Below are positions 1 to 64,000 of a stretch of DNA of 64,000 nt, piece after piece. Every line of letters begins with the position of its first letter. Within the stretch, counting starts at the first letter, position 1. The translations under genes and the position numbers were made by a program. The DNA is taken from NCBI GenBank assembly GCA_949286015.1, contig CASEBB010000002.1, positions 9,981 through 73,980 on the forward strand, in the 5' to 3' direction. The stretch is from an uncultured Succinivibrionaceae bacterium (GTDB lineage Bacteria; Pseudomonadota; Gammaproteobacteria; Enterobacterales; Succinivibrionaceae). The notes below the pieces were generated by a model that saw only the letters and a list, made by a program, of their open reading frames with translations, was not told the DNA's origin and did no database searches.

Positions 1-134
1 CTGCGCTCAGGAAAGCTCACCAGCGCAGCATTTGCTCACCCCCACCGCTTACTCAGCGACACCCACTACGCTGGATAGACTCAGTCGCTCTGCGACTTAT
101 CTCTGAGGTGCAACAGGGGATAACACTTACCTAC

Positions 135-154
135 TACCTACCTACCTACCTACC
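135..154. repeat. (TACC)5 tetranucleotide microsatellite in an ORF-poor region
   Basis: Read directly: tacc x5 at 135-154, preceded by an imperfect tacc-tac unit (128-134). No convincing CDS in 1-837. Confidence 0.9.
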
Positions 155-837
155 TCCAAGAGTGGCATCATCAGCAGCAGCACGCTCTGTGGTAACCGCC
201 TTTGCGCTTAAGCACAGGCTGTTACTGCAACCACAGTGGCTCTTAGCCGCGCCCTCTCTTGCGGTAAACCTTAGAGCCCCTCATCCCACTTAACACGGAT
301 TTAACACTTACCATACTGTCTCTTAATACCCCTCCCCTAGAATAAGAGACCGCGTGTGGTTGCTGATATGTTGGCTCTCAAATAAAACATGTCCCCGCTT
401 GCACAGCCCGCCTGCCTCAACAGACCTTGGCTGTATGAGCAACAACTGCATAGCCTACTGCCGCGTGGGCTCCCTAGCCCACGCACTATACACTCTACCT
501 CCTAGCCCTCTGCACTCATGTTTGTGCCTTGTCCCTCCAACCACAAGCACCGTCTCACGTACCACCCGTGCCCACCGTCGCTTAGCCCACCACCTGCTCA
601 CTGGGCGTAAAAGCCACCATCTTTTTTTCTGCTCCCCACTCCCTTCTGCTCCCACATGCCTTACAATATCACCTGTGTAACTGGCGCAAGGTCTTCCATA
701 GTTCTTGTTCAGATTTCTGACAAAGATTACCTCCTTTTAGTACTGTTTATCTTCATCAAGATAAAACGCCAGTTACTTCAAAGCGTCCAAAGTTGCAGTA
801 CAGTTGCTGCTCCTGAGGATCGTGCGAGACCTTTCCT

Positions 838-1503
838 ATGATTTTCTACGTCGAGGACGACAGCAGCATCCGCGAGATTGTGCTTTATACCCTGCACTCC
901 ATGGGCTTTGAGGCCCAGGGCTTTGCTGACGGGCACAGTTTCTTACAGGCTCTGGAAACCCAGCGCCCTTCTCTGATCATGCTGGACGTCATGTTGCCGG
1001 ACATCGACGGTGTGGAGCTCTTAAAGACGATCAAGCGCCAAGCGCGCACCAGTGACTTACCGGTGATCATGGCCACCGCCCGTGATGCAGAGATCGAAAA
1101 GATTCAAGCACTGGATTTAGGAGCTGACGACTATCTCTCCAAGCCATTTTCCATGATGGAAATGGTGGCGCGCGTTAAGGCAGTGTTACGTCGCTACAAG
1201 CAAGAAGAGCCAAAGCAGCTGAGTGCTGGTGACCTCTCGATTGATGAGACCAGCCACGTGGTTAAAGCCAAGGGTCAAGTGGTGGAGCTGACGTACAAGG
1301 AGTACGAGCTCTTATTGTTGCTGTTAAAGCATCAGGGTCGTGTGTACAGCCGTGAGCAAATCCTCGATCTCATTTGGGGTCACGATTACGATGGCGAGAA
1401 CCGCACAGTAGACGTGCATATCCGCACCTTGCGCGCTAAGTTAGGCGACTGTGCCAACCTCATTAAGACCGTGCGCGGTGTGGGCTATAAGCTCGAGGTC
1501 TAA
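838..1503 (+). CDS. OmpR/PhoB-family response regulator (receiver + winged-helix domain)
   Basis: 221-aa ORF with ATG start. Receiver motifs YVEDD, LIMLDVMLPDIDG, LSKPF. C-terminal winged helix RTVDVHIRTLRAKL...VRGVGYKL. Confidence 0.92.
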   Translation: MIFYVEDDSSIREIVLYTLHSMGFEAQGFADGHSFLQALETQRPSLIMLDVMLPDIDGVELLKTIKRQARTSDLPVIMATARDAEIEKIQALDLGADDYLSKPFSMMEMVARVKAVLRRYKQEEPKQLSAGDLSIDETSHVVKAKGQVVELTYKEYELLLLLLKHQGRVYSREQILDLIWGHDYDGENRTVDVHIRTLRAKLGDCANLIKTVRGVGYKLEV

Positions 1504-1559
1504 CCAAACAAGGCACGGGAGTGGCGGGAATGCGTAAGTAACGGTAGTGGCGGGAGTTA

Positions 1560-1905
1560 CAGCTCTATCTTGAGACTGGATGCAGCCTCACTACCTGCAG
1601 CGACTTTATCTTGAGGCAAGGCTGGTAGCCACCTGTGCAGTGCATACCGCGATTGTCTCCACTGCTGCTCATGGTAGTGGTGTGGTAGTGGTGCAGCCCT
1701 GTTTTAGCCTCTTGATGGTGTACCGCTTCACAGCTTGCAGCGCTTTTATCTCGAGGTGAATACCGTAGCCACCTCAACGGCCGGTATAGCAGGTGCGGCG
1801 CAGGTCGCCACTAATAACACCCTTTGGTGATGATGGTGCAGCCTGTTTTAGCCTCTTGATGATGTGCCGCCTCCCAGCCTACGGCGCTTTTATCTCGAGA
1901 TGCGC
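1560..1905. repeat. Cluster of degenerate tandem fragments related to the MITE-like family
   Basis: 1690-1758 and 1835-1902 align as direct repeats 145 bp apart (GGTGCAGCC(C)TGTTTTAGCCTCTTGATG...GCGCTTTTATCTCGAG). A third TTATCTTGAGG...GTAGCCACCT unit lies at 1605-1634. It shares the core words CTCGAGAT / TATCTTGAG / ATGGTGCAG with copies elsewhere. Confidence 0.7.
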
Positions 1906-2067
1906 TCTGGAGACGCCAGCGTAGCAACTACTGCACGCCTCAACCTCTGTCGTGCCCGCACACTTTAGGCCTATGGCGCCAGCCGCAACTCCTCATAAGT
2001 ATTTCACTATTAGCTCTCCCCACGCCCTATCCTTTCTTTTCTTGCTTCCCCACATCGGACAAGCATC

Positions 2068-4050
2068 GTGCGCAAAAAGATCTTTCGTACCTTCCTTGGG
2101 TTGTCTCTGGGCTTGTTCTTTATCATGCTCGTGGCAGCCATCTTTATCCACCAAGTCCTCAAAACCCAAAACGAAATCAAGCACCTCAATAACTTTAGCT
2201 TTATGCTCAAGTCCGCCCTCGAATACCACGGCCATGACTTTTTGCAGCAGCTAAAGTCCGATGCCTATCGCATCACTCTGATCTCCCCTGACGGTACCGT
2301 GATCTTTGACAATATGGCCAACAAAGACCATATGGACAACCACCTCACTCGTGAGGAGATCACTGCCGCCATCGCCGATGGAGAGGGAAACACCCTGCGC
2401 TACTCCGATACCCTGCACAAAGAAACTTACTACCACGCCATCAAGCTGCAAAATGGCAACATCCTGCGCCTGTCCTTTACCAGCAATTCCCTCTTTGCCT
2501 ACACGCAGACCTTTACCCTCTTCTTTGTTGTGGTCTTTATCTGTGTCTGTACCCTGTGTTATTACGTCGCCACGCGCCTTGCCAACGCCCTCATTGAGCC
2601 GATAAACGACATTAAGCTCGATGACATGCTCTCGATTACTGAGCCCCTTGAGCACAGCTATGAAGAGCTCCATCCTTTCTTGTGGCGCATCTTCATTCAG
2701 CAGCGCAAAATTGACGAGCAGCTTGACGAGCTGCGCCTAAAGAACAACGAGTTTCAGGCTATCACTAAGAGCATGTCCGATGGCCTTGTGATCCTCAATG
2801 CTCAAGGCATCATTGTCTCTATTAACAAGACGGCCCGTCGCATCTTTGCTGTCACTAAGGACAATTGCCTCAACCAGAGCTACCTTGCGATTGACAACTC
2901 GCAGTACATGCACGACATGATGGCCAACTCTGCTACCCAGCCCAAGCAGAGCATGAACATTGTGCGTGACGGCCGCGACTTTGAAGTGCGCTTTAGCAAG
3001 ATTAACGACAATGGCACCTGCGTTGGTTACGTGCTCATCATCTTGGATGTCACCGAGAAAAAACGCACCGAGCAATTACGTCAAGAGTTTACGGCTAACG
3101 TCTCACACGAGCTGAAGACGCCATTGCAGTCGATCATTGGCTACTCGGAGCTAATGGCCAGTGGCTTTGTCCAGAGTGAGGATATCAAGCACTTTGCCGC
3201 GCGTATTCACAAGCAAAGCACCCGCTTAAAGAGCCTCATTGAAGATATCATCTTCCTCTCACACCTCGATGAGGGGCAGATTGCCAACATGGAAGAGATC
3301 TCTGTGCGTAAGATATGCGATGAGGTCTTTGAGGCGTTGCAAGAAAAGGCCTTAGAGCGCCTAGTGCGCTTAGCGGTACGCGGTCCTGATCTGCACTTTA
3401 TAGCCGTCAATCGCTACATTTACGAGCTGATCTACAACCTCGTGGATAACGCCATTCGCTATAACAAGGAAAACGGCCGTATCACCATTACGCTGCACGA
3501 GACCAACAATAAGTACGTGATTGCGGTGGAGGATACCGGCATTGGTATCGCTCCTGAGGATCAGTTCCGCATCTTTGAGCGCTTCTATCGCGTAGATAAG
3601 TCGCACTCGCGACAAACTGGGGGCACGGGCTTAGGCTTATCCATCGTCAAGCGAGTGGTGCTGTATCACCATGGCAAGATCCGCTTAAGCAGCAAGCTGG
3701 GTGTGGGTTCGACTTTTACCATTTCCTTCTACAAGAACAAGCTGCAGGAGATGCTGGAGCAGAATAAGAAAAAGCAGGAGGAGTGGCAGCAAGAGCAGGC
3801 GAAAAACGGCGGTGCGATTCAAATGACCAGCCTCACTGCAGCATCGTTTCGGGCAGCAGAGGACGCCTCGAGACAGGAGCAAGCGCAGCACAGCTATCTG
3901 CACGCAGCAGAGGCCGAGGCTGTGGCCAGCGCCCCGCCAGCCCCTGACGCTGCTACGTCCACAGCTGACGCGGATGCGAACTCTAACACCGTCGCTGCGG
4001 CTGCTACCGATAACGATACGGCCGTGCCTCAGAGCACGCCGCGCACGTAG
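2068..4050 (+). CDS. Membrane sensor histidine kinase, PhoR/ResE-like, with low-complexity C-terminal tail
   Basis: 660-aa ORF with GTG start. Two hydrophobic segments (LGLSLGLFFIMLVAAIFI; FTLFFVVVFICVCTLCYYV). H-box FTANVSHELKTPL, N-box LVDNAIRYN, G-boxes EDTGIGI and GGTGLGLSIV. The last ~90 aa are Q/A/E-rich. Confidence 0.88.
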   Translation: MRKKIFRTFLGLSLGLFFIMLVAAIFIHQVLKTQNEIKHLNNFSFMLKSALEYHGHDFLQQLKSDAYRITLISPDGTVIFDNMANKDHMDNHLTREEITAAIADGEGNTLRYSDTLHKETYYHAIKLQNGNILRLSFTSNSLFAYTQTFTLFFVVVFICVCTLCYYVATRLANALIEPINDIKLDDMLSITEPLEHSYEELHPFLWRIFIQQRKIDEQLDELRLKNNEFQAITKSMSDGLVILNAQGIIVSINKTARRIFAVTKDNCLNQSYLAIDNSQYMHDMMANSATQPKQSMNIVRDGRDFEVRFSKINDNGTCVGYVLIILDVTEKKRTEQLRQEFTANVSHELKTPLQSIIGYSELMASGFVQSEDIKHFAARIHKQSTRLKSLIEDIIFLSHLDEGQIANMEEISVRKICDEVFEALQEKALERLVRLAVRGPDLHFIAVNRYIYELIYNLVDNAIRYNKENGRITITLHETNNKYVIAVEDTGIGIAPEDQFRIFERFYRVDKSHSRQTGGTGLGLSIVKRVVLYHHGKIRLSSKLGVGSTFTISFYKNKLQEMLEQNKKKQEEWQQEQAKNGGAIQMTSLTAASFRAAEDASRQEQAQHSYLHAAEAEAVASAPPAPDAATSTADADANSNTVAAAATDNDTAVPQSTPRT

Positions 4051-4313
4051 TAAGGCCGCCGCAATCACAGGGATACCGCCTCAACGCTTAAGCGCGGGGG
4101 CGGGCATCTGTGTACATCCTCTAATGACCAATCGGGGTACCTTGAGGTTTATGGCGCAAAGCGCTCTCCTCTTGGAGGTGCTGATAGGCAGGCGTGGTGA
4201 TGAGCACAAGTGCGTGTGATGGGCTTGTGAGTAATAGCCTCATCAGAGTGTCATCTTGCGGGTAACGTCCTCTTAGGGGTAACGCTCTCAGGCAACGGCT
4301 AAAAGCAGAGGCA

Positions 4314-4410
4314 GAAGCTGTTACCAGCCTTAATAGATGACGGGCTTTAGGGTAAGCATGGTACACCGTCCTCAGTGAGGATTAGACTCAGCTGCACCAT
4401 TCATCTCACA
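4314..4410 (-). repeat. Partial MITE-like element copy (subfamily 2)
   Basis: GAAGCTGTTACCAGCCTTAATAGATGACGGGCTTTAGGG...GGATTAGACTCAGCTGCACCATTCATCTC aligns with the reverse complement of copy 11102-11250. The far end is degenerate. Confidence 0.65.
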
Positions 4411-4560
4411 CAGCTCCGCAGAGCCTTTGTGCTGTAACTCTCTGGTTGCGGGCTCCTTGATGCGTCATTCTGCTAATATTGGCGCTTGCTAAGGTGGCAG
4501 CTATCTGTGGCTCACTACCTCTTTAGCGCCTTTAGACAGACAAACTCAATTTGAGGCTTT

Positions 4561-4575
4561 CCAGATAGTATCTGG
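4561..4575. promoter_or_regulatory. Perfect 7-1-7 palindrome CCAGATAGTATCTGG, candidate operator upstream of the antitoxin-like gene
   Basis: Read directly. It is nested in a second inverted repeat GAGGCT...AGCCTC (4552-4587) and ends 31 nt before the 4606 start. Confidence 0.3.
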
Positions 4576-4605
4576 CAGCAGAGCCTCCACACGGTCACCT
4601 CTGGA

Positions 4606-4974
4606 GTGCCCATGGATAACTACGATCAGGATCCAGCTGACGACAGCGAGATCTACCCGCGCCCTAATCCGCTTGCTCCCATCTTAGAAAAGCTCAAAAC
4701 CCCCGCAGATATCGCCGCCTATCTCAATAATGCCGTCAACCCCGACGATCCGAGCAAGCTCTTTGCGGCCTTAGGCATAGCCGCGCACACGCGCAATATC
4801 AGCCACTTATCCCGTGATATGGGTATCACCCGTCAGGGCTTTAATAAGGCCTTTGCGGCTAAGGGCAACCCTTGCTTTGTGACGGTACAAAAGCTCTGTA
4901 CGGAGCTGGGTATCAGCATTAGCTTTACGCCGCTCCCCGAGCATAACAGCACTGATAGTAGCGAGCAGCAGTAG
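4606..4974 (+). CDS. HTH DNA-binding protein of the 'addiction-module antidote' (HigA-like) type, with no toxin partner detected
   Basis: 122-aa ORF. The segment ADIAAYLNNAV..DP..LFAALGIAAHTRNISHLSRDMGITRQGFNKAFAAKGNPCFVTVQKLCTELGISISF matches the pattern I recall for the antidote family paired with RelE/ParE-type killers. Start is GTG 4606 or ATG 4612. Confidence 0.65.
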   Translation: MPMDNYDQDPADDSEIYPRPNPLAPILEKLKTPADIAAYLNNAVNPDDPSKLFAALGIAAHTRNISHLSRDMGITRQGFNKAFAAKGNPCFVTVQKLCTELGISISFTPLPEHNSTDSSEQQ

Positions 4975-5363
4975 CGCTCTCTTACAGGGCCGCTCCCCTC
5001 GGTTAAGGGCTGTTGCAGTGCTCTCTTCAGTGCATGTGGGCATATCCCTATTAAGTGGCGCCACCACAAACACACTGCACCTCCAAGGTAAGCCCCTTAC
5101 CCGAGCTCTATGCACAGGAAAAGAGCGTTTTCCCACTTGTGCCTGCAGAGTATTGTCCTCTATGTTATGGGCTTACAATCGGCCTTTGCGGTGGGTTAAG
5201 CCCCTTGAAGCAGCAACCTGCTATGGCGCAGCAAGCGTCGCTATCGCTACATACCTCAAGGTAAATTAATGGCCATGAGCTTTGCTCACACCCGTGGAAA
5301 ACGCCCGCGACAAAACGTACTTCCACTACCGGTGCTAAATCCTAAGAAATGACCACAGACGCA

Positions 5364-5390
5364 AAGGGGCTCACACGAGCCCCTTTTGCT
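5364..5390. terminator. Hairpin plus T-run, likely bidirectional terminator
   Basis: AAAGGGGCTC-ACAC-GAGCCCCTTTTGCTTTT lies between convergent genes (4974 end, 5424 end). Confidence 0.6.
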
Positions 5391-5423
5391 TTTCCTGAGG
5401 TTTAGCGCAAAACGCAGCAGCGC

Positions 5424-8150
5424 TTAGTCGTCGCTGTCGTCTTCACTGGTGCTGTTGACCACAATGCGCCCAAACTTGTCAGGAATAATGATGCCCTCTT
5501 CCTTCATCGCTGCCAGCTTGTAGCGCAGCGTGCGCGGGCTGATGCCCAGTTTGTTGGCCACCTTCACACGGCTGCCATCAAACTCCATCAGCGCATCGAG
5601 AATCATCTTGTACTCCTGCTTTTTGAGCTTGGAGTTTAAAGACGCATTGTCATCATCCGTCTTGAGCAGGTTGTTGCTCTGCGTGCCGACCACCGACAAC
5701 GCTGCCGCATTGGCCGCGTTCATCACGCGCGCAAAGTCACCTGGCGACAGAGGCGTCACCAATGGGTTTTGCCCACCTATCGCCGCTGCTGCCATAGCGG
5801 CCGCTGCTGCCGCCATATTGGCTACCGCCTGCTCATGGGTGCTGGCACTTGCTTGTGGCTGAGGCGCACTCTGAATATAAGTCGTACCCGCTGGCACCCC
5901 AGGGACGCCCATTACCGGCATACTCATCGCGCCCATACCAGGCAGCGTTGGTACCATACCAATATTAGGCGCGCCGCCACTCAAGACATGCGACATGTCC
6001 ACCGAGTGGTCAATCTCAGAAGTCACCTCGGTGCTGCTCTTGGCCTTATCTGCGGCTTTGTTATCTTCAAGCGGAGCGTAAGCCTGAGCCTCAGTACCAT
6101 CTGGCGGTAGCGCGTGACGGCCCCCCGCTGGCGTCTGTGTTGGCAGTGGTCGACGGCCCGCTGGCGGCGTCGTGGCAGACGCTGCGGCAGACGCAGCAGG
6201 GGCCTGTGGCGTCACTGGAGCCGTTGGTGCGACCGGAGCGTGGGCACCTCCCGTTGCGCCCTGCGGCGCGGCGTGCTGTGCCACGCCATGGGATCCCGAG
6301 ACAGGGGCACTACCAGAGTGTGCGCCTACAGCAGCAGGACGCACAGGCATCTGTGGCCGTGGTGGTACCTGCGGGCGTGGTGGCACTGCTACCCCCGCAG
6401 GCATCTGCGGTAGCTGTGGTGCTACAGGAGCTGCCGCTGCCGCAGAGGTTCCTTGGACGCTGGCAGCGGCTGGGGCCGTGGCTGAGGTCGTCTGGCTAGA
6501 TGCAGGAGATTGTGGAGCCACAGGCATCTGTGGCGCGGTCGGCAGCTGCGTCACGTGCGAGACATAAGCCGAGGAGGTTGGGGTTGGTGGCACCGGCGGC
6601 GTTGGAGGCACCGGTGGGGCTGGTGGCATCTGCACAAAGGCATTACCCGCAGCCTGTGGGTAGCCCTGCTGCATGCCTTGCATGCTTTGCATTCCCTGCT
6701 GCATACCCTGCATGCCTTGACCTGCAGGCACGCCTGCACCATAGGCCATCATGCCTTGGGGCTGCTGAGGCTGCTGCGCTTGCTGCCCGTAAGGCGCCAT
6801 CTGCACGTCGTCAGGTAAGACGCCTGGTGGCAGCGGCGCGCGATTGACGCGCTTACGCTCGTCATCATGGTATGAGGCCGACTGATTGACCACCGGATTG
6901 AAGCTATCGCTATTGGCATCCAGCACGAGGTCAGCCACCTGAATGGCATCACCATTACAGAGAATGAGCGCACGCTGCATCACATTCTCCAGCTCACGCA
7001 CGTTGCCAGGCCAGCCATAATTGTAAAGGGTGTCCTGTGCCTCTTTGGTCAGCTCCGGAATGGTGTGACCAATGGTCACCGAGTAGCGCTGTAAGAAGAA
7101 GTTTGCTAAAGGCAGGATGTCGCCTTTGCGCTTGTTAAGAGGCAGCCAGCGTAATGGGAAGACATTTAAGCGGTAGTACAAGTCCTCTCTGAACTTGCGC
7201 TCATACACCGCCTGCTTTAAGTCACGATTCGAGGTCGCGATGACGCGCACATCAAGCTGAATGGTCTTTTGGCTACCTAAGCGCTCCACTTCGCGCTCTT
7301 GTAACACACGTAAGAGCTTAGCTTGCAGGCCCAAATCCATCTCGGTGATTTCATCAAGCAGGATAGTACCGCCATTAGCTTGCTCAAACTTACCAGGACA
7401 GGCTTGGAAAGCGCCGGTGAACGCACCCTTTTCATAACCAAAGAGAGTCGCTTCCAGCATGGTGTCAGGGATAGCGGCGCAGTTAATGGCCACAAAAGGC
7501 TTCTCCGCGCGGCTCGAATTCTCGTGCACGTAACGGGACAGCACTTCCTTACCGGAGCCTGATGGGCCGGTGATCATCACCGTAGCATCAGTCTTTGCGA
7601 CCTTTAAGGCCATCTGTAAGAGCTCGCCGGTGCTCTGATCGGCCCAAATAGGCTCGCCTTTGGAGATGCGTCTTACTGGTGTATAGCGTGACACCTGAGC
7701 TAAGAGCACCTCAGGGGCAAAAGGCTTAGCGAGGTAGTTAATGGCACCCTCGCGCATGGCTTTGACGGCGCCATCAATATTGGCGTAGGCCGTCATTAAG
7801 AGCACAGGAATATGCGGGTACTTATCGTGGATGCTGCGCAGCAGGGTATGACCGTCCATACCCTCCATTTGGATATCGGCGATGACCATATCCACTGGGC
7901 GCCGTTGCAACGAGGCCAGAGCTTGAGCGCCGTTACCTGCTTGATAGCAGGTATAACCGGTTAAAGCTAAGGTATCGACAATGGCCTCGCGCAATTGCAT
8001 GTCATCATCAACCACCAGAATCTTGCTTGGATTTGGTTTACGTGATTTCTTTTGCAAGAGTTTGTCCCCACGCAACAAAAAATTCCTGTCTCCGCGCTGG
8101 CAAGACCAGACGAGAGCAAAAGTGCCAGCTTCAGAGCAGAAAAAGCCCAC
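5424..8150 (-). CDS. Sigma-54-dependent response regulator (NtrC/FlrC/FleR family) with a ~420-aa low-complexity linker
   Basis: Receiver (ILVVDDD, ADIQMEGMDG, LAKPF). AAA+ sigma-54 interaction domain (Walker A GPSGSGKE, GAFTGA loop, Walker B ILLDEITE, RVIATSN). C-terminal Fis-type HTH (VANKLGISPRTLRYKL). The true start is probably internal, e.g. TTG at 8057 preceded by GGGGA. Confidence 0.9.
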   Translation of the reverse strand: MGFFCSEAGTFALVWSCQRGDRNFLLRGDKLLQKKSRKPNPSKILVVDDDMQLREAIVDTLALTGYTCYQAGNGAQALASLQRRPVDMVIADIQMEGMDGHTLLRSIHDKYPHIPVLLMTAYANIDGAVKAMREGAINYLAKPFAPEVLLAQVSRYTPVRRISKGEPIWADQSTGELLQMALKVAKTDATVMITGPSGSGKEVLSRYVHENSSRAEKPFVAINCAAIPDTMLEATLFGYEKGAFTGAFQACPGKFEQANGGTILLDEITEMDLGLQAKLLRVLQEREVERLGSQKTIQLDVRVIATSNRDLKQAVYERKFREDLYYRLNVFPLRWLPLNKRKGDILPLANFFLQRYSVTIGHTIPELTKEAQDTLYNYGWPGNVRELENVMQRALILCNGDAIQVADLVLDANSDSFNPVVNQSASYHDDERKRVNRAPLPPGVLPDDVQMAPYGQQAQQPQQPQGMMAYGAGVPAGQGMQGMQQGMQSMQGMQQGYPQAAGNAFVQMPPAPPVPPTPPVPPTPTSSAYVSHVTQLPTAPQMPVAPQSPASSQTTSATAPAAASVQGTSAAAAAPVAPQLPQMPAGVAVPPRPQVPPRPQMPVRPAAVGAHSGSAPVSGSHGVAQHAAPQGATGGAHAPVAPTAPVTPQAPAASAAASATTPPAGRRPLPTQTPAGGRHALPPDGTEAQAYAPLEDNKAADKAKSSTEVTSEIDHSVDMSHVLSGGAPNIGMVPTLPGMGAMSMPVMGVPGVPAGTTYIQSAPQPQASASTHEQAVANMAAAAAAMAAAAIGGQNPLVTPLSPGDFARVMNAANAAALSVVGTQSNNLLKTDDDNASLNSKLKKQEYKMILDALMEFDGSRVKVANKLGISPRTLRYKLAAMKEEGIIIPDKFGRIVVNSTSEDDSDD

Positions 8151-8357
8151 TTAGCGCAGGTAACACCACCTACGGTAAGCTGCTTTTCACTGTCACCACC
8201 ACCGAAGAAGGCTGCTAAAACCAAGGGTGGCTGTTACCGCGAAATTCAATGGAGCTGTGCCGCTTGGCTACAAAAGTAGCAGTACAGAGTGTCTTATGTG
8301 CTAGCACTGCGCCAGCTTACGGACACGGCCTGTACACGGCATCTGACGCCACTTTTA

Positions 8358-8506
8358 GGAAAGAGTGAGCTCATAAGTGACGGCTGTAATGGTGTGTGGT
8401 TGCAACGTCCCACCTCGAGATAAAAGGTGCAAGCGAGCCTGAGCCTATCTTGAGATGGGCCTGCATGCGTGCCCTAAATTCCGTCATTTATTGAGTCAGT
8501 CGTTCC
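8358..8506 (+). mobile_element. MITE-like palindromic element, subfamily 1 (reference copy)
   Basis: 149 bp. Left end GGAAAGAGTGAGCTCATAAGTGACGG, right end CCGTCATTTATTGAGTCAGTCGTTCC (imperfect terminal inverted repeats). Central hairpin CCTCGAGATAAAAGG...CCTATCTTGAGATGG. Near-identical to 11245-11393 and 41372-41519 (opposite orientation). Confidence 0.85.
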
Positions 8507-8542
8507 TTGGCGTCATGTAATCTTGATCTTTAAGATGCAGCC

Positions 8543-10921
8543 TTACGAGCGCTGTGGCCCATGCGCTTTGCCTCGACCCCGTGTGGAGACTTTAGGCGGT
8601 TTGATCTCGATGTCGACCTCTCTAAAGCCAAATTGCTCCGAGGGCACGGTCTCGTAAGCTTGCGCTGGGCTCTGGTTTTTTGCATGCGCCTTACGCACAG
8701 CGCGGTGATGTGGACTTACTTTGTCCTTAGCGCCGCTACCCTGCTGCTTGCCTGGCATACGGGTATCACCCGCCATACGGGCATCCCCCGCCATGTGAGC
8801 ATCGCGGCTTAAGCGCATGCTGCTTAAAAGCTCTTGTTCCTGCTCAGAGGTGACAGCAGTTTCACCTACAGCAGCACTGCCCAGCTGATGGCTCTGGGCA
8901 TAATGCGCAAAAGCCTGCAAGGTAGCTTGATTTGCCGAGAGGGCCTCTTGCTTAGAGACCTGCTCTGCCGTTGGGGGCAAATTGCGCATGGACTGCGGCA
9001 CAAAAGTAAGATCACTCACGCTATTGGCCGTGGTCTGCGGCGTGTGCGGCGCTAGCGGTGCACTCATGTACGGCGCAGAAGGAGCAGACGGCGCTGCTGC
9101 TACCGCTGCAGTGGCGGTGGCAGCTGCTTCTGCAGCTTCTGCTACAGCTGCCGCTTGGGCCCGCTGCTCTTGGGTCGCGGCCAGAAAATGCTCCAGCGTC
9201 AGTTCCTCAGTTAAGGCCTCAGGGCGTGCACTGGCACTGGAACTAACACTAGCAGTGACATGCACGGTGTCAGTAGCGCTTATGGCATTAGCATCACTTA
9301 GAACATCAGTGGCGCTGTCTCCCTCAGCTGTGCGAGCGTCAGTAACGCTAAAGGCGTCAGGAGAAGCGCTGGCTGGAACCAGAGTAGTAGCCTCTGAAAC
9401 CACCTCTGGAGCGCCATCCTGAGAGGACGCTAAGTACGCATTCAGGCTCTGCGGCGCCACCTCCTGACTTGGGCGTGGCGCTGGCTCTAAGCTCAGCTTA
9501 GCGGCAGGGTCAGACGCGCTGCGGCCTAATTTTACCGCATCCGCCTCGGTGCCGGTGTTGTACGTACTCTCGGCCCTACTCTCTGCCGTCGCAGCTTTAT
9601 CTGGTACAGCACTGGGTGTGTCTTCTGCTACAGACTGTGGCGGCTCTGGCTCTTGAGCGTGCTGCGACGTCGGCTCAGACATGCTCTGTGACACAGGCAG
9701 GCTTTGCGGCTCTGGCATGCTCTGCGGCACAGGCATGCTCTGTGGCTCTTGCTCTGGCTCTAAGCGCGGCGCTGGAGACGCGGCAGGCGTCTCAGATACT
9801 GTGGTTGCGCCGGAACTGTTGACGCTGCTCAGCGTACCTAAGGCAGCGGTGGCCAGCAATTGCTTATTCTGCGCTTGCACCACAGCGTTTACCGCCGCAT
9901 TTACTGGTGCTGGGGTCGCAGTCGATTGTGGCTGATAGCGCGGAATCGAGATCGTAAAGACCGTGGTAAAAGGCTCAGGCCACGCAGTCAGCGTCAAGAG
10001 GCCCTGATGCACCTTTGTCACGGCCGAAACCACGGCTAAGCCTAAGCCAGTACCGGAGCTTTTAGAGGTAAAGAACGGCTCAAAGATCTTAGTTTTCAGC
10101 TCTTCAGGGATGGTAGGGCCGTCATTAGCCACGCTAAAGACCACCCGATCCCCCTCCCTATCGACTTTAAAGGCAATTTGCTTAGCCCCTGCTTCTACAG
10201 CGTTAGCAATGAGGTTACATAAGGCGCTATTTAAAGCGACAGGATTACCTAAGATGGGGAGCTTAACCGCTGGATCATAGACGGTGAGCAGGTGTGCCTG
10301 ACTGCGCTCAAGTAAAGCTGTGACGTTATTGACCACAGGGGCAATGAGCTCGGTGGCATCCATTTCACTCACGGTTTGCTCATTGGAGCGAGCAAACATG
10401 AGGATATCGCTGATTTGTGCTTCTAAGGCCTCTAAACGGCTCATCAGCTTTTGCTGAAAGCGCTGCCGCATCTCAGGGGCGAGATCATCATTGGCAAGGT
10501 TCGAGGCGTAGAGCAGTGCCGCTGACAGCGGGGTACGAATCTGGTGAGCTAAGCTTGCGGCCATGCGTCCTAAAGAAGAGAGACGCTCCATATGGGACAA
10601 CTTCTCTTGCAGCAGACGCGTCTCGGTAAGATCGGTCATCTGCACCAATTGGCCGTGAGCTAAAGGAATGGTAGCCACTTGTAAGCGGCGGCCGTCGCGG
10701 GTAGAAATCTGGTGGCCATCGTCGTTACGCGGGCGAAACACTTGGGAGATCACTTCGACCCAGTGCTCTCCTGTAAGGTGGTCACTGCCCATAAGCTTAA
10801 GGGCGCTGTCATTGGCGTGGGTGATGATGCCGTGATCATCAATAATCAAGATGGCCGCAGGGATTTTGGTAAACACCTCAGCCATTAAGGCTAAATCGTT
10901 ATTTTGCTGCGGGGTGCTCAT
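8543..10921 (-). CDS. PAS sensor histidine kinase (NtrB/FlrB/FleS-like) with a ~460-aa low-complexity C-terminal tail
   Basis: Start set at the internal ATG (MSTPQQNN). H-box SLAHQIRTPLS, N-box CNLIANAVEAG, G-boxes ANDGPTIP and SGTGLGLAVV. The catalytic core ends near ...FTISIPRY; the remaining A/S/P/E/Q-rich sequence has no recognisable domain. Confidence 0.85.
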   Translation of the reverse strand: MSTPQQNNDLALMAEVFTKIPAAILIIDDHGIITHANDSALKLMGSDHLTGEHWVEVISQVFRPRNDDGHQISTRDGRRLQVATIPLAHGQLVQMTDLTETRLLQEKLSHMERLSSLGRMAASLAHQIRTPLSAALLYASNLANDDLAPEMRQRFQQKLMSRLEALEAQISDILMFARSNEQTVSEMDATELIAPVVNNVTALLERSQAHLLTVYDPAVKLPILGNPVALNSALCNLIANAVEAGAKQIAFKVDREGDRVVFSVANDGPTIPEELKTKIFEPFFTSKSSGTGLGLAVVSAVTKVHQGLLTLTAWPEPFTTVFTISIPRYQPQSTATPAPVNAAVNAVVQAQNKQLLATAALGTLSSVNSSGATTVSETPAASPAPRLEPEQEPQSMPVPQSMPEPQSLPVSQSMSEPTSQHAQEPEPPQSVAEDTPSAVPDKAATAESRAESTYNTGTEADAVKLGRSASDPAAKLSLEPAPRPSQEVAPQSLNAYLASSQDGAPEVVSEATTLVPASASPDAFSVTDARTAEGDSATDVLSDANAISATDTVHVTASVSSSASARPEALTEELTLEHFLAATQEQRAQAAAVAEAAEAAATATAAVAAAPSAPSAPYMSAPLAPHTPQTTANSVSDLTFVPQSMRNLPPTAEQVSKQEALSANQATLQAFAHYAQSHQLGSAAVGETAVTSEQEQELLSSMRLSRDAHMAGDARMAGDTRMPGKQQGSGAKDKVSPHHRAVRKAHAKNQSPAQAYETVPSEQFGFREVDIEIKPPKVSTRGRGKAHGPQRS

Positions 10922-11101
10922 AAATGATCTCTTGCTCAGGAACAAGTGAGCGTCTCTTGGAGGCGGGGCAACATCACAGGGAAAGCTGGGAAAGCCGCAA
11001 AAGCTGAGCGCCAAAGAGCGCCGTAAGGTCTCACTATAGCACGCTTTTGCGGTAATACAGTGGCAAGGCGAGTCTAGGTGCAAAATCAAGGTTGGCACTT
11101 A

Positions 11102-11250
11102 GGAAGGAGTAATCTCATAAATGACGGAAGATGGGCTGTGTGCTGGCACGGTCCCCCACCTCGAGATGAATGGTGTAGGAGAGTCTAAGACTACCTGAGG
11201 ACGGTTCACTAAGATTCCCCTAAAGCCCGTCTTCTATGAAGCAAGTAACG
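11102..11250 (+). mobile_element. MITE-like element, subfamily 2
   Basis: GGAAGGAGTAATCTCATAAATGACGG...CCTCGAGATGAATGGTGTAGGAGAGTCTAAGAC...CCGTCTTCTATGAAGCAAGTAACG. It abuts or overlaps the next copy by ~6 nt. Confidence 0.8.
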
Positions 11251-11393
11251 ACTGACTTAATAAATGACGGAATTTAGGGCCCGCATGCAGGCACATCTCA
11301 AGATAGGCTCAGGCTCGCTTGCACCTTTTATCTCGAGGTAGGACATTGCAGCCCCGCACCACTACATCCGTCACTTATTAGCTCACTCTTTCC
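11245..11393 (-). mobile_element. MITE-like element, subfamily 1
   Basis: GTAACGACTGACTTAATAAATGACGGAATTTAGGGC...TTTTATCTCGAGG...CCGTCACTTATTAGCTCACTCTTTCC is the reverse-orientation match to 8358-8506. Confidence 0.85.
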
Positions 11394-11422
11394 TAAGTTG
11401 TTCCCTTGAGCCATAAGGGGAC

Positions 11423-11509
11423 GTGGTGGTAGTGATGGTGGTGGTAGTGGTAGTGATGGTGGTAGTGGTGATAGTGGTGATGGTAGTGGTTGTGGTGGTA
11501 ATGGTGATG
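11423..11509. repeat. GGT-rich minisatellite (GGTGGTAGTGAT-like units)
   Basis: Read directly. It lies next to the MITE copy and generates the spurious His/Tyr-rich ORF on the minus strand. Confidence 0.8.
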
Positions 11510-11700
11510 TGCGCTCTGCTTCTCCACAAACAAAAGAGGACGTGTTCCCCATGTGTAAGCAGAGCTAACTGGCCATGAACCTACCTTAGAGATACGTCGT
11601 GGTAGCAACGCGTGGTGATCCATATCAGGTTGCTGCAGCAATGGTCTTAACCCCACCGCAAAGACCTATTTTAAGCCCATAACCCAAGGGAAAACGCTCG

Positions 11701-11757
11701 CAAACAAAAAGCCCCCGTCACCTTAGAGCACCGCCGCACTCCAAGATAACAGGGGCC
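11701..11757 (-). terminator. Long imperfect hairpin plus T-run, rho-independent terminator of purL
   Basis: The minus strand reads GGCCCCTGTTATCTTGGAGTGC...GCTCTAAGGTGACGGGGGC followed by TTTTTGTTTG, about 125 nt after the purL stop. Confidence 0.7.
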
Positions 11758-11764
11758 TTTTCTC

Positions 11765-11804
11765 TGTGGGCTTTGCCCACACCATGCAGGGCGCTACCCT
11801 GCAC
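11765..11804. repeat. REP-like double palindrome (GTGGGC-TTTG-CCCAC ACC ATGCAGGG-CGCT-ACCCTGCA)
   Basis: Same architecture and words as 33995-34034. Both lie at 3' ends of genes. Confidence 0.6.
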
Positions 11805-11880
11805 TGCTGCAAGGAACTAAAAGTCCCTTGAATGAGGATGAGAATCTAAGGATCTCAAGCCTTTGAGATCAATAGCAGTC

Positions 11881-14800
11881 TTAGCCTAAGTTGCGGCGCG
11901 CGTTTCTAAAGAGGCGCATCCATGGGCTAAACTCACCCATATCATCAGGGTGATAGGAGTTAGCCACCGTGCGCACAATACGCTCTGGGTGCGGCATCAT
12001 AATGGTAAAGCGGCCATCAGGAGTCGTCACCGCCGTAATACCATGAGGCGAGCCATTAGGGTTTAAAGGATAGCGCTCCGTCACCTCACCATAGTGGTCG
12101 ATGTAGCGTAAAGCCACTAAGTTCGCATCCTCTAACGCTTGTAACTGATCAGCCGTGGCAAACTCCGCGCGGCCCTCACCATGCGAGACCACGATCGGCA
12201 TCTGCGAGCCTTGCATGCCTTGGTAGAAGAGCGATGGGCTCTCTTGCACCTGCACTTCCACAAAGCGCGCCTCAAAACGCTCAGACTTATTGGTCACAAA
12301 ACGTGGCCACAGCTCCGCACCTGGAATAATGCTACGCAGCGTCGCCATCATCTGGCAGCCATTGCACACGCCTAAAGCAAAGGTATCCTTACGCGCAAAG
12401 AACTGCGTAAACTCGCTCTTGGCACGCTCGTTAAAGAGAATGCTCTTCGCCCAGCCTTCACCTGCACCTAAGACGTCACCATAGGAGAAGCCACCGCAAG
12501 CGGCAAAGCCCATAAAGTTCGAGAGGCTGACAGAGCCGTCGAGGATCTGCGACATGTGCACATCCACCGCGCTAAAGCCCGCACGGGTAAAGGAGTGAGC
12601 CATTTCCGCCTGCGAGTTCACGCCCTGCTCACGTAAGATCGCCACCTTAGGAGCAGCACCGGCATTGATAAATGGCGCCGCCACATCCTCATTGACATCA
12701 AAGGTCAGCTTGTAGAACAGGCCTGGATCCTTGTCATCAGCCTTGTCTTCAAACTCCTGACGGGCGCACTCTGGGTTATCACGCAGCGCTTGCATGCGGT
12801 AAGTGGTTTCAGCCCAAATGGTTCTAAAGTGCGTGCGCGTCTCGTTAATCACGTCCTGACCATTGCGGGTAAAGACGATGCGATCGTCATCACGCAGCGT
12901 ACCAATCACAAAGGAGATATTGGCTAAGCCGTGACCGGAGAGGATGTTGAGCACCTTCTCTTGCTGGTCAGCAGCAACTTGCAGCACCACACCGAGCTCT
13001 TCGGCAAAGAGGGCGCCTAAGTTATCCGTACCCAGCTGATCTAAGGTAACCTCAACACCAGTGTGACCAGCAAAGGCCATTTCCGCTACGGTGGTGAATA
13101 AGCCACCATCGGAGACGTCGTGGTAGGCCATGATTAAGTCGTTCTTGTTTAAGAACTGCACCGCATCAAAGAGGCCCTTTAAACGCTGTGGGTGGTCGAG
13201 GTTAGCGCTGGTGTGACCTAATTGACGATACACCTGAGCTAAGGCCGAGCCACCTAAGCGGCACTGACGCTCACCTAAGTCGACGTAGATTAAGACGGTA
13301 TCGCCCTTATCAGTACGCAGCTGTGGCGTTAAGGTCTTACGCACATCCTCGCAGCGGGCAAAGGCGGAGATGATCAGCGACATTGGCGCAATGACACTGC
13401 GCTCAGCGCCGTTCTCTTGCCACGAGGTCTTCATCGACATCGAGTCTTTGCCCACTGGGACGGTTAAACCGAGCTCTGGGCACAACTCCATGCCTAAGGT
13501 CTTCACGGCGTCAAATAAGCCCGCATCCTCACCTGGGTGGTTGTTAGCAGCCATCCAGTTAGCCGAGAGCTTCACACGGTTTAAGTCACCAATGTAAGCG
13601 GCAGCGATGTTGGTGATAGCCTCACCTACAGCTAAACGCACCGAAGCCTTTTGATCTAACAGCGCCACTGGGGTGCGCTCACCCATAGCACCCGCCTCAC
13701 CGTGGAAGGTGTCATACGAGGCTGTGGTCACAGCCACGTCAGCAACTGGCACCTGCCATGGGCCGACCATTTGGTCACGTGCCACTAAGCCCGTCACCGA
13801 GCGGTCACCGATGGTGATTAAGAAGGTCTTCTCGGCCACAGTTGGTAAGGCTAAGACGCGCTCTGCCGCCTCAGTTGGGTTGATCCCCTCACCGTTAAAC
13901 TCTGGGCTCTGCTGGGTCTTGTGCTCGACCTTCTTAAACATGCGTGGTGGCTTGCCTAAGAGGATATCCAGAGGCAGGTCGATTGGGCAGTTATCGAAGT
14001 GGCTATCGTGTAAGACCACACGGCGCTCGGCAGTAGCCTCACCGATCACAGCATATTGCGCACGCTCGCGCTTGCAGAAAGCCTCAAAGACAGGGAACTT
14101 ATCCGCAGCCACGGCTAAGACGTAACGCTCTTGCGACTCGTTACACCAGATTTGCAGTGGCGACATGCCTGGCTCATCGTTAGGGATAGCACGCAGCTCA
14201 AAGCGGCCACCGACACCACCGTCAGAGACTAACTCTGGCATGGCGTTGGAGAGGCCACCGGCACCCACATCATGGATAAACATGATTGGGTTTTCGGCAC
14301 CTAACTGCCAGCAGGCGTCGATCACTTCTTGACAGCGACGCTGCATTTCTGGGTTACCACGCTGCACTGAGGCAAAATCGAGCTCAGCAGTGGACTGACC
14401 AGAATTCATCGATGAGGCGGCACCACCACCTAAACCGATGTCCATGGCGGGGCCCCCTAAGACGATAAGCTTGGCACCTGGATCGATGTGATCCTTATTG
14501 ATGTGCTCACGGCGGATGTTACCCCAACCACCGGCTAACATGATTGGCTTGTGGTAACCACGAATCTCGGTGCCGTTGAAGCTTGAGACCTGCTCTTCGT
14601 AAGTACGGAAGTAACCACAGAGGTTTGGACGGCCAAACTCGTTATTGAACGAAGCGGCGCCTAATGGGCCCTCGATCATGATGTCCAGAGCGGAGGCGAT
14701 GCGATCTGGCTTACCAAAGTCCTGCTCCCATGGCTGTAAGTAGCCTGGGATCTTGAGGTTAGAGACGCTAAAGCCGCAGATACCTGCCTTTGGCTTAGAG

Positions 14801-15780
14801 CCGATACCGGTAGCGCCCTCATCACGGATTTCGCCGCCAGAGCCGGTGGCGGCGCCAGGGAATGGGGAGATCGCGGTTGGGTGGTTGTGAGTCTCAACCT
14901 TCATCAGGATCGGCATGTCTTCCTGATGGAAATTCCACTCACGGGATGGGTTGTCCGCATAGAAGCGACCGGCCATGGAGCCTTCCATTACGGCGGCGTT
15001 ATCTTTGTAAGCGGAGAGGACGTAATCTGGGGTAGCGGTAAAGGTGTTACGCACCATACCAAAGAGGGACTGGTCTTGCTCGACGCCGTCGATTTCCCAC
15101 TTAGCATTAAAGACCTTATGGCGGCAGTGCTCGGAGTTCATCTGAGCGAACATGTAGAGCTCAATGTCGCTAGGGTCACGGCCTAAGGAGGCAAAGGAAG
15201 AGAGCAGATAGTCCATCTCATCTGAAGAGAGGGCTAAGCCCAGCTCGACGTTGGCTTTTTCTAAAGCCTCTTTACCGCCGGTGGTCAGAGGAATGACTTT
15301 AAATGGGGCTGGCTCTTGAGCGGCAAATAGAGCGGCAGCCTCATCCATATTGGTGAGCACCACCTGCATCATGCGGTCGTGGATTAAGGAGGCGATAATT
15401 GCGCGCTCTGGGGCGGTAAAGGCATCGCTGGTAGCAGGCTTGACGTAATAGGCAATACCGCGCTCTAAGCGATGGATAGAGGTGAGACCGCAATTGTGAG
15501 CGATATCGGTAGCTTTAGAGGCCCATGGGGAGATGGTACCGATACGAGGGATGACAAAGAAGAGCTCGCCTTGGTCGTGGTGAGCGACGTCGACAGGGCC
15601 GTAAGTTAGGATTTTGGCTAAGACCTCTTTTTGCTCAGTGGACAGAGGCGCAGAGCAATCGACGAGGTGGATATACTCCGTGCTGATAGCAGCGACGTTT
15701 ACACCGGCGTTACGCAGAGATGAGAGCAATTTCTCGATCTTGTAAGCGGATAAAGCCGAGGAGCCACGCAAAATTTCCAT
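11881..15780 (-). CDS. purL: Phosphoribosylformylglycinamidine (FGAM) synthase, large single-chain form
   Basis: ~1299 aa. The N-terminus [19 protein letters not shown] matches the enterobacterial PurL start. C-terminal glutamine amidotransferase with GVCNGCQM nucleophile motif. Start moved to the ATG at 15780. Confidence 0.97.
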
Positions 15781-16402
15781 AACACACAAGTCCTGCAGAA
15801 GGCGGCCAAAGAAAAGATGCGATATTTTAGCAGAATACGGCAGATATGCCCAAACTGAGGGGGCGTGCAGGAAGAGATTGCATGTACAGAGAAAGAGGCG
15901 TGATGGCTAAATGGTTGGTGCCTACAGTTACGTGGTGCGCTTACAGCGCCCGCCCCTAACAGAGCCTTGCTCTGCACCTGAGACACTCTTATGGACGGTA
16001 ACCTCTTGCAGAGCTCTCATCGCTGCTTCTGCTTCTGCATCTGCTAAAGATCCCAACGCAGTTCAGTAGCATGAGTTGATAGAGATCACACTTTCTAGGG
16101 GTAGTTTGCGGACGCTCACCCATGGTGAGGCGTCTGCCGGTACTGCCAATGATACTGATAGAATCAAGGCTGGAGCTACGCTCCTATCGATTTTTCCTTT
16201 TGAGCACCTTACCGCTGGCCAACGGTAAAAATGTGATCTACATCCACTCATGCAACTGAACTAATCCCAACGCTTTTCTGCTACCATCCCTAAACAAGCT
16301 GCATCTACTGCAAAGCAGCCCTTTTATCCGCTATCCACAACCTTGCACTGGAGACGGCGCTTTTCCCAAAGTGATCTTGGGGCTATCGGCGTCGGTTTTT
16401 TC

Positions 16403-17419
16403 ATGAAAATTCTGCTGACCGGTGGTACCGGCGCCTTAGGACAATACCTCTCGGGCTACTTGGCTACCCACTTAGACTGTACGGTTTACATCACCTCACG
16501 TAAGCCACGGCAATACGCACGACCTAACATCGTTGCGCTTACCACCAATGCCATGAACTACCCTGAGTTCATCAAGCTTCTACAGGAGCAGCACTTCGAT
16601 CTGTGTATCGACTTCATGATCCACCCCAACGTGCCCGCCTTTGCTGAGCTCAGTGCCCAGATCCTGCCCCTTGTCGGTCACTATATCTTCCTCTCGTCAT
16701 CACGTGCCTACGCCGATTGCGCTGACCTCATCACGGAAGATAAGCCGCTGCTGGCGGATGTCTACAATGATCCCGCCTACCAAAGCTCCAATGACTACTC
16801 GTGGTACAAGGGCAAAGAAGAGCACGTTCTGCAACAGGGTAAGCACAGCAACTTCACCATTATCCGCCCTTGTATTCACTTTGCCTCCCGCCGCTTTCAG
16901 CTGTGCACTTTAGAAGCAAGCGTGCTGCTGCCGAGCATCTTCTTTAGCAAGCCGGTAGTAATTCCCACTGAGTGCCTTAAGAAGACTGCTCCATGGGCAT
17001 GGTCGGGTAACAGTGCTTCGCAGATTGGCGCCATTGTCGCTAACCTCGACCACTGCCGCCGCGAGGTCTTTAACATTGGCTGGAGCGAGCATTTAACATG
17101 GGAGCAAGTGGCACAGCTCTACGCTCAACTTGCTGGCCTATCGGTAATTGCAGTACCAACAGAGCTACTAAAGCGCGAGCTTTACGGCATGGGCCCAGTA
17201 TGGCAGCTTGAATTAGACCGCTTACTTGACCGCCGTTACTCCTGTGCCAAGGTCTTATCCTTACAAGGCGCGCCTGATCCAAAGACCTTTGCGAGCACCG
17301 CTGAGGCGCTGAAGCTTGAGCTTAACCATGCGTCACGCCTCACGCGAGAGATTCCTCTGGATGCAGGCTACCTCTACGCCATTGAACGCCTCGTAGCCAA
17401 GCTGCAACGCCGTGCTTAA
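16403..17419 (+). CDS. NAD(P)-dependent epimerase/dehydratase-family (extended SDR) protein
   Basis: Start at MKILLTGGTGALGQYL (Rossmann GxxGxxG). 338 aa. No closer assignment possible by eye. Confidence 0.75.
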   Translation: MKILLTGGTGALGQYLSGYLATHLDCTVYITSRKPRQYARPNIVALTTNAMNYPEFIKLLQEQHFDLCIDFMIHPNVPAFAELSAQILPLVGHYIFLSSSRAYADCADLITEDKPLLADVYNDPAYQSSNDYSWYKGKEEHVLQQGKHSNFTIIRPCIHFASRRFQLCTLEASVLLPSIFFSKPVVIPTECLKKTAPWAWSGNSASQIGAIVANLDHCRREVFNIGWSEHLTWEQVAQLYAQLAGLSVIAVPTELLKRELYGMGPVWQLELDRLLDRRYSCAKVLSLQGAPDPKTFASTAEALKLELNHASRLTREIPLDAGYLYAIERLVAKLQRRA

Positions 17420-17584
17420 GCCATGCTTAAGCCACGCTACAATCACGCTACGGTCACGCTACTGCCACCATGCTTTGCACTTACCGCCATGCAGCCTTAA
17501 GGTGCTTTAAGTTAGCAGTGGCGGTAATGGGTCACAGCCTGCTATTGCTGCTGTTGTAGCAGCAGCTGCCGCTGTTGCGCGCAC

Positions 17585-19237
17585 TTAGGCAAACTTCAGA
17601 TGCTGCATTAGCAGCTTGCTGTAAGCCTCGCGTTCTGCCGCATCTGTAGTCTGCACCTCCAAAAACACCGGCCGCTCAAAGTCCTGTGTGCACAGGTTGG
17701 TGATTTCCTTTTCCAAAGTAGGCACATCAGCAGCCTGCCGATAAACAAAGCCACAGCTCTTTGCCCAACCTTTAAAGCCACCAGCGCAGTGATTGGCCGC
17801 CGCCACCAGTGGCTCTACCTGCCCTTGAGCCTGCTTTAACAGGTTGTAATTCAAGCGGAACTCCTCACCACCACTGTTGTTGATGACAATGATGCGGAAG
17901 TTAGGGCCGATGTCGCGATTGCCGATCATATTCATGTCGTAGTAGAAAGCCAGATCGCCTGTCACCGCTAGCGTTAAGCGCTGCGGATCACTCCACGAGT
18001 GGCCCACAGCCGCAGATACGGCGCCATCAATGCCAAAGCCGCCGGTATTACACGAAACAGTCACGCCCAGCGCAAAATCAAAGCAATTGGCCATGCGATA
18101 CGCATTCAGGATCGAGAAGTGTACCGAGCAAGGGCCCTGTAGCTTCTGCGCCAAACGCTCACAGACCAGCGGTGTACTCAAAGGCAATTTAGGCAGAACA
18201 ACGCCTTCTCTTGCCTTAGCAATACGCCCAAAGTAAGTGCTATCGCAAGGGAATTCCGGTAATTGCAGCATGCGCGCAAAGAACTCTGTCTCGCTCATGG
18301 CAAACATGACCTGAGGAATGCGGTGCTGACGGCAGTGATACTTACCATCTGAGGGTAACAGCATGGTGTTAGCCTGTTGAAAGATCACATCAGCAAGGTA
18401 GTCAGCGCAAATACCGCCCAGATCCAAGATCACATGCGGCAACAGCGACGCATGCAAAGGCAAGAGCGCACTGAACACCGTAGTCAGCACTCTATTGGGG
18501 CCGTTATAGTTAGAGTTGTGCTCACACAGTACAGGGATGCCGTGTTTTTCGACGAATTGCCCGATCAGTTCCAGAGTCTGTGGCGCAAAGCGGGGATGCG
18601 CACCAATGAAGAGGGCAAAGTTTCTGTCCTTGAGGGAGCGCCAATCCACACGTCCTAATTCCGTGGCGTTAAGACAGACAGTAGCGCTGAAATCTTGTGG
18701 TAAGGTGCGGTCTTGTAATGTCGGCCAGTCACAGACGCTGGGGACATTAATGTGTACCGGCAAACGTTGATACTTGGCGGTAATCAGGGCTTCATTAATG
18801 CGCTCTTGGCAGATAATGCGATCTACAGAGGTCTTAATGACCGGCAGCTCCACATGCAGATAAGCACAATCACGCGGGCCGACACTGCGATCGATATGCT
18901 GCGGCGACAGCGCTAAAGCAGAGCCGAATGGATTGTAAAAGGTGATCGCAATAACAGGGATGCGCCGGTAATAGCACTCGGTCAGCGCTGAGAGGTAATT
19001 GCGGCTGGCGGTTGCTTCTGTACAGGTAATGAGCACCGGCTCACCACACTCATCCGCCCATCCTGAGGCGGCATATGCCGCTGAGCGCTCATCCACCACA
19101 CTCTTGCAAGTAAAGAAAGGGTTCTGCTGTAAAAGCAGATTGAAGTAGGCGTTCTGCATACCAGGACTGGCGACCAAACGCTTAATGCCAAAGGCTTGCA
19201 GCATTGCCGCTAAGTAGTGAACAACAGTCATCTGCAT
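17585..19237 (-). CDS. Thiamine-diphosphate-dependent enzyme, MenD/acetolactate-synthase-like fold
   Basis: 550 aa. N-terminal Pyr domain (SPGMQN...DERSAAYAASGWA...VLITCTEATASRNY). C-terminal ThDP motif GDLAFYYDMN...IIVINNSGGEEF. Confidence 0.75.
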   Translation of the reverse strand: MQMTVVHYLAAMLQAFGIKRLVASPGMQNAYFNLLLQQNPFFTCKSVVDERSAAYAASGWADECGEPVLITCTEATASRNYLSALTECYYRRIPVIAITFYNPFGSALALSPQHIDRSVGPRDCAYLHVELPVIKTSVDRIICQERINEALITAKYQRLPVHINVPSVCDWPTLQDRTLPQDFSATVCLNATELGRVDWRSLKDRNFALFIGAHPRFAPQTLELIGQFVEKHGIPVLCEHNSNYNGPNRVLTTVFSALLPLHASLLPHVILDLGGICADYLADVIFQQANTMLLPSDGKYHCRQHRIPQVMFAMSETEFFARMLQLPEFPCDSTYFGRIAKAREGVVLPKLPLSTPLVCERLAQKLQGPCSVHFSILNAYRMANCFDFALGVTVSCNTGGFGIDGAVSAAVGHSWSDPQRLTLAVTGDLAFYYDMNMIGNRDIGPNFRIIVINNSGGEEFRLNYNLLKQAQGQVEPLVAAANHCAGGFKGWAKSCGFVYRQAADVPTLEKEITNLCTQDFERPVFLEVQTTDAAEREAYSKLLMQHLKFA

Positions 19238-19275
19238 GGGGAAATCCTTGAGGTGAGTTTAGATGGTGGCAATAA

Positions 19276-19444
19276 GGAAAGAGTGATCTCATCAGTGACA
19301 GCGGTATGGCTGCGCGATAGCAACGCCACCTACCTCGAGATGCATGGTGCAGGTGAGCTTGAGCCTATCTGCAGCCGTAGCAGTTGGCAGTCCTGACCCT
19401 TTGCTCTACATGCCGTCAACAACGAGTATTAAGTCAGCTGCTTC
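19276..19444 (+). mobile_element. MITE-like element, subfamily 2 variant
   Basis: GGAAAGAGTGATCTCATCAGTGACAG...CCTCGAGATGCATGGTGCAGGTGAGCTTGAGCCTATCT...CCGTCAACAACGAGTATTAAGTCAGCTGCTTC. Confidence 0.8.
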
Positions 19445-19541
19445 TCTCTCCCTGTGATGAGTCCAAGGCAAGGCCAAGCCAAGGACTAAGCAGCGACTTA
19501 TGCCTTTGCTTATGCCTTAGCTACCTTGCTAACTTGCTACC

Positions 19542-20885
19542 TTAGCTGGGCTTAGCTTGCCGTGTAGCCAAAACCGTATTCACAGCAGCTACAGTGCTTT
19601 GTTGTTGCTGCAAAGTGGAGAAAAAGAGCTGGCGCTCAGTAGGCTCGTGAGCGGAGGCGTGCAACGCGTAATTGGACTGCAATACTGTTGCAGCAGGTAC
19701 CTCGTGGCCATAGCGAATGTGGTTGCACAAGGAGTTAAAGAGCTGCACACCCCGAGGCGAATTAACCACGACCATACTGGTGCCACGGAGTGCATACGGG
19801 AACTTTGGTACCAGCTGCTCAATACCCCAGAAGTCACCTAAACTCAGGTCGGACGGTCGATTGAGGTTGGTGTAAGGACAGTGATAGCAGCTTGGCCGTA
19901 GGCTCCAACTTTGGCTATAGGCCACATAAAAGTGGTTTTGCGCTGCTGGTTGTACCAAGCGCTTGGCTTCACCTTGGACTACCACCACAGGCTGTGTCCA
20001 GTTCTTCGTTTGCGGGTGAGGCACCCTAAAGTTAAGGGCCCTAATCGCCCCTAGCTCTGCCGCCGCATCATGGAGATAGCACTTAAAGCTCAGTGGCGAT
20101 GGCACGCCATGGCAGACTAAATCCACTGTAAAAAGTCGTGCTTTAACCTCGGCAGGTTGCGTGGAGCACAGGGCCTTTACACCTGCCACTTCGCAAGGGG
20201 TACCGATAAAGAGCACCTTTTGCCCTTGCTTAAGCAACTCTAAGGTTTGCGCCATTATCTCGTGCTTATTGCTCTGTACGTACTTAGAGCCGCAAAACTG
20301 CACCACTTCCTCTACAGTGCGCGCGATGACGTGCTCGGCTTCTTGGGTTTGCGCATTGAAGCGACAACCGACTACCACCCCACCTGCACGGACAAAGCGG
20401 TGCGCTAAGACAAAGCCGACACCTGTGGTGCTCGAGCCATACAGCGCCTTGAAATCTGGCTTCAGATTCAGTGCAAGGTAGCGTTGCGTGAAACCAGCAT
20501 GCTCCGTATGGCGCTGCTGTGTCCCTTGCGCATTAAGACCTTTGGCTCTCACGGCCTGCGCTAACTTTGCCGGAGCAAACTGCCTTTTCAGCACAGGGCA
20601 GTGCTGAGAGCACTGGCCACAATGAGTGCACTTAGCCTCATCGATCACCGGCTCTAAAAAGCCCTCGCTGTTAGGCTGCATGCTAAGAGCGTGGTCAGAA
20701 CACAGGGCTACGCACGCACTACAACCCGTGCATTGCTGCGCAGCTACAACAGCGGAGATGTTGGCTGCAGACAGCTGTTGCTGCTGTTGTTGCACCTGCC
20801 GCTTCTGCTGTTTATGCTGTGGTTGCAGCTTTTGCTGTTGCCGCCGTTGCTGACGCTTGTGCTGTTGCTTGTGCTTCTTGCTCAT
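19542..20885 (-). CDS. Fe-S protein resembling coenzyme F420 hydrogenase/dehydrogenase beta subunit (FrhB/FdhB-like), with a Q/K/R-rich N-terminus
   Basis: 447 aa. Two ferredoxin-type motifs, CTGCSACVALCS and CTHCGQCSQHCP. The first ~45 aa are KQQHKRQQRRQQQ-type low complexity. The start lies 3 nt after the stop of the upstream pyruvyl transferase. Confidence 0.7.
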   Translation of the reverse strand: MSKKHKQQHKRQQRRQQQKLQPQHKQQKRQVQQQQQQLSAANISAVVAAQQCTGCSACVALCSDHALSMQPNSEGFLEPVIDEAKCTHCGQCSQHCPVLKRQFAPAKLAQAVRAKGLNAQGTQQRHTEHAGFTQRYLALNLKPDFKALYGSSTTGVGFVLAHRFVRAGGVVVGCRFNAQTQEAEHVIARTVEEVVQFCGSKYVQSNKHEIMAQTLELLKQGQKVLFIGTPCEVAGVKALCSTQPAEVKARLFTVDLVCHGVPSPLSFKCYLHDAAAELGAIRALNFRVPHPQTKNWTQPVVVVQGEAKRLVQPAAQNHFYVAYSQSWSLRPSCYHCPYTNLNRPSDLSLGDFWGIEQLVPKFPYALRGTSMVVVNSPRGVQLFNSLCNHIRYGHEVPAATVLQSNYALHASAHEPTERQLFFSTLQQQQSTVAAVNTVLATRQAKPS

Positions 20886-20888
20886 GAC

Positions 20889-22169
20889 CTAATCCTCCAC
20901 AACCTGACGTAAAAGCTGCAGCGAAGGCTCACGTAAAGCGGCTATGCCACTGTTATAACCTGCTGCCAGCTCGCGATTACGCGCTGTGAGCTCCTCACTG
21001 CTCTTACCTTGCAGCTCAGAGATCAAGACGTCTTTGATCCCAAAGACATCCTGCAGCATGGCAAGACGCGGATCGCAGCCATTACGGTAGAAGTACGAGA
21101 ATGGGGTATTGAAGATCAGAGAGAAGACCACACCATGGAAGGAGTTGGTGAGCACCAACTGCGCATGCGCCACAAAGTTCACAAACTCATAGGGCGCAGT
21201 CACAAAGCGTGACTGCCAGCGTAAGTGCAAGCGCTGCATGGTCTGCGCAATACGCGGAGTTGAGACCGTCTCACAAGGGGAGATGTCAAGCACTACCAAG
21301 TTAGGCTGGTGCGTCTGCTCGCGATAGCGGGCAATCAGCTCTAACGCCGCAATCACATCGTCTTCTTGCGTACCGTAGAAGGTGCTAAAGCTGTAGTACA
21401 GGATGTAAGGCTCGTTCTTGACCATAGGCTCAGCGGTCATGACGTGATAGTCAGCGCGGTCAAGAAGAAAGGAGGGGTCTAAGGCCGTAGTTACCGGCCC
21501 CAAAGATGGGGAAAGGTGACAGGAGTTTTGCAGGGTGTCGAGCCATGTTGGCTCACGCAGGCTAATAAGACGGAATTGCTGCCAGCCCTTTACCATGAAA
21601 TCGCGGTAACGCGCAAAGGCTGGATCGCTCGGCAGTGAGGTGCCAAAGCTCGCTGCATAGGCGTAATATCTACAGGCTACCCCCCCCCTAGATACAGAGA
21701 AAGGTGCTAAAAACCCGAAAAACTCCGGCTTGAGCTCAAAACCGTTGGCAAAGCACCAGACCCAATCGGAGCCGACCACGTATTTCATGTTAAGGCCCTG
21801 CTCTACCGAGCTCTTTTGGTCTGTGACGTTGCCTACAGTGGCACGTGGTACGCGCAGCACCATACTGCGGCAGAAGTGCTCAAAGCCGCGCTGACGCGTC
21901 ATCATGATCTTAAAAGCCTCTAAGGCGCGCTTTTTATCAGCGTCGAGATCACCTGTAGGCTGGCTCATGGCGCGATTAGAGTGGCTGCGGCCTCCCAGAT
22001 AGCACTCTAAAGGTTGGGTAGGCACTAAGCCGACAGCAATGGGCTCGCTAGCAGCGGGACGGGCAGCAACCTCCTTGCGCAGAGCAGTGATAAGAGCCCA
22101 TGCTTGCAAGTGAGCGCCGTAATTATCGTTTTGCGTGTGGGCTAGCGTAAGCACGCCAATAGCTTGCAC
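20889..22169 (-). CDS. Polysaccharide pyruvyl transferase family protein
   Basis: 426 aa. N-terminus IGVLTLAHTQNDNYGAHLQ and C-terminal VLTNSFHGVVFSLIFNTPF fit the pyruvyl-transferase family pattern. Confidence 0.75.
   Translation of the reverse strand: MQAIGVLTLAHTQNDNYGAHLQAWALITALRKEVAARPAASEPIAVGLVPTQPLECYLGGRSHSNRAMSQPTGDLDADKKRALEAFKIMMTRQRGFEHFCRSMVLRVPRATVGNVTDQKSSVEQGLNMKYVVGSDWVWCFANGFELKPEFFGFLAPFSVSRGGVACRYYAYAASFGTSLPSDPAFARYRDFMVKGWQQFRLISLREPTWLDTLQNSCHLSPSLGPVTTALDPSFLLDRADYHVMTAEPMVKNEPYILYYSFSTFYGTQEDDVIAALELIARYREQTHQPNLVVLDISPCETVSTPRIAQTMQRLHLRWQSRFVTAPYEFVNFVAHAQLVLTNSFHGVVFSLIFNTPFSYFYRNGCDPRLAMLQDVFGIKDVLISELQGKSSEELTARNRELAAGYNSGIAALREPSLQLLRQVVED
21680..21688 (-). 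repeat. Homopolymeric G9 tract (C9 on plus strand) inside the pyruvyl-transferase CDS
   Basis: Read directly: ggctaCCCCCCCCCtagat. On the coding strand it is tct aGG GGG GGG Gta, encoding S-R-G-G-V. The gene is currently in frame. Confidence 0.95.
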
Positions 22170-22251
22170 AATGACAGTCCTCCATTACGGTTAGTGGACA
22201 CAGTAACAGGAAAAGGAAATGGTGCACAGCACTATGATCAGGTAACGCCTC

Positions 22252-22310
22252 AGTGGTGAGGTGGTAGTGGTAAGGGTAGTGGTGGTAGCAGTAGCAGCAG
22301 CAGCGGTAGC
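22252..22310. repeat. GGT/AGC-rich minisatellite
   Basis: AGTGGTGAGGTGGTAGTGGTAAGGGTAGTGGTGGTAGCAGTAGCAGCAGCAGCGGTAGC is similar in composition to 11423-11509 and likewise lies near a MITE copy. Confidence 0.7.
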
Positions 22311-22452
22311 AAGAGCAGCTTATAGAGGTGCACAGCTCGTTACCACAGTGGCCAATACATGGGGCATAACAACAGGAGGCACTACCCGATCCCCAGCACT
22401 ATCAGGAGCAGCCACCGCACAAGGCCAAGACCACTCTCAGCAGAGCTGCTTT

Positions 22453-22608
22453 GGCGTAAGTGCGCTCATAAGTGACGACTGCAAGCCTAAGTACGGGTAA
22501 CGCCCATACCTCGAGATGAATGGTGCAGGCGAGCCTGAGCCTATCTCTATCTTAGGGGTGGTCACACCAGCTTGCCTTTATTCCGTCATCTCTGAAGTCA
22601 GTTGTTCC
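22453..22608 (+). mobile_element. MITE-like element, subfamily 2
   Basis: GGCGTAAGTGCGCTCATAAGTGACGA...CCTCGAGATGAATGGTGCAGGCGAGCCTGAGCCTATCTCTATCTTAGG...CCGTCATCTCTGAAGTCAGTTGTTCC. TTT lies on both flanks. Confidence 0.85.
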
Positions 22609-22788
22609 TTTGCCTTGTAGCCAGAGCTGCCTTGCCACATCACCACGATGCACAGCGCTATCTTAGCACGCACAGCTGTAGGTGCTGTTGCTGCTGCTCT
22701 TATGGCCAGAGACACCACGCACGTATGGGGCGGGCGCTGGTATTGTGCACACGCTCGGCGCTTATGCTGCCTGCTGGGGCGAGCGCTG

Positions 22789-23715
22789 TTACATGAGACG
22801 GATTAGAGCCACCGCCCCGATAATCAAGACCAAACCCAAGATCTGGGTGAGCTTAACGCGCCTCACCTCAACTTCCCACAGGCCAATGTGATCCATGAAC
22901 ATGGCACAGCACAGCTGCCCCGCCACACCTAAGGTCATAGTGGCACCAGCACCAATCAGAGGTACGAAGATAGCGGCAGCTACAATGTTGGTGGCGCCCA
23001 TAAAGCCGCCAATAAAGATCCAATAGCGCCCCTGCACTTTGATCTTGAGGATGCGCAATGGTGATTGCCCACAGCAGATTGCCACAAGCAGCGCAATGAC
23101 TGCGGTCACGACCATTGAGAGCAATGCGCACAGCAGCACCGAATCGAGCTTTACGCGAAAGATGGCGTTAATCGCGCCTTGAGTGGTCAGCAGCGAACCT
23201 GAGACACAGCCCACTAAGAACCACCCCACCGTCGCTAAGGAGATCTTAGAGCCATGCTTGTGCAGGTAGCTCGGCAAGTTGAGCGCAATGGCCAAGCCGA
23301 TCAGCATCAGCGCCAGAGCAAAGAGACGGCCCACACCAAACTGATGCACCGGTAAGTTAAAAAAGCCACAGGCATCAAAGACTAAGCCCGAGACCATCAT
23401 GCCGGTCATGGTCGAAAGCGAGGTGCCGAGCATGCCGATGTTGGCGCTCAGCAGAATCGCTACGATTAAGATGATCACCCCTAAGGGGCCCGACAAATAC
23501 AACCACCACTCAAGGCTCAGTAAGTAATCAAGTGGGCGGTAAAAGCTCTCTCCCGTGACCACCATTAGCACCGTGAGGATGATGGCACCGATACTACAGT
23601 TGATGCAGGAGGCCAGAAAAGGCGAGCGCAGCTGACGCCTAAGATTACCGTTAGCAGCCGTCTGTAATGGAATCACAAAGCCCGTGATAAAGGCCAGAGC
23701 AAGCAGTACAAACAT
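22789..23715 (-). CDS. Polytopic inner-membrane protein, DMT-superfamily (duplicated YdcZ/DUF606-like)
   Basis: 308 aa with about 10 hydrophobic segments. The two halves are related. N-terminal PLQTAANGNLRRQLRSPFLAS resembles the YdcZ family. Confidence 0.65.
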   Translation of the reverse strand: MFVLLALAFITGFVIPLQTAANGNLRRQLRSPFLASCINCSIGAIILTVLMVVTGESFYRPLDYLLSLEWWLYLSGPLGVIILIVAILLSANIGMLGTSLSTMTGMMVSGLVFDACGFFNLPVHQFGVGRLFALALMLIGLAIALNLPSYLHKHGSKISLATVGWFLVGCVSGSLLTTQGAINAIFRVKLDSVLLCALLSMVVTAVIALLVAICCGQSPLRILKIKVQGRYWIFIGGFMGATNIVAAAIFVPLIGAGATMTLGVAGQLCCAMFMDHIGLWEVEVRRVKLTQILGLVLIIGAVALIRLM

Positions 23716-23917
23716 GACTCTTCCCCCTAACTAAATGCGGGGGCTATTTTATCCCATCTGTCCTGAGCGGTATAGCCAAACCGTGAGTTAGCCGTGGGAG
23801 ATCTTAAGCACGTAGCGGTAGCCTTCCTTTACTACGGACGCCGCCTGTAGCCTCAATTACAAGTACAAGCCGCTCACCGCCAATATAGGCATCTGGCACG
23901 TTGCACCATTAGCGTTG

Positions 23918-24074
23918 GGAAGTAACCTACTTAATAGCTGCTGGACTTTAGGGGCATCAAGGGCAATGTCCTAAGATAGGATTAGACTCACCTGCACCAT
24001 TAAGCTCGAGGTGAGGTGGCCTTGCCATCATCATCATCATCCCCTCTTCCGTCATGTATGAGATCACTCATTCC
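23918..24074 (-). mobile_element. MITE-like element, subfamily 2
   Basis: The reverse complement reads GGAATGAGTGATCTCATACATGACGG...CCTCGAGCTTAATGGTGCAGGTGAGTCTAATCCTATCTTAGG...; closest to copy 45412-45561. It contains an internal (CAT)5 run. Confidence 0.8.
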
Positions 24075-24424
24075 CTGCCACATCAGACGCTTAAACATAC
24101 CCCACTTTAACCACGCCTCTCACTCCGCCTCACCGTCCTGCTCTTTTTAGTCACACTTAGCCCAAAAATGGTTTTAGGTAACAATTTTCATAAAAAACAG
24201 CCTGCGTAATGTGAGCATTGTTGCAAAACAGACCTCTGCACTTAGGCAGAACCGCCTTAGACCGGTAATATGAACAAAGCCCTTATAAAGGGCAATGTAA
24301 ACGTTATCACCAAAGTCGCGGCTTAGCTCTGCTATGAGCACAGCATCCTCAAATTGAGGCACATATAGGTAGGATGTCACTGTAGCCGCCACTTGATTAT
24401 TACGCACCTGCCCCACGGCTTAGG

Positions 24425-25348
24425 TTGCGCGCTATGTTGGGAAATCAAGCGATGTCAGAGCTTAAATACACCCGAGGAGTGCTCGAGAAACGCAACGATA
24501 TCTGGGGTTGGTGCTTCGTCGCCCTCGCTACCATCCTCATCATTGAGTTCGTCTTCTACCCAATGGTGCAGGCCTTTATCCTCTCCCTCTATGGTGGTAC
24601 CGGTAATAACACCCACTTTGCCGGTCTCTATAACTACCAGCGCATGCTCGTAGACTCCACCTTTAAAAAGGCCCTCTTCAACACCTTTATCTACCTCATC
24701 ATCCAAGTCCCGATCATGCTCTTCTTTGCGCTGGTCGTGGCTGTGATGCTCAATGATCGCAAGCTCAAGTTTAAGTCTTTCTTCCGCGTCGCTATCTTCC
24801 TGCCTTGCGTCACCTCGCTGGTGTCCTACTCCCTCATCATGAAGGCCATCTTCGCCAATAACGGTATGTTCAACGCCGTGATGCTCGACTTTGGCATCTT
24901 AGATGAGCCTATCAAGTGGGTCACCGATCCTTTCTGGGCTAAGGTGCTCATCATCATCTCCATTACATGGCGCTGGATCGGCTATAACATGGTCTTCTAC
25001 TTAGCTGGTCTCCAGAATATCGAGCCATCGGTGTATGAGGCCGCCGATATCGATGGTGCGGGCCCTGTAAAGAAGTTCTTTACCATCACCGTTCCCCTGC
25101 TGAAGCCAATCATCCTCTTTACCACCATCACCTCCACCATTGGTACCTTGCAGCTCTTTGATGAAGTGCAAAACATCACTAACGGTGGACCTGCCAACGG
25201 CACGGTAACCATATCGCAGTACATCTACAACCTGTGCTTTAAGTTCACACCAAACTTTGGTTATGCCTGCGCCGTTTCCTTTGTGGTGGTGCTGCTCATT
25301 GTGATTCTGTCTTTAATCCAGTTCCGCTTAGCCCGCGATAAGGACTAA
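24425..25348 (+). CDS. Carbohydrate ABC transporter permease (MalF/UgpA-type)
   Basis: 307 aa with 6 hydrophobic segments. EAA loop YEAADIDGAGPVKKFFTITVPLLKP. The start is uncertain (24425, 24434 or 24452). Confidence 0.88.
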   Translation: MRAMLGNQAMSELKYTRGVLEKRNDIWGWCFVALATILIIEFVFYPMVQAFILSLYGGTGNNTHFAGLYNYQRMLVDSTFKKALFNTFIYLIIQVPIMLFFALVVAVMLNDRKLKFKSFFRVAIFLPCVTSLVSYSLIMKAIFANNGMFNAVMLDFGILDEPIKWVTDPFWAKVLIIISITWRWIGYNMVFYLAGLQNIEPSVYEAADIDGAGPVKKFFTITVPLLKPIILFTTITSTIGTLQLFDEVQNITNGGPANGTVTISQYIYNLCFKFTPNFGYACAVSFVVVLLIVILSLIQFRLARDKD

Positions 25349-25512
25349 AGCACCGAGGTGATTAACACCTAAAGTGGCTAACACCTAAAGCACGCTGTGC
25401 CTCCTAAGCCTAAGCGTTAGGGCGCAGCGCTCCTCAGAGCAGGCTTGCGTGGCTTGCACCACTACCACAACCACTACAAAGGTACTGGCCACGCTTCAAC
25501 AGGATTGATCTC

Positions 25513-26394
25513 ATGGCTATCAAACAGTCCAGCTTTAATCGCTATATGACGGTGCTGCGCTACGGCATCCTCATCGTTGCGACCTTTGTGTCGCTCTTCC
25601 CTTTCGTCTGGATGCTCATCGCCGCCACCAATAACACCGTGGCCATCAATGCCGGTTCCATGACCTTTGGTGACCAGCTCATGGTGAACTTAGGCAACCT
25701 CTTTAACCCAGACTTAGGTTTTGCCCGCGCCATTGTCAACTCTGCGCTGATCGCCCTTGTCACCACCGTCTGTGCGCTGACCGTGTCCTCAGCGGCAGGC
25801 TATGGCTTTGAAATCTTCCGCAGTAAAAAGCGCGACATCGTCTTTGGCATCCTCTTAGTATCGATGATGGTGCCATTTTGCGCCTTAATGATCCCTCTCT
25901 ACCGCTTATTCGGTACCTTTGGCACCTTGGGTTTTGACGATGAGGGCAATCCATTAGCCCCATGGAAGTGGATGGGCCTCGATAGCTACTTTGCTGTGGT
26001 TATCCCGCTGGTGGCTACCGCCTTCTTAATCTTCCTCTTCCGCCAAAACACTAAGGCTTTCCCTAAGGACATCTTAGAAGCAGCACGTATCGACGGCCTC
26101 TCGGAGATTGCTATCTTCTTTAAGGTCTACTTCCCAGTGATGCGCCCAACCTATGCGGCGGCCGCCATTATCACCTTTATGGGCAGCTGGAATAACTTCC
26201 TGTGGCCACTGGTAGCTCTGCAATCGCCAGAGATGCGCACCGTACCACTGGTGCTGTCGAACATGGGCTCCTCCTATACCCCAGATTACGGCATGATCAT
26301 GTGCGGCATCGTGTTCGCCACCTTGCCAACAGCAGCGATCTTCTTCCTGATGCAGAAGTACTTCGTCGCTGGTATGGTGGGCGCCGTCAAGTAG
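25513..26394 (+). CDS. Carbohydrate ABC transporter permease (MalG/UgpE-type)
   Basis: 293 aa. EAA loop LEAARIDGLSEIAIFFKVYFPVMRP. Confidence 0.9.
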   Translation: MAIKQSSFNRYMTVLRYGILIVATFVSLFPFVWMLIAATNNTVAINAGSMTFGDQLMVNLGNLFNPDLGFARAIVNSALIALVTTVCALTVSSAAGYGFEIFRSKKRDIVFGILLVSMMVPFCALMIPLYRLFGTFGTLGFDDEGNPLAPWKWMGLDSYFAVVIPLVATAFLIFLFRQNTKAFPKDILEAARIDGLSEIAIFFKVYFPVMRPTYAAAAIITFMGSWNNFLWPLVALQSPEMRTVPLVLSNMGSSYTPDYGMIMCGIVFATLPTAAIFFLMQKYFVAGMVGAVK

Positions 26395-26477
26395 TAAGCC
26401 CCTGCACCGTCGCACGCGGCCTGTAGGCCATCACTACCACTCCCATCCCCCACTCCCATGATGCTATCAGGCGGCTT

Positions 26478-26575
26478 CAGAGCGACTGACTTAAGAGATG
26501 ACGGATTTGTGGTCAGCATGCATCCCCCATCTCAAGGTGTAGCACGTTGCCATCACTTATGAGATGACTCCGTCC
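26478..26575 (-). mobile_element. MITE-like element, internally deleted copy
   Basis: AGAGCGACTGACTTAAGAGATGACGG...CATCTCAAGGTG...TCACTTATGAGATGACTCCGTCC. Both termini are present and one arm of the central hairpin is missing. Confidence 0.7.
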
Positions 26576-26667
26576 TTAACCCGCGCTACTTACGGCTAAA
26601 CTCCTGAAAAGCACCGCCGTTACTCAAGTTTCCTCTTCTTACCCGAGCACTGTAAGTCACACGAACT

Positions 26668-27789
26668 ATGGCAAGCATTTCCTTAAGACACATCGCCAAG
26701 GTCTACCCTGGCAACATCAGTGTGGTTAAAGACTTTAACCTCGAAATCCAAGACAAAGAATTCGTGGTCTTCGTCGGCCCATCCGGTTGCGGCAAATCCA
26801 CTACTCTGCGCATGATTGCTGGCTTAGAAGACATCAGTGCCGGTGAGCTCTACATCGGTGAGCGCCTTGTCAACGACGTGGCACCAAAAGACCGCAACAT
26901 CGCCATGGTGTTCCAAAACTACGCGCTCTACCCGCACATGACCGTGTACAAGAACATGGCCTATGGTCTGATGCAGCGTAAGATGCCAAAGGACGAGATT
27001 GACCGCCGCATTCGTGCCGCTGCGGAGATCTTAGGCATTACCCCTTACTTAGACCGTAAGCCAAAGGCCCTCTCTGGTGGCCAGCGTCAGCGTGTGGCTT
27101 TAGGCCGCGCCATGGTGCGTGATCCTGATGTGTTCTTATTAGACGAGCCTCTGTCTAACCTCGACGCCAAGCTGCGTACTACCATGCGCTCGGAGATTGC
27201 CAAGCTGCACAAGCGCTTAGGTACGACCTTTATCTACGTGACCCACGACCAGATCGAGGCCATGACCATGGGCGATCGCATTGTGGTCATGAAGGATGGC
27301 GACATCATGCAGGTGGACACCCCGCAGATGCTTTACGACCACCCTAACTCCAAGTTCGTGGCTGGCTTTATTGGCTCGCCACAGATGAACTTCCTTGAGG
27401 TGACCTTAGAGCGCGAGGCAACCTCTCCTACGGGCTTTACTTGCGTGCTGGATGACAAGCACCGCTTTAACGTGCTGCCACGTGAGAACATGCAAGACCT
27501 CGCGGCCTATGAGGGCAAAAAGGTCATTCTGGGCATTCGTCCAGAGCACATCTACACGGGACGTGCGATCCCAGGTGAGCAGGATACGGCTAACCTCAGC
27601 GCACTTATTGACCTCGTAGAGCCAATTGGTTCTGAGGTTTACCTCTTTATTGAGGTGCATGGCGACAAGCTCTGCGCTAAGCTGCCACCAATTACGGGCT
27701 TAACTGAGGGCGAGAACATCAACCTGCAAATTGACCTCAAGCGTCTCTACCTCTTTGATGCGGAGAGCGAAAAGGCCATCTACAACTAA
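26668..27789 (+). CDS. Sugar ABC transporter ATP-binding protein (MalK/UgpC/MsmX family)
   Basis: 373 aa. Walker A GPSGCGKST, signature LSGGQRQR, Walker B VFLLDEPLS, and a C-terminal MalK-type regulatory domain. Confidence 0.95.
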   Translation: MASISLRHIAKVYPGNISVVKDFNLEIQDKEFVVFVGPSGCGKSTTLRMIAGLEDISAGELYIGERLVNDVAPKDRNIAMVFQNYALYPHMTVYKNMAYGLMQRKMPKDEIDRRIRAAAEILGITPYLDRKPKALSGGQRQRVALGRAMVRDPDVFLLDEPLSNLDAKLRTTMRSEIAKLHKRLGTTFIYVTHDQIEAMTMGDRIVVMKDGDIMQVDTPQMLYDHPNSKFVAGFIGSPQMNFLEVTLEREATSPTGFTCVLDDKHRFNVLPRENMQDLAAYEGKKVILGIRPEHIYTGRAIPGEQDTANLSALIDLVEPIGSEVYLFIEVHGDKLCAKLPPITGLTEGENINLQIDLKRLYLFDAESEKAIYN

Positions 27790-27903
27790 GGCCAGCTCGC
27801 TCCCTGCCCAGCACCGCTCTGCACTGCAATGCACCGCACTGCATGCACTGCACAGCTACCGCTCCCGCGACTTAGCAGGGCGCACACGATAATCATTCTC
27901 AAG

Positions 27904-27926
27904 GGCCTGTAAGTACAGGCCTTTTT
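27904..27926 (+). terminator. Rho-independent terminator after the ABC ATPase gene
   Basis: GGCCTGT-AAGT-ACAGGCC followed by TTTTT. Confidence 0.8.
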
Positions 27927-28701
27927 CGTTGGTGCAGACTGCTTTACGCCCTGCACGGCTCTTAACGTAAGCGCTTACAAAGCATATTTCCCTGTGCCTA
28001 TCAGCAAAGGCACGCCTTTTACCACATTTTGCCTGTGCGTGCACCGTGCACGTGCAAAATTACCGTGCGATTTTGCATCTTTTCAGAACTCATCACGATT
28101 TTACTTGCGGGGCATAGCGTTCTTAACACTGGATATCTATAATGCAGATGGGATAACAATTGGTACACAACATAAGATCCCTTCCTTATTGCCGTTAGCG
28201 CTTACAGTTAGCTTACGTGGTGTTGTGCTTAAACCCCGAGGCTAGGTGCACGCTCTGACCAAGAAGTGCATGCAGTAAAGAATGTGTCTGGCCACCGCCA
28301 CGCAAAGCGCGGTATAACCTTGCACGTATAGCCTCTGCCCCGCCGCTTAAGGTAAGGCTCCGCCCCCGTCGGCACTTTGGCGCCGTGGTTGTGGGGTAAA
28401 GAAGAGTCTGAGCCCCTGTACTTACGTCTTAAGTGCTATCAGCTCTGATGCTGAGCTGATAAGCAAGTGCAGAGAGCACCTACAGAGCAGAGACGCCGTA
28501 GGGTAAGGTGCGCTCTAGGGTAAGCCGCACCGTGCTCAAGACATAACTGCAGCACTGATAAGACTACAGTAAAAGCCTCTAAGATAGGGGCGCTCCAGAG
28601 CAAGCCACAGCTGCAAAGCTGTGGGCAGGTACGAACTGTAGGCGTCAAGAACGCATAAGCTTAAGGTTAAGCTTAAGGAAGGGCCGCACAGGAGTTTCAC
28701 T

Positions 28702-28836
28702 ATGAGACGTAGCCCCCACATGGCTAAGCATGGCATTACCATTCGCCGTTCACGTCGTCGCCGCTTACAGTTAAAGGCCATTCACCGTGCGCAGAACAAG
28801 CGCCGTTTAATCTACTTCCGCCAAGAGAATCTCTAG
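28702..28836 (+). CDS. Candidate small, highly basic ORF (44 aa), function unknown
   Basis: Not in the ORF track (under 60 aa). Hand translation: MRRSPHMAKHGITIRRSRRRRLQLKAIHRAQNKRRLIYFRQENL. AGGAG lies 7 nt upstream of the ATG. A terminator-like hairpin lies 100 nt downstream. Confidence 0.25.
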   Translation: MRRSPHMAKHGITIRRSRRRRLQLKAIHRAQNKRRLIYFRQENL

Positions 28837-28935
28837 GACGAACCCTCAAGGAGAAACCCCTAAGAGGTTCTGAGCGGGCACAGAGAAGCACTCACCGCTG
28901 CTGCTTGTAAGGTAGCAGCTGAGGATCTCTGCCGA

Positions 28936-28961
28936 GGGCGCCATGAGGCGCCCTTTGTGTT
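28936..28961 (+). terminator. Rho-independent terminator-like hairpin
   Basis: GGGCGCC-ATGA-GGCGCCC followed by TTTGTGTT. Confidence 0.6.
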
Positions 28962-29537
28962 GGTGGTGACGGCAAAAACGCTGACCGCTTTCATGAGCTG
29001 CGGCTGCTACAGATTGGCATTTTAAGAGCAATCACCTTTGCGGTCGCTCCCTTTTCCCGTACTCGTACCCGCGAGCGCGCCTTGCGCGATGCTCAGCTGA
29101 CGTTGCCCTCCCCTGTGCCACGGGGTGAGCCTGTTAGCATTCTGTCACCGCTTGTTTTTGTTACAAGCGAAAACACGCCCGATACTGCGTGCGCACAAAC
29201 CGCATTCTTTTCCCGAAAAACGCCCCTGACCTTCCCTCTTCCCTGCCCCATTATGGGGATGTGAACCTAGCGCAGAGTGAGCATAGTGCACACTATTTGC
29301 TAAAAGCAACGATATGACCGCTCCTCCCCACACAAAAGCCGTTAGAATAAGGATTCATGGCAATATGTTGTGAGGGTTGGGAGAGGGAACTTCAACTACG
29401 TCATTTCACCTCTGGGGAAAACGTAATCTTAGTAAGTAGCATCACCTGTCATCTGCGCCAGACTCGAGCTGTTCGCCATCACTGCGCTTACCCCCTTACT
29501 GATTTTGACCTTTCGTTCACGTTCGCAGGAGTCTTTA

Positions 29538-30023
29538 ATGTTTGTTAATAAGCCACAGGACATGCTGAAAGAGTACCAAAAGACCTCAGTGAATGCTGAG
29601 CTGGCGATGGCTGATCCGTACACCATCACCAAGGCACTGTTTCAAGGTGTCTTTGAGCGTTTAGGTCAAGCCAAGGGTGCCATCGCCCGTGGTGATCTCG
29701 AGGAAAAGGCGAAGAAGCTGGCCTCTGCCAGTGCCATTATTCAGCACTTAAAGGACACGCTCGATCCTACCCAAGCGCCTGAGATTGCCAAGAATCTGGC
29801 CTTTATCTACGACTTTATGTTGGCCAAGATTGCTGACGCCACCATGCAAGTCAGCGCACAGCCAATTGACGACGCCTTAAAGGTCTTCATGCCAATCAAG
29901 AACGCGTGGGACTCGATTCCACAATCGGCCATTAAGGAAGCCGAGAGTAAGATGCGTGCTAACAACCAGCACTTCCAGCACAACTACGACCCAAGCAAGA
30001 ACTTGGTCGACGGTGCCATCTAA
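29538..30023 (+). CDS. fliS: Flagellar export chaperone FliS (FlaJ in Aeromonas nomenclature)
   Basis: Start at the ATG preceded by AGGAG (MFVNKPQDMLKEYQ). The pattern Y..t.v....a.PYTITKALFQGV...A..AI..GD...K...L..A..II..L...LD.......A.NL..IY.FM...I..A........D.....MPIKNAW fits FliS. Confidence 0.85.
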   Translation: MFVNKPQDMLKEYQKTSVNAELAMADPYTITKALFQGVFERLGQAKGAIARGDLEEKAKKLASASAIIQHLKDTLDPTQAPEIAKNLAFIYDFMLAKIADATMQVSAQPIDDALKVFMPIKNAWDSIPQSAIKEAESKMRANNQHFQHNYDPSKNLVDGAI

Positions 30024-30328
30024 TTCCTGCTTGCAGGTTAATCCCAGATTGCTGGGGTCTTAGGCTTTGCCTGAAGCCTAGTGCTCAGTGCTAGTGCTTT
30101 GCTGCTAAAGCGCCGTGTGCTGCCGTATCTTTTACGATAGGGCGGTGCTGGCGCTTTTGCTTTTTTAGGCGGTGTATTGTGGTAGTATGCATCGTGAGGA
30201 TGCACGGCATTACCACAGAAAAAATGCCCGCTACGTGGCGGGGCGCTACTCTGCTCTAGCTCTGCTAGAGCTGCTATCACTTTTTTCTGAGCCCGTGCCA
30301 GAGAGTCAACTGCCAAGGATTGCGTGTT

Positions 30329-30673
30329 ATGAATCAGGAACTGCTCGACTTAGCCAAACAAATTGACGATAACGAAGACGCTATCAGCGATGCCTTGGAG
30401 AACGAGGAGTTTGATAAGGCGGTTGAGCTCTCCAACGAAAAGGTCAAGCTCTTTAAGCGTCTGTATGAGCTCTCGGAGACCATTGAGGACAAGACCGAGC
30501 TCAATGAGTACTTAAACTCGCTCTATGAGGTCACGCAAGAGCAGCGTGATATCTTAAACAGCGAGCACAATAAGATGCGCTCGCAGCTGCGTGGTATTAA
30601 CCGTGGCTCTAAGGGGCAAAAGGCCTATCAGCAGGTACGTGCTTACGCCCGCACCAAGACCATTTTTGGTTAA
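30329..30673 (+). CDS. Small helical acidic protein, possibly a FliT-like flagellar chaperone (function not established)
   Basis: 114 aa from MNQELLDLAKQIDD. The call rests on heptad-like composition and position between fliS and maf only. Confidence 0.5.
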   Translation: MNQELLDLAKQIDDNEDAISDALENEEFDKAVELSNEKVKLFKRLYELSETIEDKTELNEYLNSLYEVTQEQRDILNSEHNKMRSQLRGINRGSKGQKAYQQVRAYARTKTIFG

Positions 30674-30844
30674 GCGCAGTCTCGAGAGTGGTGCCCTGCA
30701 CGCAGGGCAACCCTGAGCACAGGGCTTAGGGCTCAAGGCTCAGTGCTCACCTCACCACAGAGCTCTGCCCCTAAGCAGAGCCCGCTCCTCTTGTCCGTCC
30801 GCTCTGCGCATCACGCGCTGCCCCGAGCTTACGATCTCCTCAAA

Positions 30845-30970
30845 GGTTGGTGGATAGAGCCCACCCACCTACTTTTAGGTGGCTAAGATGAAACGCATAA
30901 CCACGGCTCATATGCTTGCCTAAAGGTTTGGGGTTACGTTGTGGTATCCACCAAACTCTGAGTAGAGCCC
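30845..30970. repeat. Second repeat family ('X'), copy 1
   Basis: GGTTGGTGGATAGAGCCC...CTTTTAGGTGGCTAAGATGAAACGCATAACCACGGCTCA...GCTTGCCT...ACGTTGTGGTATCCACCAAACTCTGAGTAGAGCCC aligns with 44041-44176. The ends can pair (TTGGTGGATA / TATCCACCAA). Confidence 0.75.
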
Positions 30971-31404
30971 GAAATTACCTTATCTCTATCCCTGCCCCTT
31001 TTCTCCTCTGTCTCAAGCTATTTAGCCCTACCCTGCCCAGTTCCCCCTCATGGGGCCCTCATGTCCCCAACGTGCGCTTGCCACCTCGCTCAGCACTTGG
31101 CTAGATGCGGCCGCTGTGCCCAGTTTTTAGCTCGCCGTCCCCATGTACACGGCAGTTTACCCCCACCTGTGCTTAGAAATTGCATTACCTCTCTGCTGCT
31201 ACTTTGTATCCGCAAAAAGGCCATTTATATCAGCCTTTGCGCCGATTTGCTAAGTACTCAGTCACAACTCAGGCTACAACCTCAGTGGACAAAAGTATCT
31301 TGCTGCTTTGTCGCTATGGTTAGCATCTTTTTTTCGCACTCTGTGTGCACCCTACCCGCACTGCCTGTGCAACCCTAGCCTGATGGCTATATCTGGAATC
31401 TGGT

Positions 31405-33819
31405 ATGTCGCAAGAAGAACAAAACCTCACAACTTCTGCCGCAGCTACCGCCGCTACGCAAGCGGCTATGTCCTCGTCAGCAGCTGCAGCTCCTGCCGAT
31501 TCAGGAAAGCAAGAAGACTTTGCGCCTGAAGCCATTAACATCGCACGTAAGACCCGTGCCGATATTAAGGCTGAATTTGTGGGGGACTTGGGCTTCGATC
31601 CTAGCGACCTCGACCAACTGTCAGCCAAGATGGGCACCGATGCCGAGCTGGACGCCAATATCCATAACTTAATGGAACTGCAACAGCAGATGGGCTCCAT
31701 GCTCATTGAGCGCTTCCAAAACAACATGGAAGCCTTCAAAAAGTATGTGCCAGACATCTACGAGCGCTTTAAGGACTTCCGTCCTTCTGAGCCGTTAGAG
31801 TTTATGTGCACAGCTAACGGCATCCCTAACCTCTTCTTCCCTGACCGCCAAGAGTTCTTCTACAAGGCCTACGACCCACAAGAGCTGTGCAACATGCAGG
31901 TCGATACCGTCATCGATCACTGTATCTTCCGCCAGCTGAAGTACTCCATCGATAACGAGAACTTAGGCCAGATTCACCACCGCTACTTAAATGAGCTGGT
32001 GAAATACCAGTCGACGCACGTTCCGCCTAACCCAAAGCCACTTTTAATCGACTCCTGCCCTATCTGCTTAATGGTAGGCTGCGGCTTAGGCTACCAAATT
32101 GGCCACCTCTACGAGCGTATCGATATCGGTAACCTCGTCTTAATTGAGCCTAACTCCGACCTCTTCTTTGCCTCGCTGCACGCCTTTGATTGGGCCAACC
32201 TGCTCGATTTCCTCCATGAGAACAATCGCGGCATCTACTTCATGGTGGGCCAAAGCAAGGATCAGGTGTTTGAGGATCTCAACTCCTTCTACACCCGCCA
32301 CGGCCGTCACTTAGCCTGCTTTATGTGGAGCTTAGTGCACTACCGCTCGCCAATCATTAATGAGATCAGCGACCGTATCATTGAGGACTACGAGCGTTCC
32401 TACGCGACCTTAGGCTTCTTTGATGACCACCTCTTTGATATCTCCCACGGTATCAACCACCTCATCAACCACACGCACTTCTTACGTCGCAATCCACCAC
32501 TGAGTGCAGAAGTCAGCAATATCCCATTCTGCATCGTGGCCAACGGCCCATCGCTGTCAAACGACCTTGAGTTCCTGCGTAAAGTGCAGGATAAGGTGAT
32601 CATCTTCGCCTGCGGCACGGCCATCGAGACGCTCTACAACGCCGGTATCCGTCCGACCTTCTATGGTTGCACCGAGCGCTTACGTGTGGTGAGCGAGCAC
32701 TTGGATTTAATTCCTGATCAGGACTTTATCCGCAGCTGCTACCTCATTTCTGCTGACGTGGTACACCCTGCAGTAGTGGCGCACTTTGATCATGCTGCCC
32801 TCTTTGGTAAGGCTGACGAGAACTTTTACTGGCTGGGTGCAGGCAAGATGTACGAGCAGTTCCGTAAGATCATGCCGATCAGCCTGATGAACCCGTTAGT
32901 AGGTAACTTAGGTGTGGCTGCCGCGACGCAGCTGGGCTTTAAGCGTATCTACCTCTTTGGTGTGGACAACGGTACCAAGCGTGAGGACAAGGAAACACAC
33001 CCAGACGAGAACTTTTTCTATAAGAAGCACAAGGCCGCTGCCTCCGCGATTCACAATCTGTCCTACACCATGGACGGCAACTTTGGTGGTACAGTCGCCA
33101 CGTCCTATCTCTACCGCTTATCGGCGCGCTACATGAACGTGATCATGCGTCATGGTGTGCGTGACTTTAAGCTCAACTACTACAACTGCTCTGATGGTGT
33201 GCTCTTAGAGCATGCTACTCCAACGCACACTGATGAGCTGGAGTGGTGGTACGACCTGCCAGATCTCGATCGCAAGAAGTTCTTTGAGTACATGGACAAT
33301 GAGAAGAGCTTTGCCCTCGAGTTCACGGACAAAGACCGTGAGAGCATGCTCGATCCTACCATATTTGACATGGTAGCCGATCTGGCTATGAAGATGCTCA
33401 AAGGTGAGACGCCAGAGACCCGTCTTGATTTTGCGCTGCGTTTACAGAGCGTGTGCGAGATGCTGTTCAAGCTGCACTCGACGCGCGACTACTACGTGGC
33501 GGACTTCTTTGATGGCTCGCTCTACAGTATGTTTGCCATGCTGATGCGCTCGCTCTTCCAGATCAAGGATGAGAAGGAAGCCATCCGCGTCACCGAGGAG
33601 CAGATCAAGTACATCATCTACTTCATTGAAGACGCGAAGAAGATCTTCCGCATGCTGCCAGACTACTGTGCTGAGGATCACCAGAAGAACTTAAATGGTG
33701 TAGTGGGCTTTGATCACCCAGACAGCAAAGCACCTCCAATCCGCATGCGCAAGGCATACGTCACTCCAGAGGACACCGCCAACTACCCAACGCGTAAGTT
33801 TGTAAAGCGCTACGAGTAG
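31405..33819 (+). CDS. maf: Motility accessory factor (Maf/DUF115 family), putative flagellin glycosyltransferase
   Basis: 804 aa. Central signature FCIVANGPSLSNDLEFL...VIIFACGTAIETLYNAGIRPTFYGCTER is typical of Maf proteins. The gene lies next to fliS. The first ~45 aa are low complexity. Confidence 0.85.
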   Translation: MSQEEQNLTTSAAATAATQAAMSSSAAAAPADSGKQEDFAPEAINIARKTRADIKAEFVGDLGFDPSDLDQLSAKMGTDAELDANIHNLMELQQQMGSMLIERFQNNMEAFKKYVPDIYERFKDFRPSEPLEFMCTANGIPNLFFPDRQEFFYKAYDPQELCNMQVDTVIDHCIFRQLKYSIDNENLGQIHHRYLNELVKYQSTHVPPNPKPLLIDSCPICLMVGCGLGYQIGHLYERIDIGNLVLIEPNSDLFFASLHAFDWANLLDFLHENNRGIYFMVGQSKDQVFEDLNSFYTRHGRHLACFMWSLVHYRSPIINEISDRIIEDYERSYATLGFFDDHLFDISHGINHLINHTHFLRRNPPLSAEVSNIPFCIVANGPSLSNDLEFLRKVQDKVIIFACGTAIETLYNAGIRPTFYGCTERLRVVSEHLDLIPDQDFIRSCYLISADVVHPAVVAHFDHAALFGKADENFYWLGAGKMYEQFRKIMPISLMNPLVGNLGVAAATQLGFKRIYLFGVDNGTKREDKETHPDENFFYKKHKAAASAIHNLSYTMDGNFGGTVATSYLYRLSARYMNVIMRHGVRDFKLNYYNCSDGVLLEHATPTHTDELEWWYDLPDLDRKKFFEYMDNEKSFALEFTDKDRESMLDPTIFDMVADLAMKMLKGETPETRLDFALRLQSVCEMLFKLHSTRDYYVADFFDGSLYSMFAMLMRSLFQIKDEKEAIRVTEEQIKYIIYFIEDAKKIFRMLPDYCAEDHQKNLNGVVGFDHPDSKAPPIRMRKAYVTPEDTANYPTRKFVKRYE

Positions 33820-33862
33820 AAGTTCAACGCGGGGGGCACCCGCGTTAAGCGCCCCTTGCTGC

Positions 33863-33886
33863 AACGCGGGGGCACCCGCGTTTTAG
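33863..33886 (+). terminator. Terminator hairpin after maf (second of two near-identical hairpins)
   Basis: AACGCGGG-GGCA-CCCGCGTT followed by TTTA. A sister hairpin lies at 33826-33846. Confidence 0.6.
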
Positions 33887-33924
33887 CGCTTGAGAGGCAA
33901 ACTCCTCTCAAGATCGCGCTCATT

Positions 33925-33958
33925 AAAAAAGGCAGGTTATTGCTAACCTGCCTTTTTT
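33925..33958. terminator. Bidirectional rho-independent terminator
   Basis: AAAAAA-GGCAGGTT-ATTGCT-AACCTGCC-TTTTTT lies between convergent maf and the ProQ-like gene. Confidence 0.85.
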
Positions 33959-33994
33959 GTTGCACGCCGTGCAGTATCCAAAGGGTCGCAGATA

Positions 33995-34034
33995 TGGGCT
34001 GTGCCCACACCCCGCAGGGCTTTGCCCTGCACCC
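33995..34034. repeat. REP-like double palindrome (TGGGC-TGT-GCCCA CACCC CGCAGGG-CTTT-GCCCTGC)
   Basis: Related to 11765-11804. Confidence 0.6.
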
Positions 34035-34037
34035 ATA

Positions 34038-34112
34038 AGGGACTTTCAGTCCCTTAACCCTGGATGAGGGCCTAAGGCCCTCAACCCTTTGAGGTGAGGG
34101 GCTTCGCCCCTC
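34038..34112. repeat. Array of three short GC-rich palindromes with ~29-nt period
   Basis: AGGGACT-TTC-AGTCCCT (34038-34054), GAGGGCC-TAA-GGCCCTC (34066-34082) and GAGGGGC-TTC-GCCCCTC (34096-34112), each followed by an AACCCT-like spacer. The array lies just 3' of the ProQ-like stop codon. Confidence 0.8.
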
Positions 34113-34128
34113 ACACTCCCTAGGATCA

Positions 34129-36066
34129 CTACTGATCCTTCTTCACCGTAAAGACACGGCTGCTGCGGTGCACCACCTTTGGCCCGTTGCTCTCGTGGCC
34201 AGCACCGGCGCTGTTACCACCCTGCTGATAGCGGTTCTGGTAACCGCCTTGGCCCGAGCTTGGCTGGTAGCCACCCTGTGGGCGGTAGCTGCTGCCACCC
34301 TGTGGACGGTACGAGCTGCCGCCTTGTGGGCGATAGCCGCCACCACCTTGCTGGTAACCACCACCTTGTTGGTAGCCACCACCCTGTGGGCGGTAGCTGT
34401 TACCACCCTGTGGACGGTACGAGCTGCCGCCTTGTGGACGGTAGCCGCCACCACCTTGCTGGTAACCACCACCTTGTTGGTAGCCACCCTGTGGACGATA
34501 GCCACCGCCTTGTGGACGGTAACCACCAGCACCAGCCTGTGGACGATAACCACCACCCTGTGGACGGTAACCGCCTTGGCCTTGAGGGCGATAGCCGCCA
34601 CCCTGCTTGAAGCCACCAGGGCGACGTGGTGCCTGCTTGCGCTGCTGTTGCTTGCGCTGCTTGGCGGCCTTCTTCTTGGCCTTGGCTACGTCCTCAGCGA
34701 TCTGCTGCTTAATGCGAATGATCTCTTGACGAGCGTTCTCGCGGTGCTCCGGCTCAATCTCGCTGACCACGTTACCCTCGAGGTCAACACGAGGCACGCC
34801 ATCAGCCAGCTTCTGCAGGTAAGGAATGGAGTGGCAGTAGTTGTGGAGCATCTTGTAGCGATGCTTGTTGAAGTAGTTGTACTGCGCATCCATGCCCTCT
34901 AAGCGCTGCAGGATTTCCTGCGCAATACCAATCTTTAACGGCACGCGCTTGTCACGCTCGGTAAAGATGGCCTTAGGGAAGGCTAAAGCAAGGAAGCTTA
35001 AGAACTTGTCGCGCTCAGCCTTATCACGGGCACGACGCTCTTCAGCGGCCTTACGCTCCGCAGCGACCTTAGCGCGGCGTGCAGCACGCTCCGCTGGGGT
35101 CAGAATAGGACGGTTGTCACGCCACGAGCCCTTCTTCTTTGGCTCAGCACCGTCCCCCTCTGCACTAGGTGCCTCTCCCTCAGCAGGGGCAGCAGCACCA
35201 TCAGCGCTAGCTGGCGCTGTCTCAGCAGGAGCAGCCTCTACAGCTGCTGGGGCCACTGGAGCTTCTGCAGCTACAGGGGCAGCAGGAGCGGCTACTGGCT
35301 CAGGAGCAGCAATTGGCTCTGGCGCCTCGGCCTCGGCTGGGGCAGCGGCTGGAGCCTCAGCCTTATTGCCGATGTCATCGTCAGTGGTGGCTGGTACAGC
35401 CTCAGCTTCGACGCGATTGCCGATGTCGTCATCTTCCTCAGCATCAGCATCAGCTTCAGCAGCAGCGCCACCAGCAGCATCTTGCGCTTTGGCAGCGGCC
35501 GCTAAGGCTTTGATCTTATCTGACAGGGACGACTCAGCAGTGGCACTCTCAGCAGGGGCATCAGTTACAGCAGCTTCAGCTGCGGCGGCAGCGGCAGCAG
35601 CGTTGTCAGCCTCGATCTGGGCCTTGGTGCGACGGGTACGCTTTGGCTTGACCTCTTCACCAGCTTCAGCAGCGGCGGCAGCAGCTGCGGCAGCGGCAGC
35701 ATTGTCAGCTTCGATTTGCGCCTTGGTGCGACGGGTGCGCTTTGGCTTTACCTCTTCACCGGCGGCTGCGGCCTCAGCAGCAGCTGCAGCGGCAGCGGCA
35801 TTGTCTGCCTCAATTTGCGCTTTAGTACGGCGGGTACGCTTTGGCTTGACCTCTTCACCAGCCTCAGCGGCGGCTGCAGCAGCGGCGGCAGCGGCGGCAT
35901 TGTCAGCTTCGATTTGCGCCTTGGTGCGACGGGTACGCTTTGGCTTGGTCTCAGGAGCATCAGCGTTTACGATCACAGTACGTGGCAGGTCGTCACCTGC
36001 ACCTGTGAGCGTGCTTTTTTTTCGCGTAGCGGTTTGCTCCAAGCCGCTCGAGTTTTCGCTATCCAT
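34129..36066 (-). CDS. ProQ/FinO-domain RNA-binding protein with repetitive N- and C-terminal low-complexity regions
   Basis: Central segment FLSFLALAFPKAIFTERDKRVPLKIGIAQEILQRL...YLQKLADGVPRVDLEGNVVSEIEPEHRENARQEI aligns with E. coli ProQ (FLAERFP..F......PLKIGI......R.....YL.....G..RVDL.GN...E....H.E.A). ATG at 36066 is preceded by GGAG. Confidence 0.85.
   Translation of the reverse strand: MDSENSSGLEQTATRKKSTLTGAGDDLPRTVIVNADAPETKPKRTRRTKAQIEADNAAAAAAAAAAAEAGEEVKPKRTRRTKAQIEADNAAAAAAAAEAAAAGEEVKPKRTRRTKAQIEADNAAAAAAAAAAAEAGEEVKPKRTRRTKAQIEADNAAAAAAAAEAAVTDAPAESATAESSLSDKIKALAAAAKAQDAAGGAAAEADADAEEDDDIGNRVEAEAVPATTDDDIGNKAEAPAAAPAEAEAPEPIAAPEPVAAPAAPVAAEAPVAPAAVEAAPAETAPASADGAAAPAEGEAPSAEGDGAEPKKKGSWRDNRPILTPAERAARRAKVAAERKAAEERRARDKAERDKFLSFLALAFPKAIFTERDKRVPLKIGIAQEILQRLEGMDAQYNYFNKHRYKMLHNYCHSIPYLQKLADGVPRVDLEGNVVSEIEPEHRENARQEIIRIKQQIAEDVAKAKKKAAKQRKQQQRKQAPRRPGGFKQGGGYRPQGQGGYRPQGGGYRPQAGAGGYRPQGGGYRPQGGYQQGGGYQQGGGGYRPQGGSSYRPQGGNSYRPQGGGYQQGGGYQQGGGGYRPQGGSSYRPQGGSSYRPQGGYQPSSGQGGYQNRYQQGGNSAGAGHESNGPKVVHRSSRVFTVKKDQ
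34210..34620 (-). repeat. Coding repeats for the GGYRPQ / GGGYQQ tail
   Basis: Protein aa ~484-620: GGYRPQGQGGYRPQGGGYRPQAGAGGYRPQ..., including a larger internal duplication GGGYQQGGGYQQGGGGYRPQGGSSYRPQGG(N/S)SYRPQ. Confidence 0.9.
35572..35946 (-). repeat. About 3.8 tandem 99-bp coding repeats (33-aa unit KPKRTRRTKAQIEADN-polyA-GEEV)
   Basis: The word GCTTTGGCTT recurs at 35641, 35740, 35839 and 35938 (99-bp period). The protein shows three full units and one partial unit. Confidence 0.9.
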
Positions 36067-36957
36067 CAACTTAACTCCGATAACACCAACTGCTCTGAAT
36101 GCTAATACGCACGGTAACCAACACAGCGCGCCTTACCACCCTACAGCACCGGCTATCCTAAAAGAAATGATCACACTAGACTCGACTACTGTCTCCTAAA
36201 AGACAGTCACCTTTAGTCTAGGGCCGCATGGCAGATCGATCATTAGTAAACATAGAGCTGACATTGCCCTATGACAAAACTCTCAACAACGAAAAACTAC
36301 TTCCTGAGAAGCACAAGCCGACCACACCTTTTTGCTATGAGTACTCCGTTGAGGAAGGGTCAGCATCGCGTGGCATGCAAGAACACAGCACGCGCTTTTA
36401 GATGCGATAAAAAGCACAGAGTACTACTAATGTACAATGAGAATACCAAAAATTTCGACCAGAGAGCACATCTCACGTAAAAAATTTCTATGGCCCGTTG
36501 CAGTTACAGGCATAGCACAAGAAAGGGAGGCGCTTCAGGGCTTAAATAAGGGCAAAATGCCTGCTACAGGTGCAAGCTGCAACCACTGCTCTGACCACGC
36601 AAGGACGCTCACTCTTATGGTTTCACGTGGCATCAAGGTAGGGAAAGCTGTAGGGCAAAGAAGGGCGGGACAAATGGCAGGTGAGGAGAGGAAGCAAGGA
36701 AGCTGGAATAACGCCTGACGGCACTGTTATCTCAAGCAGATTAAGATCTGACCTCACTTCAAGGTAAAGTGCTCTCCTTGAGGTAATCAGATGCGGCGCT
36801 ATCTCTAAGGCCGGAGGCGCTGAGCTCACCTCAAGGTAACAGGGACGCCGCTAACCAGAGACAACAGCGCCTAACGGCGCTGCTATCCCCAGAGGAGCAA
36901 GGAGATTAAAGGGCAGCCACGTACTATGGCGTGGCCATACCCTGTAGAGACTACTCC

Positions 36958-38988
36958 CTACTTGCTGCTCTTACCGGCCTTTTTGACGCGCTTTTTCAGC
37001 ACTAAGCCCGAACCAGTGCGTTTAGCCTCGGCAATGGCCTTATTGGTAGCACGGGCGGCCTTTTGCGCCGAACGCTCATAGCGACGCTCGGTCTCAGCTT
37101 GACGGCGCTGCTGACGCATCTTCGATTGCGTCAGACGCTTCTGCGCTGGCTTCTCATTGGCGTAAGGGTTATCACCCTCCTTAAACTCCAGAATCACTGG
37201 CGAGCCCATGATGTGCAGCGACTTGCGGTAGCAATTGATGAGATAGCGCTTATAGCTATCTGGCATCTTTGAGACCTTATTGCCGTGGATGATGATACGT
37301 GGTGGGTTATAACCACCCGCATGGGCGTACTTGAGCTTAATGCGACGACCGCCAGACATAGGAGGCTCGTGCTCTTGTACCGCCGCCGAAAGAATGCGGT
37401 TTAAGGTCGACGAGCTATTACGACGCGTGGCCGACTCATAGGCCTCATCAATCGACTCAAAGAGGTTGCCCACACCGGTACCGTGTAAGGCCGAAATAAA
37501 GTGCACGCGCGCAAAGTCCACAAAGCCTAAGCGCAGCTCTAACTCCTGCTTAATCTCATGCTTAAAGTCAGTAGTCAGACCGTCCCACTTGTTAACGGCA
37601 ATGACCAGCGAGCGCCCCGAGTCAATGATAAAGCTCAACAGCGATAAGTCCTGATCAGTGATGTGCTCACGGGCATCAATCACTAAGATCGCCACGTTGC
37701 AGTCCTCAATCGCCTTTAAGGTCTTCACAATCGAGAACTTCTCAATGGCGTCAGAGACCTTGCGGCGCTTACGGACACCGGCCGTGTCGATCACGATGTA
37801 CTTTTTGCCCTCGCGCTCGAGTGGGATGTAAATAGAGTCACGCGTGGTGCCTGGCATGTCAGCGACCACCACACGCTCCTCACCTAAGAGGCGGTTGGTC
37901 AGCGTGGACTTACCCACATTAGGCTTACCGATCAGCGCAAACTTAATTGGCAGGTCAGCAAATGGTGTCTTGGTGCTCTCGGCAATCTTTTGTTGCTGCT
38001 CCGCGCTGAGCTCACCCTTTTGCTGGGCACGCTGGTTCTCACGGAAGTTATGCCAATCAAAGCCACCACCGGTGCGATCCACAGGCACGTTATCAAGGAA
38101 GGCGTAGCCCTGTTCCCACTCACTGTTCTCTTCACCATGGCGTTGGTGACGTGGTGCTTGTCCCTGTGCCGCGTCTTCTGCGTCGCTAAAGTCAAACTCG
38201 TCTAAGTCGAGGCCATTACCTAAGGACAGGTCAGAGGCAATATCCGTTACCTCGTCGCTAGCAGCGTCAGCGTCGGCATCAGTGTCAGTGTCAGCAGAGT
38301 CAGCAGCAGCGTCAGACTCATCATCTTCTGCGTCGTCGGTGTCATCCTCAGCAGCGTCTGCATTGCCAGCAGCAGAGGTAGTAGCAGCAGGCCGCTCATA
38401 GAGCTTGCCGGAGACATCGATCTCAAGCTCGTTGTCTTCTTCCTCGTCCTCAGCCTCCGCGATCAGATCGCTCTCCAGAGGGCCCTCTTCACGCAGGATA
38501 GGCGCAACCACCTCCTCTAAGAGGATATTGACGCCACGGCCATGCACTACTGCCGTCTGGTAGATCTCTCCTAAGCCTAAGGCATAGAAGTCAGTACCAG
38601 CGATGTCCAGATCCATACCGTCGACCTTATTGGCCACGACAGCGCATGGCTTGCCAGAGCGGCGAATGTAATCAGCGACAGCATAATCGCCAGGCATAAT
38701 GCCCGCGCGGGCATCGACCATAAAAAGCACTAAATCGCACTCATCAATGGCCAGTAAGGCCTGCGAGGTCATACGACTGGTAAGATCCGATGGTTGCTCA
38801 GCATCTTCGGCAATACCACCGGTGTCGATAACGATGTACTCGCGGCCATCGTATAAGGCACGACCGTACTTACGGTCGCGGGTTAAGCCAGGGAAGTCTG
38901 CCACTAAGGCATCACGGGTCTTAGTTAATCGATTAAAAAGCGTGGATTTGCCCACGTTTGGGCAGCCCACTAAGGCCACAACCTTCAT
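36958..38988 (-). CDS. der: Ribosome-assembly GTPase Der (EngA) with expanded inter-domain linker and basic C-terminal extension
   Basis: Start [21 protein letters not shown]. Second GTPase domain [20 protein letters not shown]-like C-terminal domain. The ~180-aa D/E/A-rich linker lies at aa ~171-350 of the ORF. Confidence 0.95.
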
Positions 38989-39530
38989 GAATAACCCCTG
39001 CACTAAAGGCCACTGCGTCAGTTTCGCTTGTTTCTACTAAGGTCGCTCACAAACGAGCTGAAACTTACGTCTCACGGCTGTAGCGCTTCTAAGTTCCCTC
39101 TACCAACATCACGCCAGCACCAGACTAGCACGCCTGTGCTTCTGTGCTCCGGTGCTTCCTGCCACCACTTGGCGTGATGACAGTTATCGCTGGTAATAAT
39201 GACGGGAACAACAAAATCTTACGACCTCACGGTCGGAACCACGGCAGTACAAAGCGACAAAGCTACAACGCACCTCTGGTGCCTTTGCAGCTACGCCGAG
39301 AGTATCCCAAAAAGCAAATCCCAAAGGAGGTAACTGCCTGCAATCAGGTGTTTTATCCTGAGAGGCGGTGTTTGCTGCGGCGCTATCCTCAAGATAAGAC
39401 GCCGTCAGGCGCTTTTTAGGTTACCTACTCTACGCCCATTAGCTAATAAACTGCTCAAACTGCATATTTTAGCGTTTTCTACGGCTAAGGGCAAAGCTTA
39501 GCCCCACACCGCAGCTCCGCTCTTTACCGC

Positions 39531-39574
39531 TCAAAAACAACAAAAGCACCGTCTCCTTACAAGATGGTGCTTTT
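39531..39574 (-). terminator. Terminator-like hairpin downstream of bamB
   Basis: The minus strand reads AAAAGCACC-(15-nt loop)-GGTGCTTTTGTTGTTTTT. Confidence 0.6.
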
Positions 39575-39630
39575 GCTCAGCAGCTGCCAGCTTCTCAGGT
39601 GGCAGCCTCTCTTTTTAACAGAACCGGCTC

Positions 39631-41172
39631 TTACTCTTGGCCTTCCGGCTCATCATCCATAGCGGCACGCACACCTGGGGCGATACCAAAGCCCGAGACC
39701 TGCTTACGACGCTCTTCCTCGTAAGCCTTCACACGGGCCTCGTACTCAGCACGGGCCTTAGCAGCCTCGGCCGCTGCACGACGTTGTGCTGCAATCTGTG
39801 CCTCTTGCTGTGCCACCGCACGGCGAATAGCAGAACGACGGGCCTCTAACTGCTCTTGGCTCATCGACGATGGCGCATAAATACCACCATCGTACACACC
39901 TGGGTGATTGAGCGTTAAGCCCTGCCCCGCACTGGCCAGCAACGCTTCATTAGCGCTCTCCACTTGAGCGGCTGTGGAGTTCTGGCCTTGGGCCTCGTAA
40001 CGCAGGCAGCTTAAGGTGCCATCACGCGCTAAGAGGTATAAGTTACCGTTTTTGACCTGACCCTCGACGTAGTAGCCCGAGCTATCTAAGGACTCCTTGT
40101 AATCAATGGAGCCATCCTGCATATCGAGGAAGTACACATAGCCCTCGTAGTCACCCACCACGGCGTAATTACCGTAGACCACTGGGCCCGTGACATTACG
40201 ATAGCTTAACTGGGTGTTAGCCCAGCGCTGACTGTTGTCAGAGCGATTGATGCAGTACACGGTACCGTCATCAGAGGTCAGCACCAGCGAATTCTCATCA
40301 AAGCCAAAATCACGGCTCGACTGATAGCCTAAGCGGGCGGCGTAGTTGAAAGTACCGAAATCGTACTCCACTAAGCTGCCAGCAAAGGAAGCGGCATAGA
40401 GCATATTGCCTAACAGCAGTGGCGAGGTCGAAACATCAGCCACACGCTCTAAGGCATTCGCACCAATAGCCTCACCCACAGTAATTTGGTTAACCGTAGC
40501 GCCATTGCTCTGTAAGAGCACGTTGACACGGCCCGAGGAGGTGCCGACTAACACGTACTCATCACCTACTGCCAGCGGATTGGCTTGCGCTCTTAAGCGC
40601 AGCGCTTGTGGCGCATCACCGGTCACCCATAAGAGCTCACCGCTTAAGGTATCAAAAGCGCTGAAGTTACCACGGCTATCTAAGACAAAGAGCTTAGAGC
40701 CAGAAGCATTAAAGGTTGGGCGTGCTACCACCTCCGCCTCTAAGTAGTGCTTCCACGCAATGGAGCCGTCAGCACTGTTGAGTACGTAGATGTAACCGTT
40801 TTCCGAGCCAATAGCGAGCTTGGAGCCATTAATGGCTACGCCACCTGATAAGCGTGCTGAGCGCTTATCCTGATTCTCAGCTTCTTTGCTTAAGTCCACT
40901 TCCCAGAGGCGATCACCGTTGCTCTGGGTAAAGGCCATCACATCACCATTACGGGCAGCCGTGTAAACATTGTGCTCGTCAAAGGCCGCCTCTAACTCCG
41001 AGAAGAAATCGGATACGCCACCTGTGGTGCTCGACCAGAGCTCAGCGACCGCAAAGCGGTTTTCGACCTCAGGTGATTCTACAGGTTGAAAACGGGTATC
41101 AGAGCTGGAGCAACCTGCAAGCAGCAGTAAGGCAGCAGCGGGCAGAGCTATGGCGAGTTTGGACTTGAGCAT
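39631..41172 (-). CDS. bamB: Outer-membrane protein assembly factor BamB, with ~120-aa C-terminal extension
   Basis: Lipoprotein signal MLKSKLAIALPAAALLLLAGCSS. PQQ-like beta-propeller repeats. Conserved position between yfgM and der. A/E/R/Q-rich tail. Confidence 0.9.
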   Translation of the reverse strand: MLKSKLAIALPAAALLLLAGCSSSDTRFQPVESPEVENRFAVAELWSSTTGGVSDFFSELEAAFDEHNVYTAARNGDVMAFTQSNGDRLWEVDLSKEAENQDKRSARLSGGVAINGSKLAIGSENGYIYVLNSADGSIAWKHYLEAEVVARPTFNASGSKLFVLDSRGNFSAFDTLSGELLWVTGDAPQALRLRAQANPLAVGDEYVLVGTSSGRVNVLLQSNGATVNQITVGEAIGANALERVADVSTSPLLLGNMLYAASFAGSLVEYDFGTFNYAARLGYQSSRDFGFDENSLVLTSDDGTVYCINRSDNSQRWANTQLSYRNVTGPVVYGNYAVVGDYEGYVYFLDMQDGSIDYKESLDSSGYYVEGQVKNGNLYLLARDGTLSCLRYEAQGQNSTAAQVESANEALLASAGQGLTLNHPGVYDGGIYAPSSMSQEQLEARRSAIRRAVAQQEAQIAAQRRAAAEAAKARAEYEARVKAYEEERRKQVSGFGIAPGVRAAMDDEPEGQE

Positions 41173-41371
41173 GTTCTTTTTTCCACGTTAACGGTGACGT
41201 TGATGCTCTGTATTGTAAGACATACGCGGGCGGGACTAAAGCCTTTTGCCAAGATACTAAAGGCTTTGGCCAAGAGGCAGCAAAGCTGTGGCGCAAGCAC
41301 ATAGCTTTGACACGGGCAAAGGCTGTGGTACAGGCACAGCCTCTGGCGTAAGCACAGGGCTTTACTGCTTT

Positions 41372-41519
41372 GGAACGACTGACTTAATAAATGACGGAAT
41401 TTAGGGCACGCATGCATGCCTATCTCAAGATAGGCTCAGGCTCGCTTGCACCTTTTATCTCGAGGGGGACATTGCAACCACGCCCCACTACAACCGTCAC
41501 TTATTAGCTCACTCTTTCC
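41372..41519 (-). mobile_element. MITE-like element, subfamily 1
   Basis: GGAACGACTGACTTAATAAATGACGGAATTTAGGGCACGCATGCATGCCTATCTCAAGATAGGCTCAGGCTCGCTTGCACCTTTTATCTCGAGG...CCGTCACTTATTAGCTCACTCTTTCC. TTT lies on both flanks. The copy sits between yfgM and bamB. Confidence 0.9.
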
Positions 41520-41531
41520 TTTATGGCAGTC

Positions 41532-42257
41532 TTAGCCCTCAGCAGCGGCGCTGGCCTCAGCATCAGCTTGCTTAAGAGCAGTAGCTGCATCCTGTGCTTG
41601 CTCAGCCATTAACTGAAAAGCTGGGGTGTCACCTGCTTGAATCACGTTGTCAAACTTCATCTGCAGCATTGGGCTGATTTGCAGCTTGGCAGCGTAGAGG
41701 ATGTCAATGGCCTGCTTGTAGGCATCGTGAGCTGCTTCAGTCTGATTGCGCGCCATAAAGATGTCACCGCGCACCTCTAAGATCTCAGCCTTATAGGAGT
41801 CGGACTTAATGCCATCTAAGGTCTGCAAAGCAGCATCGTACTGAGCATTTTGCGCCTGTAAGCGCGCTTTGACAATGGCCGTTTGTGGCGCAATCAGCTC
41901 GCCGCCGTGTTGCTGGGCAAAGTCGATATAGCGCTCCGCCTCAGAGTAGTTGTTGGCACGTAAGACCACATTGGCCATATCTAAGGCCAAAATAGCGCCA
42001 TAGACGTCATCGTGCTCGTCTAAGAACTTCTGAGCCTCAGGGAAGGTAGCGGTACCACGGCTGGCCATTTGATTTTGCAGCTGATAGACCTCTAAGGCCG
42101 TAGCTTGCTTTTGCTCAAGCTCGTAAGCTTGGTACTGACGCACGGCCACTAAGCCTAATAAGGCGATGGCGATACCTAAGGCAATAGGCTTCCAGTGCTC
42201 ATGCCACCACTTGCGTACCGCCTCTTCTCTCTCGTGCTCGTCAGTTAAGATGTCCAT
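41532..42257 (-). CDS. yfgM: YfgM-like TPR membrane protein (ancillary SecYEG translocon subunit family)
   Basis: 241 aa. N-terminal TM anchor WKPIALGIAIALLGLVAV followed by TPR-like helices. Conserved position between hisS and bamB. Confidence 0.8.
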   Translation of the reverse strand: MDILTDEHEREEAVRKWWHEHWKPIALGIAIALLGLVAVRQYQAYELEQKQATALEVYQLQNQMASRGTATFPEAQKFLDEHDDVYGAILALDMANVVLRANNYSEAERYIDFAQQHGGELIAPQTAIVKARLQAQNAQYDAALQTLDGIKSDSYKAEILEVRGDIFMARNQTEAAHDAYKQAIDILYAAKLQISPMLQMKFDNVIQAGDTPAFQLMAEQAQDAATALKQADAEASAAAEG

Positions 42258-42476
42258 AGAAAAATCTCAAAAAGGAAAACGCTCTCCACCATCAGTAGAG
42301 ACAGCCAAGTCTAAGCTACGAGGCTTAGCCTCGCCTTAGCTTAAGAGGGGCGCCGTTTATCTCCGCTTTCACCGGCGCTGCCCTCTATGGAGTACCACAG
42401 CTTGCTCCAAGCCTTGCGGGGAAGTTACAGGGAACTCACTGGGAGCTCACTGGGTACTCGCAGGGAACAGTAAGCT

Positions 42477-43766
42477 TTAGGCCTCAGCCGCGCTCTGCTG
42501 CAAGATGCTCTTGATCAGCGCTAAGGCCTCAGTCTCTGGCACCACCTGTTGCTCGGTAGTACGCAGATTCTTAATCGTGAGGGTGCCGTTCTTCAGCTCC
42601 TCTTCACCTAAGATCACAGCCACCTTAGCCTGCACCTTATCCGCACGCTTTAACAGGCGCTTAAAGTTGCCACCACCGCAGTGATTCATGACACCTAAGT
42701 CAGGTAAGGCTGCACGTAACTGCTGACAGATACGCAACTGCGCCGCTTCGATGCCCTCGCCCATGCCACAGACATAAACGTCCACAGCACTTGAAACTTT
42801 AATCTTACCTAAAGTGGTCAGCAAAAGCATCAGTCGCTCAAGACCTAAGCCAAAGCCCACCGCTGGGGTTGGCTTACCGCCTAATTGCTCCACTAAGCCA
42901 TCATAGCGACCACCGCCGCACACCGTACCTTGGGCACCTAAGGCCGTAGTCGTCCACTCAAACACGGTCAGATTGTAGTAATCCAAACCACGCACTAAAC
43001 GTGGGTTGAGCTTAAAGGAGATACCCTGCGAAGTTAAGAGCTCTTGCAGCTTGGTAAAGTGCGCCTTGCTCTCCTCACCTAAGTAGTCATAAAGCGTTGG
43101 GGCATCCTTTAACAGCTCTTGGACTTGTGGATCCTTGCTATCGAGCACACGCAGTGGATTGGTGTGGGTACGACGCTTTGAGTCCTCATCGAGCTTATCG
43201 AAATTGGCCTCAAGGAACTTGACCAGATTCTCTTTGTAGACCTTACGCTCGTCGTTACTACCTAAGGTATTGAGCTCTAAGGTCAGATCGCCAGCGATGC
43301 CCAGCTTGCACCATAAGTCGTGCGTTAAGCAGATAATCTCCGCATCGATGTCAGGGCCATTTAAGCCAAAAACCTCCACGCCTAATTGGTGGAATTGGCG
43401 ATAGCGACCCTTTTGTGGACGCTCGTGGCGGAACATAGGCCCCATGTACCACAGGCGCTGCTCTTGATTGTAGATTAAGGAGTGCTCTAACGCGGCGCGG
43501 ACACAGCCGGCGGTGCCCTCAGGACGCAGCGAGAGGCTATCACCGGAGCGATCGGTAAAGGTGTACATCTCCTTTTCCACGACGTCGGTGACCTCACCGA
43601 TGGCACGGCTAAAGAGGTTGGTATGCTCGACGATTGGCATACGCATTTCGCTGTAGCCGTAGGAAGAAACGGTTTGCCGAATAATCTTTTCTACCTGCTG
43701 CCAAATGGAGGTGTCCTCTGGCAGGAGGTCGTTCATACCACGAATGGCCTGAATGGATTGCGCCAT
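42477..43766 (-). CDS. hisS: Histidine--tRNA ligase
   Basis: 429 aa. [19 protein letters not shown]. Class II motifs [20 protein letters not shown] and GGGRYDGL. Confidence 0.97.
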
Positions 43767-43995
43767 GTTGCAGATTAATCCTATAAAAAGAGCTCCACCA
43801 AAGCCGCGTCAGAAAATTAAGGCAAGGGCTCTGGGGATGAAATCTAATAAGTCATGAGCGGCCCGTCTTACGCCAAATTGCTCACTCAGAGGTGTGTTGG
43901 CTTGGTGGCTCTTCTCTTTGTCTGGTAGAGAGCACCAAGCAGCATCGCTCCTGCGCTCAAGAAGAGGATCAGTGCTGGCTTTTGGCGTGACCAAT

Positions 43996-44176
43996 CTTGA
44001 GGTTGGTGTTGGTGTCCTATCTACCAAAAGCGGCTCTTATCAGAGGTTGATGGCTAGAGCCACACACTGCTTTTAGGTGGCTAACATTAAACGCCATAAC
44101 CGCCATAACCACGGCTCAGGTGCTTGCCTCAAGATTTGAGGCTACGTTGTGGTATCCACCAAACTCTGAGGAGAGC
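43996..44176. repeat. Second repeat family ('X'), copy 2 (longest)
   Basis: CTTGAGGTTGGTGTTGGTGTCCTATCTACCAAAAGC... followed by GGTTGATGGCTAGAGCC...CTTTTAGGTGGCTAACATTAAACGCC...ATAACCACGGCTCAGGTGCTTGCCTCAAG...ACGTTGTGGTATCCACCAAACTCTGAGGAGAGC. Confidence 0.75.
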
Positions 44177-44207
44177 AGTTTGCTGGCGTGCCAGCCGCAC
44201 ACCACAG

Positions 44208-45329
44208 CTACTTGCTAACAGATTTGACCTTGGTGTCAGGAGTCTCGTCTCCTTCGGCTAAGGCCCGCACGCGACTTTCGACGCGCTCTAAGATCTCCTC
44301 AGTGCCAATCCGGCCCATCAGCTCACCATGCTCGTAAATCAAGCACTTGCCGTTTTTGCCACCACAGATAGCCACATCAGCGTGTAAGGCTTCACCAGGG
44401 CCATTGACCACACAGCCCATAATGGCAATCTTGATGGGCTTGCGAATGTCAGCTAAGCGCTGCTCCAGCGTCTGCACGGTGCCCACCACATCATAGCCGC
44501 GACGCGAGCACGTTGGGCAGGCCACAATGTTAACGCCACGACTACGCAAATGCATGCTCTTTAAGATCGCCCAGCCGACTTTGACCTCTTCTACAGGGTC
44601 AGCAGCCAGCGATACACGCAAGGTATCACCAATACCCTTTTGCAGCAGCATACCAATGCCAATCGAGGACAGCACGGTACCAGCGGTGAGACCACCGGCC
44701 TCAGTGATACCCAAATGTAGCGGGGCATCAGTCTTTTGCGCTAAGAGCTCATAAGCAGCCACGCATAAGTAAAGCTCCGAGGCCTTTACCGAAAAAGCGT
44801 AGTCCACAAAGTTGTGGCTCTCAAGAATCTCTGCCGAGCGTAAAGCTGCTTCGACCATAGCCTCAGGATTAGGCGCACCGTACTTTTCAAGCAAGTCCTT
44901 ATCTAAGGAACCGGCATTGACACCCACGCGAATCGGCAGACCGTGATCCTTGGCCGCTTGGCAGACAGCCTCTACCTTGTGACGGGCACCGATATTACCT
45001 GGATTGATACGCAAAGCAGCAGCACCATTTTCGGCACAGGCAATAGCAATGCGGTAATCAAAGTGGATGTCAGCCACAATTGGTACCGGAGATTGCGCCA
45101 CGATGCTCTTAAAGGCTGCGGCCGCCTCCATGGATGGCACCGAAACACGCACGATGTCAGCACCGACGTCAGCTAGAGCTTGCACTTGCGCCACGGTTGC
45201 GGCGACGTCGAGAGTTTCAGTGCAGGTCATACTTTGCACGGAGATAGGAGCGCCTCCGCCAACGAGCACTGAGCCCACTTTTATTTGCCGTGAGTTACGG
45301 CGCACGATCTGTGGTGCATGCCACTCCAT
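44208..45329 (-). CDS. ispG: 4-hydroxy-3-methylbut-2-en-1-yl diphosphate synthase
   Basis: The ORF runs to 45353. The ATG at 45329 is preferred (GGAG 6 nt upstream, giving ~373 aa). Motifs [13 protein letters not shown] and [10 protein letters not shown]. Conserved synteny. Confidence 0.95.
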
Positions 45330-45411
45330 AACCATCTCCGAGGCTGGGAACAAAAACGGAAAAGAAAAGAGAAGAGTAGGAAAAGCGAAAGTTTCTAGCG
45401 CCTAGCGCCTA

Positions 45412-45561
45412 GGAATGAGTGATCTCATAAGTGACTAAAGATGGGATGCGTAAGGGCAAATACACACTTTAAGATGCATGGTGCAGGTGAATCTAATCCT
45501 ATCTTAGGATAGGTGCACCATGATTACCCTAAAGTCCCTCATCTATAAAGTCAGTCGTTCC
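45412..45561 (+). mobile_element. MITE-like element, subfamily 2
   Basis: GGAATGAGTGATCTCATAAGTGAC...GATGCATGGTGCAGGTGAATCTAATCCTATCTTAGGATAGGTGCACCATG...CATCTATAAAGTCAGTCGTTCC. The copy sits between rodZ and ispG. Confidence 0.85.
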
Positions 45562-45580
45562 CCTGCGCTACCGTGCTGCG

Positions 45581-45625
45581 TGCAGTGCAGTGCAGTGCAG
45601 TACTGTACTGAACTGCACTACTGTA
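45581..45625. repeat. Pentanucleotide-periodic tract (TGCAG)4(TACTG)2...
   Basis: Read directly, just 3' of the rodZ stop codon. Confidence 0.8.
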
Positions 45626-45627
45626 CC

Positions 45628-47163
45628 TTAGCGCATTGGCAGCTCAAACTGCACTTGCTGGGACTTTGGCATATTAATGCTACCGCCCATATACGAGACG
45701 CTTACCGCATCCGTATCGCTTAACTGGACTTTAATCGGTGGGATGCCAGTAACCGCCACGCGATCACCGGCCTTGTAGTGACCACTGGCCAGCACGCGAT
45801 TGCTGCTGTCTAATACCCTTAAGGCGACATCACGCTTAACCTGAATCACCGCACGGTTTAAAGAGGCGAGACCATCACGATCGACCACCTTTACCTGTGA
45901 GGAGATATTGCGCAGATTGGAGCTCAGCTCTGGTGCTGGTGCTTGCTCCTCTGGCTTTGCTTGCTCAGTAGCAGTGGCATTTTCTGCAGGTACATTGCCC
46001 TGAGCAGCATTATTCTCAGCAGCGCTGAGGCGTAAGGCGGCTTCACGGGCTTGCTCCTCTACGGACTTGCCGTTAGCAGGTGCCTGCAGAGCTGTCGTAT
46101 CGCTCACAGGGGCGTCCACAGTGGTTTGGCCTGAGCCAGCCGCATTAGTGGTGGTCGCAGTTGGATCGTGAGGTAGGAGCAGCGAATCTTGTGGCGCTGG
46201 ACGGGCCTGCTCTTCTTGCTGCTGTTGTGCCGCAGCTTGCTGGGCATCCTGTGCCAGAGCACGGGCTTGCGCTTCGGCCTTAGCGGTGTTTTCATCCACC
46301 ACCTGCACCTGTGGCGCTTGCTCGTTGCTTGGCTCCTCGAGAATTACGGCCTCCTCACCGCTTGCGGCATTGGCGCTATTGGCATTAGCGCTATCAGAGG
46401 AAATCAGCGGCATCGAGGTATCTAAAGGCGCTAACTGCTCTGAGCCGTTTTTTACCAGCGTTTGCAGCTCCTGCTCCTTTTGCTCCATGTCAGGATTTTC
46501 GTTATTGTCATCCCCTAAAACGAGGTACGCCACAAAGGCCATGACAATAATGAGCACCACAATAAACCAATTGCGGCTCATGTGCCGGTCAGTTACTTTC
46601 TTCTTGTTCTTTTTCTGCTCAATCACGACTTGCTCCCCTACTTGACGCAGATAAATCTCCGACATCTCCTCGAAATTGAGGCCTAAGAGAATGGAGTAGC
46701 GGGAGATCATGTTGAGCGCAAAATCCGCCGAGGTTTGATTTACTAAGCGGTCGCGCTCGATGTCATCAATAGTCGTCGGACGAGCTCTTAACTTACAGGC
46801 AACATCTTGGAGCGAAAGGCCCGCACGCTGCCGGTGGTAGCGCAGGATCTCACCAATGGAGTGGAGCTGATCTAAGTCCTGATCCGTAGTGCGCACAGGG
46901 CTGACGTAAGGGTTCTCCGCAAACTGCGAGAGGTCATCCTGCTCTGTAGCGGTGACAGCCTTATTAGCTCCGGCAGCTACTGCGGCCCCCTCTTGCGAGT
47001 AAGCCTCAGCAGCATTAGTTGCTGTGACATCGGCAGCAGCGGCGTTAGCTGCGCTTGGGTCTACAGCAGCATCAGGACTGCTCGTGGCGTCATCCTGAGG
47101 ATGCAGCGCTGCTTGATTCTGATCACGCTCAAGCTCCGAAGCTAAATTCTGTGCAGCAGTCAT
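45628..47163 (-). CDS. rodZ: Cytoskeleton protein RodZ, expanded
   Basis: 511 aa. XRE-type HTH IGEILRYHRQRAGLSLQDVACKL, single TM WFIVVLIIVMAFVAYLVLG, and a C-terminal RodZ domain ...VALRVLDSSNRVLASGHYKAGDRVAVTG. Conserved synteny. Confidence 0.9.
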   Translation of the reverse strand: MTAAQNLASELERDQNQAALHPQDDATSSPDAAVDPSAANAAAADVTATNAAEAYSQEGAAVAAGANKAVTATEQDDLSQFAENPYVSPVRTTDQDLDQLHSIGEILRYHRQRAGLSLQDVACKLRARPTTIDDIERDRLVNQTSADFALNMISRYSILLGLNFEEMSEIYLRQVGEQVVIEQKKNKKKVTDRHMSRNWFIVVLIIVMAFVAYLVLGDDNNENPDMEQKEQELQTLVKNGSEQLAPLDTSMPLISSDSANANSANAASGEEAVILEEPSNEQAPQVQVVDENTAKAEAQARALAQDAQQAAAQQQQEEQARPAPQDSLLLPHDPTATTTNAAGSGQTTVDAPVSDTTALQAPANGKSVEEQAREAALRLSAAENNAAQGNVPAENATATEQAKPEEQAPAPELSSNLRNISSQVKVVDRDGLASLNRAVIQVKRDVALRVLDSSNRVLASGHYKAGDRVAVTGIPPIKVQLSDTDAVSVSYMGGSINMPKSQQVQFELPMR

Positions 47164-47244
47164 AAAGCAAACCTAAATACAGGTGTAGTCCTGACAACTT
47201 ATGGGGATAACGAAAGTCGAAAGTAACGGGGGCAAAGGAACAGA

Positions 47245-47275
47245 GTACGGAGTACGGGGTACGGGGTACGGGGTA
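47245..47275. repeat. Heptanucleotide tandem repeat (GTACGGR)4 + GTA
   Basis: Read directly: gtacgga gtacggg gtacggg gtacggg gta, 82-112 nt upstream of the rodZ start. Confidence 0.9.
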
Positions 47276-47515
47276 AAGGCTGCCTTTGTTCTTACGGCCA
47301 TACACTAAGCAGAGCTCAAGTGTCTTACCTCTAGTGTACTCTGGCCTCAGCGCAGCGGCTCTGCCGCCTCAATTTTGGGCTTTAGTGAACAACACCATAA
47401 GCTCTCTCCCAAGCCCTTGAGATGACCACTCTGCTCACGCCCTGTTGTGGCCAGCAGTCACTTGCAGATGGCGAGGATCCCCTCAACCTGCCTTTGCGCC
47501 ACGCGGCACGGCTCA

Positions 47516-48676
47516 CTACACCTGAAGGTGCGCAAGGCCCTGCGCCGCGAGCGCCGCAGTCTCCTCAACATGAGCATGGTCTGCACTTGCTGCAGCCGTC
47601 TGCGTCGCTTTGCGGTCTTTGACCTGACCTGCCAGCTGACCACAGGCGGCGGCGATATCGTCACCACGCGTGGTGCGCGTGACTACGGTAAAGCCGTATT
47701 GCTCGACCAGTACCTTGTAAAAGCGATCCACGCGGCTGTTGCTTGGACGCTTAAACTCAGATTCCTCATGAGGGTTGAAAGGAATGAGGTTAATCTTGCA
47801 CGGCAAGTCCTTTAAGCGGTGCGCCAGCTCATGCGCCTGATCGGTGCTGTCATTGACGTGATCTAAGAGCACGTACTCAATGGTGACACGGCCGCAATTG
47901 GCATTGGAGTTATCCACGTAATTGCGTACCGCCGCTAAGACGTCCTGTAAAGGGAACTTTTTGTTAATAGGCACCAGCTCATTGCGCAGCTCGTCATTAG
48001 GAGCATGCAGCGATAACGCTAAGGCCACATCAACCTTACCGGCGATCTTGTTAATGGCAGGCACAATACCGGAGGTGGAAATCGTGACACGGCGCTTAGA
48101 CAAGGCAAAAGCGTTGTCCGAGAGCAGAATCTTCACCACCGAGAGGACGTTAGCCACATTAAGGAGAGGCTCGCCCATGCCCATCATCACCACATTGGAG
48201 ATAGGCTTTTGCTCTTGGTTTTGACTAAAACCGACACGGGTGGCAGCACGCCAGACCTGACCGATGATCTCCGAGACCTTTAAGTTACGGTTAAAGCCCG
48301 ACTTGCCGGTACGGCAGAAGGCGCACTTCACTGGGCAGCCCACTTGGGTGGAAATGCACAGCGTCGCCCGATCCTTTTCAGGGATGTAGACCGTTTCCAC
48401 TAATTGGCCATCACCGATGTCCATAGCCCACTTAATGGTGCCATCAGCGGAGCGCTGCTCAGAGACAATCTCGGGTGCCTGAATGCAGGCTATTTGTGCC
48501 AGCTGGGCACGGGTCTCCTTTTTGATATTGGTCATGGCCTCAAAGTCAGCCACGCCCCATTGGTAGATCCACTTCAGGACTTGCGTAGCACGGAATGGCT
48601 TTTCACCATGCTCCAGCATGAAATCCTTTAAGGCATCCGGATCTAAATCCATTAAATTGACGAGACCAGCAGTCAT
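47516..48676 (-). CDS. rlmN: Dual-specificity RNA methyltransferase RlmN (radical SAM)
   Basis: Start at [12 protein letters not shown] (386 aa). [13 protein letters not shown]. Radical-SAM cluster motif [12 protein letters not shown]. Conserved synteny. Confidence 0.95.
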
Positions 48677-49035
48677 CACCACCCCTTGCTGCAAAGCAGG
48701 TTTTGCCTGCACTGCAACCAGTAAAAACCGAAGCGACCAGCAAGCACGGCTGTTAGCTGTTAAGAGAAGTACCCACATAGGCACTTACCTCTGGCACCAC
48801 GCCGCAGGCGCTCAAAAAACAGTAGATTATAGCTGAAAAAGCGCTGTGCTCATAACGCCTCATTGCTGCTAGATAGTGCTACTTTAAGACGGGAATGCGC
48901 CGCAAGGCCTCTCTTGATCAAGACCACAGCAGACAAGCTAACGCTGGCTGGCAGGCGAGGTTACAGTCTACAGTCTGGGCGCTAAGTCAGAGCAAACGTT
49001 CCCTCTGGGAGCACCATCTGTCCACAATATGACAA

Positions 49036-49123
49036 CTTAAGAGCGGCTTCAGCGCGGCCTAAGCGCAGCCGCAGCGCGGCTTAAGAGCAGCTTCAGAACT
49101 GCTTAAGCGCGGCTTAAATGCAG
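49036..49123. repeat. Degenerate ~10-11-nt tandem repeats (GCGGCTTAAG / GCAGCTTCAG type)
   Basis: Read directly. Low complexity. Not CRISPR-like. Confidence 0.6.
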
Positions 49124-49495
49124 CATTCTCCTCCTAGTGGGCATGACTTATGGTATGGATACATACTCCATAAAGAGCACCGTCATTGGGCAGAGCGCGG
49201 CGCCCTCAAGATCGTTGCTTTTCTTTCTCTCCTTGCGCTGCTTACGGCTTTACCACTACACTGCCCCAGCACACAAGCGCTATGCACTTTTGGTAACGTC
49301 CTTTGCATGGCCATGAGTGTTAAGATGAGATGCTTTGTATTGGAGAGGGACATACGCGCTTGCTAGCCTAGTGAGAGAAAGGCGGGCACTTGCAGTTGAG
49401 TCCTCACCGCGAAATTTTAAGGAGCGGGCGCTCTTTGGCCTGCATAAGCAGGGCGTGCTTAAGCAGACCAAAGTCAGAGTGGCCGGTAGTTTGAG

Positions 49496-51103
49496 ATGTC
49501 TTTTCTGAAAAATATCCCGATCGCCAAAAAGTTTTTTGCCACCTATGCCATCGTAACGGTGCTCTTAGGTATCGTGATGCTCTATGCGGTGTCATCCCTG
49601 TACAGCTCAGCAAAGCTTGCAGGTGAGCTCAACGCTACAGTTGAGCCTCAGTACGTCAATCCAGCGATCCTCAATGATGAGGTCGTAAACTTTGGCCGCG
49701 CCATTAACTTTGCGGCGCAAAGTGAAACGCCAGCCGAAGTCGATTTTCAGAATCTCGATCAGCGCGTGCAGCGTATCAACAACCTCTTAGGCAAGATCTC
49801 CTCAAATCGCGCCCCTGAGCTGGTTACCCAGCTCCAAGGGCAAGTACAGCAGCTGCTGAGCATCTTTAACAATGAGATTAGACCACGTCTGCAAAGTGGG
49901 CAGATGCGCGAGGCCTTTGTCATTTACCGCAGCACCTACTCGCCAAACTCTGCCAAGATCTCCTCTTTGTGCACCAACTTTCTGATTAATGAGCTGCGCC
50001 AGCTCAACAGCCAAAGCAACCGCATGTCAAATATGACACCGGTGTATATCTGTGTTGCTTGCGGCTTGGGTGTGATTGTGCTGCTCATTGTCTTTGCTGT
50101 GTACACCAGCAAGGATGTGGGTGGTGAGTTGCGTAGTCTGATGCGCAAAGCCGAAGAAATTGCCCGCTTAGACCTGAGCAAGCCACTTAACTCACAGCGT
50201 AAGGATGAGTTTGGTGCGTTAGAGCAGAGCATTGAGACCATGCGCGCCAGCATGGCGGAAAAGCTGAAGTTTATCCAACAAAGCACCGAACAAGTCACGG
50301 ATAACTCCCGCACTATTCACAGCCTCATCAATAACACTAAGGGCAGCGCCTCGCAGGCAGAAAACAACTCCATTACGGTGGCGGCGGCTTCCGATGAGAT
50401 GGTGTCCACTACTGCTGATATCGCCCGCAATTGCGAGAGTGCCGCCAGCTCCTCCAACTCAACCAAGGAAATCACCACACAGGGCATGGCTGATCTGCGT
50501 AATGCCGTGAACAGCATTTATGCGCAGTCCGAGAGCACCAAGCGTGATGCGGAGCTGGTACGCAGCTTAGCGGGGCAAAGCCAAAACATTGGCTCGATTG
50601 TCAAAACGATTGACGATATCGCTGACCAGACCAACCTCCTTGCCTTAAATGCTTCGATTGAGGCCGCCCGCGCTGGCGATGCCGGTCGTGGCTTTGCGGT
50701 GGTGGCAGATGAGGTACGTGAGCTTGCCAGCAGCACGACCAAGTCCACCAAGGAAATTGCGGACATGGTGACGCAAATCCAAAAGGAAGCGGAGAATGCG
50801 GCCACCTCTATGAATGCCTCGGTGGATTCTATGGATCAGCTGGCCAATTTAGCTAAGACCTTAGAGACGACCTTAGAGACGGTGGTGCAGCACGTCAATG
50901 AGGTGAATGCGCAGATTACGCAGATTGCGACGGCTGCTGAGCAGCAAACGACTGCTACAGGTGAGATCTCGCAGAACATGCAGAGCGTAACGGAGCTGTT
51001 ACGTGATGTGGCGGCGGACACCGAGACGGTGACCAACAATGTGGAGTCGACGCTCAACTTGGTAAGCTCGCTGCAAGCGCAGGTCGCGCAGTTTAAGCTC
51101 TAA
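49496..51103 (+). CDS. Methyl-accepting chemotaxis protein
   Basis: 535 aa. Two TM segments, a HAMP domain, and the conserved signalling hairpin [35 protein letters not shown]. Confidence 0.95.
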
Positions 51104-51153
51104 CACGCTCTTTGCGGCTTTATGATCAGATCAGGAGCCGCAAGTTGCCTAAA

Positions 51154-51190
51154 GCGGTAGCACCCATTGATTGGTGGCTGCCGCTTTTTA
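51154..51190 (+). terminator. Rho-independent terminator after the MCP gene
   Basis: GCGGTAGCACCC-ATTGATT-GGTGGCTGCCGC followed by TTTTTACTTTT. Confidence 0.7.
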
Positions 51191-51547
51191 CTTTTGGGGA
51201 TGCCCCTACCACCATATGGCCTCTGGCCTTATCTGCTCTGCCCGTATCTGGAGTGCAGTAATGCTTTGGCGCATCGTATACGGTCAGTAACAGCCTATCC
51301 TGAGGGCACAGCGCTCAGCTCCTTTTCTCCCTCAAGATAACGCGCCGCATGCTGCTTACTGCTTACTACAGCCGAGTCACCCCCAAGGCACCACCTAACA
51401 GCTACCTGATGCCAATGGCTGCCCCCTATTCAGCGTCGCTACTGCAACGTCCCTCTAAGGTAGGTTAGTGGCCAGTAGCTTTGCTCACCATAGGGAAAAC
51501 GCCCCCTACCCACCTCTTCCTCTTCCGCTCTTTTCACATTCCCCCAT

Positions 51548-51561
51548 TTCTAACACAACAC
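51548..51561 (+). promoter_or_regulatory. Conserved 14-nt leader motif TTCTAACACAACAC (site 1)
   Basis: An identical 14-mer occurs at 62320 and 63642, and a 12/12 core at 55780. This site lies 14 nt before the SDR start codon. Confidence 0.35.
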
Positions 51562-51575
51562 CTCAGGAGTTAACC

Positions 51576-52307
51576 ATGGACAAGGGCACAGTAATCGTCA
51601 CTGGCGCCAACTCCGGCATTGGCCTCGCCTGCGTAAATGAGCTCGTTAGCGCAGGTTATGATGTCGTTGCTCTCGTGCACACCCCACGTCCCGAAGTCAG
51701 TGCGCACTTTGCCGCCCTCAATGCCGCGCGTCATAACGCCATTACCGAGTTTAGCTGTGATCTCACTGACTACCCAGCAGTAAAGGACATCGTGACTAAG
51801 CTGCGCCACCTGCCCTTAGTCGGCTTAGTCAACAACGCGGGTATCCTCCCTCAAGACAAGCTCTTTGTCATGACGTCCATTGCTGACTTTGAGCACTGCT
51901 TTAAAGTCAACTGCCTCAGTGCCATCAATCTGACCCAGTTAGTAGTACGCCTCATGATGCGTGATCCCGACAAAAAGCCCAAGAGCATTGTCATGGTCTC
52001 CTCTATCAATGCTTTAGATGGCTATGGGCCGGTGGAGTATGCAGTGAGCAAAGGCGCCTTAATCTCTCTGACCACTAAGTTAGCCCGCGAGCTGCAAAGC
52101 GCTAATATCCGCGTCAATAGCGTCTGTCCTGGGCTGACTGCGACCCCATTCAATCCTGAAATCCCTGCAGAGATGGAAAAGCTGATGCAAAGCCGCTCCA
52201 TTTCCCACGCCTATCTCACAGCGGAGCAAGTTGCGAGCACCATTGTCTATCTGCTCACCCCCGCCTCCTCTGGCATCAATGGCCAATGCCTGCAAGTGCG
52301 TAACTGA
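51576..52307 (+). CDS. Short-chain dehydrogenase/reductase (classical SDR)
   Basis: Start at MDKGTVIVTGANSGIGLA (AGGAG upstream). Catalytic YAVSKGAL. 243 aa. Confidence 0.9.
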   Translation: MDKGTVIVTGANSGIGLACVNELVSAGYDVVALVHTPRPEVSAHFAALNAARHNAITEFSCDLTDYPAVKDIVTKLRHLPLVGLVNNAGILPQDKLFVMTSIADFEHCFKVNCLSAINLTQLVVRLMMRDPDKKPKSIVMVSSINALDGYGPVEYAVSKGALISLTTKLARELQSANIRVNSVCPGLTATPFNPEIPAEMEKLMQSRSISHAYLTAEQVASTIVYLLTPASSGINGQCLQVRN

Positions 52308-52324
52308 GCGTAGCTTACCGCCAA

Positions 52325-52384
52325 CAAAAAACCCAGAGCCCACTGTGCAGCTTGTGCTACGCAGCAAACTCTGGGTTTTGTTTT
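52325..52384. terminator. Bidirectional terminator-like structure
   Basis: AAAAAACCCAGAG...CTCTGGGTTTTGTTTT lies between the convergent SDR and glgP genes. Confidence 0.65.
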
Positions 52385-52448
52385 ACCTGCCGTCACCCAC
52401 ACCGTGCATGACAGCAGGCAATCAAGACGCTACACGTCTGTACTGTGC

Positions 52449-55067
52449 TTAGTCTTGAGAGACGTCAAAGCTCTTTAACGACCAGATGTTGTGGACGTAG
52501 TCCTCAATCGAACGGTCGGACGAGAACTTGCCCATCGAAGCCGAGTTGATGATCGCAGCGCGGGCCCAGCGCTCCTTGTCCTTGTACATCGCCTCAACAC
52601 GCTTGTGCGCATCGCAGTACGAGGCAAAGTCAGCTAAGACTAAGAATGGATCACCCTTCTCAAGAAGCGACTGCTTGATAGAAGAGAGAGCACCTGGCTG
52701 ACCTGGGGTGAAGTAGTCAGAATCCAGCCAATCTAAGACGGCCTTGAGATCCTCATTGGCATTGTAGTAATCCCATGGGTTGTAGCCACGAGACTTCAGC
52801 TGCTGCACTTCCTCAACCGACAGACCGAAGATGAAGTTGTTCTCCTCACCAGCTTCGGCCACGATCTCGATATTGGCACCGTCCATGGTACCTAAGGTTA
52901 AGGCACCATTCATCGAGAACTTCATGTTGGAAGTACCAGAAGCCTCGTAACCGGCAGTAGAGATCTGCTCCGAGATATCAGCAGCTGGGATGATCTTCTC
53001 AGCTAAGCTGACGCGGTAGTTAGGGATGAACACCACCTTGATCTGGTTACGGATACGGTGATCGTTGTTGATGCGATCAGCCACCTTATTGATGGCGTAA
53101 ATGATGTCCTTGGCCAGAGTGTAAGCAGGAGCAGCCTTAGCGCCAAAGATAAAGACCTGAGGCACAATGCTCTTGGTTGGGTCAGCTAATAACTCACGGT
53201 ACAGGTGGAGGATGTACAGTAAGTTGAGGTGCTGACGCTTGTACTCGTGTAAGCGCTTCACCTGTACGTCGAAGATGGCATGAGGATCGACGTCCACACC
53301 GCACAGCTTCTTAATCTCAGCGGCTAAGGCCACCTTGTTCTGGAACTTGACGTCCATGAAGCGCTTCTGGAAGTCAGGCTTGTCAGCGTAAGGACGCATT
53401 AAAGCGCAGGACTCCAGATGTAATGGCCAATCCTTACCCGAGACCTCATTGTAGAGCTCAGCTAAGCCTGGGTTGCAAGCGAGCATCCAACGACGTGGGG
53501 TCACACCATTGGTCACGTTGCAGAAGCGATCAGGCCAAATAGCAGCGAACTCAGGGAAGAGTTGCTCACGCACTAACTTCGAGTGAATCTCGGCCACACC
53601 GTTAACGCGGTGCGAAGCGATCACGCTTAAGTAAGCCATACGCACCATGCGGCATGGGCCCTCTTCAATGATGGAGAGCTTAGCGCGCATGTTGTTGTCG
53701 TTTGGCCACATGTGAGCAACTTCGCCGTCTAAGAAGCGCTCATTGATCTCGTAGATGATCTCTAAGTGACGTGGCAGCAGGCGCTCAAAGAGGTAGACAG
53801 GCCACTTCTCTAAAGCCTCTGGCAGTAAGGTGTGGTTGGTATAGGCAAAGACCGAGGTCACGATCTTCCATGCGCTATTCCAATTTAAGCCTTCCTCGTC
53901 TAATAAGAGACGCATTAACTCAGCAACAGCGATAGCTGGGTGCGTATCGTTCAGCTGAATGGCGATCTTGGAGGCAAACTGCGAGTAATCGCGGTGGTGC
54001 GCACGGTTGTAACGGCGCAGGATGTCGCGTAACGAGCAAGCACAGAAGAAGTACTGCTGGGTTAAGCGCAGCATCTTACCGGCTTCAGTGGAGTCGTTAG
54101 GGTAGAGAACCTTAGAAATGGTCTCAGCGGCAGCCTTTTCCTCTTGGGCGTCCACATAGCCACCGGCATTGAACACGTCCCAGTTGAACTGCTCAGTAGC
54201 ACGGGATTCCCACAGACGCAGCACGGTCACCGACGAACCACGGAAACCGACGACTGGGATGTCCCAAGGCACACCCTTAATCATGTGAGCAGGGTGCCAC
54301 ACCTTGTGGATAGCGCCATCAGGAGCAGTTTGCACCTCAACATAACCGCCGATAGGCACGTTCTGCACGGACTCAGGACGGCACACTTCCCATGGGCAGC
54401 CGTACTCACGCCACGAATCAGGACGCTCCACCTGACGACCACCACGGATCTCCTGACGGAACAGACCGTTCTCGTAGTGGATACCGTAGCCGATGGATGG
54501 GTACTTTAAGGTGGCTAAGGAATCGAGGTAGCAGGCAGCTAAACGGCCTAAACCACCGTTACCTAAAGCCATGTCTGGCTCTTCGTCGCACAGCTGGTTG
54601 ATATCAATACCTAAAGAAGCTAAGGCTTGCTTGCAGGTATTGTAGATCTCGAGGTTGCACAGGTTGTTAACCGTGAGGCGGCCCATTAAGAACTCGGCCG
54701 ACAGATAGTTAACGGCACGGGTGTCATTAGTCGCATGGGTCAGCTGGGTTTGGGTTAAGCGCTCAAAGACCAGCTCATTGACGGCATACACCACAGCCTG
54801 CCACCAAGCGAGGTTGGAAGCCTTCTTCTCAGAAGTACCAATGGTGCGGCGCAGGTGGTTGATGATGCAGTGCTTGAACTGCTCCACCGTAGGCTTAAAC
54901 AGATTACCCTCAGCCTCAACTGGGCAGTTAGTAGCAGCAGCTAAGGTATTCTCAGTTGCAGCTGCAGTAGTCACAGGGGTCTGCACCTCCTCAACTACGC
55001 TCTTGCTTTCTTGAGCAACACTCTTTGCAGCGGCACCCTTTGGGCTATGCTTACTGCCTTTGGACAT
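52449..55067 (-). CDS. glgP: Glycogen/maltodextrin phosphorylase
   Basis: ~872 aa from the ATG at 55067 (GGGAGA upstream). PLP-lysine motif EASGTSNMKFSMNGALTLGTMDGANIEI. Confidence 0.95.
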   Translation of the reverse strand: MSKGSKHSPKGAAAKSVAQESKSVVEEVQTPVTTAAATENTLAAATNCPVEAEGNLFKPTVEQFKHCIINHLRRTIGTSEKKASNLAWWQAVVYAVNELVFERLTQTQLTHATNDTRAVNYLSAEFLMGRLTVNNLCNLEIYNTCKQALASLGIDINQLCDEEPDMALGNGGLGRLAACYLDSLATLKYPSIGYGIHYENGLFRQEIRGGRQVERPDSWREYGCPWEVCRPESVQNVPIGGYVEVQTAPDGAIHKVWHPAHMIKGVPWDIPVVGFRGSSVTVLRLWESRATEQFNWDVFNAGGYVDAQEEKAAAETISKVLYPNDSTEAGKMLRLTQQYFFCACSLRDILRRYNRAHHRDYSQFASKIAIQLNDTHPAIAVAELMRLLLDEEGLNWNSAWKIVTSVFAYTNHTLLPEALEKWPVYLFERLLPRHLEIIYEINERFLDGEVAHMWPNDNNMRAKLSIIEEGPCRMVRMAYLSVIASHRVNGVAEIHSKLVREQLFPEFAAIWPDRFCNVTNGVTPRRWMLACNPGLAELYNEVSGKDWPLHLESCALMRPYADKPDFQKRFMDVKFQNKVALAAEIKKLCGVDVDPHAIFDVQVKRLHEYKRQHLNLLYILHLYRELLADPTKSIVPQVFIFGAKAAPAYTLAKDIIYAINKVADRINNDHRIRNQIKVVFIPNYRVSLAEKIIPAADISEQISTAGYEASGTSNMKFSMNGALTLGTMDGANIEIVAEAGEENNFIFGLSVEEVQQLKSRGYNPWDYYNANEDLKAVLDWLDSDYFTPGQPGALSSIKQSLLEKGDPFLVLADFASYCDAHKRVEAMYKDKERWARAAIINSASMGKFSSDRSIEDYVHNIWSLKSFDVSQD

Positions 55068-55779
55068 GTAAATCTCCCGAAATTTTGGCACTGGTAAAAG
55101 CCAAGATACGGCAACACTGCCGCCAAAAGGAGGCTCTTACCAGCACCGATTTCTACTGCTAGAAAAAGCGACCGCTTGCCACCACGCACGGGACAGGCGC
55201 CACGCCAAGCTCTTACTGAAGCTTAGTGCATACGAACCGCAATAAGTCGACTGCTCAGTCCTACCTCGGCTAAAGCCGCAGGGCAAAACCTTGTAAGTCT
55301 GAGGAGAGATGACCACCTCTGCCTTTTACTAGAGCTTGCATCTCACCTCATGAGCTTAGGGCTCAAACATAGCAGTGGACTTATCTCTCGCCGCAATTAC
55401 GCATAGCACTACGCCACCGAAGCAAGAAATGCTGCGTCTGTAGACTGCACCTTGAGCACGTGTTGCGAGCAACTATTCAAGGCCCTACAACGCAAAAACC
55501 CTCTTTCCCGCTAACACTAAAATGCAGGAGAAAGCGGCGCACTTGACGCAACGCAAAAGCATCCCTACGACACTCAAACGAGCACCTAGCGATAAGCGTA
55601 ACGTTTGCTCTTTCTGTAGCGTTATGGTGTCTCCATTTGCTAAGCAGTACCGTGCTTCAAACCACACCCCCGCAAGGCGGTGCCAGCGTCGTTTAATCAC
55701 GGCCAATTTGCCAGCATAATAAGTCTACACATAGCAAGAATATACGCATCAGCAAAATGAGTTGACACTTAGTTTGGCA

Positions 55780-55791
55780 TTCTAACACAAC
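55780..55791 (+). promoter_or_regulatory. Leader motif core TTCTAACACAAC (orphan site)
   Basis: Preceded by TTGACA (55762-55767). No ORF follows closely. Confidence 0.2.
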
Positions 55792-56147
55792 GGCATCATA
55801 AAAGAGCTGCCTGTGACCATACCACGTGTGAAAAAGGCCAAAATAAGGGATTTTTCGGCCCAAGTTACGGCCGATGCACCTTAAGATAGCTGTCATACAA
55901 CAGGGTGTGGTGCACGTGCTGACCACGTGGTGCACACCGTGCGAAATTGGTTAGCTTACGCTAACTAAACACAGGTATAGTCTATTTGAAAGTGGTGTGA
56001 ACGGGGCGTGCTGGCGCTGTGTCGCAATGAAGGTTATAGCACTCTGCTTCTTTTAGGATGGCCCGCTAATAGCTTATGCTGCAGAATGAACGCTGCGTGA
56101 CGCAGCTACGCCACGCCGCTTTGCTTTTCTAAACACAGCAACACACC

Positions 56148-58670
56148 ATGACAAACACCTCTCAACTCCACAAAGCCCCATCTTTTGGTGTCATCGTCTG
56201 CTTACAGGACTTGGGCTTTGCCTCTGATCACAGACTGATTACGGAAACGGAGAGCACCTTACTCTCTTTAGGTATCCGTTGTGACTCTGCCAGTGATGAT
56301 ACAGCGCCCGCCTCAGTAAGCTTTTCTTTGTGCGCCCGTGAGCAGCATCAGAGCGCCTTAGAGAGCCTTAAAGGCATACACAACGACGCTGCTACCTTTG
56401 CCGCTATGTCCTTGCAAGAGGCTCTCAAGCAAGCACTGCAAGCTTGCACGGCAGACTACGTCTTAATCTGCAGCAATGGTGATCAATATCCCCACTCTTT
56501 TCTCTCCACGGTACAGCAAAAGCTCTTAGCAGCGCCCGCCCCTCTTGATCTCATCAAAGGTGTAGTGGTTGATGATGCGGGCACGCCACTGTGGCCAACC
56601 ACCGATGCCACTGCCAGCGAGCAAGCCCCTGTAACGCTACTTACCAGCATCAGTACCTGTGTCTTTCGTCGTGACTATCTCTTAGCGCATGGCCTTGAGG
56701 ATGTGCTCACAGAGTGGTTCCTGCTCTACGCCGCGCGTGATCCACAGATAAAGATGGTGTTTTGCCCAGAGCTCAAGGTTGAAGTTAACAAGCACACCTT
56801 TGAAGCCACTGGCGCGCAGCGCTTCCATCTGTTAGGAGCTACCTTGCTGCGCCTTAACTCTGAGCTACAAAAGACCTCCGTAAGCGCAGAGCAGCGTCTC
56901 TATCTCTTAGCGACGGTCTTTGCTGACGTGTATCTTCAGCTTGAGCACCTCCCTTATGTAAAAGATCGCCTCATGTATGGCGAGCATATAGGTAAGGCCT
57001 ATAGTGCTCTAAGTGCGCAACTTAATGGCAGTGACACTCAAGACCACACCACAGCTACGCAGAACACTGCTACACAGTGTGCAGCAGCGCAGCTCTTTTT
57101 GACGCAACTGCGCACCATCAACCCGACAGCAGCTCAAGCCGCAGCAAGTGGCGATCCTTATGATCTCTTCCCTGCGTTAAGCCAGCAAGAGCAGGTGCAA
57201 TTGCAGATTAGAGCCAATGAGGATGAGTGCAAAATCGCGCACCTGCAAACGACTTTAGAAAAGCTCGGTGAGCTTTTGGCGCGACAGACACGCGGCGAAA
57301 CCGCCACCGATCAAAAGTTCTACGTCATTGCGGCCATGAGCAACATGCCTGTATTTCAGGACATGTGGCGCGATTACTTCCTCAACAACCCGTTCTTACG
57401 CGAACGTCCTAACATCAAGCTGGTGCAGTGGCTCACAGAGGTCAATGCCGATGGCAATATTGACCAAGGTCGGGCTCAAAACGAGTTCATTGCGTCCTGT
57501 GACTTAAGTGAGGATGCATGGCTGTTTTTCGTGCATGCTGACTACGAGATTCTCGACGATTTGGGTCAGGTCTTTGCCCCACTTGATCGTAATTGTCTCT
57601 ATAGCCCGCATGGAGTGGTTAAAGCCAAATACCGTGACAAGTACTACAGCATCTACCTCAACAGTCACGTCCAAGAAAACCGTCACGATAACGGTTTCAA
57701 TCCTGGCCACACCAATCTCGACCTTGTTGGGGACAACGATAGGGTTGAGTGCTTAGACTCTATCATCGCTATCCACACCTCGCTGTTAAGGCGTTACCCT
57801 AAGCTGCGCTTTGATGACAAGCTCACCATCCACCTTGCCATTGAAGACATCAGCATTAATGGCCTGCTCAATTACGGTATTGAGTCACGCCAACTTTTTA
57901 TCAACGCCAATCACCACGGTGAGCACATCTTTACCACGCTCTTACAGCCGGAGTTTGTCCGCTTCAGAGACTACCTCACAGAGAAGTATCCTGACCATTA
58001 CTTCCCTGTGGTGATGGGTAATTTCGTAGGCCATCTGGATACCTTAAAGATTACCGAGACCAATGGCGCTACTTTAGAAGTAGAAGCCGCAGATTATGGC
58101 CAGCACATCTACAACCACTACCAACGCCCAGACTTTATTTGGTCGCAGCAATTTATTGATTACCGCCGTAATCACGTAACAGCCACCTTAGCCGCTAAGC
58201 TCAAAGAGGGCGTAGACGACATCTCTGGTGCGCTGGTTGATCGTATGGAAGATCTGTACGACCTGCTGCCAATGCAAAGTCACGTCTTGATCCAAAAGGA
58301 CGCTACCTTACCTGAGGAGGAGCAGCAGCAACGCTGTAAGTTGTGGCTACAGAAGTCTACCAACAACACGCAACCAGAGCTCATTTACCAATACGGACTC
58401 TGCGAGAGCGATCCTCGAGTGCTGACATACATTAACGGTAAGGATCTTATCGTCTGTAACACCAACAACAATGGTGATACCACGCTGTTGTTCCCTGAGA
58501 TGTTCCCACAGTCGCAAGTCTATGCCATTGAGGCAGACACAGCTAATTTCAAGCATGTGCCAGAGCGCACGCTGGTGCATACCATGAGGGCAGTCAGTCA
58601 GTCAGTCAGTCAGTCGGGGGCGTCCCCGATGTATCTAAGCAGACTGCGTTCACCACCCACGCTGCTGTAG
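56148..58670 (+). CDS. Multi-domain protein, paralogue 1: GT-A-like N-terminal region fused to the N-half of an FkbM-type methyltransferase; truncated after an AGTC tract
   Basis: 840 aa. Long identical peptide runs shared with 59442-61397 (LTSISTCVFRRDYLLAHGLEDVLTEWFLLYA, WRDYFLNNPFLRERPNIKLVQ). From LDTLKITETNG onward it is paralogous to the ORFs at 62345 and 63670. The frame ends about 18 codons after the tract. Confidence 0.8.
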   Translation: MTNTSQLHKAPSFGVIVCLQDLGFASDHRLITETESTLLSLGIRCDSASDDTAPASVSFSLCAREQHQSALESLKGIHNDAATFAAMSLQEALKQALQACTADYVLICSNGDQYPHSFLSTVQQKLLAAPAPLDLIKGVVVDDAGTPLWPTTDATASEQAPVTLLTSISTCVFRRDYLLAHGLEDVLTEWFLLYAARDPQIKMVFCPELKVEVNKHTFEATGAQRFHLLGATLLRLNSELQKTSVSAEQRLYLLATVFADVYLQLEHLPYVKDRLMYGEHIGKAYSALSAQLNGSDTQDHTTATQNTATQCAAAQLFLTQLRTINPTAAQAAASGDPYDLFPALSQQEQVQLQIRANEDECKIAHLQTTLEKLGELLARQTRGETATDQKFYVIAAMSNMPVFQDMWRDYFLNNPFLRERPNIKLVQWLTEVNADGNIDQGRAQNEFIASCDLSEDAWLFFVHADYEILDDLGQVFAPLDRNCLYSPHGVVKAKYRDKYYSIYLNSHVQENRHDNGFNPGHTNLDLVGDNDRVECLDSIIAIHTSLLRRYPKLRFDDKLTIHLAIEDISINGLLNYGIESRQLFINANHHGEHIFTTLLQPEFVRFRDYLTEKYPDHYFPVVMGNFVGHLDTLKITETNGATLEVEAADYGQHIYNHYQRPDFIWSQQFIDYRRNHVTATLAAKLKEGVDDISGALVDRMEDLYDLLPMQSHVLIQKDATLPEEEQQQRCKLWLQKSTNNTQPELIYQYGLCESDPRVLTYINGKDLIVCNTNNNGDTTLLFPEMFPQSQVYAIEADTANFKHVPERTLVHTMRAVSQSVSQSGASPMYLSRLRSPPTLL
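58591..58615 (+). repeat. Tetranucleotide tract C(AGTC)6 inside the coding sequence, followed by G5
   Basis: Read directly: cagtcagtcagtcagtcagtcagtc ggggg. Confidence 0.97.
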
Positions 58671-58723
58671 GCGAGCACCACCACCGCATCTCCACTACTC
58701 AGCTGTCAGGTCATGCCTCCTGC

Positions 58724-59092
58724 TTGCAGGAGTGCAACGCTGACCAATCACCAAATTATCGCCAACACCGTAACGGGCAGTATCGTCCCGCCCCAGAGAA
58801 CGTGGACGTTATGACGCTGGATGACTTCGTACAGACGCACAACCTGAGCGTGGGTCTCATTAAGCTAGACATCGATGGCTTTGAGATGCAAGCTATATGC
58901 GGAGCTCTGCACACGATCAAGACGCAACGGCCTGTCATTATCAGCGCTATCTACCACACACCTGAAGAGTACTACGAGCTCAAGCCGTACCTCGAAAGCT
59001 TGAACTTAGACTACGAGTTCAAGCTGCGCTACTTAGGCAATAGCAACCACTCCCCCAAGATCGTTCTGGTCGCTATGCCCAAGCTTAGCTAG
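58724..59092 (+). CDS. C-terminal half of the FkbM-type methyltransferase, out of frame with 56148-58670
   Basis: LIKLDIDGFEMQAICGALHTIKTQRPVIISAIYH matches the FkbM-family C-terminal motif. The same frame is open back to the tract at 58616 (hand translated, no stop). Confidence 0.8.
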   Translation: MQECNADQSPNYRQHRNGQYRPAPENVDVMTLDDFVQTHNLSVGLIKLDIDGFEMQAICGALHTIKTQRPVIISAIYHTPEEYYELKPYLESLNLDYEFKLRYLGNSNHSPKIVLVAMPKLS

Positions 59093-59441
59093 CTGATCCC
59101 CTAAACTGGTGGTAATTAGACCCCACCAGATGCCAAGGTGTAAGCCCTACCACGAAATAGCGCCGCTGGTGCAACTACGCACTAAGCGGCACTAAATCGA
59201 CGTACCTCTAAGGTACGGTCAATGGCAACAGCTTTTTGCCTAAAGATAGGGCTTTAGATTACACTCCCTGACAAGACGTAAGCGCTAAGCTATACAGCCG
59301 CAACCGCACAACAAAAACGATAGATGACACCATGAGTGCCGCCTGTTCTTAAGTTTGCGGATTAAGGTGCGACCAGTACTTTTTAAGGTATGGGTAGATA
59401 ACGATAACTGTCACGTTATGGTGCGACTCTAAGCACACACC

Positions 59442-61397
59442 ATGACCAACTACTCTCAGACCCACAGTATCCCATCTATTGGTGTAATCGTTTGCCTGCT
59501 GGACTTAGACTTTGCCTCAGGCGACAGACTGGTTACAGAAACCGCAAGCACCTTACGTTCGCTCGATATCAACAGTAACGCCGTCAGCAACGACATTGCT
59601 AACCACACCACCACCACCACCCCCACCACCACCACCACCACCACGCCAGAGTACATCGCTGTAAACTTGTATCTGTGCGCCCGCGAGCAGCATCAGAGCT
59701 CCTTAGAAAGACTGCAAGAGCAGCACACTGTCACTGCTACTTTCGCCGCTAAGACCTTGCAAGAAGCCCTTAACCACGCTCTGCAAGCTTGCAGTGCCGA
59801 TTATGTCTTAATCTGCTGCAATGGCGATCTCTATTCTCCGCACTACCTTGCCACGGTACAGCAAAAGCTTGTAGCAGCGCCCGCCCCTTACGATCTTATA
59901 AAAGGTGTCGTGGTCGATAATGCAGGCACGCCACTGTGGCCAACCACCGATGCCACTGCCTGCGAGCAACCCCCTGTAACGATACTTACCAGCATCAGTA
60001 CCTGTGTTTTCCGTCGTGACTACCTCTTAGCGCATGGCCTTGAGGATGTGCTCACGGAGTGGTTCCTGCTCTACGCCGTGCGTGATCCTCAGATCAAGAT
60101 GGTGTTTTGCCCAGAGCTCAAGGTTGAGGTCAATCAGCACACCTTTGACGCCACCGGCATGCAGCGCTTCCATCTGTTAAGTGCCACCTTGCAACGGCTC
60201 AACTCCGAGTTACAAGAGACCTCCTTAAGCGAGCCGCAACGACTCCACCTCTTAGCTACGGTCTTCAATGACGCCTATCTTCAGCTGCAGCGCGTTTCTT
60301 ATGTGAAATACCGCTTCATGTTTGGCGAGCATCTGTGCAAGGCTTATTGTGCAATCGCTGCGCAGCTGCGCAGCCAGCAGGTTAACGCTGCCACGAGCTC
60401 TACTGTTGCACCTCAGTGTGCGTCCATACAAAGTGAGGCGTGGCAGCTCTTTTTGACCCAGCTGCATGCTCTCAATCCCACCTTGGCTACTGCCGTAGAG
60501 CGCAACGATCCTTATGCCCTCTTTCCTGCGTTAAACCAGCACGAGCAGGTACAGTTACAAATCAAGGCCAATGAGTCTGCCTACAAAATTGAGCACCTGC
60601 AAACGACCTTAGGCAAGTTAGGCGAGCTGCTTAATCGGCAAACGCGAGGTGAGACGGCCACCGACCCAAAAGTCTACGTCATTGTGGCTATGAGCAATAT
60701 GCCTGAATTTCAGGGCATGTGGCGTGACTACTTCCTCAATAACCCCTTCTTACGGGAACGCCCAAACATCAAGCTCGTGCAGTTACTCACAGAGGTCAAT
60801 GCAGAGGGTACTATCGACCAAGGACGTGTGTGCAACGAATTTCTGCAGTCACTTGATCTGAGTGAGGATGCGTGGCTATTTTTCGTGCAAGCTGATTACG
60901 AGATCCTCGATGATTTAGGTAAGATCTTTGCTCTGCTTGATCGTAATTGCTTCTACGGCCCCCACGGTCATATCAGGGCCAAGTACCGTAATCAGGATTA
61001 CAGCCTACAAATCAACATGCACGTGCTTGAAAATCGCCACGATGGTAGCTTTAACCCTGGTCACAACAATATTGACTTGCTTTGGGACAACAACAGAGTT
61101 GAGGCCTTAGAAGCGGTCTTGGCTGTCCATAGCTCGCTGCTACGCCGTTATCCGCAGCTGCGCTTTGATGATAAACTCACTATCCATTTGCCTATCCAAG
61201 ACCTCAGCATTAACGGCCAGCTCAATTACGGCATTGAATCGCGCGCACTTGCGATCAATGCCAATCACCACTGTAACCATTACTTCACCTCACCACCGGC
61301 TCTTATCAAGAGCTTAGCTTACCTTACAGACAAGTACCCTGATCTCTACATCCCTGTATTATTAGGGCATTTCGTAGGTAAGAAGAGCACCAAGTAA
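59442..61397 (+). CDS. GT-A-like protein, paralogue 2 of the N-terminal region of 56148-58670 (stand-alone)
   Basis: 651 aa. Colinear with aa 1-~625 of paralogue 1. It ends ...LLGHFVGKKSTK* where paralogue 1 reads on (...VMGNFVGHLDTLK...). Confidence 0.85.
   Translation: MTNYSQTHSIPSIGVIVCLLDLDFASGDRLVTETASTLRSLDINSNAVSNDIANHTTTTTPTTTTTTTPEYIAVNLYLCAREQHQSSLERLQEQHTVTATFAAKTLQEALNHALQACSADYVLICCNGDLYSPHYLATVQQKLVAAPAPYDLIKGVVVDNAGTPLWPTTDATACEQPPVTILTSISTCVFRRDYLLAHGLEDVLTEWFLLYAVRDPQIKMVFCPELKVEVNQHTFDATGMQRFHLLSATLQRLNSELQETSLSEPQRLHLLATVFNDAYLQLQRVSYVKYRFMFGEHLCKAYCAIAAQLRSQQVNAATSSTVAPQCASIQSEAWQLFLTQLHALNPTLATAVERNDPYALFPALNQHEQVQLQIKANESAYKIEHLQTTLGKLGELLNRQTRGETATDPKVYVIVAMSNMPEFQGMWRDYFLNNPFLRERPNIKLVQLLTEVNAEGTIDQGRVCNEFLQSLDLSEDAWLFFVQADYEILDDLGKIFALLDRNCFYGPHGHIRAKYRNQDYSLQINMHVLENRHDGSFNPGHNNIDLLWDNNRVEALEAVLAVHSSLLRRYPQLRFDDKLTIHLPIQDLSINGQLNYGIESRALAINANHHCNHYFTSPPALIKSLAYLTDKYPDLYIPVLLGHFVGKKSTK
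59607..59645 (+). repeat. (ACC)n trinucleotide tract encoding T5-P-T7
   Basis: Read directly. Absent from paralogue 1. Confidence 0.9.
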
Positions 61398-61452
61398 CAG
61401 CAGCGCTTAGCAGCACGCGGTTCTTAAGCTCGCGAGCTCGCGCTTAAGACGC
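61273..61452 (+). repeat. Left copy of a ~176-bp direct duplication (3' end of 59442-61397 plus downstream palindrome)
   Basis: GTAACCATTACTTCACCTCACCACCGGCTCTTATCAAGAGCTTA...CTTAAGACGC recurs at 62019-62193 with a few mismatches and a ~5-nt indel. Confidence 0.9.
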
Positions 61453-62019
61453 CCGAGTTTAGTACCACATGTCGCCTAAAACAGCTTATATATCTGCTTA
61501 AGCACCACTCTCCAACAACATGGTTGTAGGAAAAAGTAGGAAAATCATTGGCATAGCCCGCGCCCTTCTTTGGTGCAAAGGCTCATAAGAACCGCATAAA
61601 CACCTTAAAAGCCACTAAGAGGTAGACTACGACCGCAGTACTGGTTAACGACAGCAACCCCGTTGCTAGTACCACCCCAGTAGGGCGGCCTTCGACAGCA
61701 TACCAAGGGGCGAAGCGTGGCTTTCCTATGCGGTTTGATGGATGCCAAAAGCAGCATCGTCCCTGCGATCAAGCAGGTGGTGCCTAGGTGATGGCGTGTG
61801 GCGTGAACAACCTCGGAGTAGTGTTGGTGCCCTATCCACCAAACGCAGTGTAGAGCCCAAAATGGTGGCTGACACTAACGTACCTATTGTGGTACCCTGT
61901 CCCCAATGATACGTGACTGACGTGTTGAGTGGCAAATTTTCCTACCACCCTGTACTAACAAAGCGGCTGAAAACAGCTTACGTATGCTCATATCCTCGAA
62001 GAAAGGTTCAAAACTCGGG
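61452..62019. mobile_element. ORF-less ~566-bp insertion bounded by perfect 9-bp inverted repeats
   Basis: CCCGAGTTT (61452-61460) and AAACTCGGG (62011-62019). It has subterminal AAAACAGCTTA words at both ends, contains an X-family repeat, and has only a 69-aa ORF. Confidence 0.55.
61811..61880. repeat. Second repeat family ('X'), partial copy 3
   Basis: CCTCGGAGTAGTGTTGGTGCCCTATCCACCAAACGCAGTGTAGAGCCCAAAATGGTGGCTGAC is related to the 5' module of copy 2 (GAGGTTGGTGTTGGTGTCCTATCTACCAAAAGC). Confidence 0.55.
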
Positions 62020-62193
62020 TAACCATTACTTCACCTCACCACCGGCTCTTATCAAGAGCTTACCTTACAGCCAAGTACCCTGATCTCTACATCCCTGTAT
62101 TATTAGGGCATTTCGTAGGTAAGAAGAGCACCAAGTAACAGCAGCGCTTAGCAGCACGCAGATCTTAAGCTTGCGAGCTCGCGCTTAAGACGC
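62019..62193 (+). pseudogene. Right copy of the duplication: decayed duplicate of the last ~40 codons of 59442-61397 plus the downstream palindrome
   Basis: Aligns with 61273-61452. The indel breaks the frame relative to the parent gene, and there is no upstream coding continuation. Confidence 0.8.
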
Positions 62194-62319
62194 AACAGTT
62201 TTCCTCACTCCCCCACGCCCTACCAACGCAACGACACGGTCGCCACATAGTGACCAGCACCAGCGTTATGAGTTTGGGACTCTGCAGCGGGGCGCAGCCA
62301 TAAGCTCCACTGCTTCACT

Positions 62320-62333
62320 TTCTAACACAACAC
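62320..62333 (+). promoter_or_regulatory. Leader motif TTCTAACACAACAC (site 2)
   Basis: Lies 11 nt before the ATG at 62345. No Shine-Dalgarno-like purine run in between. Confidence 0.35.
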
Positions 62334-62344
62334 CAATCCATAGT

Positions 62345-63013
62345 ATGGACACTTTAAAGCTAACTAAAACTAATGGCGACACCACTGAGGTGACAGCCGC
62401 AGAGTATGGTCATTACATCTACGACCACTATGAGCAGCACGACTTTATCTGGTCGCAGGACTTCATGCGCTATCGCCGTAATCACGTGACAGCCTCCTTA
62501 GCAGCAAAGCTTAAGGCTGGTATGGACGAGCTCTCCTGTGCCTTGGTAGACCACATGGAGGACATGTATGATCTGCTGCCAATGTTAGGTCACGTTCTGA
62601 TCCAAAAGGATGCGGTCTTAACCGCTGAGGATCAGAAGCGCTGTCAGTTATGGCAGCAAAAGGCTGCCAACAACGAGCTGCCAGACTTTTATAAGCAGCT
62701 ACCAATGTTTTGTCAGCCAGAGTACGTCAACCAATACGGCCTCTACGACAGTGATCCTCAAGTGCTGGCCTACATCAACGGTAAGGACATCATCGACGGT
62801 GGCGCCTACATGGGTGACACCACGCTGTTGTTCCACGAGATGTTTCCACAGTCGCGTCTCTACGCCGTTGAGCCCGCATCAACCAACATCAAGTACATGC
62901 AAGAGCGCACGCTCGCGCCACTCCTAGGTCAGTCAGTCAGTCAGTCAGTCAGTCAATCGGGGGCGTCCCCGATGTATCTAAGCAGTGTGCGTTCACCATC
63001 CACGCCGCTCTAG
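62345..63013 (+). CDS. FkbM-type methyltransferase, N-terminal half (paralogue 2), truncated after an AGTC tract
   Basis: 222 aa. SAM-binding motif IIDGGAYMGDTTLLFHEMFPQSRLYAVEP. The frame ends about 19 codons after the tract. Confidence 0.85.
   Translation: MDTLKLTKTNGDTTEVTAAEYGHYIYDHYEQHDFIWSQDFMRYRRNHVTASLAAKLKAGMDELSCALVDHMEDMYDLLPMLGHVLIQKDAVLTAEDQKRCQLWQQKAANNELPDFYKQLPMFCQPEYVNQYGLYDSDPQVLAYINGKDIIDGGAYMGDTTLLFHEMFPQSRLYAVEPASTNIKYMQERTLAPLLGQSVSQSVSQSGASPMYLSSVRSPSTPL
62928..62955 (+). repeat. Tetranucleotide tract (GTCA)7 = GTC(AGTC)6A, followed by ATC and G5
   Basis: Read directly: gtcagtcagtcagtcagtcagtcagtca atc ggggg. Confidence 0.97.
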
Positions 63014-63030
63014 GTGAGCACCACGATCGC

Positions 63031-63435
63031 ATGACCATTACCAAACCATCTGGTCATGCCTCCTACTCGCTCGTGCTCAACGCTGATCATTCCCCGAATT
63101 ATCTCAAGTACCGCAACGAGCAGTATCGTCCCGATATCGAGGAAGTGGACATCATTGCCATCGATGATTTAGTCCAAGAGCGCCACCTGAATGTCGGCCT
63201 CATTAAGTTCGATATCGAGGGCTTTGAACCCCAAGCCATGCGCGGTGCCTTGCACACGATTAAGACGCAGCGGCCTGTCATCATCAGCGCCATCTACCAC
63301 ACGCCAGAGGAGTACTACGAGCTCAAGCCTTACCTTGAGAGCTTAGATCTGGGCTATGAGTTCAAACTCCGTTACTCTGGCAGTAGACAGCCCTACTATG
63401 AGATCGTGCTGATCGCTACTCCCAAGATAAGCTAA
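63031..63435 (+). CDS. FkbM-type methyltransferase, C-terminal half (paralogue 2), out of frame with 62345-63013
   Basis: LIKFDIEGFEPQAMRGALHTIKTQRPVIISAIYH. The frame is open back to 62959 (hand translated: GGVPDVSKQCAFTIHAALGEHHDRM). Confidence 0.85.
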   Translation: MTITKPSGHASYSLVLNADHSPNYLKYRNEQYRPDIEEVDIIAIDDLVQERHLNVGLIKFDIEGFEPQAMRGALHTIKTQRPVIISAIYHTPEEYYELKPYLESLDLGYEFKLRYSGSRQPYYEIVLIATPKIS

Positions 63436-63478
63436 GCCACACCGAACACATCTGGTGCTAAGCCAGATACCAGACAAC

Positions 63479-63510
63479 AGCAGCGCACATAGCTCTATTT
63501 GTGCGCTGCT
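63479..63510 (+). terminator. 11-bp perfect-stem hairpin after the methyltransferase gene (no T-run)
   Basis: AGCAGCGCACA-TAGCTCTATT-TGTGCGCTGCT. Confidence 0.35.
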
Positions 63511-63641
63511 TAGTCATCCCACCTGTATCCGTACTGCGTTGGGTTAACGGCACACTTAGCTTGATGCCTGCAGACTACAAGGCTGCAGGCAATGATGGGA
63601 CAAAGTGTACGTAGGCGTCATGGTTGCGGGCCCCTCTTATG

Positions 63642-63655
63642 TTCTAACACAACAC
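63642..63655 (+). promoter_or_regulatory. Leader motif TTCTAACACAACAC (site 3)
   Basis: Lies 14 nt before the ATG at 63670. Confidence 0.35.
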
Positions 63656-63669
63656 ACCCTGAGTACAGT

Positions 63670-64000
63670 ATGGATACTTTGCAACTCACCAAAACTAACG
63701 GCGAAACCTATGAGATGTCGGCCTCGGACTACGGCCATCTCATCCACGACACCTACCAGCAGATGGACTTTGTGTTTGCCGCAGAGTTTATCCGCTACCG
63801 CCGCCAGCATGTGACTGCCACTTTAGCTGCCAACCTCAAAGCAGGTATGGACGACATCTCCTGTGCGCTGATCGACCACATGGAGGATATGTACGACCTG
63901 CTGCCGATGCTGCCTAAAGTCATGGTGAGCAACGCGGCGGTCTTTACCCCTGAGGATCACCAGCGCTACCAGTTATGGCAACAGATGGTGGCAAGCAAGA
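63670..64000 (+). CDS. FkbM-type methyltransferase, paralogue 3 (5' part; runs off the window)
   Basis: Not in the ORF track because no stop is reached. Hand translation MDTLQLTKTNGETYEMSASDYGHLIHDTYQQMDFVFAAEFIRYRRQHVTATLAANLKAGMDD... is colinear with 62345-63013. Confidence 0.8.
   Translation, partial: MDTLQLTKTNGETYEMSASDYGHLIHDTYQQMDFVFAAEFIRYRRQHVTATLAANLKAGMDDISCALIDHMEDMYDLLPMLPKVMVSNAAVFTPEDHQRYQLWQQMVASK

Follow-up and report, generated by a model that had tools for sequence, protein, structure and literature searches.

What are the short palindromic repeats that crowd the spacers of this 64-kb stretch of DNA (hereafter the window), and do they serve the genes between which they lie? 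The host is an uncultured chicken-gut Anaerobiospirillum of the Succinivibrionaceae, and its lineage is a close sister of the Candidatus Anaerobiospirillum pullicola genome (HisS 423/429 identical). The repeats are very probably a family of MITEs, that is, non-coding elements that derive from a DDE-type insertion sequence and do not move autonomously; they constitute a previously undescribed family, a new member of this known kind.

Copies in the window and their anatomy

Copy coordinates (Table 1) were checked by MAFFT alignment and by an nhmmer search whose profile was built from the full copies. All ten copies listed in the first-pass annotation were recovered, eight of them full (148-169 nt, as it had given; E = 2.7e-44 to 3.3e-35) and two partial; the termini it quoted are exactly those of the 8358 copy, and its account of the gene contexts agrees with Pfam. 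In keeping with its internal deletion, the 26478 copy gave two separate matches to the ends of the model (positions 91-148 and 2-75; E 4e-06 and 4e-03). The tandem fragments reported at 1560-1905 are three units that align, over ~25-45 nt around CTTTTATCTCGAGG, with the reverse-complemented subfamily-A core; their nhmmer matches are weak (E 0.16, 0.32 and 6.4), and the units may be core-derived fragments.

Table 1. Copies and related features in the window, with strand, profile match and surroundings
Positions	Strand	Feature	nhmmer E	Context and flanks
1550-1909	-	three tandem units, each with a short subfamily-A-core-like stretch (CTTTTATCTCGAGG and neighbours)		
4314-4410	-	partial copy, 3' half (model positions 61-141)	1.4e-17 (and alignment)	downstream of sensor kinase gene 2068-4050
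8358-8506	+	full copy, subfamily A	2.7e-44	between sensor kinase gene (8543-11098, -) and sigma-54 activator gene (5424-8150, -), antisense to both (Pfam); flanks TTA / TTG
11102-11404 (11102-11244 + 11397-11404)	+	composite older full copy	4.8e-39 (profile match 11102-11252)	3 nt upstream of kinase ORF start
11245-11393	-	full copy, subfamily A	4.9e-43	nested in 11102 copy
19276-19444	+	full copy, 169 nt, internal insertions	3.3e-35	Fe-S/FrhB-like gene on one side, TPP-enzyme gene on the other
22453-22608	+	full copy	2.4e-35	pyruvyl-transferase gene / ydcZ spacer; TSD TTT
23918-24074	-	full copy	1.6e-35	divergent spacer, ydcZ / ABC permease gene
26478-26575	-	internally deleted copy, 98 nt, both ends retained		second ABC permease gene / ATPase gene spacer
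41372-41519	-	full copy, subfamily A	3.4e-41	12 nt past yfgM stop codon, 199 nt ahead of bamB; sense; TSD AAA
45412-45561	+	full copy	1.6e-38	rodZ / ispG spacer; antisense

Family statistics were drawn from 44 full copies, those of the A. pullicola MAG counted in. The terminal inverted repeats are 26 nt long and imperfect (consensus GGAATGAGTGATCTAATAAGTGACGG ... CCGTCATCTATTAAGTCAGTCGTTCC), and they are the best conserved parts of the element, with identities to the consensus of 0.88 and 0.86. A 43-nt asymmetric core is conserved to a similar degree, 0.86 as against 0.67-0.69 in the adjoining stretches; this would not be expected if dead copies simply decayed neutrally, so the core may have a function in cis. 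Clustering recovered the two core types distinguished in the first-pass annotation, with the three 'AAAAGGTGCAAGCGAG' copies forming one subfamily (mean divergence 6.5%), and the family comprises several subfamilies. In keeping with the first description, the copies lack coding capacity (longest stop-free stretch at most 49 codons; 3 of 264 frames open throughout), and no transposase domain occurs in the scanned ORFs of the window.

Insertion marks and empty sites

An exact 3-bp target-site duplication (TSD), mostly TTA or TAA, flanks 22 of the 36 clean-ended copies, whereas 2000 permutations of flank pairing gave a mean of 5.1 and a maximum of 12. The TTT flanks once suspected of being a target duplication are one, and its length is 3 bp family-wide. 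Most of the 14 copies that have no exact duplication are off by one base, which is consistent with decay rather than proof of it. The preferred target is the roughly palindromic CNC|TWA|SNG, with information in the target logo at -3, -1, the three TSD positions, +3 and +5. The 11102 and 11245 copies, both real, do not merely overlap: the latter sits in the right terminal repeat of the former, whose final 8 nt (GTTGTTCC) resume past a CAA/TAA duplication read at the junction.

The sister lineage is about 91-96% identical to the window in coding stretches. Between yfgM and bamB the insertion site is precisely empty in this lineage, the A. pullicola reference MAG included: the sister reads GCCATTAAAGAGTAAAGCCCT, and the window reads GCCATAAA, the 148-nt element and AAAGCAGTAAAGCCCT. 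Reciprocally, a copy private to the sister (L071 17866-18015) has TAA on either side, and at the corresponding place in the window TAA occurs once. The rodZ-ispG spacer of the sister lineage carries a family-2 element instead, and that of a more distant relative measures 12 bp; the 23918 copy is missing in the sister lineage, where the spacer is 943 bp long and holds unrelated repeats. In four lineages that are further removed (HisS 81-86% identical), nhmmer at E<1 detected no copy at the corresponding orthologous loci. Three copies are common to both lineages, namely 22453 (orthologous to L071 11092-11245, ~84% identical, by eye from the alignment), 19276 (a degraded ortholog, L071 14505-14625) and 26478 (a longer ortholog, L071 6491-6615). 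Since its ortholog is present in the sister lineage, the 22453 insertion predates the lineage split. One subfamily, with 6.5% divergence, occupies non-orthologous sites of both lineages, in contrast to about 16% divergence (by eye from the alignment) for an orthologous shared copy. The family was active both before and after the split of the window lineage from the Ca. Anaerobiospirillum pullicola reference lineage.

Could the repeats instead be an ancient intergenic motif, a conserved structure that is immobile and that every relative has at these sites? Conspecific contigs from many samples do share the same copies at the same sites, the 41372 copy being fixed in all contigs examined with identical HisS (at least 9 metagenome samples), and the three copies common to the sister lineage point the same way. 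Variation among conspecific strains is seen within copies: the 23918 copy contains a (GAT)n microsatellite and ranges from 149 to 164 nt, and one strain has a 3'-truncated version of the 45412 copy. Against an ancient motif stand the precise empty site, where the target triplet occurs once, the reciprocal private insertion, the nested copy, a frequency of 3-bp duplications far in excess of the permutation expectation, and the four related lineages whose orthologous loci are free of copies. The yfgM-bamB empty site and the sister-only, TAA-flanked insertion contradict immobility directly, and we regard this explanation as practically untenable. The MITE-like, mobile character proposed in the first-pass annotation is thereby sustained by a fixed TSD length, a preferred target and empty, private and nested insertions, and both further copies in the A. 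pullicola MAG and presence/absence polymorphism between the sister lineages were found.

Hairpins, orientation and transcription

What, then, is the relevance of the hairpins? The central hairpin noticed at the outset is significant against shuffled sequence for most copies (z -3.2 to -7.1; for the 8358 copy, -58.3 kcal/mol and z -5.2), the 11102 copy being the exception at about -1.3. As RNA, 38 of the 44 copies fold better when read on the forward strand (Wilcoxon p 5e-7). This excess could hint at selection at the RNA level, but G:T pairs inherited at two positions of the terminal repeats can also explain the asymmetry, so that the 44 copies do not count as independent observations. Stable folds, strand asymmetry, the conserved core block and the location of copies between co-directional, probably co-transcribed genes would all suit a host-selected structured RNA or REP-like regulator, in which hairpins are kept to set mRNA stability, processing or termination and mobility is secondary. 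The orientation of the copies speaks against it, with 15 sense and 15 antisense between co-directional gene pairs, as do the lack of consensus pairs or any shared structure across copies in RNAalifold, the differing inner parts of the subfamily consensus folds, the lack of a promoter or intrinsic-terminator motif recurring across copies, and the lack of an Rfam match. The yfgM-bamB and rodZ-ispG copies, moreover, are missing in the closely related sister lineage and in the four distant relatives; copies that come and go between sister lineages are dispensable. We consider such a regulator improbable, and the analyses run give no evidence so far for a regulatory role of the family; the earlier proposal, by which the hairpins would govern differential stability of mRNAs or their termination in compact operons, gained no support from these analyses.

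The copies are confined to spacers between long ORFs, which were treated as genes (4 flagged overlaps were put down to spurious ORFs), and they survive in intergenic DNA only, in either orientation. Some of these spacers are not inside an operon: a strong purL terminator-like hairpin (11757-11710, terminator scan) precedes the 11102/11245 pair, which is thus downstream of it, and the 23918 copy lies between divergent genes. The description of the units as normally compact reflects an expectation based on E. coli, because this clade has long spacers even where no element is inserted; the empty yfgM-bamB spacer of the sister lineage measures 164 bp.

Mobilisation in trans and relation to known elements

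From the anatomy of the element we infer its mode of transposition and the involvement of a trans-acting transposase. A transposase encoded elsewhere in the genome would bind the 26-nt terminal inverted repeats, the element would be inserted at a staggered 3-bp cut with a preference for T-W-A within the loosely palindromic target, and repair would duplicate the triplet. Because a 3-bp TWA duplication is combined with GG-initiated terminal repeats, there is about an even chance that the parent is an IS5-superfamily (IS1031/ISL2-like, PIF/Harbinger-type) transposase; canonical Harbinger elements, which are IS5-family relatives, make 3-bp TSDs (PMC12730594). Searches yielded no autonomous partner with matching termini, so the IS5-type assignment is read solely from the length of the duplication and its target. 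No solo terminal repeat adjoined an ORF in roughly 300 kb of sequence checked, and a scan of JGI metagenomes for the terminal repeats gave chance matches only. A different transposase with 3-bp duplications, from some IS3- or IS30-family member or an undescribed family, is a tentative possibility: no parent element was found, and TSD length alone is common to several IS families in the ISfinder family tables, but the termini here start with GG and end with CC, whereas IS3- and IS481-type ends are TG...CA. In addition, T-W-A in a palindromic context is the hallmark of the IS5 superfamily and PIF/Harbinger (in part after PMC12730594); both arguments are indirect.

A scan of one genome per species across 185,579 species gave Candidatus Anaerobiospirillum pullicola as the sole match. 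No named element emerged, in line with the first-pass annotation: Rfam, plasmids, phages and viral contigs gave no match, and our literature search found no description of this element.

IS5-derived bacterial MITEs, such as BrickBuilt/MITEPgRS of Porphyromonas gingivalis with ISPg1/3/4/9 termini and ATR of Neisseria with ISNme1 termini (PMC4596501), are likewise short, non-coding, multi-copy and intergenic, with terminal inverted repeats presumed to be recognised by a transposase in trans, and some have internal simple repeats comparable to the (GAT)n tract of the 23918 copy. Their termini (GAGACCTTTGCA) bear no relation to those of the window family (GGAATGAGTGATC), they have known full-length IS partners with matching ends whereas none was found for the window family, and the duplications of BrickBuilt are inconsistent in contrast to the clean 3-bp TSD seen here. 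The local density, 10 copies in 64 kb, is far above the 10-20 copies per genome given as typical in PMC4596501. Tourist-like MITEs of the PIF-Harbinger superfamily, eukaryotic relatives of IS5, share the 3-bp TSD, the TWA (TTA/TAA) preference and short terminal repeats; they measure about 100-300 bp and, like the window family, amplify from few master copies into subfamilies. Their hosts are eukaryotes and a second, Myb-like protein is needed, and the likeness is one of mechanism only, a similarity of sequence not being expected.

Correia elements (CREE/NEMIS) of Neisseria are similar in having about 100-155 bp, 26-nt terminal inverted repeats and long hairpins, and are often co-transcribed; they number hundreds of copies, and their hairpins are reported to be cleaved by RNase III. 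They differ in their TA (2 bp) duplication, IHF site and outward promoters and in being known only from Neisseria, whereas the window family has a 3-bp TSD, no recurrent promoter- or terminator-like site and a Succinivibrionaceae host. ERIC/IRU elements of Enterobacterales and Vibrio, about 127 bp in length, resemble the family in being imperfect palindromes that occupy transcribed spacers in Gammaproteobacteria. Unlike the window family, they use a TA target and are not known for clear subfamily bursts, and BLASTN (word size 11, E up to 10) detected no similarity of our family to 5,426 complete E. coli genomes, which carry ERIC copies. REP/BIME sequences are intergenic and palindromic too, sometimes between co-transcribed genes, but a REP measures 20-40 nt, is associated with RAYT (TnpA-REP) transposases and is not known to have terminal inverted repeats or to duplicate its target, while the window family has about 150 nt and both terminal repeats and a TSD.

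It is plausible that some copies are co-transcribed and hence affect individual mRNAs; in such cases the long imperfect hairpin would form part of the message and could affect how it is processed. Taken as a whole, the family has the behaviour of selfish DNA that is tolerated rather than that of a regulatory device of the host, and its members have recently jumped between genes in this host lineage.

A family of short intergenic repeats

The ten stretches that the first-pass annotation had listed as copies of one MITE-like element align as a single family, conserved at the ends and in the centre, and alignment and nhmmer recover exactly those loci. A profile derived from the eight full window copies matched these eight at E = 2.7e-44 to 3.3e-35 and also detected the partial and internally deleted copies; the region 1550-1909 gave core-like matches only, and these were weak (nhmmer E 0.16-6.4). 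The termini quoted earlier and the length range of 148-169 nt are correct for the window, and the 44 full copies, comprising the window set and nhmmer matches on loci of the metagenome-assembled genome (MAG) Candidatus Anaerobiospirillum pullicola (GCA_018884035.1), span 132-169 nt. Folded as single strands, most copies form the long, imperfect hairpin that the annotation had proposed, with a stability well beyond that of dinucleotide-shuffled sequence (z -3.2 to -7.1), and the annotation's division into two core types is recovered. No copy is able to encode a protein, again as stated there: stop-free stretches reach 49 codons at most, and only 3 of 264 frames are open along the entire element.

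Copies lie in spacers separating long ORFs, which we take as genes. Pfam agrees with the gene context first described, placing the copies beside a sensor kinase gene adjoining a sigma-54 activator gene, purL, a pyruvyl-transferase and Fe-S gene pair and ydcZ, two ABC permease genes and one ATPase gene, and an rlmN-rodZ-ispG-hisS-yfgM-bamB-der cluster; nor do the window ORFs scanned contain a transposase domain, as had been noted. Some insertion sites are not intra-operonic, since the 11102/11245 pair lies 3' of a terminator-like hairpin of purL that stands between purL and the pair with the kinase gene, and since copy 23918 occupies the spacer of divergent genes.

Repeats and associated features of the window and of comparison DNA (L071, L065 and L029 are comparison stretches, L071 being the sister-lineage locus orthologous to window copies 19276, 22453 and 26478)
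Feature	Coordinates	Remarks
MITE, full copy	window 8358-8506 (+)	subfamily A
MITE, full copy	window 11102-11250 (+)	
MITE, full copy	window 11245-11393 (-)	subfamily A
MITE, full copy	window 19276-19444 (+)	
MITE, full copy	window 22453-22608 (+)	
MITE, full copy	window 23918-24074 (-)	
MITE, full copy	window 41372-41519 (-)	subfamily A
MITE, full copy	window 45412-45561 (+)	
MITE, internally deleted	window 26478-26575 (-)	both ends recovered by nhmmer
MITE, partial	window 4314-4410 (-)	3' half of element; nhmmer 1.4e-17
MITE, sister-only full copy	L071 17866-18015	TAA/TAA flanks
purL terminator-like hairpin	window 11757-11710 (-)	strong; 20-bp stem, T-rich
Second family	window 30832-30973 (-)	
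Second family	window 44031-44178 (-)	
Second family	window 61733-61846 (+)	diverged
Second family	L065 8061-8210	
Second family	L065 9415-9648	
Second family	L065 11307-11441	
Third repeat	L071 9107-9251	145 nt
Third repeat	L029 5360-5504	145 nt
145-nt repeat	window 61316-61460	95% identical to next row
145-nt repeat	window 62057-62201	
Tract (CAGT)6	window 58591-58615	3' end of ORF 56148-58670
Tract (GTCA)7	window 62928-62955	3' end of ORF 62345-63013
Short ORF after tract	window 58724-59092	FkbM domain, C-terminal part
Short ORF after tract	window 63031-63435	FkbM domain, C-terminal part
Paralogous block	window 56148-58670	
Paralogous block	window 59442-61397	
Paralogous block	window 62345-63966	
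ProQ/FinO-domain protein	window 34129-36069 (-)	646 aa
Sigma-54 activator	window 5424-8150	908 aa
Sensor kinase	window 8543-11098	851 aa
Der	window 36958-39003	681 aa; relatives 575-695 aa
RodZ	window 45628-47163	511 aa; relatives 481-612 aa
Compared spacers	window 15943-16264 vs L071 17600-18080	
Compared spacers	window 41173-41371 vs L065 12450-12593	

An exact-pattern scan with the core motif CCTCGAGATNNANGGTGCANGNGAG across one genome per GTDB species (185,579 species) returned 29 stretches, 26 of them in the chicken-gut A. pullicola MAG; the remaining three, isolated and in Actinobacteria, are taken as chance. Within the 26 stretches we obtained about 45 distinct nhmmer matches, among them 36 full copies, and comparison of these loci with the window showed elements that match and flanks that never do. 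HisS of the window is identical to that of the MAG at 423 of 429 residues (98.6%), and scaffolds encoding exactly the window protein are present in ENA metagenomes of many samples. Orthologous 21-kb loci of the window and its sister lineage are about 91-96% identical in coding stretches and less so in spacers. Judged by these comparisons, the window is from a close sister of the A. pullicola MAG and not from the MAG itself. Local density is high: the window carries 10 copies in its 64 kb, and 42 kb of sister-lineage DNA carry 4. The core pattern, matched exactly 30 times in the fragmented MAG, suggests a genome-wide copy number of at least several dozen. As far as these searches reach, the family does not occur outside the Ca. 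Anaerobiospirillum pullicola clade.

Insertion sites, mobility and parentage

The best-conserved blocks of the element are a 43-nt core and the 26-nt ends, which form imperfect inverted repeats in the consensus, with 21 of 26 positions Watson-Crick paired and two more G:T (hand count). Directly outside GGAA...TTCC lies a 3-bp direct repeat. Its two units agree exactly in 22 of the 36 clean-ended copies, whereas permuted pairing of left and right flanks (2000 permutations) gave 5.1 such copies on average and never more than 12; duplications of 2, 4 and 5 bp gave 2, 1 and 0 matches, respectively, in the same 36 copies. TTA (9) and TAA (5) stand out among 25 exact target-site duplications (TSDs), and the target logo carries information at -3 (C), -1 (C), T-W-A, +3 (G/C) and +5 (G), from which we reconstruct the loosely palindromic target CNC|TWA|SNG.

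Orthologous loci at graded evolutionary distances were reached through HisS and YdcZ homologues. Conspecific contigs (97-99.9% identical) carry all window copies at the same sites with small indels only; the rodZ-ispG copy is truncated in one strain, and in the 23918 copy a (GAT)n microsatellite differs in length from one conspecific metagenome contig to another, so that the element measures 149, 158, 161 or 164 nt. The rlmN-der locus of the sister lineage (21 kb) has no copy of the family. Its yfgM-bamB spacer reads GCCATTAAAGAGTAAAGCCCT, compared with GCCATAAA, the 148-nt element and AAAGCAGTAAAGCCCT in the window, and is a precise empty site in which the triplet is present once; at rodZ-ispG, a 140-nt element of another kind is found where the window has its copy. 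The reciprocal case is a full copy exclusive to the sister locus L071, flanked by TAA on both sides, where the window (~15943-16264) has a single TAA. Further copies elsewhere and presence/absence polymorphism had been named in the first-pass annotation as the observations on which a mobile element would stand or fall, and both were found, the former in the A. pullicola MAG and the latter in the yfgM-bamB empty site and the sister-only copy. Precise empty sites come from the sister lineage only (HisS 98.6% identical). Four more distant lineages (HisS 81-86% identical) lack copies at these loci, one of them having a rodZ-ispG spacer of just 12 bp, and spacers at this distance are too diverged for base-by-base alignment. 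Within the window, copy 11245-11393 interrupts the 11102 copy in its right terminal repeat; the rest of the 11102 copy, GTTGTTCC, follows a CAA/TAA triplet pair and occupies 11397-11404.

Copies 22453, 26478 and 19276 predate the split of the window and sister lineages, since both have them; an alignment of the two lineages' versions of 22453, read by eye, puts their identity at about 84%. Clustering yields at least six multi-copy subfamilies with internal divergence of 6.5-15%, compared with 28% overall. Subfamily A, at 6.5%, occupies non-orthologous sites in both lineages, and because the shared orthologue has diverged by about 16%, we conclude that this subfamily amplified after the split in both. 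Its source may have been either a conserved master copy inherited by both lineages or one that moved between them. The family is genuine and recently active.

Taken together, the terminal inverted repeats (TIRs), the fixed 3-bp duplication, the target preference, the precise filled and empty alleles, the nested insertion and the lack of coding capacity define the element as a MITE, which would be moved in trans by a DDE transposase. The 3-bp duplication at T-W-A, its palindromic context and ends starting with GG lead us to infer a transposase of the IS5 superfamily (IS1031/ISL2-type; PIF/Harbinger-like). Within IS5, the IS1031 and ISL2 groups duplicate 3 bp or 2-3 bp at TNA. Canonical PIF/Harbinger elements, the eukaryotic relatives of IS5, have a 3-bp TSD (PMC12730594). 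IS5-derived bacterial MITEs (examples in PMC4596501) and Tourist/PIF-Harbinger MITEs work in the same way as the family described here.

A fuzzy search of roughly 300 kb of window and comparison DNA found no solo terminal repeats outside known copies, viral contigs gave zero matches to the core and TIR patterns, and BLASTN of the consensus gave none in plasmids, phages and E. coli genomes. Fourteen TIR-pattern matches in JGI metagenome contigs were rejected as a parent insertion sequence (IS) and attributed to chance, all being isolated and none having an inverted partner within 4 kb or nhmmer support. The host genomes are fragmented MAGs, and the missing parent IS is weak evidence because short-read MAGs rarely assemble multi-copy IS.

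Could the element belong to a family already named? Correia elements (CREE/NEMIS) share the hairpin form and duplicate TA; here the TSD is 3 bp, and 2-bp matches are limited to 2 of 36 copies. ERIC (IRU) is present in E. coli, and our consensus has no match in 5,426 complete E. coli genomes (BLASTN distant mode, E up to 10). REP/BIME sequences are palindromes of 20-40 nt without TIR or TSD, against ~150 nt, 26-nt TIRs and a 3-bp TSD here. Rfam 15 returned no matches over the whole window at gathering thresholds; in the stretch 8300-11450, where three copies lie, a limit relaxed to E up to 1 still placed none on a copy. In the searchable full-text literature, four element-specific strings and the genus name with 'repeat' retrieved nothing relevant, and no earlier report of a MITE family in Succinivibrionaceae was found. 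Judged against Rfam, plasmids, phages, E. coli genomes and this literature, the family is apparently undescribed.

Other repeats and length variation nearby

A second, unrelated MITE-like family of ~135-150 nt, with TIRs of ~24 nt (GGCTCTNCTCAGAGTTTGGTGGATA ... TATCCACCAAMCTCTGAGNAGAGCC), is present in the window, in L065 and at several A. pullicola MAG loci. It too is polymorphic: an ispG-hisS copy is found in both lineages, and the rodZ-ispG and hisS-yfgM spacers contain this family in the sister lineage and not in the window. A third short repeat is 96.6% identical between the unrelated loci L071 and L029; its L071 copy lies within a 943-bp sister spacer that replaces the window 23918 copy and also contains a 173-nt internal direct repeat. 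Besides MITEs, sister-lineage spacers differ by many 40-210-bp indels and short AAAGCC...TGTGC-type repeats, and intergenic DNA turns over much faster than genes between the window and this lineage.

Two paralogous ORFs end in tetranucleotide tracts. After each, a short ORF in another frame encodes a C-terminal portion of the FkbM methyltransferase domain. Both of these downstream frames extend open across the tract to its upstream side, so that a change in repeat number would fuse the pair, and from their sequence these look like phase-variable genes that are currently split. They lie ~22 kb from flagellar fliS/fliT/Maf-type genes (29.5-33.8 kb) and belong to a set of paralogous blocks in 56148-63966, with segments 72-80% identical and large ORFs without a Pfam domain, where a 145-nt repeat also occurs twice. 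Low-complexity sequence expands several proteins. The ProQ/FinO domain is set amid long low-complexity regions arising from 99-nt and 108-nt tandem repeats; the length of this protein varies from 625 to 660 aa across strains, and metagenome contigs tend to break nearby. Low-complexity insertions also make several housekeeping or regulatory proteins exceptionally long, namely the sigma-54 activator, the sensor kinase, Der and RodZ.

The conserved core, host transcripts and significance

What would such hairpins do in the host? Orientation relative to co-directional neighbours is unbiased (15 sense, 15 antisense), RNAalifold on 44 copies predicts zero pairs, and the subfamily consensus folds are unlike one another in their inner parts. 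In consensus scans, neither a sigma-70 promoter nor an intrinsic terminator recurs among the copies, which hold one weak terminator-like site only. A sigma-54 promoter or IHF site was discarded by eye for the variable and core regions alike, the consensus spacing not being matched. RNA of the forward strand folds better than that of the reverse strand in 38 of 44 copies, which we attribute to the two G:T positions inherited within the terminal repeats. Copies in spacers of 'conserved operons' are dispensable in the sister lineage. There is no sign of a regulatory role for the host, and functional speculation is, if anything, disfavoured. Correia element hairpins have been reported as substrates of double-strand-specific RNases, and where copies are co-transcribed, the ~70-bp stem in the mRNA could by analogy be a candidate substrate for such enzymes.

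The asymmetric 43-nt core, CACCTCGAGATGAATGGTGCAGGTGAGTCTGAGCCTATCTTAA, has a conservation of 0.86 compared with 0.67-0.69 beside it, and is conserved across subfamilies like the terminal repeats, with flanking stretches that vary freely. This suggests a cis-requirement for transposition or another function. We regard as improbable the more far-reaching idea that the core is a functional module beyond the transposase-binding ends, acting as a cis-site for a host or transposition factor or as an RNA- or protein-binding cassette, and possibly rewiring housekeeping clusters of the rlmN-rodZ-ispG-hisS-yfgM-bamB-der type differently in sister lineages. If it were true, the core cassette and the second MITE family in the same spacers could alter housekeeping-cluster expression between these lineages.

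This kind of element is well known, the finding is not surprising, and it leaves thinking about mobile elements unchanged. What it adds for Succinivibrionaceae is a MITE family that is well defined: its ends are clear, its TWA duplication is 3 bp long, a target logo and subfamilies are described, and insertions are dated. The copies account for fragmentation of these MAGs and provide insertion markers at the strain and lineage level for gut Anaerobiospirillum, and the natural pairs of filled and empty alleles in housekeeping clusters could be used to test the effect of a long mRNA hairpin on downstream expression.

Follow-up and report, generated by a model that had tools for sequence, protein, structure and literature searches.

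FinO/ProQ proteins are one major family of bacterial RNA chaperones, of which, to our knowledge, only a handful of members (FinO, ProQ, RocC and NMB1681) have been studied. A gene in a 64,000-nucleotide stretch of Succinivibrionaceae DNA (the window) encodes a 645-aa protein in which such a domain is embedded in ∼500 residues of conserved low-complexity sequence. The host genus is Anaerobiospirillum, a gut commensal and occasional human pathogen; we know of no work on its RNA biology.

The gene and its FinO domain

The minus strand is open over 34129..36069, and translation from the ATG at 36066-36064 gives a complete coding sequence of 645 aa plus stop (34129..36066), a call supported by the intact frame, by a Pfam ProQ/FinO match (E=2.2e-18) and by pN/pS. 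A TTG lies one codon 5' of this ATG, and a Shine-Dalgarno-like GGAG, read directly from the sequence, stands 8 nt before it (36075..36078, minus strand); GGAG is found just 5' of the start in most orthologous loci too. The frame is likewise uninterrupted in L001, an independent MAG whose orthologue is 93% identical and carries the same four N-terminal units. The 34129-36066 region is also overlapped by long antisense ORFs, which its GCN/GGN-rich codon composition explains. The N-terminal leader (aa 1-40; 35947..36066, minus strand), predicted from its sequence and by AlphaFold to be disordered, contains the A8 run at 36015-36022 that a first-pass annotation of this DNA had placed near the 5' end of the gene; it codes for RKKS. 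In an exact-sequence look-up, the window protein and two orthologues were absent from the collection.

The same annotation had proposed a central FinO-like domain, and profile and structure searches bear this out. Pfam PF04352 matched aa 353-458 (34693..35010, minus strand) with 66.7 bits against a gathering score of 27, covering profile positions 5-105 of 109, and the PLKIGI and RVDLEGN motifs lie within the domain as described. Sequence matches in the PDB were exclusively to ProQ, RocC, Lpp1663 and NMB1681, with ProQ 5nb9 the best (E=3e-10) and RocC 7rgt at E=1e-7. An AlphaFold model of aa 315-482, built from a 100-sequence alignment, reached a pLDDT of 95 and a pTM of 0.82. The top 26 PDB matches of this model in Foldseek were all RocC, Lpp1663, NMB1681 or FinO, the best being RocC (E=3e-6, TM 0.75-0.83, rmsd 2.5 Å). 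Modelling the full protein with a 6-sequence alignment gave a poor core and no significant Foldseek match (E about 0.09). K378, Y416 and R426 align with E. coli ProQ K35, Y70 and R80, which are needed for RNA binding (PMC7192607). Among 149 family members Y416 never varies, and conservation of K378 and R426 reaches at least 90%; the equivalents of K54 and R58 are ambiguous owing to an alignment gap in the K401/R403/K405 region. Sequence and model show the central domain to be a genuine FinO fold that keeps the RNA-binding residues of ProQ.

Basic helices are predicted on both sides of this core. An Arg-rich conserved segment (aa 315-352; 35011..35124, minus strand) appears in the alignment and model as a long helix running into the domain; the helix spans aa 324-362, with a pLDDT of about 97 and residues that are invariant in the orthologue alignment. 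Foldseek aligned 139 columns to FinO 1dvo, and these probably include the N-terminal helix of FinO. On the other side, the C-terminal helix of the domain (aa 439-478 in the model) is prolonged by a Lys/Arg/Gln-rich patch with a net charge of +10 (aa 459-482; 34621..34692, minus strand), which corresponds to the lysine-rich patch noted originally.

Whether the protein should be called ProQ is a separate matter. No ProQ_C (PF17516) was found in it by Pfam at E<=1, and AlphaFold predicted nothing folded after aa 478, with aa 483-641 disordered. An HMM of the E. coli ProQ C-terminal domain, which finds that domain in 41 of 149 relatives (Pfam ProQ_C in 38), matched no member of the clade. All three lines agree with the initial remark that no Tudor-like domain is evident. 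The NCBIfam equivalog NF003434 scored 58.7 bits against a cutoff of 127, with the match confined to aa 352-480, and only 3 of the 20 best non-clade matches have a Tudor domain. In a neighbour-joining tree of 108 domain columns the clade was monophyletic in 50 of 50 bootstraps; support for any sister group was at most 18%, and the frequent sister candidates lacked a Tudor domain. The first-pass assignment thus holds at the level of a FinO/ProQ-domain protein, whereas the strict name ProQ is not justified because of the sub-equivalog score, the missing Tudor domain, the different synteny and a phylogenetic placement with no well-supported sister group.

Like enterobacterial ProQ, the giant protein is a chromosomal FinO-domain protein with a basic region after the domain, and it shares about 35% identity with E. 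coli ProQ (5nb9) over the domain, including the three residues named above. It differs from ProQ in length (645 versus about 230 aa), in the central rather than N-terminal position of the domain, in the absence of the ProQ_C Tudor domain and in the addition of N-terminal basic repeats, an acidic linker and a Tyr-rich tail. Its gene adjoins der and maf, not prc, the neighbour of E. coli proQ. The closest structures to the modelled core are RocC (7rgt/7rgu) and FinO (1dvo), with TM about 0.8 and rmsd 2.5 Å. RocC likewise has a long unstructured C-terminal extension, which is functionally needed, and FinO has a long basic helix ahead of its core; the extensions of the giant protein are unrelated to these in sequence and several times longer. 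RocC and FinO each serve one dedicated sRNA system (competence and conjugation, respectively), whereas nothing at the giant FinO protein suggests a link to either process.

We know of no 'exuberantly complex' FinO/ProQ protein that has been characterized. Uncharacterized proteins of this class, in which a FinO domain is joined to extra folded or disordered modules in understudied proteobacteria, are depicted by Liao & Smirnov (2023; Fig. 4B, PMC9977716), and the giant protein resembles them in these respects; Succinivibrionaceae and Aeromonadales have no occurrence in that review.

The low-complexity regions and selection upon them

Four 33-aa units (aa 41-172; 35551..35946, minus strand) were delimited by TRF, core alignment and AlphaFold. 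Each consists of a basic KPKRTRRTKAQIEADN core, an Ala-rich helix and an acidic GEEV spacer. TRF reported a 99-bp period with 3.7 copies (35577-35947), and the earlier description was of three full units and one partial unit. The repeats are real, but four full motif cores, starting at aa 41, 74, 107 and 140, describe them better, the divergence of the fourth unit being confined to its Ala-rich spacer. AlphaFold predicted helices at aa 49-68, 82-101, 115-134 and 148-168 (pLDDT up to 90) and disorder in the basic segments between them. The segment KPKRTRRTK, in which six of nine residues are basic, leads into the predicted helix TKAQIEADNA(n); this unit may resemble the arginine-rich motif of the lambda and P22 N peptides. 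The suggestion that the DNA repeats are near-identical and recently expanded is not supported. The 99-bp units are 71-94% identical, differing by 6-28%, and the repeat architecture is genus-wide. The four 16-aa cores are identical in amino acid sequence, all 34 pairwise nucleotide differences between them being synonymous and none non-synonymous, which indicates long-term purifying selection. Only a 108-bp duplication in the tail looks recent. Length polymorphism, also predicted, is modest among close relatives (one GGYQQ unit and linker indels), while complete genes of different species have three to five N-terminal copies.

Between the repeats and the Arg-rich helix lies an acidic Ala/Pro/Glu-rich linker, defined by composition, with a net charge of -23 (aa 173-314; 35125..35550, minus strand). 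The duplicated DDDIGN[RK] motif reported in it is present at aa 212 and 229 (35413-35433 and 35362-35382, minus strand), and DDIGN-type motifs occur in 2-4 copies in 7 of 10 orthologues. Along the whole chain the charge blocks run +5, -23, +6, +10 and +13.

A disordered, Gly/Tyr-rich tail after the domain was correctly noted. As delimited by composition and AlphaFold, it occupies aa 483-622 (140 aa; 34201..34620, minus strand) and consists of G (about 37%), Q (about 19%), Y (13%), P (9%) and R (9%), with 11 YRPQ and four GYQQ motifs. Its 18 Tyr lie at a median spacing of 7, and it further contains 12 Arg and a single acidic residue (D or E); I, L, V, M and W are absent. The 108-bp duplication was located by TRF at 34271-34488 (minus strand; 2.0 copies, 96% identity). 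Tails of the orthologues (n = 10) have 18-25 Tyr at a spacing of 5-7 and 7-15 Arg, acidic and aliphatic residues being nearly absent, and their Tyr content is 13-16% throughout. The label 'RGG/FUS-like' proved too strong: RGG occurs 0 times in the window protein and 0-1 times in orthologues, [G/S]Y[G/S] triads are absent from all 10 tails, and Tyr is instead followed by Q, R or N 13-19 times per tail.

The likeness to FET proteins (FUS/EWS/TAF15) is limited to a G/Q/S/Y-rich composition, even Tyr spacing and a scarcity of aliphatic and, Arg apart, charged residues; GGYQQ also resembles the SYGQQS repeat of EWS. FET proteins differ in that the tail described here interleaves Arg with Tyr in one segment and is attached to a bacterial FinO domain instead of an RRM or zinc finger. 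A bacterial parallel is Acinetobacter Hfq, in which an RNA chaperone core is also followed by a long Gly/aromatic/Gln-rich repeat tail, and in which redundancy of the GGFGGQ repeats matters for fitness, RNA binding and autoregulation (PMC11617691). Hfq is, however, an Sm hexamer rather than a monomeric FinO protein, and its tail has Phe, no Arg and an acidic tip where the giant protein has Tyr and a basic hydrophobic end. That end is a conserved C-terminal peptide, ...GPKVVHRSSRVFTVKKDQ (aa 623-645; 34132..34200, minus strand), recognized by orthologue comparison. All Anaerobiospirillum orthologues, and likewise the divergent orthologue P0072, finish with a GPKV..R..VF.[VI]KK-type sequence; outside the clade such an ending was found, loosely, in one of 145 other FinO representatives.

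Comparison with L001 gave pN/pS values well below 1 in every segment: 0.00 for the tail and C-terminal peptide, 0.16 for the repeat region and 0.32 for the linker, which evolves fastest and has 11 indel positions. All 13 nucleotide changes in the tail are synonymous (0 non-synonymous), and its length differs by one 5-aa unit (GGYQQ). Other species preserve the C-terminal peptide together with the composition and Tyr spacing of the tail, although not its sequence. We conclude that all low-complexity parts of the giant FinO protein are under purifying selection.

Distribution, genomic setting and a shared basic peptide

The same architecture and der/maf synteny were found in 11 other loci, which argues against both an assembly artefact and a peculiarity of one strain. 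Every locus with flanking DNA has hisS-yfgM-bamB-der ahead of the gene and a convergent maf/fliS block, and repeat number agrees between the two independent assemblies, the window and L001. The gene is chromosomal, probably vertically inherited, and intact and syntenic across Anaerobiospirillum. Its neighbours are inflated as well, with low-complexity insertions in Der (681 aa, with an acidic insert) and BamB (513 aa), so the added sequence may in part follow from a tendency of the whole lineage and not from a specific function.

Distribution was assessed by exhaustive phmmer search in place of a word-indexed search, which returned low-complexity noise and three true relatives with the full protein and two fragments with the FinO region alone. 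The next FinO relative outside the clade is about 34% identical in the FinO domain, so ligand preference may differ. The G/Y/Q tail, the KRTRR peptide and the DDIGN motifs were found in 0 of the 145 nearest FinO representatives. When E. coli Hfq and ProQ were compared by tblastn with the window and the orthologous loci, ∼0.2 Mb in all, no Hfq and no second ProQ were detected.

RNA folding of the 3' UTR (33925..34128, minus strand; -126.8 kcal/mol, z=-9.0) revealed five tandem short GC-rich hairpins (about 33985-34115) and a bidirectional intrinsic terminator of the form A6-stem-U6 (33925-33958), established by folding and missed by a consensus terminator scanner. A similar terminator is present in L001, L003, L004 and L005, while the hairpin array is common to L001 alone. 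The array was considered as a conserved FinO ligand and rejected, as it is not genus-wide and similar hairpins occur in another intergenic region; these two properties suggest a REP-like element. A conserved 5' UTR element or upstream sRNA was also dropped, the upstream spacer showing no sequence conservation past the close relative L001. Rfam matched no family anywhere in the window, including the 890-bp spacer ahead of the gene and the hairpins of the 3' UTR.

The basic peptide of the N-terminal units is not confined to FinO proteins. Rho, RNase E and DEAD-box helicases carry the KPKRTRRTKAQIEAD peptide in nearly unchanged form, as do many phage proteins. A parallel is the charge-blocked, disordered C-terminal tail of alphaproteobacterial RNase E (P0008, P0011), a BR-body scaffold, which has near-identical (A/E)KPKR(T/K)RR(T/K)KA(E/Q)IEAD units with Ala/Glu/Pro-rich spacers between them; RNase E differs in its catalytic and binding domain, in having degradosome sites and in lacking a Tyr-rich segment. 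Phage carriers match PHROG families annotated as HTH DNA-binding protein, RusA-like resolvase, head-tail connector and tail protein; a PHROG scan of seven viral carriers gave mostly unannotated families. The presence of the peptide in proteins annotated as virion or DNA-binding components indicates that it is not RNA-specific. One further carrier, with the peptide in its linker, is judged SSB-like from its DDSPF ending alone, and P0072 has AT-hook-like PKRRGRPPKAK peptides. With DUF7302 (PF23976, mycobacteriophage small proteins) the window protein has in common only the C-terminal KPKRTRRTKAQIEADNAAAEAAK peptide of the DUF7302 members, and the DUF7302 HMM gave no match to it at E<=1. Neither the peptide nor DUF7302 returned a match in string searches of the literature. 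Near letter-identity over 15 residues between a gut gammaproteobacterium, alphaproteobacterial RNase E, Rho, helicases and mycobacteriophage proteins points to an unrecognized portable module of nucleic-acid-binding proteins.

Proposed function and alternative explanations

We propose, with a probability of roughly 0.6, that the giant FinO protein is a ProQ-like RNA chaperone in which disordered arms replace the linker and Tudor module. Homology and composition suggest that it binds RNA, promotes annealing and self-associates. The FinO core would hold the protein at the 3' end of sRNAs and mRNAs, on the terminal hairpin and its single-stranded tail, which are the established target of the family. 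Multivalent, sequence-unspecific RNA contacts and self-association may come from the two long basic helices beside the core, from the four arginine-rich KPKRTRRTK-helix units and from the Tyr/Arg-rich tail. Together the arms would stand in for the linker and Tudor domain of ProQ, the N-terminal helix of FinO and the C-terminal extension of RocC, serving RNA annealing and strand exchange and possibly local RNA concentration, with the acidic linker (-23) probably tuning the basic arms as a counter-ion within the molecule or a mimic of nucleic acid. In FinO-family proteins generally, extensions confer chaperone activity and the core merely binds (reviewed in PMC9977716). The occurrence of the KPKRTRRTKAQIEAD peptide in nucleic-acid enzymes and phage proteins fits the proposal, and the GGFGGQ repeats of Acinetobacter Hfq (PMC11617691) offer a functional precedent.

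The composition of the arms also raises the possibility, which we regard as doubtful, that Tyr/Arg stickers and charge blocks drive RNA-dependent phase separation, so that the protein would be a scaffold organizing sRNA/mRNA bodies, a bacterial equivalent of the FET proteins or of the BR-bodies formed by RNase E. The 10 tails, with their conserved composition, Tyr spacing and Arg content and a pN/pS of 0, are consistent with this, as are the alternating charge blocks and the basic peptide common to the alphaproteobacterial RNase E C-terminal tail. There are precedents in the disordered C-terminal region of RNase E, which is reported to drive BR-body condensation, and in the G/Q/P-rich linker of E. 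coli SSB, which supports condensation (PMC7584906, PMC12143593). Composition is merely suggestive, however; canonical FUS [G/S]Y[G/S] and RGG motifs are absent, the Pro after each Tyr-Arg in the window species may weaken pi/cation contacts, and a literature search returned reviews and unrelated papers, with none tying FinO-family proteins to condensates. Scaffold and chaperone functions are compatible, not mutually exclusive. A broader two-part proposal, equally tentative as a whole, is that the protein is a FinO-anchored analogue of FET proteins whose Tyr/Arg tail and charge-blocked N-terminus gather RNA 3' ends into condensates, and that the KPKRTRRTKAQIEAD-helix is an undescribed short, mobile module binding nucleic acid or some partner found universally. 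This module would have been attached, by phages and by bacteria from several phyla, to Rho, RNase E and DEAD-box helicases, and also to the SSB-like protein and to phage proteins of resolvase- and virion-annotated PHROGs.

The chaperone proposal gives the arms a function, whereas they could be neutral expansions of an ordinary ProQ-type protein, with linkers inflated by replication slippage in a GC-rich lineage prone to repeats and only the core mattering. The inflated Der and BamB next door, the indels and top pN/pS of the linker, the unalignable tail and linker of distant species and the recent 108-bp duplication would fit such an origin. We consider it unlikely, since the basic cores differ by 34 synonymous changes to 0, the tail by 13 to 0 from L001, and module order, tail composition, DDIGN and the C-terminal peptide are retained at about 45% protein identity; a plain ProQ of this kind would, moreover, have no Tudor domain as a fallback. 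Somewhat less probable still, in our analysis, is a primarily DNA- or nucleoid-associated protein whose peptide units and tail would bind DNA, the FinO domain being secondary. The PHROG matches, the putative SSB-like carrier and the AT-hook-like peptides of P0072 point in that direction, and the Hfq C-terminal extension, which is reported to bridge DNA (PMC12257945), offers a precedent. Yet the FinO core is the best conserved part of the protein, its RNA 3'-end pocket residues are intact, and the same peptide is found in enzymes that act on RNA (Rho, RNase E and DEAD-box helicases). An assembly artefact or pseudogene is very improbable: repeats of 99 and 108 bp are prone to short-read collapse or expansion, and long antisense ORFs overlap the region, but the frame is intact between a Shine-Dalgarno sequence and a terminator, L001 matches the window protein in its four N-terminal units and departs from it in the tail by a single 5-aa unit, and the architecture recurs in eleven further loci.

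For the family, the clade represents an extreme natural experiment: low-complexity sequence under selection, ∼500 residues in all, takes the place of the Tudor module, and part of it is a tail of Tyr/Arg 'stickers' like those that drive RNP granules in eukaryotes. Study of the clade could reveal whether a FinO-family chaperone uses multivalency or condensation. The giant FinO protein is a natural test case for bacterial RNA-protein condensates, and condensation, if true, would be a previously unknown mesoscale mode of action for the ProQ/FinO family.

An intact gene with low-complexity arms

The FinO gene forms one uninterrupted frame at 34129..36069 on the minus strand (ORF analysis of the window), and translation from the ATG at 36066-36064 gives 645 aa, as the first-pass annotation had claimed. 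A GGAG lies 8 nt 5′ of the ATG and a TTG one codon 5′ of it, and the A8 run noticed near the 5′ end of the gene is present at 36015-36022. Long antisense ORFs over the gene, on the plus strand, are by-products of GCN/GGN-rich repeats.

The protein opens with a leader (aa 1-40), followed by four units (aa 41-172; 35551-35946, minus strand), each consisting of KPKRTRRTKAQIEADN, 8-11 Ala/Glu residues and GEEV. The core of these units is referred to hereafter as the basic peptide. An Ala/Pro/Glu/Asp linker of net charge -23 (aa 173-314) carries DDDIGNR at aa 212 and DDDIGNK at aa 229. It leads through an Arg-rich segment (aa 315-352) into the FinO core (aa 353-458), and beyond this lie a Lys/Arg/Gln patch of net charge +10 (aa 459-482), a tail (aa 483-622; G 37%, Q 19%, Y 13%, P 9% and R 9%, with 11 YRPQ and 4 GYQQ) and a C-terminal peptide (aa 623-645) ending in GPKVVHRSSRVFTVKKDQ. 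Tandem Repeats Finder reported a 99-bp period with 3.7 copies at 35577-35947 and a 108-bp period with 2.0 copies, 96% identical, at 34271-34488.

The earlier description of 34129-36066 was correct in every statement, with one refinement: the N-terminal units, counted as three and a partial one, comprise four complete motif cores. The recent expansion deduced from near-identical 99-bp DNA does not hold for these units, which are only 71-94% identical in DNA; it does fit the 108-bp tail duplication.

A FinO fold that keeps its RNA-pocket residues

Pfam PF04352 (ProQ/FinO) matched aa 353-458 with 66.7 bits (gathering score, 27), in agreement with the initial family assignment, and no second significant Pfam domain was found in the protein. 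Sequence matches in the PDB were the E. coli ProQ N-terminal domain (3e-10), Legionella RocC (1e-7), Lpp1663 and NMB1681. The core was poor in a whole-protein AlphaFold model based on six sequences, and Foldseek gave no significant match to that model, in which the leader, the greater part of the acidic linker (~aa 198-310) and the tail (483-641) were predicted to be disordered and each TKAQIEADNA(n) stretch to be a helix. Modelling of aa 315-482 with 100 homologues gave a pLDDT of 95 and a pTM of 0.82, with helices of 39 and 40 residues flanking the core on its N- and C-terminal side, respectively. The best 26 Foldseek PDB matches of this model were all FinO-family structures; RocC matched at E=3e-6 (TM 0.75-0.83, rmsd 2.5 Å), and FinO itself aligned across 139 columns.

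By alignment to the PDB sequence, K378, Y416 and R426 correspond to K35, Y70 and R80 of E. coli ProQ, which are required for RNA binding (PMC7192607). Y416 is invariant among 149 homologues, and K378 and R426 are kept in ≥90% of them. The core is a bona fide FinO fold that keeps its RNA-pocket residues. We consider that the protein is a FinO-type RNA binder, with a probability of about 0.9; a rival reading is a role in DNA or nucleoid binding.

The absence of a Tudor-like domain, noted at first pass, was borne out twice. Pfam, which detects the domain (ProQ_C) in 38 of 149 relatives, found none in this protein, and an HMM built from the E. coli ProQ C-terminal domain scored 41 relatives as positive and none within the clade of Anaerobiospirillum orthologues. 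The label 'ProQ' does not hold in the strict sense, since the NCBIfam ProQ equivalog matched over the domain only and below its cutoff (58.7 against 127 bits) and the Tudor domain is missing.

Conservation and selection of the arms

A scan of one genome per species recovered nine relatives, all of them Anaerobiospirillum (Succinivibrionaceae); the Candidatus A. pullicola orthologue is 93% identical. The order of modules is common to all orthologues whose relevant ends are in the assembly. The six complete genes encode 3-5 [K/P]KRTRRTKAQIEAD units, and two genes that lose their 5′ end at a contig edge encode at least two. Acidic linker (usually with 2-4 DDIGN-type motifs), FinO core and basic patch follow in constant order, then a tail of 129-188 aa with 13-16% Tyr and an ending of the GPKV..R..VF.[VI]KK type. 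The acidic motif D-D-D-I-G-N-[R/K/H] (35362-35433, aa 212-235) occurs in 2-4 linker copies in 7 of 10 orthologues; those at L002, L005 and L006 lack it. Its acidic run followed by Ile is loosely similar to the C-terminal tip of SSB, DDDIPF. P0002 ends in EERRVGKECRSRWSPYH right after the basic patch, without a tail, which suggests chimerism or misassembly at the contig end and not a real tail-less variant.

The gene order hisS-yfgM-bamB-der-[FinO gene] is kept wherever flanking DNA is available, including a 5.17-Mb ENA contig (ERZ27273503) and L012, the locus of a more divergent orthologue. This protein, P0072 (L012 6001-7923), has two tandem FinO domains and AT-hook-like PKRRGRPPKAK peptides where the window protein has KPKRTRRTK units, and retains a G/Y/N/S tail with a PKVVRRKTFTIKKN ending. 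On the other side the gene faces a convergent maf/fliS flagellar block: a Maf-type flagellin glycosyltransferase (31405-33819, plus strand, 804 aa, Maf_flag10_N and MptE-like domains) and fliS (29505-30023, plus strand) lie immediately downstream, so that the gene borders a flagellar glycosylation/assembly block in all species examined. Its 3′ UTR (33925-34128, minus strand; RNA fold z=-9.0) contains five tandem short GC hairpins with GGGC-nnn-GCCC cores and, beyond them, a bidirectional A6-stem-U6 terminator. The hairpin array is common only to the window and L001, the closest orthologous locus, and looks REP-like because similar hairpins occur at 11765-11803. The spacer between der and the FinO gene is non-coding and 0.6-1.5 kb long in every species (36067-36957 in the window; equivalents in L001-L012). 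It has no Rfam match and no sequence conservation past the closest relative, and holds one weak sigma-70-like site at 36277-36249.

The readings as an assembly artefact or a pseudogene were rejected because an independent assembly gives the same number of repeats. Neutral low-complexity inflation finds encouragement in the neighbouring genes, which are inflated as well. An acidic insert of ~180 aa, rich in Asp/Glu/Ala and poorly conserved across species, separates the two G domains of Der (EngA; 36958-39003, minus strand, 681 aa), which also has a basic C-terminal extension of ~70 aa; BamB (39631-41172, minus strand) has 513 aa, compared with ~390 aa for a typical BamB. These lengths suggest a lineage-wide tendency toward low-complexity inflation. 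Against neutrality in the FinO gene, the window's four motif cores are identical in protein while all 34 of their 34 pairwise nucleotide differences are synonymous, the tail differs from L001 by 13 synonymous and no non-synonymous changes plus one GGYQQ indel, and pN/pS against L001 is 0.16 over the repeat region, rising to 0.32 in the linker. These substitution patterns show that the low-complexity regions are kept by selection. The gene is intact, conserved and selected, and its product has flanks that are disordered yet constrained; the main interpretation of the first-pass annotation was right, and the finding is real.

The architecture is unusual. When 1.84 billion representatives were searched exhaustively with the FinO region (phmmer), 426 matched at E≤1e-3; only five clusters fell below 1e-20, every one from the clade, and the next match beyond it stood at 8e-16 with ~34% identity. 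Beyond the clade, lengths among the 145 nearest representatives run to a maximum of 514 aa, with a median of 192 aa; all of them lack the G/Q/N/S+Tyr window, the KRTRR peptide and the DDIGN motif. All 50 of 50 bootstraps of an NJ tree built on the domain recovered the clade as monophyletic; candidate sister groups, themselves weakly supported, also lack the Tudor domain. Two or three tandem FinO domains occur in the unrelated representatives P0073, P0076, P0077, P0078 and P0082, P0073 combining two with a Tudor domain, which makes multi-FinO proteins a recurring architecture. FinO proteins of 'exuberantly complex' build are known from understudied proteobacteria, according to the 2023 review of the family (PMC9977716), which does not mention the Anaerobiospirillum lineage. 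Neither Hfq nor a canonical ProQ is encoded within the 0.2 Mb examined (window and orthologous loci). The protein is a genus-wide FinO-domain protein whose low-complexity architecture is unique and under selection.

Possible roles of the tail and the basic peptide

The tails of the ten orthologues hold 18-25 Tyr (median spacing, 5-7), 7-15 Arg, ≤4 acidic and ≤2 aliphatic residues, and are like FET proteins in composition and sticker spacing. They contain 0-1 RGG and no [G/S]Y[G/S] triad, so that by motif definition they are neither RGG boxes nor FUS-type SYG repeats; of the earlier 'RGG/FUS-like' label, only composition and Tyr spacing survive. Among bacteria, the nearest analogue is the tail of Acinetobacter Hfq with its GGFGGQ repeats, whose redundancy is functionally important (PMC11617691).

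In the established binding mode of the family (PMC9977716), the core would clamp 3′-terminal hairpin/tail structures. The four ARM-like units and the Tyr/Arg tail, along with the basic helices on either side of the core, may add multivalent, unspecific RNA contacts and self-association, and could thereby stand in for the linker and Tudor module as an annealing or strand-exchange device, with the acidic linker perhaps buffering or auto-inhibiting the basic arms. Chaperone activity in FinO proteins resides in the extensions, not the core (PMC9977716). We lean slightly towards the proposed annealing role for the extensions of the window protein. True condensate formation seems less likely than not. 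Condensation by bacterial nucleic-acid-binding proteins has precedents in SSB, with its G/Q/P-rich linker, and in RNase E, with its charge-blocked tail; our literature search turned up no paper that connects FinO proteins with condensates.

Unexpectedly, protein searches revealed that KPKRTRRTKAQIEAD(N/K)AA... also occurs outside this protein. The 15-aa KPKRTRRTKAQIEAD recurs almost letter for letter in P0004, P0005, P0008-P0012, P0015-P0071 and L013-L023, distant lineages included. A Rho factor (P0004) has a near-identical copy in its N-terminal region, DEAD-box helicases (P0005, P0009, P0012) have one in their C-terminal tails, alphaproteobacterial RNase E proteins (P0008, P0010, P0011) in their tails and mycobacteriophage DUF7302 proteins at their C-terminus. 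Many proteins of 60-150 aa also carry one; these match PHROG families annotated as connector, tail, HTH DNA-binding or RusA-like. Viral contigs carry further copies; one carrier, with the peptide in a linker, was judged probably SSB-like from its DDSPF ending alone. Literature text searches for the peptide strings and 'DUF7302' gave no match among the papers covered. The basic peptide presumably resembles the N-type ARM peptides of lambda and P22, and we interpret the unit, an arginine-rich arm joined to an amphipathic or Ala-rich helix, as a portable putative nucleic-acid-binding module. This putative module, shared across phyla, is a secondary lead in its own right.

Follow-up and report, generated by a model that had tools for sequence, protein, structure and literature searches.

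Probable ON/OFF switching of FkbM-type methyltransferase modules by an AGTC repeat in two tandem paralogues of an uncultured Anaerobiospirillum

Investigating a 64,000-nt stretch of DNA from an uncultured Succinivibrionaceae bacterium (hereafter the window), which belongs to an Anaerobiospirillum close to Ca. A. pullicola, we found a small glycan-modification islet composed of glycosyltransferase-like and FkbM modules, in which cassettes 1 and 2 are tandem paralogues and cassette 3 is a further paralogue (Table 1). In the glycosyltransferase-like part of cassette 1, residues ~400-620 are homologous to proteins with PF13712 (Glyco_tranf_2_5), and residues 90-144 give a weak match to PF00535. 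No recognisable O-antigen, capsule or flagellin-glycan cluster was seen around the islet, and Rfam and tRNA scans of the window returned no matches.

Table 1 Features of the FkbM islet (positions counted within the window)
Feature	Position	Strand	Remarks
Cassette-1 ORF as present	56148..58670	+	840 aa; glycosyltransferase-like N-terminal region and N-terminal FkbM half
(AGTC)6 tetranucleotide tract	58592..58615	+	within the cassette-1 FkbM module; out-of-frame (OFF) length here
G5 run (58616-58620) in short GC hairpin TCGGGG-GCGT-CCCCGA	58614..58629	+	adjoins the 3' end of the tract
Cassette-1 FkbM C-terminal half	58616..59092	+	-1 frame, stop-free; the (AGTC)4 allele joins it to the ORF upstream
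Cassette-2 glycosyltransferase-like gene	59442..61397	+	651 aa; paralogue of cassette-1 residues 1-620
Cassette-2 FkbM N-terminal half	62345..63013	+	222 aa (P0105); SAM motif DGGAYMGDTT intact; ends after the tract
(GTCA)7, alternatively GTC(AGTC)6 with an imperfect AATC unit	62928..62955	+	within the cassette-2 FkbM gene; OFF length here
Cassette-2 FkbM C-terminal half	62956..63435	+	-1 frame; called as ORF 63031-63435, 134 aa; PF05050 E = 1.2e-9

Positions 58591-58620 read C(AGTC)6GGGGG, and Tandem Repeats Finder reports 58591-58615 with period 4, 6.2 copies and 100% matches. The cassette-1 ORF, which crosses the tract as ...RAVSQSVSQSGASPMYLSRLRSPPTLL followed by its stop (58668-58670), ends 18 codons beyond the repeat; a frame opening at 58502 (...GGVPDVSKQTAFTTHAAVGEHHHRISTTQLSGHASCLQE...) is stop-free through 59092 and matches PF05050 (Methyltransf_21, profile positions 48-167, E = 1.6e-10). 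The sequence thus bears out the original prediction as to the repeat, the early stop, the open -1 frame and the FkbM C-terminal half encoded there. Its frame arithmetic holds as well: a net change of +1 mod 3 joins the two halves, and one AGTC unit added in silico gives a 982-aa product. A second tract, which that prediction did not contain, splits the paralogous cassette-2 FkbM gene at the homologous position (ORFs 62345-63013 / 63031-63435), where the same +1 mod 3 correction is needed. Both tracts lie inside ORFs as perfect tandem repeats whose unit length, 4 nt, is not divisible by 3, and (AGTC)5 with at most one mismatch occurs as 6 overlapping matches at two loci against 0.00 expected from 100 dinucleotide-preserving shuffles, which excludes a chance origin. 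The adjoining G5/hairpin segment is ordinary coding sequence (a GGVPDVSK loop); its stem is predicted by DNA folding, with a weak z of -1.9 for the 81-nt region. An explanation by small introns of eukaryotic type, with GT...AG around the tract and GTAAG at 61382, was also considered and rejected, given the gammaproteobacterial gene order (RodZ, RlmN, MCP, glycogen phosphorylase, GyrB/ParE-like, FlhB) and Anaerobiospirillum as the closest genome; any GT-containing repeat offers a donor site that fits the frame.

The tracts were compared in 13 same-species metagenome contigs from separate ENA assemblies, which are consensus contigs, one per sample. A protein search with the fused 982-aa query fell into at least six clusters, from whose member lists the allele diversity was taken; scanning JGI metagenome contigs for exact copies of the hairpin-flank sequence gave no match. 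The relatives all derive from ENA assemblies. The original prediction had called for tract lengths in related genomes, and these do differ among same-species contigs; a fixed split lacking a repeat is absent among the relatives compared. Cassette 1 has six distinct alleles in the tract region, with 4 or 6 units, or with 5 and an additional imperfect one. One is in frame (ON): the (AGTC)4 allele of contig L069, whose flanks are identical to the window, encodes an intact fused protein of 977 aa (P0010), which is the outcome foreseen for a loss of two units. The other five are OFF, namely (AGTC)6 in the window and in L001, AGGC(AGTC)5 with an altered G run in L070, a 13-nt flank deletion with (AGTC)4 in L071, an extra AC with (AGTC)6 in L072, and a flank 15 nt shorter with GTC(AGTC)6 in L073; their products reach 828-840 aa. 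A 991-aa cassette-1 gene in L081, considered as a second ON allele, was rejected as artefactual, owing to a 33-N scaffold gap inside the tract, and the varying length of the 506-540-aa homologues (P0060-P0081) lies in an N-terminal low-complexity region unrelated to the tract.

In cassette 2 about ten alleles were found, with 4-7 units and in some cases microhomology deletions, although the gene is almost free of variation elsewhere. Where GTC(AGTC)n is followed by G5, n = 4 is OFF, n = 5 ON and n = 6 OFF; with a terminal AATC unit, both n = 5 and n = 6 are OFF, as is a flank-deleted (AGTC)7+AATC allele (L082), and a further three ON alleles are complex, while one allele carries a large deletion. 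Four of the 11 resolved contigs are in frame for cassette 2, with ON proteins of 359 aa (L001), 372 aa (L072) and 360 aa each (L083 and P0109), against OFF products of 210-222 aa. In the OFF alleles of both cassettes the downstream frame is stop-free, the exception being the L081 deletion allele.

Natural, near-identical genomes thus differ in tract length and frame, and each of the two genes occurs in ON as well as OFF form. Over 17.8 kb no substitution outside repeats separates the window from L001, but their cassette-2 tracts differ by 11 nt; L069 and L073 are separated by 4 SNPs in 16.9 kb and differ in the cassette-1 tract region; between the window and L079, a comparison over 1.9 kb gives 0 SNPs and a difference of exactly one GTCA unit. 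Such differences in near-identical genomes argue for a real hypermutable repeat that yields ON and OFF variants. One could instead suppose stable, strain-specific alleles, whose lengths diverged over evolutionary time and are effectively fixed in each strain, with no switching at high frequency. The comparison of consensus contigs, the shortness of the tracts and the irreversible deletions in several alleles would agree with this, but we regard it as unlikely: a tract differs even in pairs with only 0-4 SNPs per 17 kb, the same unit number (cassette-2 n = 6) is found on the two SNP backgrounds of L070 and L073, separated by 86 SNPs, and some ten alleles have arisen in a cassette-2 gene that otherwise hardly varies.

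An assembly or sequencing artefact also has to be weighed, since the tract and ~40 nt beside it are common to both paralogues (97-100% identical over 58596-58655, against ~72% elsewhere) and could confuse short-read assemblers; contig ends or N gaps fall exactly at tracts in L069, L077, L078, L080, L081, L082 and L083. The repeat of 16-28 nt is nevertheless far below read length and the usual k-mer length, so that the unit number is unambiguous. For cassette 1, (AGTC)6 was recovered in two contigs independently, every allele has unique junctions, each of which required supporting reads, and Illumina error is low at tetranucleotide repeats. We consider it very improbable that the alleles are of technical origin.

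The natural alleles speak likewise to programmed recoding, by which the hairpin would promote slippage on the G5 run, either of the ribosome (a -1 frameshift) or during transcription, and a full-length protein would be made from an OFF sequence. Both copies in the window would be restored by an identical -1 shift, GGG could re-pair on G5 after slipping back by one base, and a hairpin is present; yet the 0 frame reads TCG GGG GCG, in which an X XXY YYZ heptamer is missing, the hairpin takes in the G run itself instead of lying 5-9 nt downstream, and the transcriptional slippage that is known needs a longer run than G5. Moreover, the natural alleles fill all three frame classes, the in-frame class included, and L001 and L083 are in frame with both G run and hairpin deleted, which leaves recoding with hardly any probability. 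A related idea, a 23-nt frame-breaking insertion or translational-bypass element, was prompted by the in-frame cassette 2 of L001, which lacks GGGGCGTCCCCGATGTATCTAAG; it was rejected because the ON alleles L069 (cassette 1), L072 and P0109 (both cassette 2) keep this segment as coding GGVPDVSK, and cassette 2 of L001 is a deletion allele.

Both cassettes match FkbM-family profiles above the curated cut-offs. Fused cassette 1 (P0010) scores 47.1 bits with PF05050 (cut-off 22.7) and 52.4 bits with TIGR01444 (cut-off 37.7), and cassette-2 ON alleles reach 46.2 bits with PF05050 (P0023) and 69.1 bits with TIGR01444 (L001 allele). The AF2 model of P0023 (mean pLDDT 89.7) has as its top PDB fold match 2py6, 'Methyltransferase FkbM' (E = 9.9e-11), an entry that is also matched in a sequence search with P0010 (E = 2.2e-6); the FkbM module is accordingly modelled with a class I Rossmann-like methyltransferase fold like that of the solved FkbM structure. 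In the same model the repeat peptide is coil (residues 195-212, pLDDT ~54) between a helix (179-194) and a strand (213-217), and the repeat is thus predicted to encode a disordered loop at the surface of the methyltransferase fold, placed between a helix and the next beta-strand. The repeat contains no stop codon in any frame and gives the SQSV peptide in all three, so that a change in its length decides only whether the downstream half is read.

On these grounds we consider it probable that the AGTC tract is a hypermutable repeat which switches the FkbM modules ON and OFF through slippage, at the same position in two tandem paralogues. Slipped-strand mispairing at replication would gain or lose 4-nt units; at an in-frame length the downstream half of the methyltransferase would be read, and at any other the protein would be cut ~18 codons on. 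Switching would be fast and reversible within a clone and would alter the methylation of a surface glycan, from which population heterogeneity against phage or host pressure could follow. This function as a glycan-modifying switch we infer from the FkbM and glycosyltransferase-like domains only. The tetranucleotide switch of the original prediction stands in that length changes do fuse and split the FkbM module, but it is not the whole of the variation, to which microhomology deletions of 13-35 nt, a 2-nt insertion, and G-run and hairpin changes contribute too. Several observations count against the switch: slippage rates are usually low in short tracts, and those here have 4-7 units; five of 17 resolved alleles are ON, near the 1/3 expected if there were no selection on the frame; and many alleles are irreversible microhomology deletions and not unit changes.

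The two cassettes need not be equally functional. SAM-binding motif I (D-x-G-A-x-x-G-D) is not conserved in cassette 1, which has VCNTNNNGDTT in place of the DGGAYMGDTT of cassettes 2 and 3 and, judged by 51 homologues, has lost D151 (>=90% conserved) and G153 (invariant); its match to the family profile begins only at position 8-11. Within-species polymorphism, albeit in small numbers, comprises 3 synonymous and 10 non-synonymous changes in the cassette-1 methyltransferase module, against 18 and 16 in its glycosyltransferase part, and the module thus shows signs of relaxed recent constraint. It is conceivable, although we hold it to be the less probable course, that this module is, or is becoming, a pseudogene and that repeat and hairpin form a mutational hotspot of no adaptive role, which would be compatible with a working switch in cassette 2. 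The altered motif, the polymorphism and the neutral overall ON fraction all favour decay, as do the five OFF alleles among the six resolved for cassette 1, three of them with added flank indels. On the other hand, dN/dS between the paralogues is ~0.2 both upstream and downstream of the tract, for the post-tract half of cassette 1 in comparison with cassettes 2 and 3 too, which indicates that the frame beyond the tract was translated over evolutionary time; no stop has accumulated downstream in any cassette-1 allele, the intact 977-aa allele exists in nature, and cassette 2, which has the same tract, keeps motif I intact and is ON in four alleles. The cassette-1 switch may therefore toggle an impaired or decaying domain, perhaps now of little consequence. 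Since cassette 1 lacks the motif-I residues and appears less constrained, cassette 2 is the better candidate and more likely the working switch.

Cassette 3 and both readable Ca. A. pullicola genes have a 55-nt spacer with no tract, and the tract is lineage-specific; cassette 3, being tract-free, would serve as a constitutive copy. A more speculative proposal, which we think doubtful, is that short-tract gene conversion copies among paralogues a portable switch patch made up of the tract, the G5/hairpin and ~40 nt of sequence encoding the loop, with the hairpin raising the rates of slippage or deletion. The near-identity of this segment in cassettes 1 and 2 stands out from flanks with dS ~1. 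Neither cassette 3 nor the A. pullicola cassette-2 gene has the segment, and the loop region of the latter is identical to that species' own cassette 3. The hairpin is kept in the ON alleles L069 (cassette 1) and L072 (cassette 2), and it is deleted or altered in several alleles (L001, L070, L083). If the proposal were true, paralogues could be converted into or out of phase-variable status, and the hairpin would let an unusually short, mid-domain tract of 4-7 units work as a fast switch.

Comparable systems are known from other bacteria. Tetranucleotide repeats, including AGTC, drive phase variation of surface-glycan genes in H. influenzae at ~1e-4 per generation, and short tracts such as (GACGA)4 can switch fast too (PMC2651432). 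The H. influenzae LPS loci (lic1A with CAAT, lgtC with GACA, lic2A, and (AGTC)14 in a GT2 gene of strain R2846) resemble ours in having an intragenic 4-nt repeat that is stop-free in all frames and encodes a hydrophilic, looped-out peptide, in unit changes that shift the frame of a surface-glycan enzyme, and in a unit number that varies by strain (PMC2651432). They differ in that their tracts typically have 10-30 units and lie near the 5' end, whereas those described here are short and lie in the middle of a catalytic domain; variation here consists largely of deletions around the adjoining G5/hairpin, and the host is an anaerobic gut member of the Succinivibrionaceae with ~52% GC. The original prediction knew of no FkbM-type example, which is too strong a statement: NTHI0694 of H. 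influenzae 86-028NP belongs to the FkbM family, carries a (G)12 repeat and is a candidate phase-variable LPS methyltransferase, so that repeat switching of surface-glycan O-methylation has been proposed for the same enzyme family (PMC2651432). It is a single gene with a mononucleotide tract at its 5' end and is likewise only predicted. Campylobacter phasomes include several poly-G SAM-dependent methyltransferases, and in its capsule, LOS and flagellin-glycan loci, as here, repeats turn glycan-modifying enzymes ON and OFF, with several switchable paralogues per locus, in a gut-associated, spiral and flagellated organism like the present host (PMC6321876). Those loci, however, have homopolymeric G/C tracts, belong to other protein families and are experimentally validated, whereas ours are tetranucleotide and known from metagenomes only. 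The mod genes of type III restriction-modification systems (phasevarions) carry AGTC/AGCC repeats and share with our locus the AGTC unit and the frameshift logic in a methyltransferase gene (De Bolle et al. 2000, cited in PMC2651432). Mod proteins are DNA methyltransferases with global epigenetic effects, in contrast to the FkbM-type enzymes here, which probably are sugar O-methyltransferases, and no restriction-modification context was seen at the FkbM islet.

Repeat-driven phase variation is well described in a few mucosal pathogens (Haemophilus, Neisseria, Campylobacter, Helicobacter, Moraxella). To our knowledge, accounts of it from anaerobic gut commensals or from Succinivibrionaceae are scarce, and a literature search found no paper linking Anaerobiospirillum with phase variation. 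As a switch, the locus is a further example of classic bacterial phase variation and not a new mechanism; it offers a clean case visible in metagenomes, in which two switchable glycan methyltransferase paralogues and a putatively constitutive one lie adjacent, with near-clonal populations carrying ON or OFF alleles. If functional, it would provide Anaerobiospirillum with stochastic variation in surface-glycan methylation, probably in defence against phage or host recognition. On the practical side, such tracts split genes in the annotation of metagenome-assembled genomes and break assemblies, by which about half of the contigs studied here are affected.

The three tandem cassettes of the locus are preceded by genes for RodZ, RlmN, an MCP, an SDR and glycogen phosphorylase and followed, as seen in related contigs, by a GyrB/ParE-like gene, FlhB and a sugar epimerase; the nearest named genome, the MAG Candidatus Anaerobiospirillum pullicola (Succinivibrionaceae), shares ~88-94% nucleotide identity over it. 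Homologues of cassette-1 residues ~400-620 match PF13712 (Glyco_tranf_2_5), co-occurring with GT2 and methyltransferase domains, and residues 90-144 give a weak GT2 match. Between 58580 and 58630 the window reads ...ATGAGGGC(AGTC)6GGGGGCGTCCCCGATG..., a perfect period-4 array according to Tandem Repeats Finder; a chance origin of the repeat, expected at 0.00 in shuffles, is excluded. The first frame reads the tract as VSQSVSQS before it stops. The second, shifted back by one base, continues without a stop from the tract as far as 59092, runs GGVPDVSKQTAFTTHAAVGEHHH... just as the original prediction had written it, and matches Pfam PF05050 (Methyltransf_21/FkbM; E = 1.6e-10) over the C-terminal two thirds of the profile. 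Tract and split frames are confirmed, and so is the proposed arithmetic, by which a net +1 mod 3 of any kind joins both halves (one AGTC unit added in silico gives a 982-aa product). The loss of two units, foreseen to restore ~980 aa, was found in nature in the related contig L069.

Thirteen same-species contigs, twelve from one ENA assembly series (ERZ162680xx-2xx) and one from ERZ17292903, were collected from exact-protein look-ups and cluster member lists, and the spacer was taken as the distance between the conserved anchors GAGCGCACGCT and GGYGAGCAYCA. A second tract, missed by the prediction, occupies the equivalent position in the adjacent paralogue, cassette 2, which in the window requires a +1 mod 3 change just as cassette 1 does. 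Tract lengths in these relatives, the check originally suggested, differ at both cassettes: of the resolved alleles, five of six are OFF at cassette 1 and 4 of 11 ON at cassette 2, the cassette-2 protein being nearly invariant outside the tract.

Features of the locus in the window and tract alleles of same-species contigs (ON, FkbM halves in one frame; OFF, C-terminal half cut off)
Cassette	Feature or source	Position in window	Composition	Spacer (nt)	State or product
1	architecture		~620-aa glycosyltransferase-like region fused to FkbM module
1	first ORF	56148-58670	stop TAG, 58668-58670		840 aa
1	window, L001	58591-58615	(AGTC)6	96	OFF
1	L069		(AGTC)4, flanks unchanged	88	ON, 977 aa (P0010)
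1	L070		AGGC(AGTC)5, altered G run	95	OFF
1	L071		13-nt flank deletion + (AGTC)4	75	OFF
1	L072		extra AC + (AGTC)6	98	OFF
1	L073		shortened flank + GTC(AGTC)6	81	OFF
1	hairpin	58614-58629	TCGGGG-GCGT-CCCCGA
2	architecture		glycosyltransferase-like part and FkbM part as two separate genes
2	(ACC)n tract	59602-59644
2	~180-nt segment, two copies	61273-61452; 62019-62193
2	ORFs either side of split	62345-63013; 63031-63435
2	tract	62928-62955	(GTCA)7
2	L080		GTC(AGTC)4 G5	87	OFF
2	P0109		GTC(AGTC)5 G5, deduced from protein sequence	91	ON, 360 aa
2	L070, L073		GTC(AGTC)6 G5	95	OFF
2	L079		(AGTC)5 + AATC	95	OFF
2	window		(AGTC)6 + AATC	99	OFF
2	L082		flank deletion + (AGTC)7 + AATC		OFF
2	L083		8-nt deletion, G run/hairpin	91	ON, 360 aa
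2	L072		interrupted array	127	ON, 372 aa
2	L001		23-nt deletion + extra units	88	ON, 359 aa
2	L081		large microhomology deletion, HAALGEHH lost		OFF
2	hairpin	62958-62973	TCGGGG-GCGT-CCCCGA
3	architecture		FkbM gene alone, mostly past window end
	imperfect (TACC)7	128-155
	OmpR-type response regulator gene	838-1503
	(GCACT)~9	27811-27857
	minus-strand ORF	34129-36069	repeats at 34271-34569 and 35576-35947		646 aa
	11-nt unit x4.5	42419-42468
	(GTGCA)4.4	45580-45601
	(GTACGGG)4.4	47245-47275
	11-nt unit x7.5	49036-49117

The window and the related contig L001 show 0 substitutions outside repeats in 17.8 kb and are distinguished only by the (ACC)n tract and an 11-nt difference in the cassette-2 tract, which accounts for the whole gap between the complete contigs (74,720 and 74,709 nt). 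L069 and L073, just 4 SNPs apart over 16.9 kb, have different cassette-1 alleles, one GTCA unit is the sole difference between window and L079 in 1.9 kb, and equal unit numbers are found again on different SNP backgrounds. Such a pattern is the signature of a locus whose mutation rate would exceed that of its surroundings by orders of magnitude; that the alleles are stable properties of strains, without fast switching, is improbable, as the near-clonal pairs speak against it. An assembly artefact behind the allele differences is likewise unlikely, the repeats being much shorter than the reads, each allele having unique junctions and two contigs giving the same cassette-1 allele. At the level of sequence populations, the proposed switch appears largely supported. 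Programmed frameshifting was rejected, since a slippery heptamer is missing, the G run and the hairpin overlap, and all three frames are represented among the alleles.

The spacer measures 55 nt in all tract-free genes, among them cassette 3, a constitutive copy, and both readable A. pullicola genes, so that the tract would be a lineage-specific insertion into a loop. Cassettes 1 and 2 share ~72% identity over the module, rising to 97-100% over the tract and the following 40 nt, and cassettes 2 and 3 of A. pullicola have an identical tract-free spacer; both observations seem to indicate short-patch gene conversion among paralogues, through which the tract can be spread or lost and which would explain why many assemblies break or carry N gaps exactly at the tracts. 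Directly 3' of the tract, the G5 run lies within a small, conserved GC hairpin, itself partly deleted in several alleles (L001, L070, L083); as a speculation, it may add to tract instability. In L071 and L077 (ERZ16268240, ERZ16268232), a single 349-aa FkbM gene with tract-free spacer follows the cassette-2 glycosyltransferase-like gene and replaces both cassette-2 FkbM and cassette 3, which suggests recombination or deletion between paralogous FkbM genes, and hence an FkbM copy number that varies in the population.

When the cassette-2 ON allele P0023 was modelled with AlphaFold2 from 51 homologues (mean pLDDT 89.7), the repeat peptide and GGVPDVSK came to lie at residues 195-212, a coil (pLDDT about 54) flanked by helix 179-194 and strand 213-217; the nearest solved structure to the model is FkbM 2py6, which P0010, the fused cassette-1 protein, also matches by sequence. 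In-frame lengths of ~8 to 24 extra residues are probably tolerated because the repeat sits in this predicted disordered surface loop. Whichever of the three frames is read, AGTC gives the hydrophilic peptide SQSV, a property that Power et al. noted for H. influenzae tetranucleotide repeats (PMC2651432).

Between paralogues dN/dS is ~0.2 before and after the tract alike, implying that for most of its history the cassette-1 frame beyond the tract was translated under constraint. However, motif I of cassette 1 reads VCNTNNNGDTT in place of the DGGAYMGDTT of cassettes 2 and 3 (in the 51-sequence alignment G153 is invariant and D151 at least 90% conserved), and FkbM profiles align only from position 8-11. 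Within the species, the methyltransferase module carries 3 synonymous and 10 non-synonymous polymorphisms, compared to 18 and 16 in the glycosyltransferase part (small numbers, not significant). Motif change, polymorphism ratio and the preponderance of OFF alleles would point the other way, against recent constraint, and for cassette 1 a neutral hotspot within a gene in decay is a serious option. We infer that its tract is a real hypermutable ON/OFF element, the domain it toggles may now be impaired, and cassette 2, with intact motif and more ON alleles, seems the stronger candidate for a working switch.

The putative working principle is that of the tetranucleotide contingency loci known from LPS genes of H. 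influenzae, among them a GT2 gene carrying (AGTC)14 (PMC2651432), and the tracts resemble the AGTC/AGCC tracts of mod genes. Within the FkbM family, a gene containing (G)12 was flagged earlier as potentially encoding a phase-variable LPS O-methyltransferase (PMC2651432), and several poly-G SAM-dependent methyltransferases occur in Campylobacter phasomes (PMC6321876). Unlike in these systems, the host is an anaerobic gut Succinivibrionaceae, the tract is short, lies mid-domain and is common to a paralogue pair, and slippage is mixed with microhomology deletions. Our literature search found no paper tying Anaerobiospirillum to phase variation.

Other repeats were observed as well. The (ACC)n tract of the cassette-2 glycosyltransferase-like gene encodes a poly-threonine run; its unit number ranges between 4 and 13 across the same-species contigs, and its CCC interruption differs in position between window and otherwise identical L001; these changes are in frame and therefore mean length variation, not ON/OFF switching. 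At the 3' end of the same gene, ~180 nt are repeated at 94-95% identity beyond ~570 nt of unassigned insert, for which Rfam gave no match; the A. pullicola contig L002 has one copy without insert, and the region resembles either an insertion accompanied by a long duplication or a duplication in decay. The imperfect (TACC)7 tract is found in DNA that seems non-coding, ~700 nt upstream from the gene for an OmpR-type response regulator. Five further short arrays are intergenic, that of GTACGGG, between rodZ and rlmN, being the same in L001, and simple repeats may be abundant in this genome. The minus-strand ORF contains long in-frame tandem repeats (periods 108 and 99/198 nt) with glycine/glutamine-rich and alanine-rich low-complexity segments, bearing no relation to the AGTC tracts.

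Follow-up and report, generated by a model that had tools for sequence, protein, structure and literature searches.

An intragenic AGTC repeat tract and probable ON/OFF variation of an FkbM-family methyltransferase gene in a gut Anaerobiospirillum species

Introduction

What should be made of a methyltransferase gene whose reading frame is lost, in the middle of its catalytic domain, at a perfect tetranucleotide repeat? A gene of this kind may be a switch read in its OFF state, a decaying pseudogene, a product of faulty assembly or a case of ribosomal recoding. Most of what is known of phase variation comes from work on a handful of pathogens (Haemophilus, Neisseria, Campylobacter and Helicobacter), and our full-text literature search yielded no paper in which phase variation is connected with Anaerobiospirillum or Succinivibrionaceae. 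Among the candidates for phase variation listed for H. influenzae are genes with AGTC tetranucleotide repeats and an FkbM-family gene bearing (G)12 (PMC2651432), and cj1426 of Campylobacter jejuni, the gene of a capsule heptose 6-O-methyltransferase, is switched through a polyG tract at about 2-3 x 10^-2 (PMC8437040).

The gene considered here is located in a 64-kb stretch of DNA (below, the window) from an uncultured member of Succinivibrionaceae. An earlier note on the same DNA had proposed that a tetranucleotide tract leaves an FkbM methyltransferase OFF, in a state that can be restored by gain or loss of whole repeat units. Below, we argue that repeat-mediated ON/OFF variation at a simple-sequence-repeat contingency locus, which is OFF in the window, is the likely explanation, and weigh the alternatives against it.

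Results

Host and layout of the locus

The closest species-level genome is that of Candidatus Anaerobiospirillum pullicola (Succinivibrionaceae), with 88-94% DNA identity across the locus, and more distant homologues (35-40% identity) likewise come from Anaerobiospirillum. By these comparisons, the host is a gut Anaerobiospirillum species. The locus contains three cassettes with methyltransferase paralogues (Table 1). The cassette-1 ORF (56148-58670) is broken at a tract of its own, and its downstream half continues to the end of the cassette. The tract phase of cassette 3, a check that the earlier note had suggested, was looked up; the cassette proved to be a paralogue without a tract and without G5, which reads ...ELLKTDTPRVFTVHAG... 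and is intact in seven contigs (L001, L002, L004, L005, L007, L008 and L009). In related contigs, cassette 3 is followed by gyrB on the opposite strand.

Table 1. Positions of features of the cassettes and of the repeat tract in the window
Feature	Position	Strand	Remarks
Cassette 1	56148..59092	+	partner protein (~620 aa) fused in frame to methyltransferase paralogue
Cassette-1 tract, (AGTC)6 then G5	58592..58620	+	homologous alignment columns; same frame state as cassette 2
Cassette-2 partner gene	59442..61397	+	651 aa, separate from methyltransferase; C-terminal ~220 aa remotely GT-A-type glycosyltransferase-like
Cassette-2 methyltransferase gene, N-terminal part	62345..62927	+	start codon, N-terminal helical domain, SAM motif I DGGAYMGD, beta2 (YAVEP)
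Tract GTC(AGTC)6 and variant unit AATC	62928..62958	+	AATC at 62955-62958
Patch with 93-97% identity to cassette 1 (58596-58655)	62939..62998	+	tract and ~45 nt downstream; sliding identity
Perfect 7-bp inverted repeat ATCGGGG-GCGT-CCCCGAT	62956..62973	+	adjoins tract, includes G5 run; RNA fold
G5 run	62959..62963	+	directly 3' of tract
C-terminal half, -1 frame relative to start codon	62964..63435	+	intact; motifs VGLIKxDxEG and YHTPEEYYELKP
Stop codon TAG of OFF-frame product	63011..63013	+	ends product at 222 aa
Cassette 3, third methyltransferase paralogue	63670..64000	+	cut by window end; corresponds to P0005 (349 aa)

Direct scans of the partner proteins against Pfam and NCBIfam gave no significant match (GT2, E = 0.09). 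A word-indexed homologue search with the 651-aa partner retrieved only six close relatives, and its AlphaFold2 model, built with eight close sequences, was too poor for a fold search (pLDDT 47, pTM 0.36). The C-terminal domain of the partner is widespread, with 176 relatives found by exhaustive profile search. Four of its 28 aligned members match PF13712 (Glyco_tranf_2_5), some members are fused to GT2 and methyltransferase domains, and the profile of the domain matches PDB entries 2qgi/2nxv (E = 1.8e-6), which we take to be a UDP-binding GT-A-type protein of Rhodobacter blasticus. By remote homology, the partner thus appears to be glycosyltransferase-like, and because of this link a glycan substrate for the methyltransferase can reasonably be assumed. 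The cassette-2 partner gene also has a variable poly-Thr (ACC)n tract.

The tract and the reading frames

Tandem Repeats Finder reports (GTCA)7 at positions 62928-62955 (100% matches, period 4, 7.0 copies). The local sequence is ...CTAGG TC(AGTC)6 AATC GGGGG CGTCCCCGATG..., and the composition given in the earlier note, GTC(AGTC)6 with AATC and G5, is thus confirmed. The presence of the tract is not due to chance; a 20-nt (GTCA)5 probe had no match in 100 shuffles and matched the window only at 58589-58616 and 62928-62955, which are homologous sites of cassettes 1 and 2. As in contingency loci, the repeat is perfect, tandem and intragenic, and the length of its unit is not divisible by 3.

The upstream ORF, which starts at ATG 62345, reads ...GQSVSQSVSQSGASPMY..., runs through the tract as GQSVSQSVSQS and ends at 63013 after 222 aa; its translation agrees with what had been described. 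The downstream frame (1 mod 3, i.e., -1 relative to the start codon) encodes ...GGVPDVSKQCAFTIHAALGEHHDRMTIT... and stops at 63433-63435. This half had been said to be open back to 62959. It is indeed open, but the limit does not hold, the frame being free of stops from 62872 to 63435, i.e., across the whole tract. On the + strand, the tract encodes (SQSV)n in every frame and contains stop codons in none. The point of truncation is set by stops located downstream: the one at 63011 in the frame used in the window and another at 62979-62981 in the third frame, the latter giving products of 210 aa, as in contigs L004, L005 and L010. In silico, a single ORF is restored by one more unit (364 aa), two fewer units (360 aa) or one more G (363 aa), in keeping with the prediction made earlier. 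Promoter and terminator scans of the 61300-63700 region produced matches at chance level only.

The interrupted gene belongs to the FkbM methyltransferase family

The rebuilt protein matches Pfam PF05050 (Methyltransf_21, FkbM domain) with 47.4 bits (cut-off 22.7) over residues 151-340 and TIGR01444 with 68.3 bits (cut-off 37.7). Both scores exceed the curated cut-offs, and the FkbM assignment proposed earlier stands: the cassette-2 gene is an FkbM-family methyltransferase gene. In an alignment of 16 relatives, DGGAYMGD and all invariant family residues are kept, so that the SAM motif is intact, as had been claimed for DGGAYMG.

In an AlphaFold2 model of the rebuilt protein (pLDDT 80, pTM 0.81), the tract peptide, residues 195-214, is the main low-confidence segment and lies between the helix 191-202 and the strand 217-221. 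The lengths of homologues in the alignment of 16 relatives vary at exactly this point. Since the tract falls in a loop where homologues themselves differ in length, a varying number of SQSV units should be tolerated. The best match in the PDB, both by sequence (E = 8e-7) and by structure (Foldseek, E = 5e-10), is 2py6, an FkbM-family protein of Methylobacillus flagellatus. While this entry is the top match to the rebuilt protein in sequence and in predicted fold, the identity is 17% and the TM-score is low (0.38) owing to an extra domain and loops, and the N-terminal domain of ~145 aa in the rebuilt protein is without a counterpart of known function.

A two-piece enzyme, whose second piece would be made by re-initiation at ATG 63031, was considered and rejected as unlikely: the Met belongs to the residues normally conserved in the family (DRMTIT), and the split would part strand 3 from the remainder of the fold.

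The enzyme is probably a sugar O-methyltransferase. From family precedent (PMC2651432) and the glycosyltransferase-like neighbour, we infer a role in O-methylation of a glycan.

Natural length alleles in near-identical contigs

Members of the 90%-identity protein cluster of the gene are borne by ten metagenome contigs, whose alleles are assembled consensus sequences. The cluster comprises truncated members of 210, 210, 211, 218, 219 and 222 aa and full-length members of 359, 360, 360 and 372 aa. The window allele, GTC(AGTC)6AATC-G5, is OFF (222 aa). The L010 allele, (AGTC)5AATC, and the L004 and L005 alleles, (AGTC)6, are OFF in the other frame (210 aa each), and the L007 allele, (AGTC)4, shares the OFF frame of the window (218 aa). 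With (AGTC)5, the L002 allele is ON and codes for a 360-aa protein. The L001 allele has seven units and a net loss of 8 nt just 3' of the tract, which removes the 5' arm of the hairpin; it is in frame and hence ON. Overall, the number of units across related contigs is 4, 5, 6 or 7, with or without AATC, and all three frames are represented. ON alleles are limited to one regular allele (L002) and one deletion allele (L001).

The flanks of the tract are 99.3-100% identical, with 0-5 substitutions and no indels over 1,030 nt; the N-terminal part (62345-62927) is 100% identical in seven of the ten related contigs, and L010 has one unit fewer than the window and not a single difference in the flanks. 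The G5 run is constant in all regular alleles, only the AGTC number and the presence of AATC being variable, which means that it is units and not Gs that change. Length change that is concentrated in the repeat and occurs in whole units is the signature of slipped-strand mispairing. Thus, natural alleles of 4-7 units, one of them cleanly ON, support the earlier proposal of a gene turned OFF by its tract and restorable by whole units. The alleles could also be fixed differences between very close strains.

Irregular alleles (L003, L006, L008 and L009) come from scaffolded assemblies and may be artefacts; they were set aside and not counted as evidence. The cassette-1 regions of L004 and L005 are also irregular, and in one scaffolded assembly (L008) the cassette-1 tract contains Ns. 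When JGI metagenome contigs were searched for exact matches to the 27-nt patch GGGGGCGTCCCCGATGTATCTAAGCAG, none was found, so that no further alleles were obtained from them, and for the database entry of the 222-aa product of the window (P0125) no contig was on record at look-up.

Pseudogene decay, assembly artefact and recoding

The cassette-2 gene could be a decaying pseudogene, i.e., one of three tandem paralogues made redundant and inactivated by a fixed frameshift, in which case variation of the tract would be neutral noise. The three paralogues do stand side by side, the majority of the observed alleles are OFF and some (L008 and L009) carry larger deletions. Moreover, SAM motif I of cassette 1 is degenerate (VCNTNNNGD), and dN/dS between cassettes 1 and 2 is ~0.21 in both halves, about twice the value of 0.11 between cassettes 2 and 3; because of the degenerate motif and the roughly doubled dN/dS, the methyltransferase of cassette 1 may no longer be catalytic. 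For cassette 2, in contrast, comparison with the orthologue of Ca. A. pullicola, which is intact, tract-less and 349 aa long, gave a dN/dS of 0.154 for the N-terminal half and of 0.106 for the C-terminal half (dS 0.42, 148 codons). It follows that the half that is left untranslated in the window has been under purifying selection. The downstream 148-157 codons are without a stop or an indel in the window and in nine of the ten related contigs, every invariant residue of the family is retained, and full-length alleles occur. Whole-unit changes of the tract next to flanks free of indels are, in addition, what slippage would be expected to produce. Both the ON alleles and the low dN/dS found for the C-terminal half contradict the plain pseudogene option, which the earlier note had kept in view, and we consider decay of the gene unlikely.

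An assembly or sequencing artefact would mean that the true tract is in frame, and that the OFF state and the length differences were created by mis-assembly across the repeat common to both cassettes. The tract and the adjoining patch are identical between the cassettes over ~50 nt; L001, L007 and L009 start inside the cassette-1 tract, where L008 has its Ns, and several scaffolded alleles appear garbled. Against this, the exact 222-aa product is an independent database entry at NCBI and ENA, and the five regular alleles, which stem from at least five assemblies and two styles of contig naming (scaffold_ and k87_), differ from one another in steps of exactly 4 nt. Contig names of the k87_ type (L002 and L010) presumably denote an assembler word length of 87. 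Since a word of 87 nt would span the ~50-nt stretch shared by the cassettes, chimeric assembly is improbable in the case of the L002 and L010 alleles. A 28-nt tetranucleotide repeat also fits well inside the length of a read and is no typical site of short-read errors. An artefact is, in our judgement, very unlikely.

Least probable of all, to the point of being nearly dismissed, is programmed -1 ribosomal frameshifting, by which OFF would be the normal state and a glycyl-tRNA would slip on G5 (from TCG GGG GCG to C GGG GGC), yielding full-length protein at a set ratio: the -1 frame of the downstream half, the possible GGG-to-GGG re-pairing, the 7-bp hairpin at the site and the same configuration in cassette 1 would fit it, but an X XXY YYZ heptamer is missing (the zero frame being CAA TCG GGG GCG, with only single-tRNA re-pairing possible), the sole local hairpin (62956-62973) has the G run inside it and does not lie 5-9 nt downstream, the 121-nt region is not significantly structured (z = -1.44, with 21 of 200 shuffled sequences folding as well), near-identical contigs require +1 (L004, L005 and L010) or are in frame (L002 and L001), and both tract and G5 are lacking in the closest species and in cassette 3. 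The slip on G5 that had been suggested earlier is thus unsupported by heptamer, by hairpin position and by conservation of the arrangement.

The shared OFF frame and the shared patch of cassettes 1 and 2

The two cassettes had been described as split at corresponding positions and as sharing one OFF frame, and in cassette 1 (AGTC)6 and G5 are indeed found at homologous alignment columns. The tracts had also been said to differ by 6 nt. This is true of the tract plus the decayed unit; measured from one conserved anchor to the next, the lengths are 45 and 42 nt and thus differ by 3 nt. Since both values are multiples of 3, the same-frame conclusion holds. In other samples, the states of the two cassettes differ independently: L003 has the cassette-1 tract of the window beside a different cassette-2 allele, and in L004 and L005 cassette 2 is in the other frame. 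Chance, which the earlier note had allowed for, therefore suffices for the shared frame, which is not improbable in itself, and by these comparisons it appears to be the most likely of the options.

Alignment of the cassettes for a conversion tract, a check also suggested earlier, was run and found the high-identity patch 58596-58655/62939-62998. Its 93-97% identity stands against an overall DNA identity of 71% between cassettes 1 and 2, and the segment is absent from the tract-less relatives P0002-P0007 and L011. This suggests a repeat module that is either common by descent or copied between paralogues by gene conversion. The patch thus lends support to the option of gene conversion, and is compatible with shared descent as well.

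In homologues from other Anaerobiospirillum genomes, the start codon is closely followed by G/C runs of 9-11; measured against the conserved start, one of these homologues is in frame and three are out. These 5' runs suggest that the methyltransferase family has been repeatedly associated with hypermutable repeats in this genus.

Discussion

We propose that (AGTC)n is a hypermutable simple-sequence repeat within the coding sequence of an FkbM-family methyltransferase. Slipped-strand mispairing at replication would lead to gain or loss of whole 4-nt units and, with a unit length that 3 does not divide, any such change would bring the C-terminal 60% of the enzyme into frame or put it out of frame. 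In the window, seven units, counting AATC, would correspond to the OFF state with a truncated 222-aa product, and one unit more or two fewer would bring back the full enzyme. The (SQSV)n peptide would be accommodated in a loop at the surface that links helix B to strand 3 of the Rossmann fold, and because the stop-free tract encodes (SQSV)n in such a loop, ON alleles of differing length should be tolerated. With the cassette-1 tract included, one population could hold cells that differ in methylation of surface glycan. Slippage as the mechanism, its rate and its reversibility within a clone are inferred, and the substrate is presumably a glycan in whose synthesis the glycosyltransferase-like neighbour takes part. 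The rate of switching may be modest, since tracts of 6 or 7 units are short compared to those of H. influenzae, for which 14 to 30 or more units are typical.

The mechanism of contingency loci is already known; what differs here is the host, the short tract, its position within a domain and the duplication of the switch in tandem paralogues. The closest parallels are the tetranucleotide loci of H. influenzae: lic1, lic2A, lgtC and mod, with AGTC/AGCC, and the AGTC-bearing GT2 gene of strain R2846. Like the gene described here, they contain a perfect tetranucleotide repeat within the gene, the reading frame depends on the number of units, and this number varies from one close genome to another; the AGTC unit, a hydrophilic peptide and enzymes of surface glycans as targets are also common to both (PMC2651432). 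They differ in the length of the tract, which is 4-7 units here and about 10-30 or more in H. influenzae, and in its site, which is just after the start codon in H. influenzae and at codon ~196 of 364, in the catalytic domain, here. The host here is, unlike H. influenzae, an anaerobic gut member of Succinivibrionaceae.

In C. jejuni, cj1426 and the polyG genes of capsule and lipooligosaccharide provide another precedent: a glycan methyltransferase is switched ON and OFF by repeat slippage, several switches per glycan locus create combinatorial surface states, and the bacterium is hosted by the animal gut (PMC8437040). The C. jejuni repeat is, however, homopolymeric G, whereas the one found here is a tetranucleotide, in a locus that is no recognisable capsule cluster. 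Of the same enzyme family is NTHI0694 of H. influenzae 86-028NP, an FkbM-family gene with an intragenic repeat, for which O-methylation of a lipopolysaccharide sugar has been suggested (PMC2651432). Its (G)12 is a homopolymer at the 5' end, similar to the G/C runs of other Anaerobiospirillum homologues and unlike the mid-gene AGTC tract.

A more far-reaching interpretation, which we put forward tentatively and which we consider possible though not favoured, is that (AGTC)n, the G5 hairpin and ~45 nt form a portable switch module that has been gene-converted between tandem glycosyltransferase-methyltransferase cassettes, making up a two-bit switch of glycan methylation, while the 5' polyG/C switches of the family have been acquired separately in sister Anaerobiospirillum species. 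If true, evolved hypermutability would have targeted the methyltransferase family repeatedly, and the system would be the first phase-variable one described in Succinivibrionaceae.

For repeat-mediated ON/OFF variation as such, several consequences follow. ON and OFF alleles of an uncultured gut Anaerobiospirillum can be read straight from public metagenome assemblies. Split methyltransferase genes of this type should not be called pseudogenes by annotators, and a mid-domain tract in a tolerant loop, along with a module common to paralogues, is useful to genome scans for contingency loci. If ON/OFF variation is confirmed, methylation of surface glycans would be heterogeneous within commensal populations, which bears on escape from phages and antibodies in the animal gut.

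The cassette-2 methyltransferase gene and its neighbours

When the cassette-2 FkbM methyltransferase gene was compared with the tract-less orthologue of Ca. A. pullicola (L011), dS was 0.10 in the N-terminal half (62345-62927) versus 0.42 in the C-terminal half (62986-63435), so the gene looks mosaic, with a junction at or near the tract. This pattern suggests that paralogues or strains have recombined.

Directly next to the tract lies a perfect hairpin with a 7-bp stem, ATCGGGG-GCGT-CCCCGAT, and a 6-bp version of it is found in cassette 1. In one of the contigs with near-identical flanks, L001, the 5′ arm of the hairpin is gone (ATCGGGGGC is replaced by G), and the frame is restored with the number of tract units unchanged. 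Loss of the arm is a second way to reach ON (a whole methyltransferase reading frame), and one that is probably not reversible.

Cassette 1 is an in-frame fusion of a partner protein of ~620 aa with a methyltransferase paralogue. The SAM motif I of the latter reads VCNTNNNGD in place of the D[GA]GA[YFN]xGD present in every relative; because of this replacement, the cassette-1 methyltransferase may be catalytically dead, though it still has a tract of its own. The dN/dS value was 0.21 for cassette 1 against cassette 2 and 0.11 for cassette 3 (a tract-less methyltransferase) against cassette 2.

Between the cassette-2 partner gene and the methyltransferase gene lies a ~566-bp insert that is common to all near-identical contigs and is bracketed by copies of a ~180-bp direct repeat, which takes in the 3′-terminal part of the gene for the 651-aa protein and sequence downstream of that gene. 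The Ca. A. pullicola locus carries a single copy of the repeat and no insert.

The 651-aa partner protein contains a poly-threonine stretch (TTTTPTTTTTTTP) encoded by an (ACC)n tract. Measured from fixed anchor to fixed anchor, this segment is 60 nt long in the window and 60, 45, 42, 39, 39 and 33 nt long in related contigs, each length being divisible by 3; in L001, which carries a larger deletion, it is 25 nt. The tract is a linker that varies in length in-frame and not a frame switch.

Repeats and homopolymer runs at other loci

A G9 run lies within a 426-aa ORF (20889-22169, minus strand) with a match to polysaccharide pyruvyl transferase (PF04230). It is located ~160 codons into the ORF, directly ahead of the PF04230 domain, and is in frame as sequenced; this glycan gene may thus hold a second contingency site. 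Long coding tandem repeats, with periods of 108-nt and 99/198-nt and 81-96% matches, are present in the region of a 646-aa ORF (34129-36069, minus strand). Five other tandem repeats of the window, all short, appear to be intergenic.

Coordinates of repeats, runs and related features
Feature	Sequence	Positions	Remark
Hairpin	window	62956-62973	
Hairpin 5′ arm loss	L001	4335-4345	
SAM motif I, cassette 1	window	58450-58480	
~180-bp direct repeat	window	61273-61452, 62019-62193	
(ACC)n tract	window	59602-59644	
G9 run	window	21680-21688 (-)	
Long tandem repeats	window	34271-34488, 35577-35947	
TACC x7.2	window	128-155	short tandem repeat
GCACT x8.8	window	27811-27853	short tandem repeat, just downstream of MalK-like ABC ATPase gene
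GTGCA x4.4	window	45580-45601	short tandem repeat
GTACGGG x4.4	window	47245-47275	short tandem repeat
11-mer x7.5	window	49036-49117	short tandem repeat, upstream of chemotaxis receptor gene
C9 run	L012	7876-7884	FkbM homologue
C9 run	L016	7898-7906	FkbM homologue
G11 run	L017	7899-7909	FkbM homologue
G9 run	L018	5721-5729	FkbM homologue

FkbM homologues (35-40% identity) with G/C runs were found in Ca. A. stercoravium, Ca. A. pullistercoris and an uncultured Anaerobiospirillum. In the contigs L012, L016, L017 and L018, the run is located a few codons past a conserved basic N-terminus (MSRSKRRNQ... or MAKNK...); one of these four homologues keeps the frame of its start codon, and the other three reach a stop directly after the run. 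Interrupted versions of the 5′ run are found in the contigs L015 and L020. The G/C runs may be homopolymer switches at the 5′ end of genes of the FkbM family, to which the window methyltransferase also belongs.
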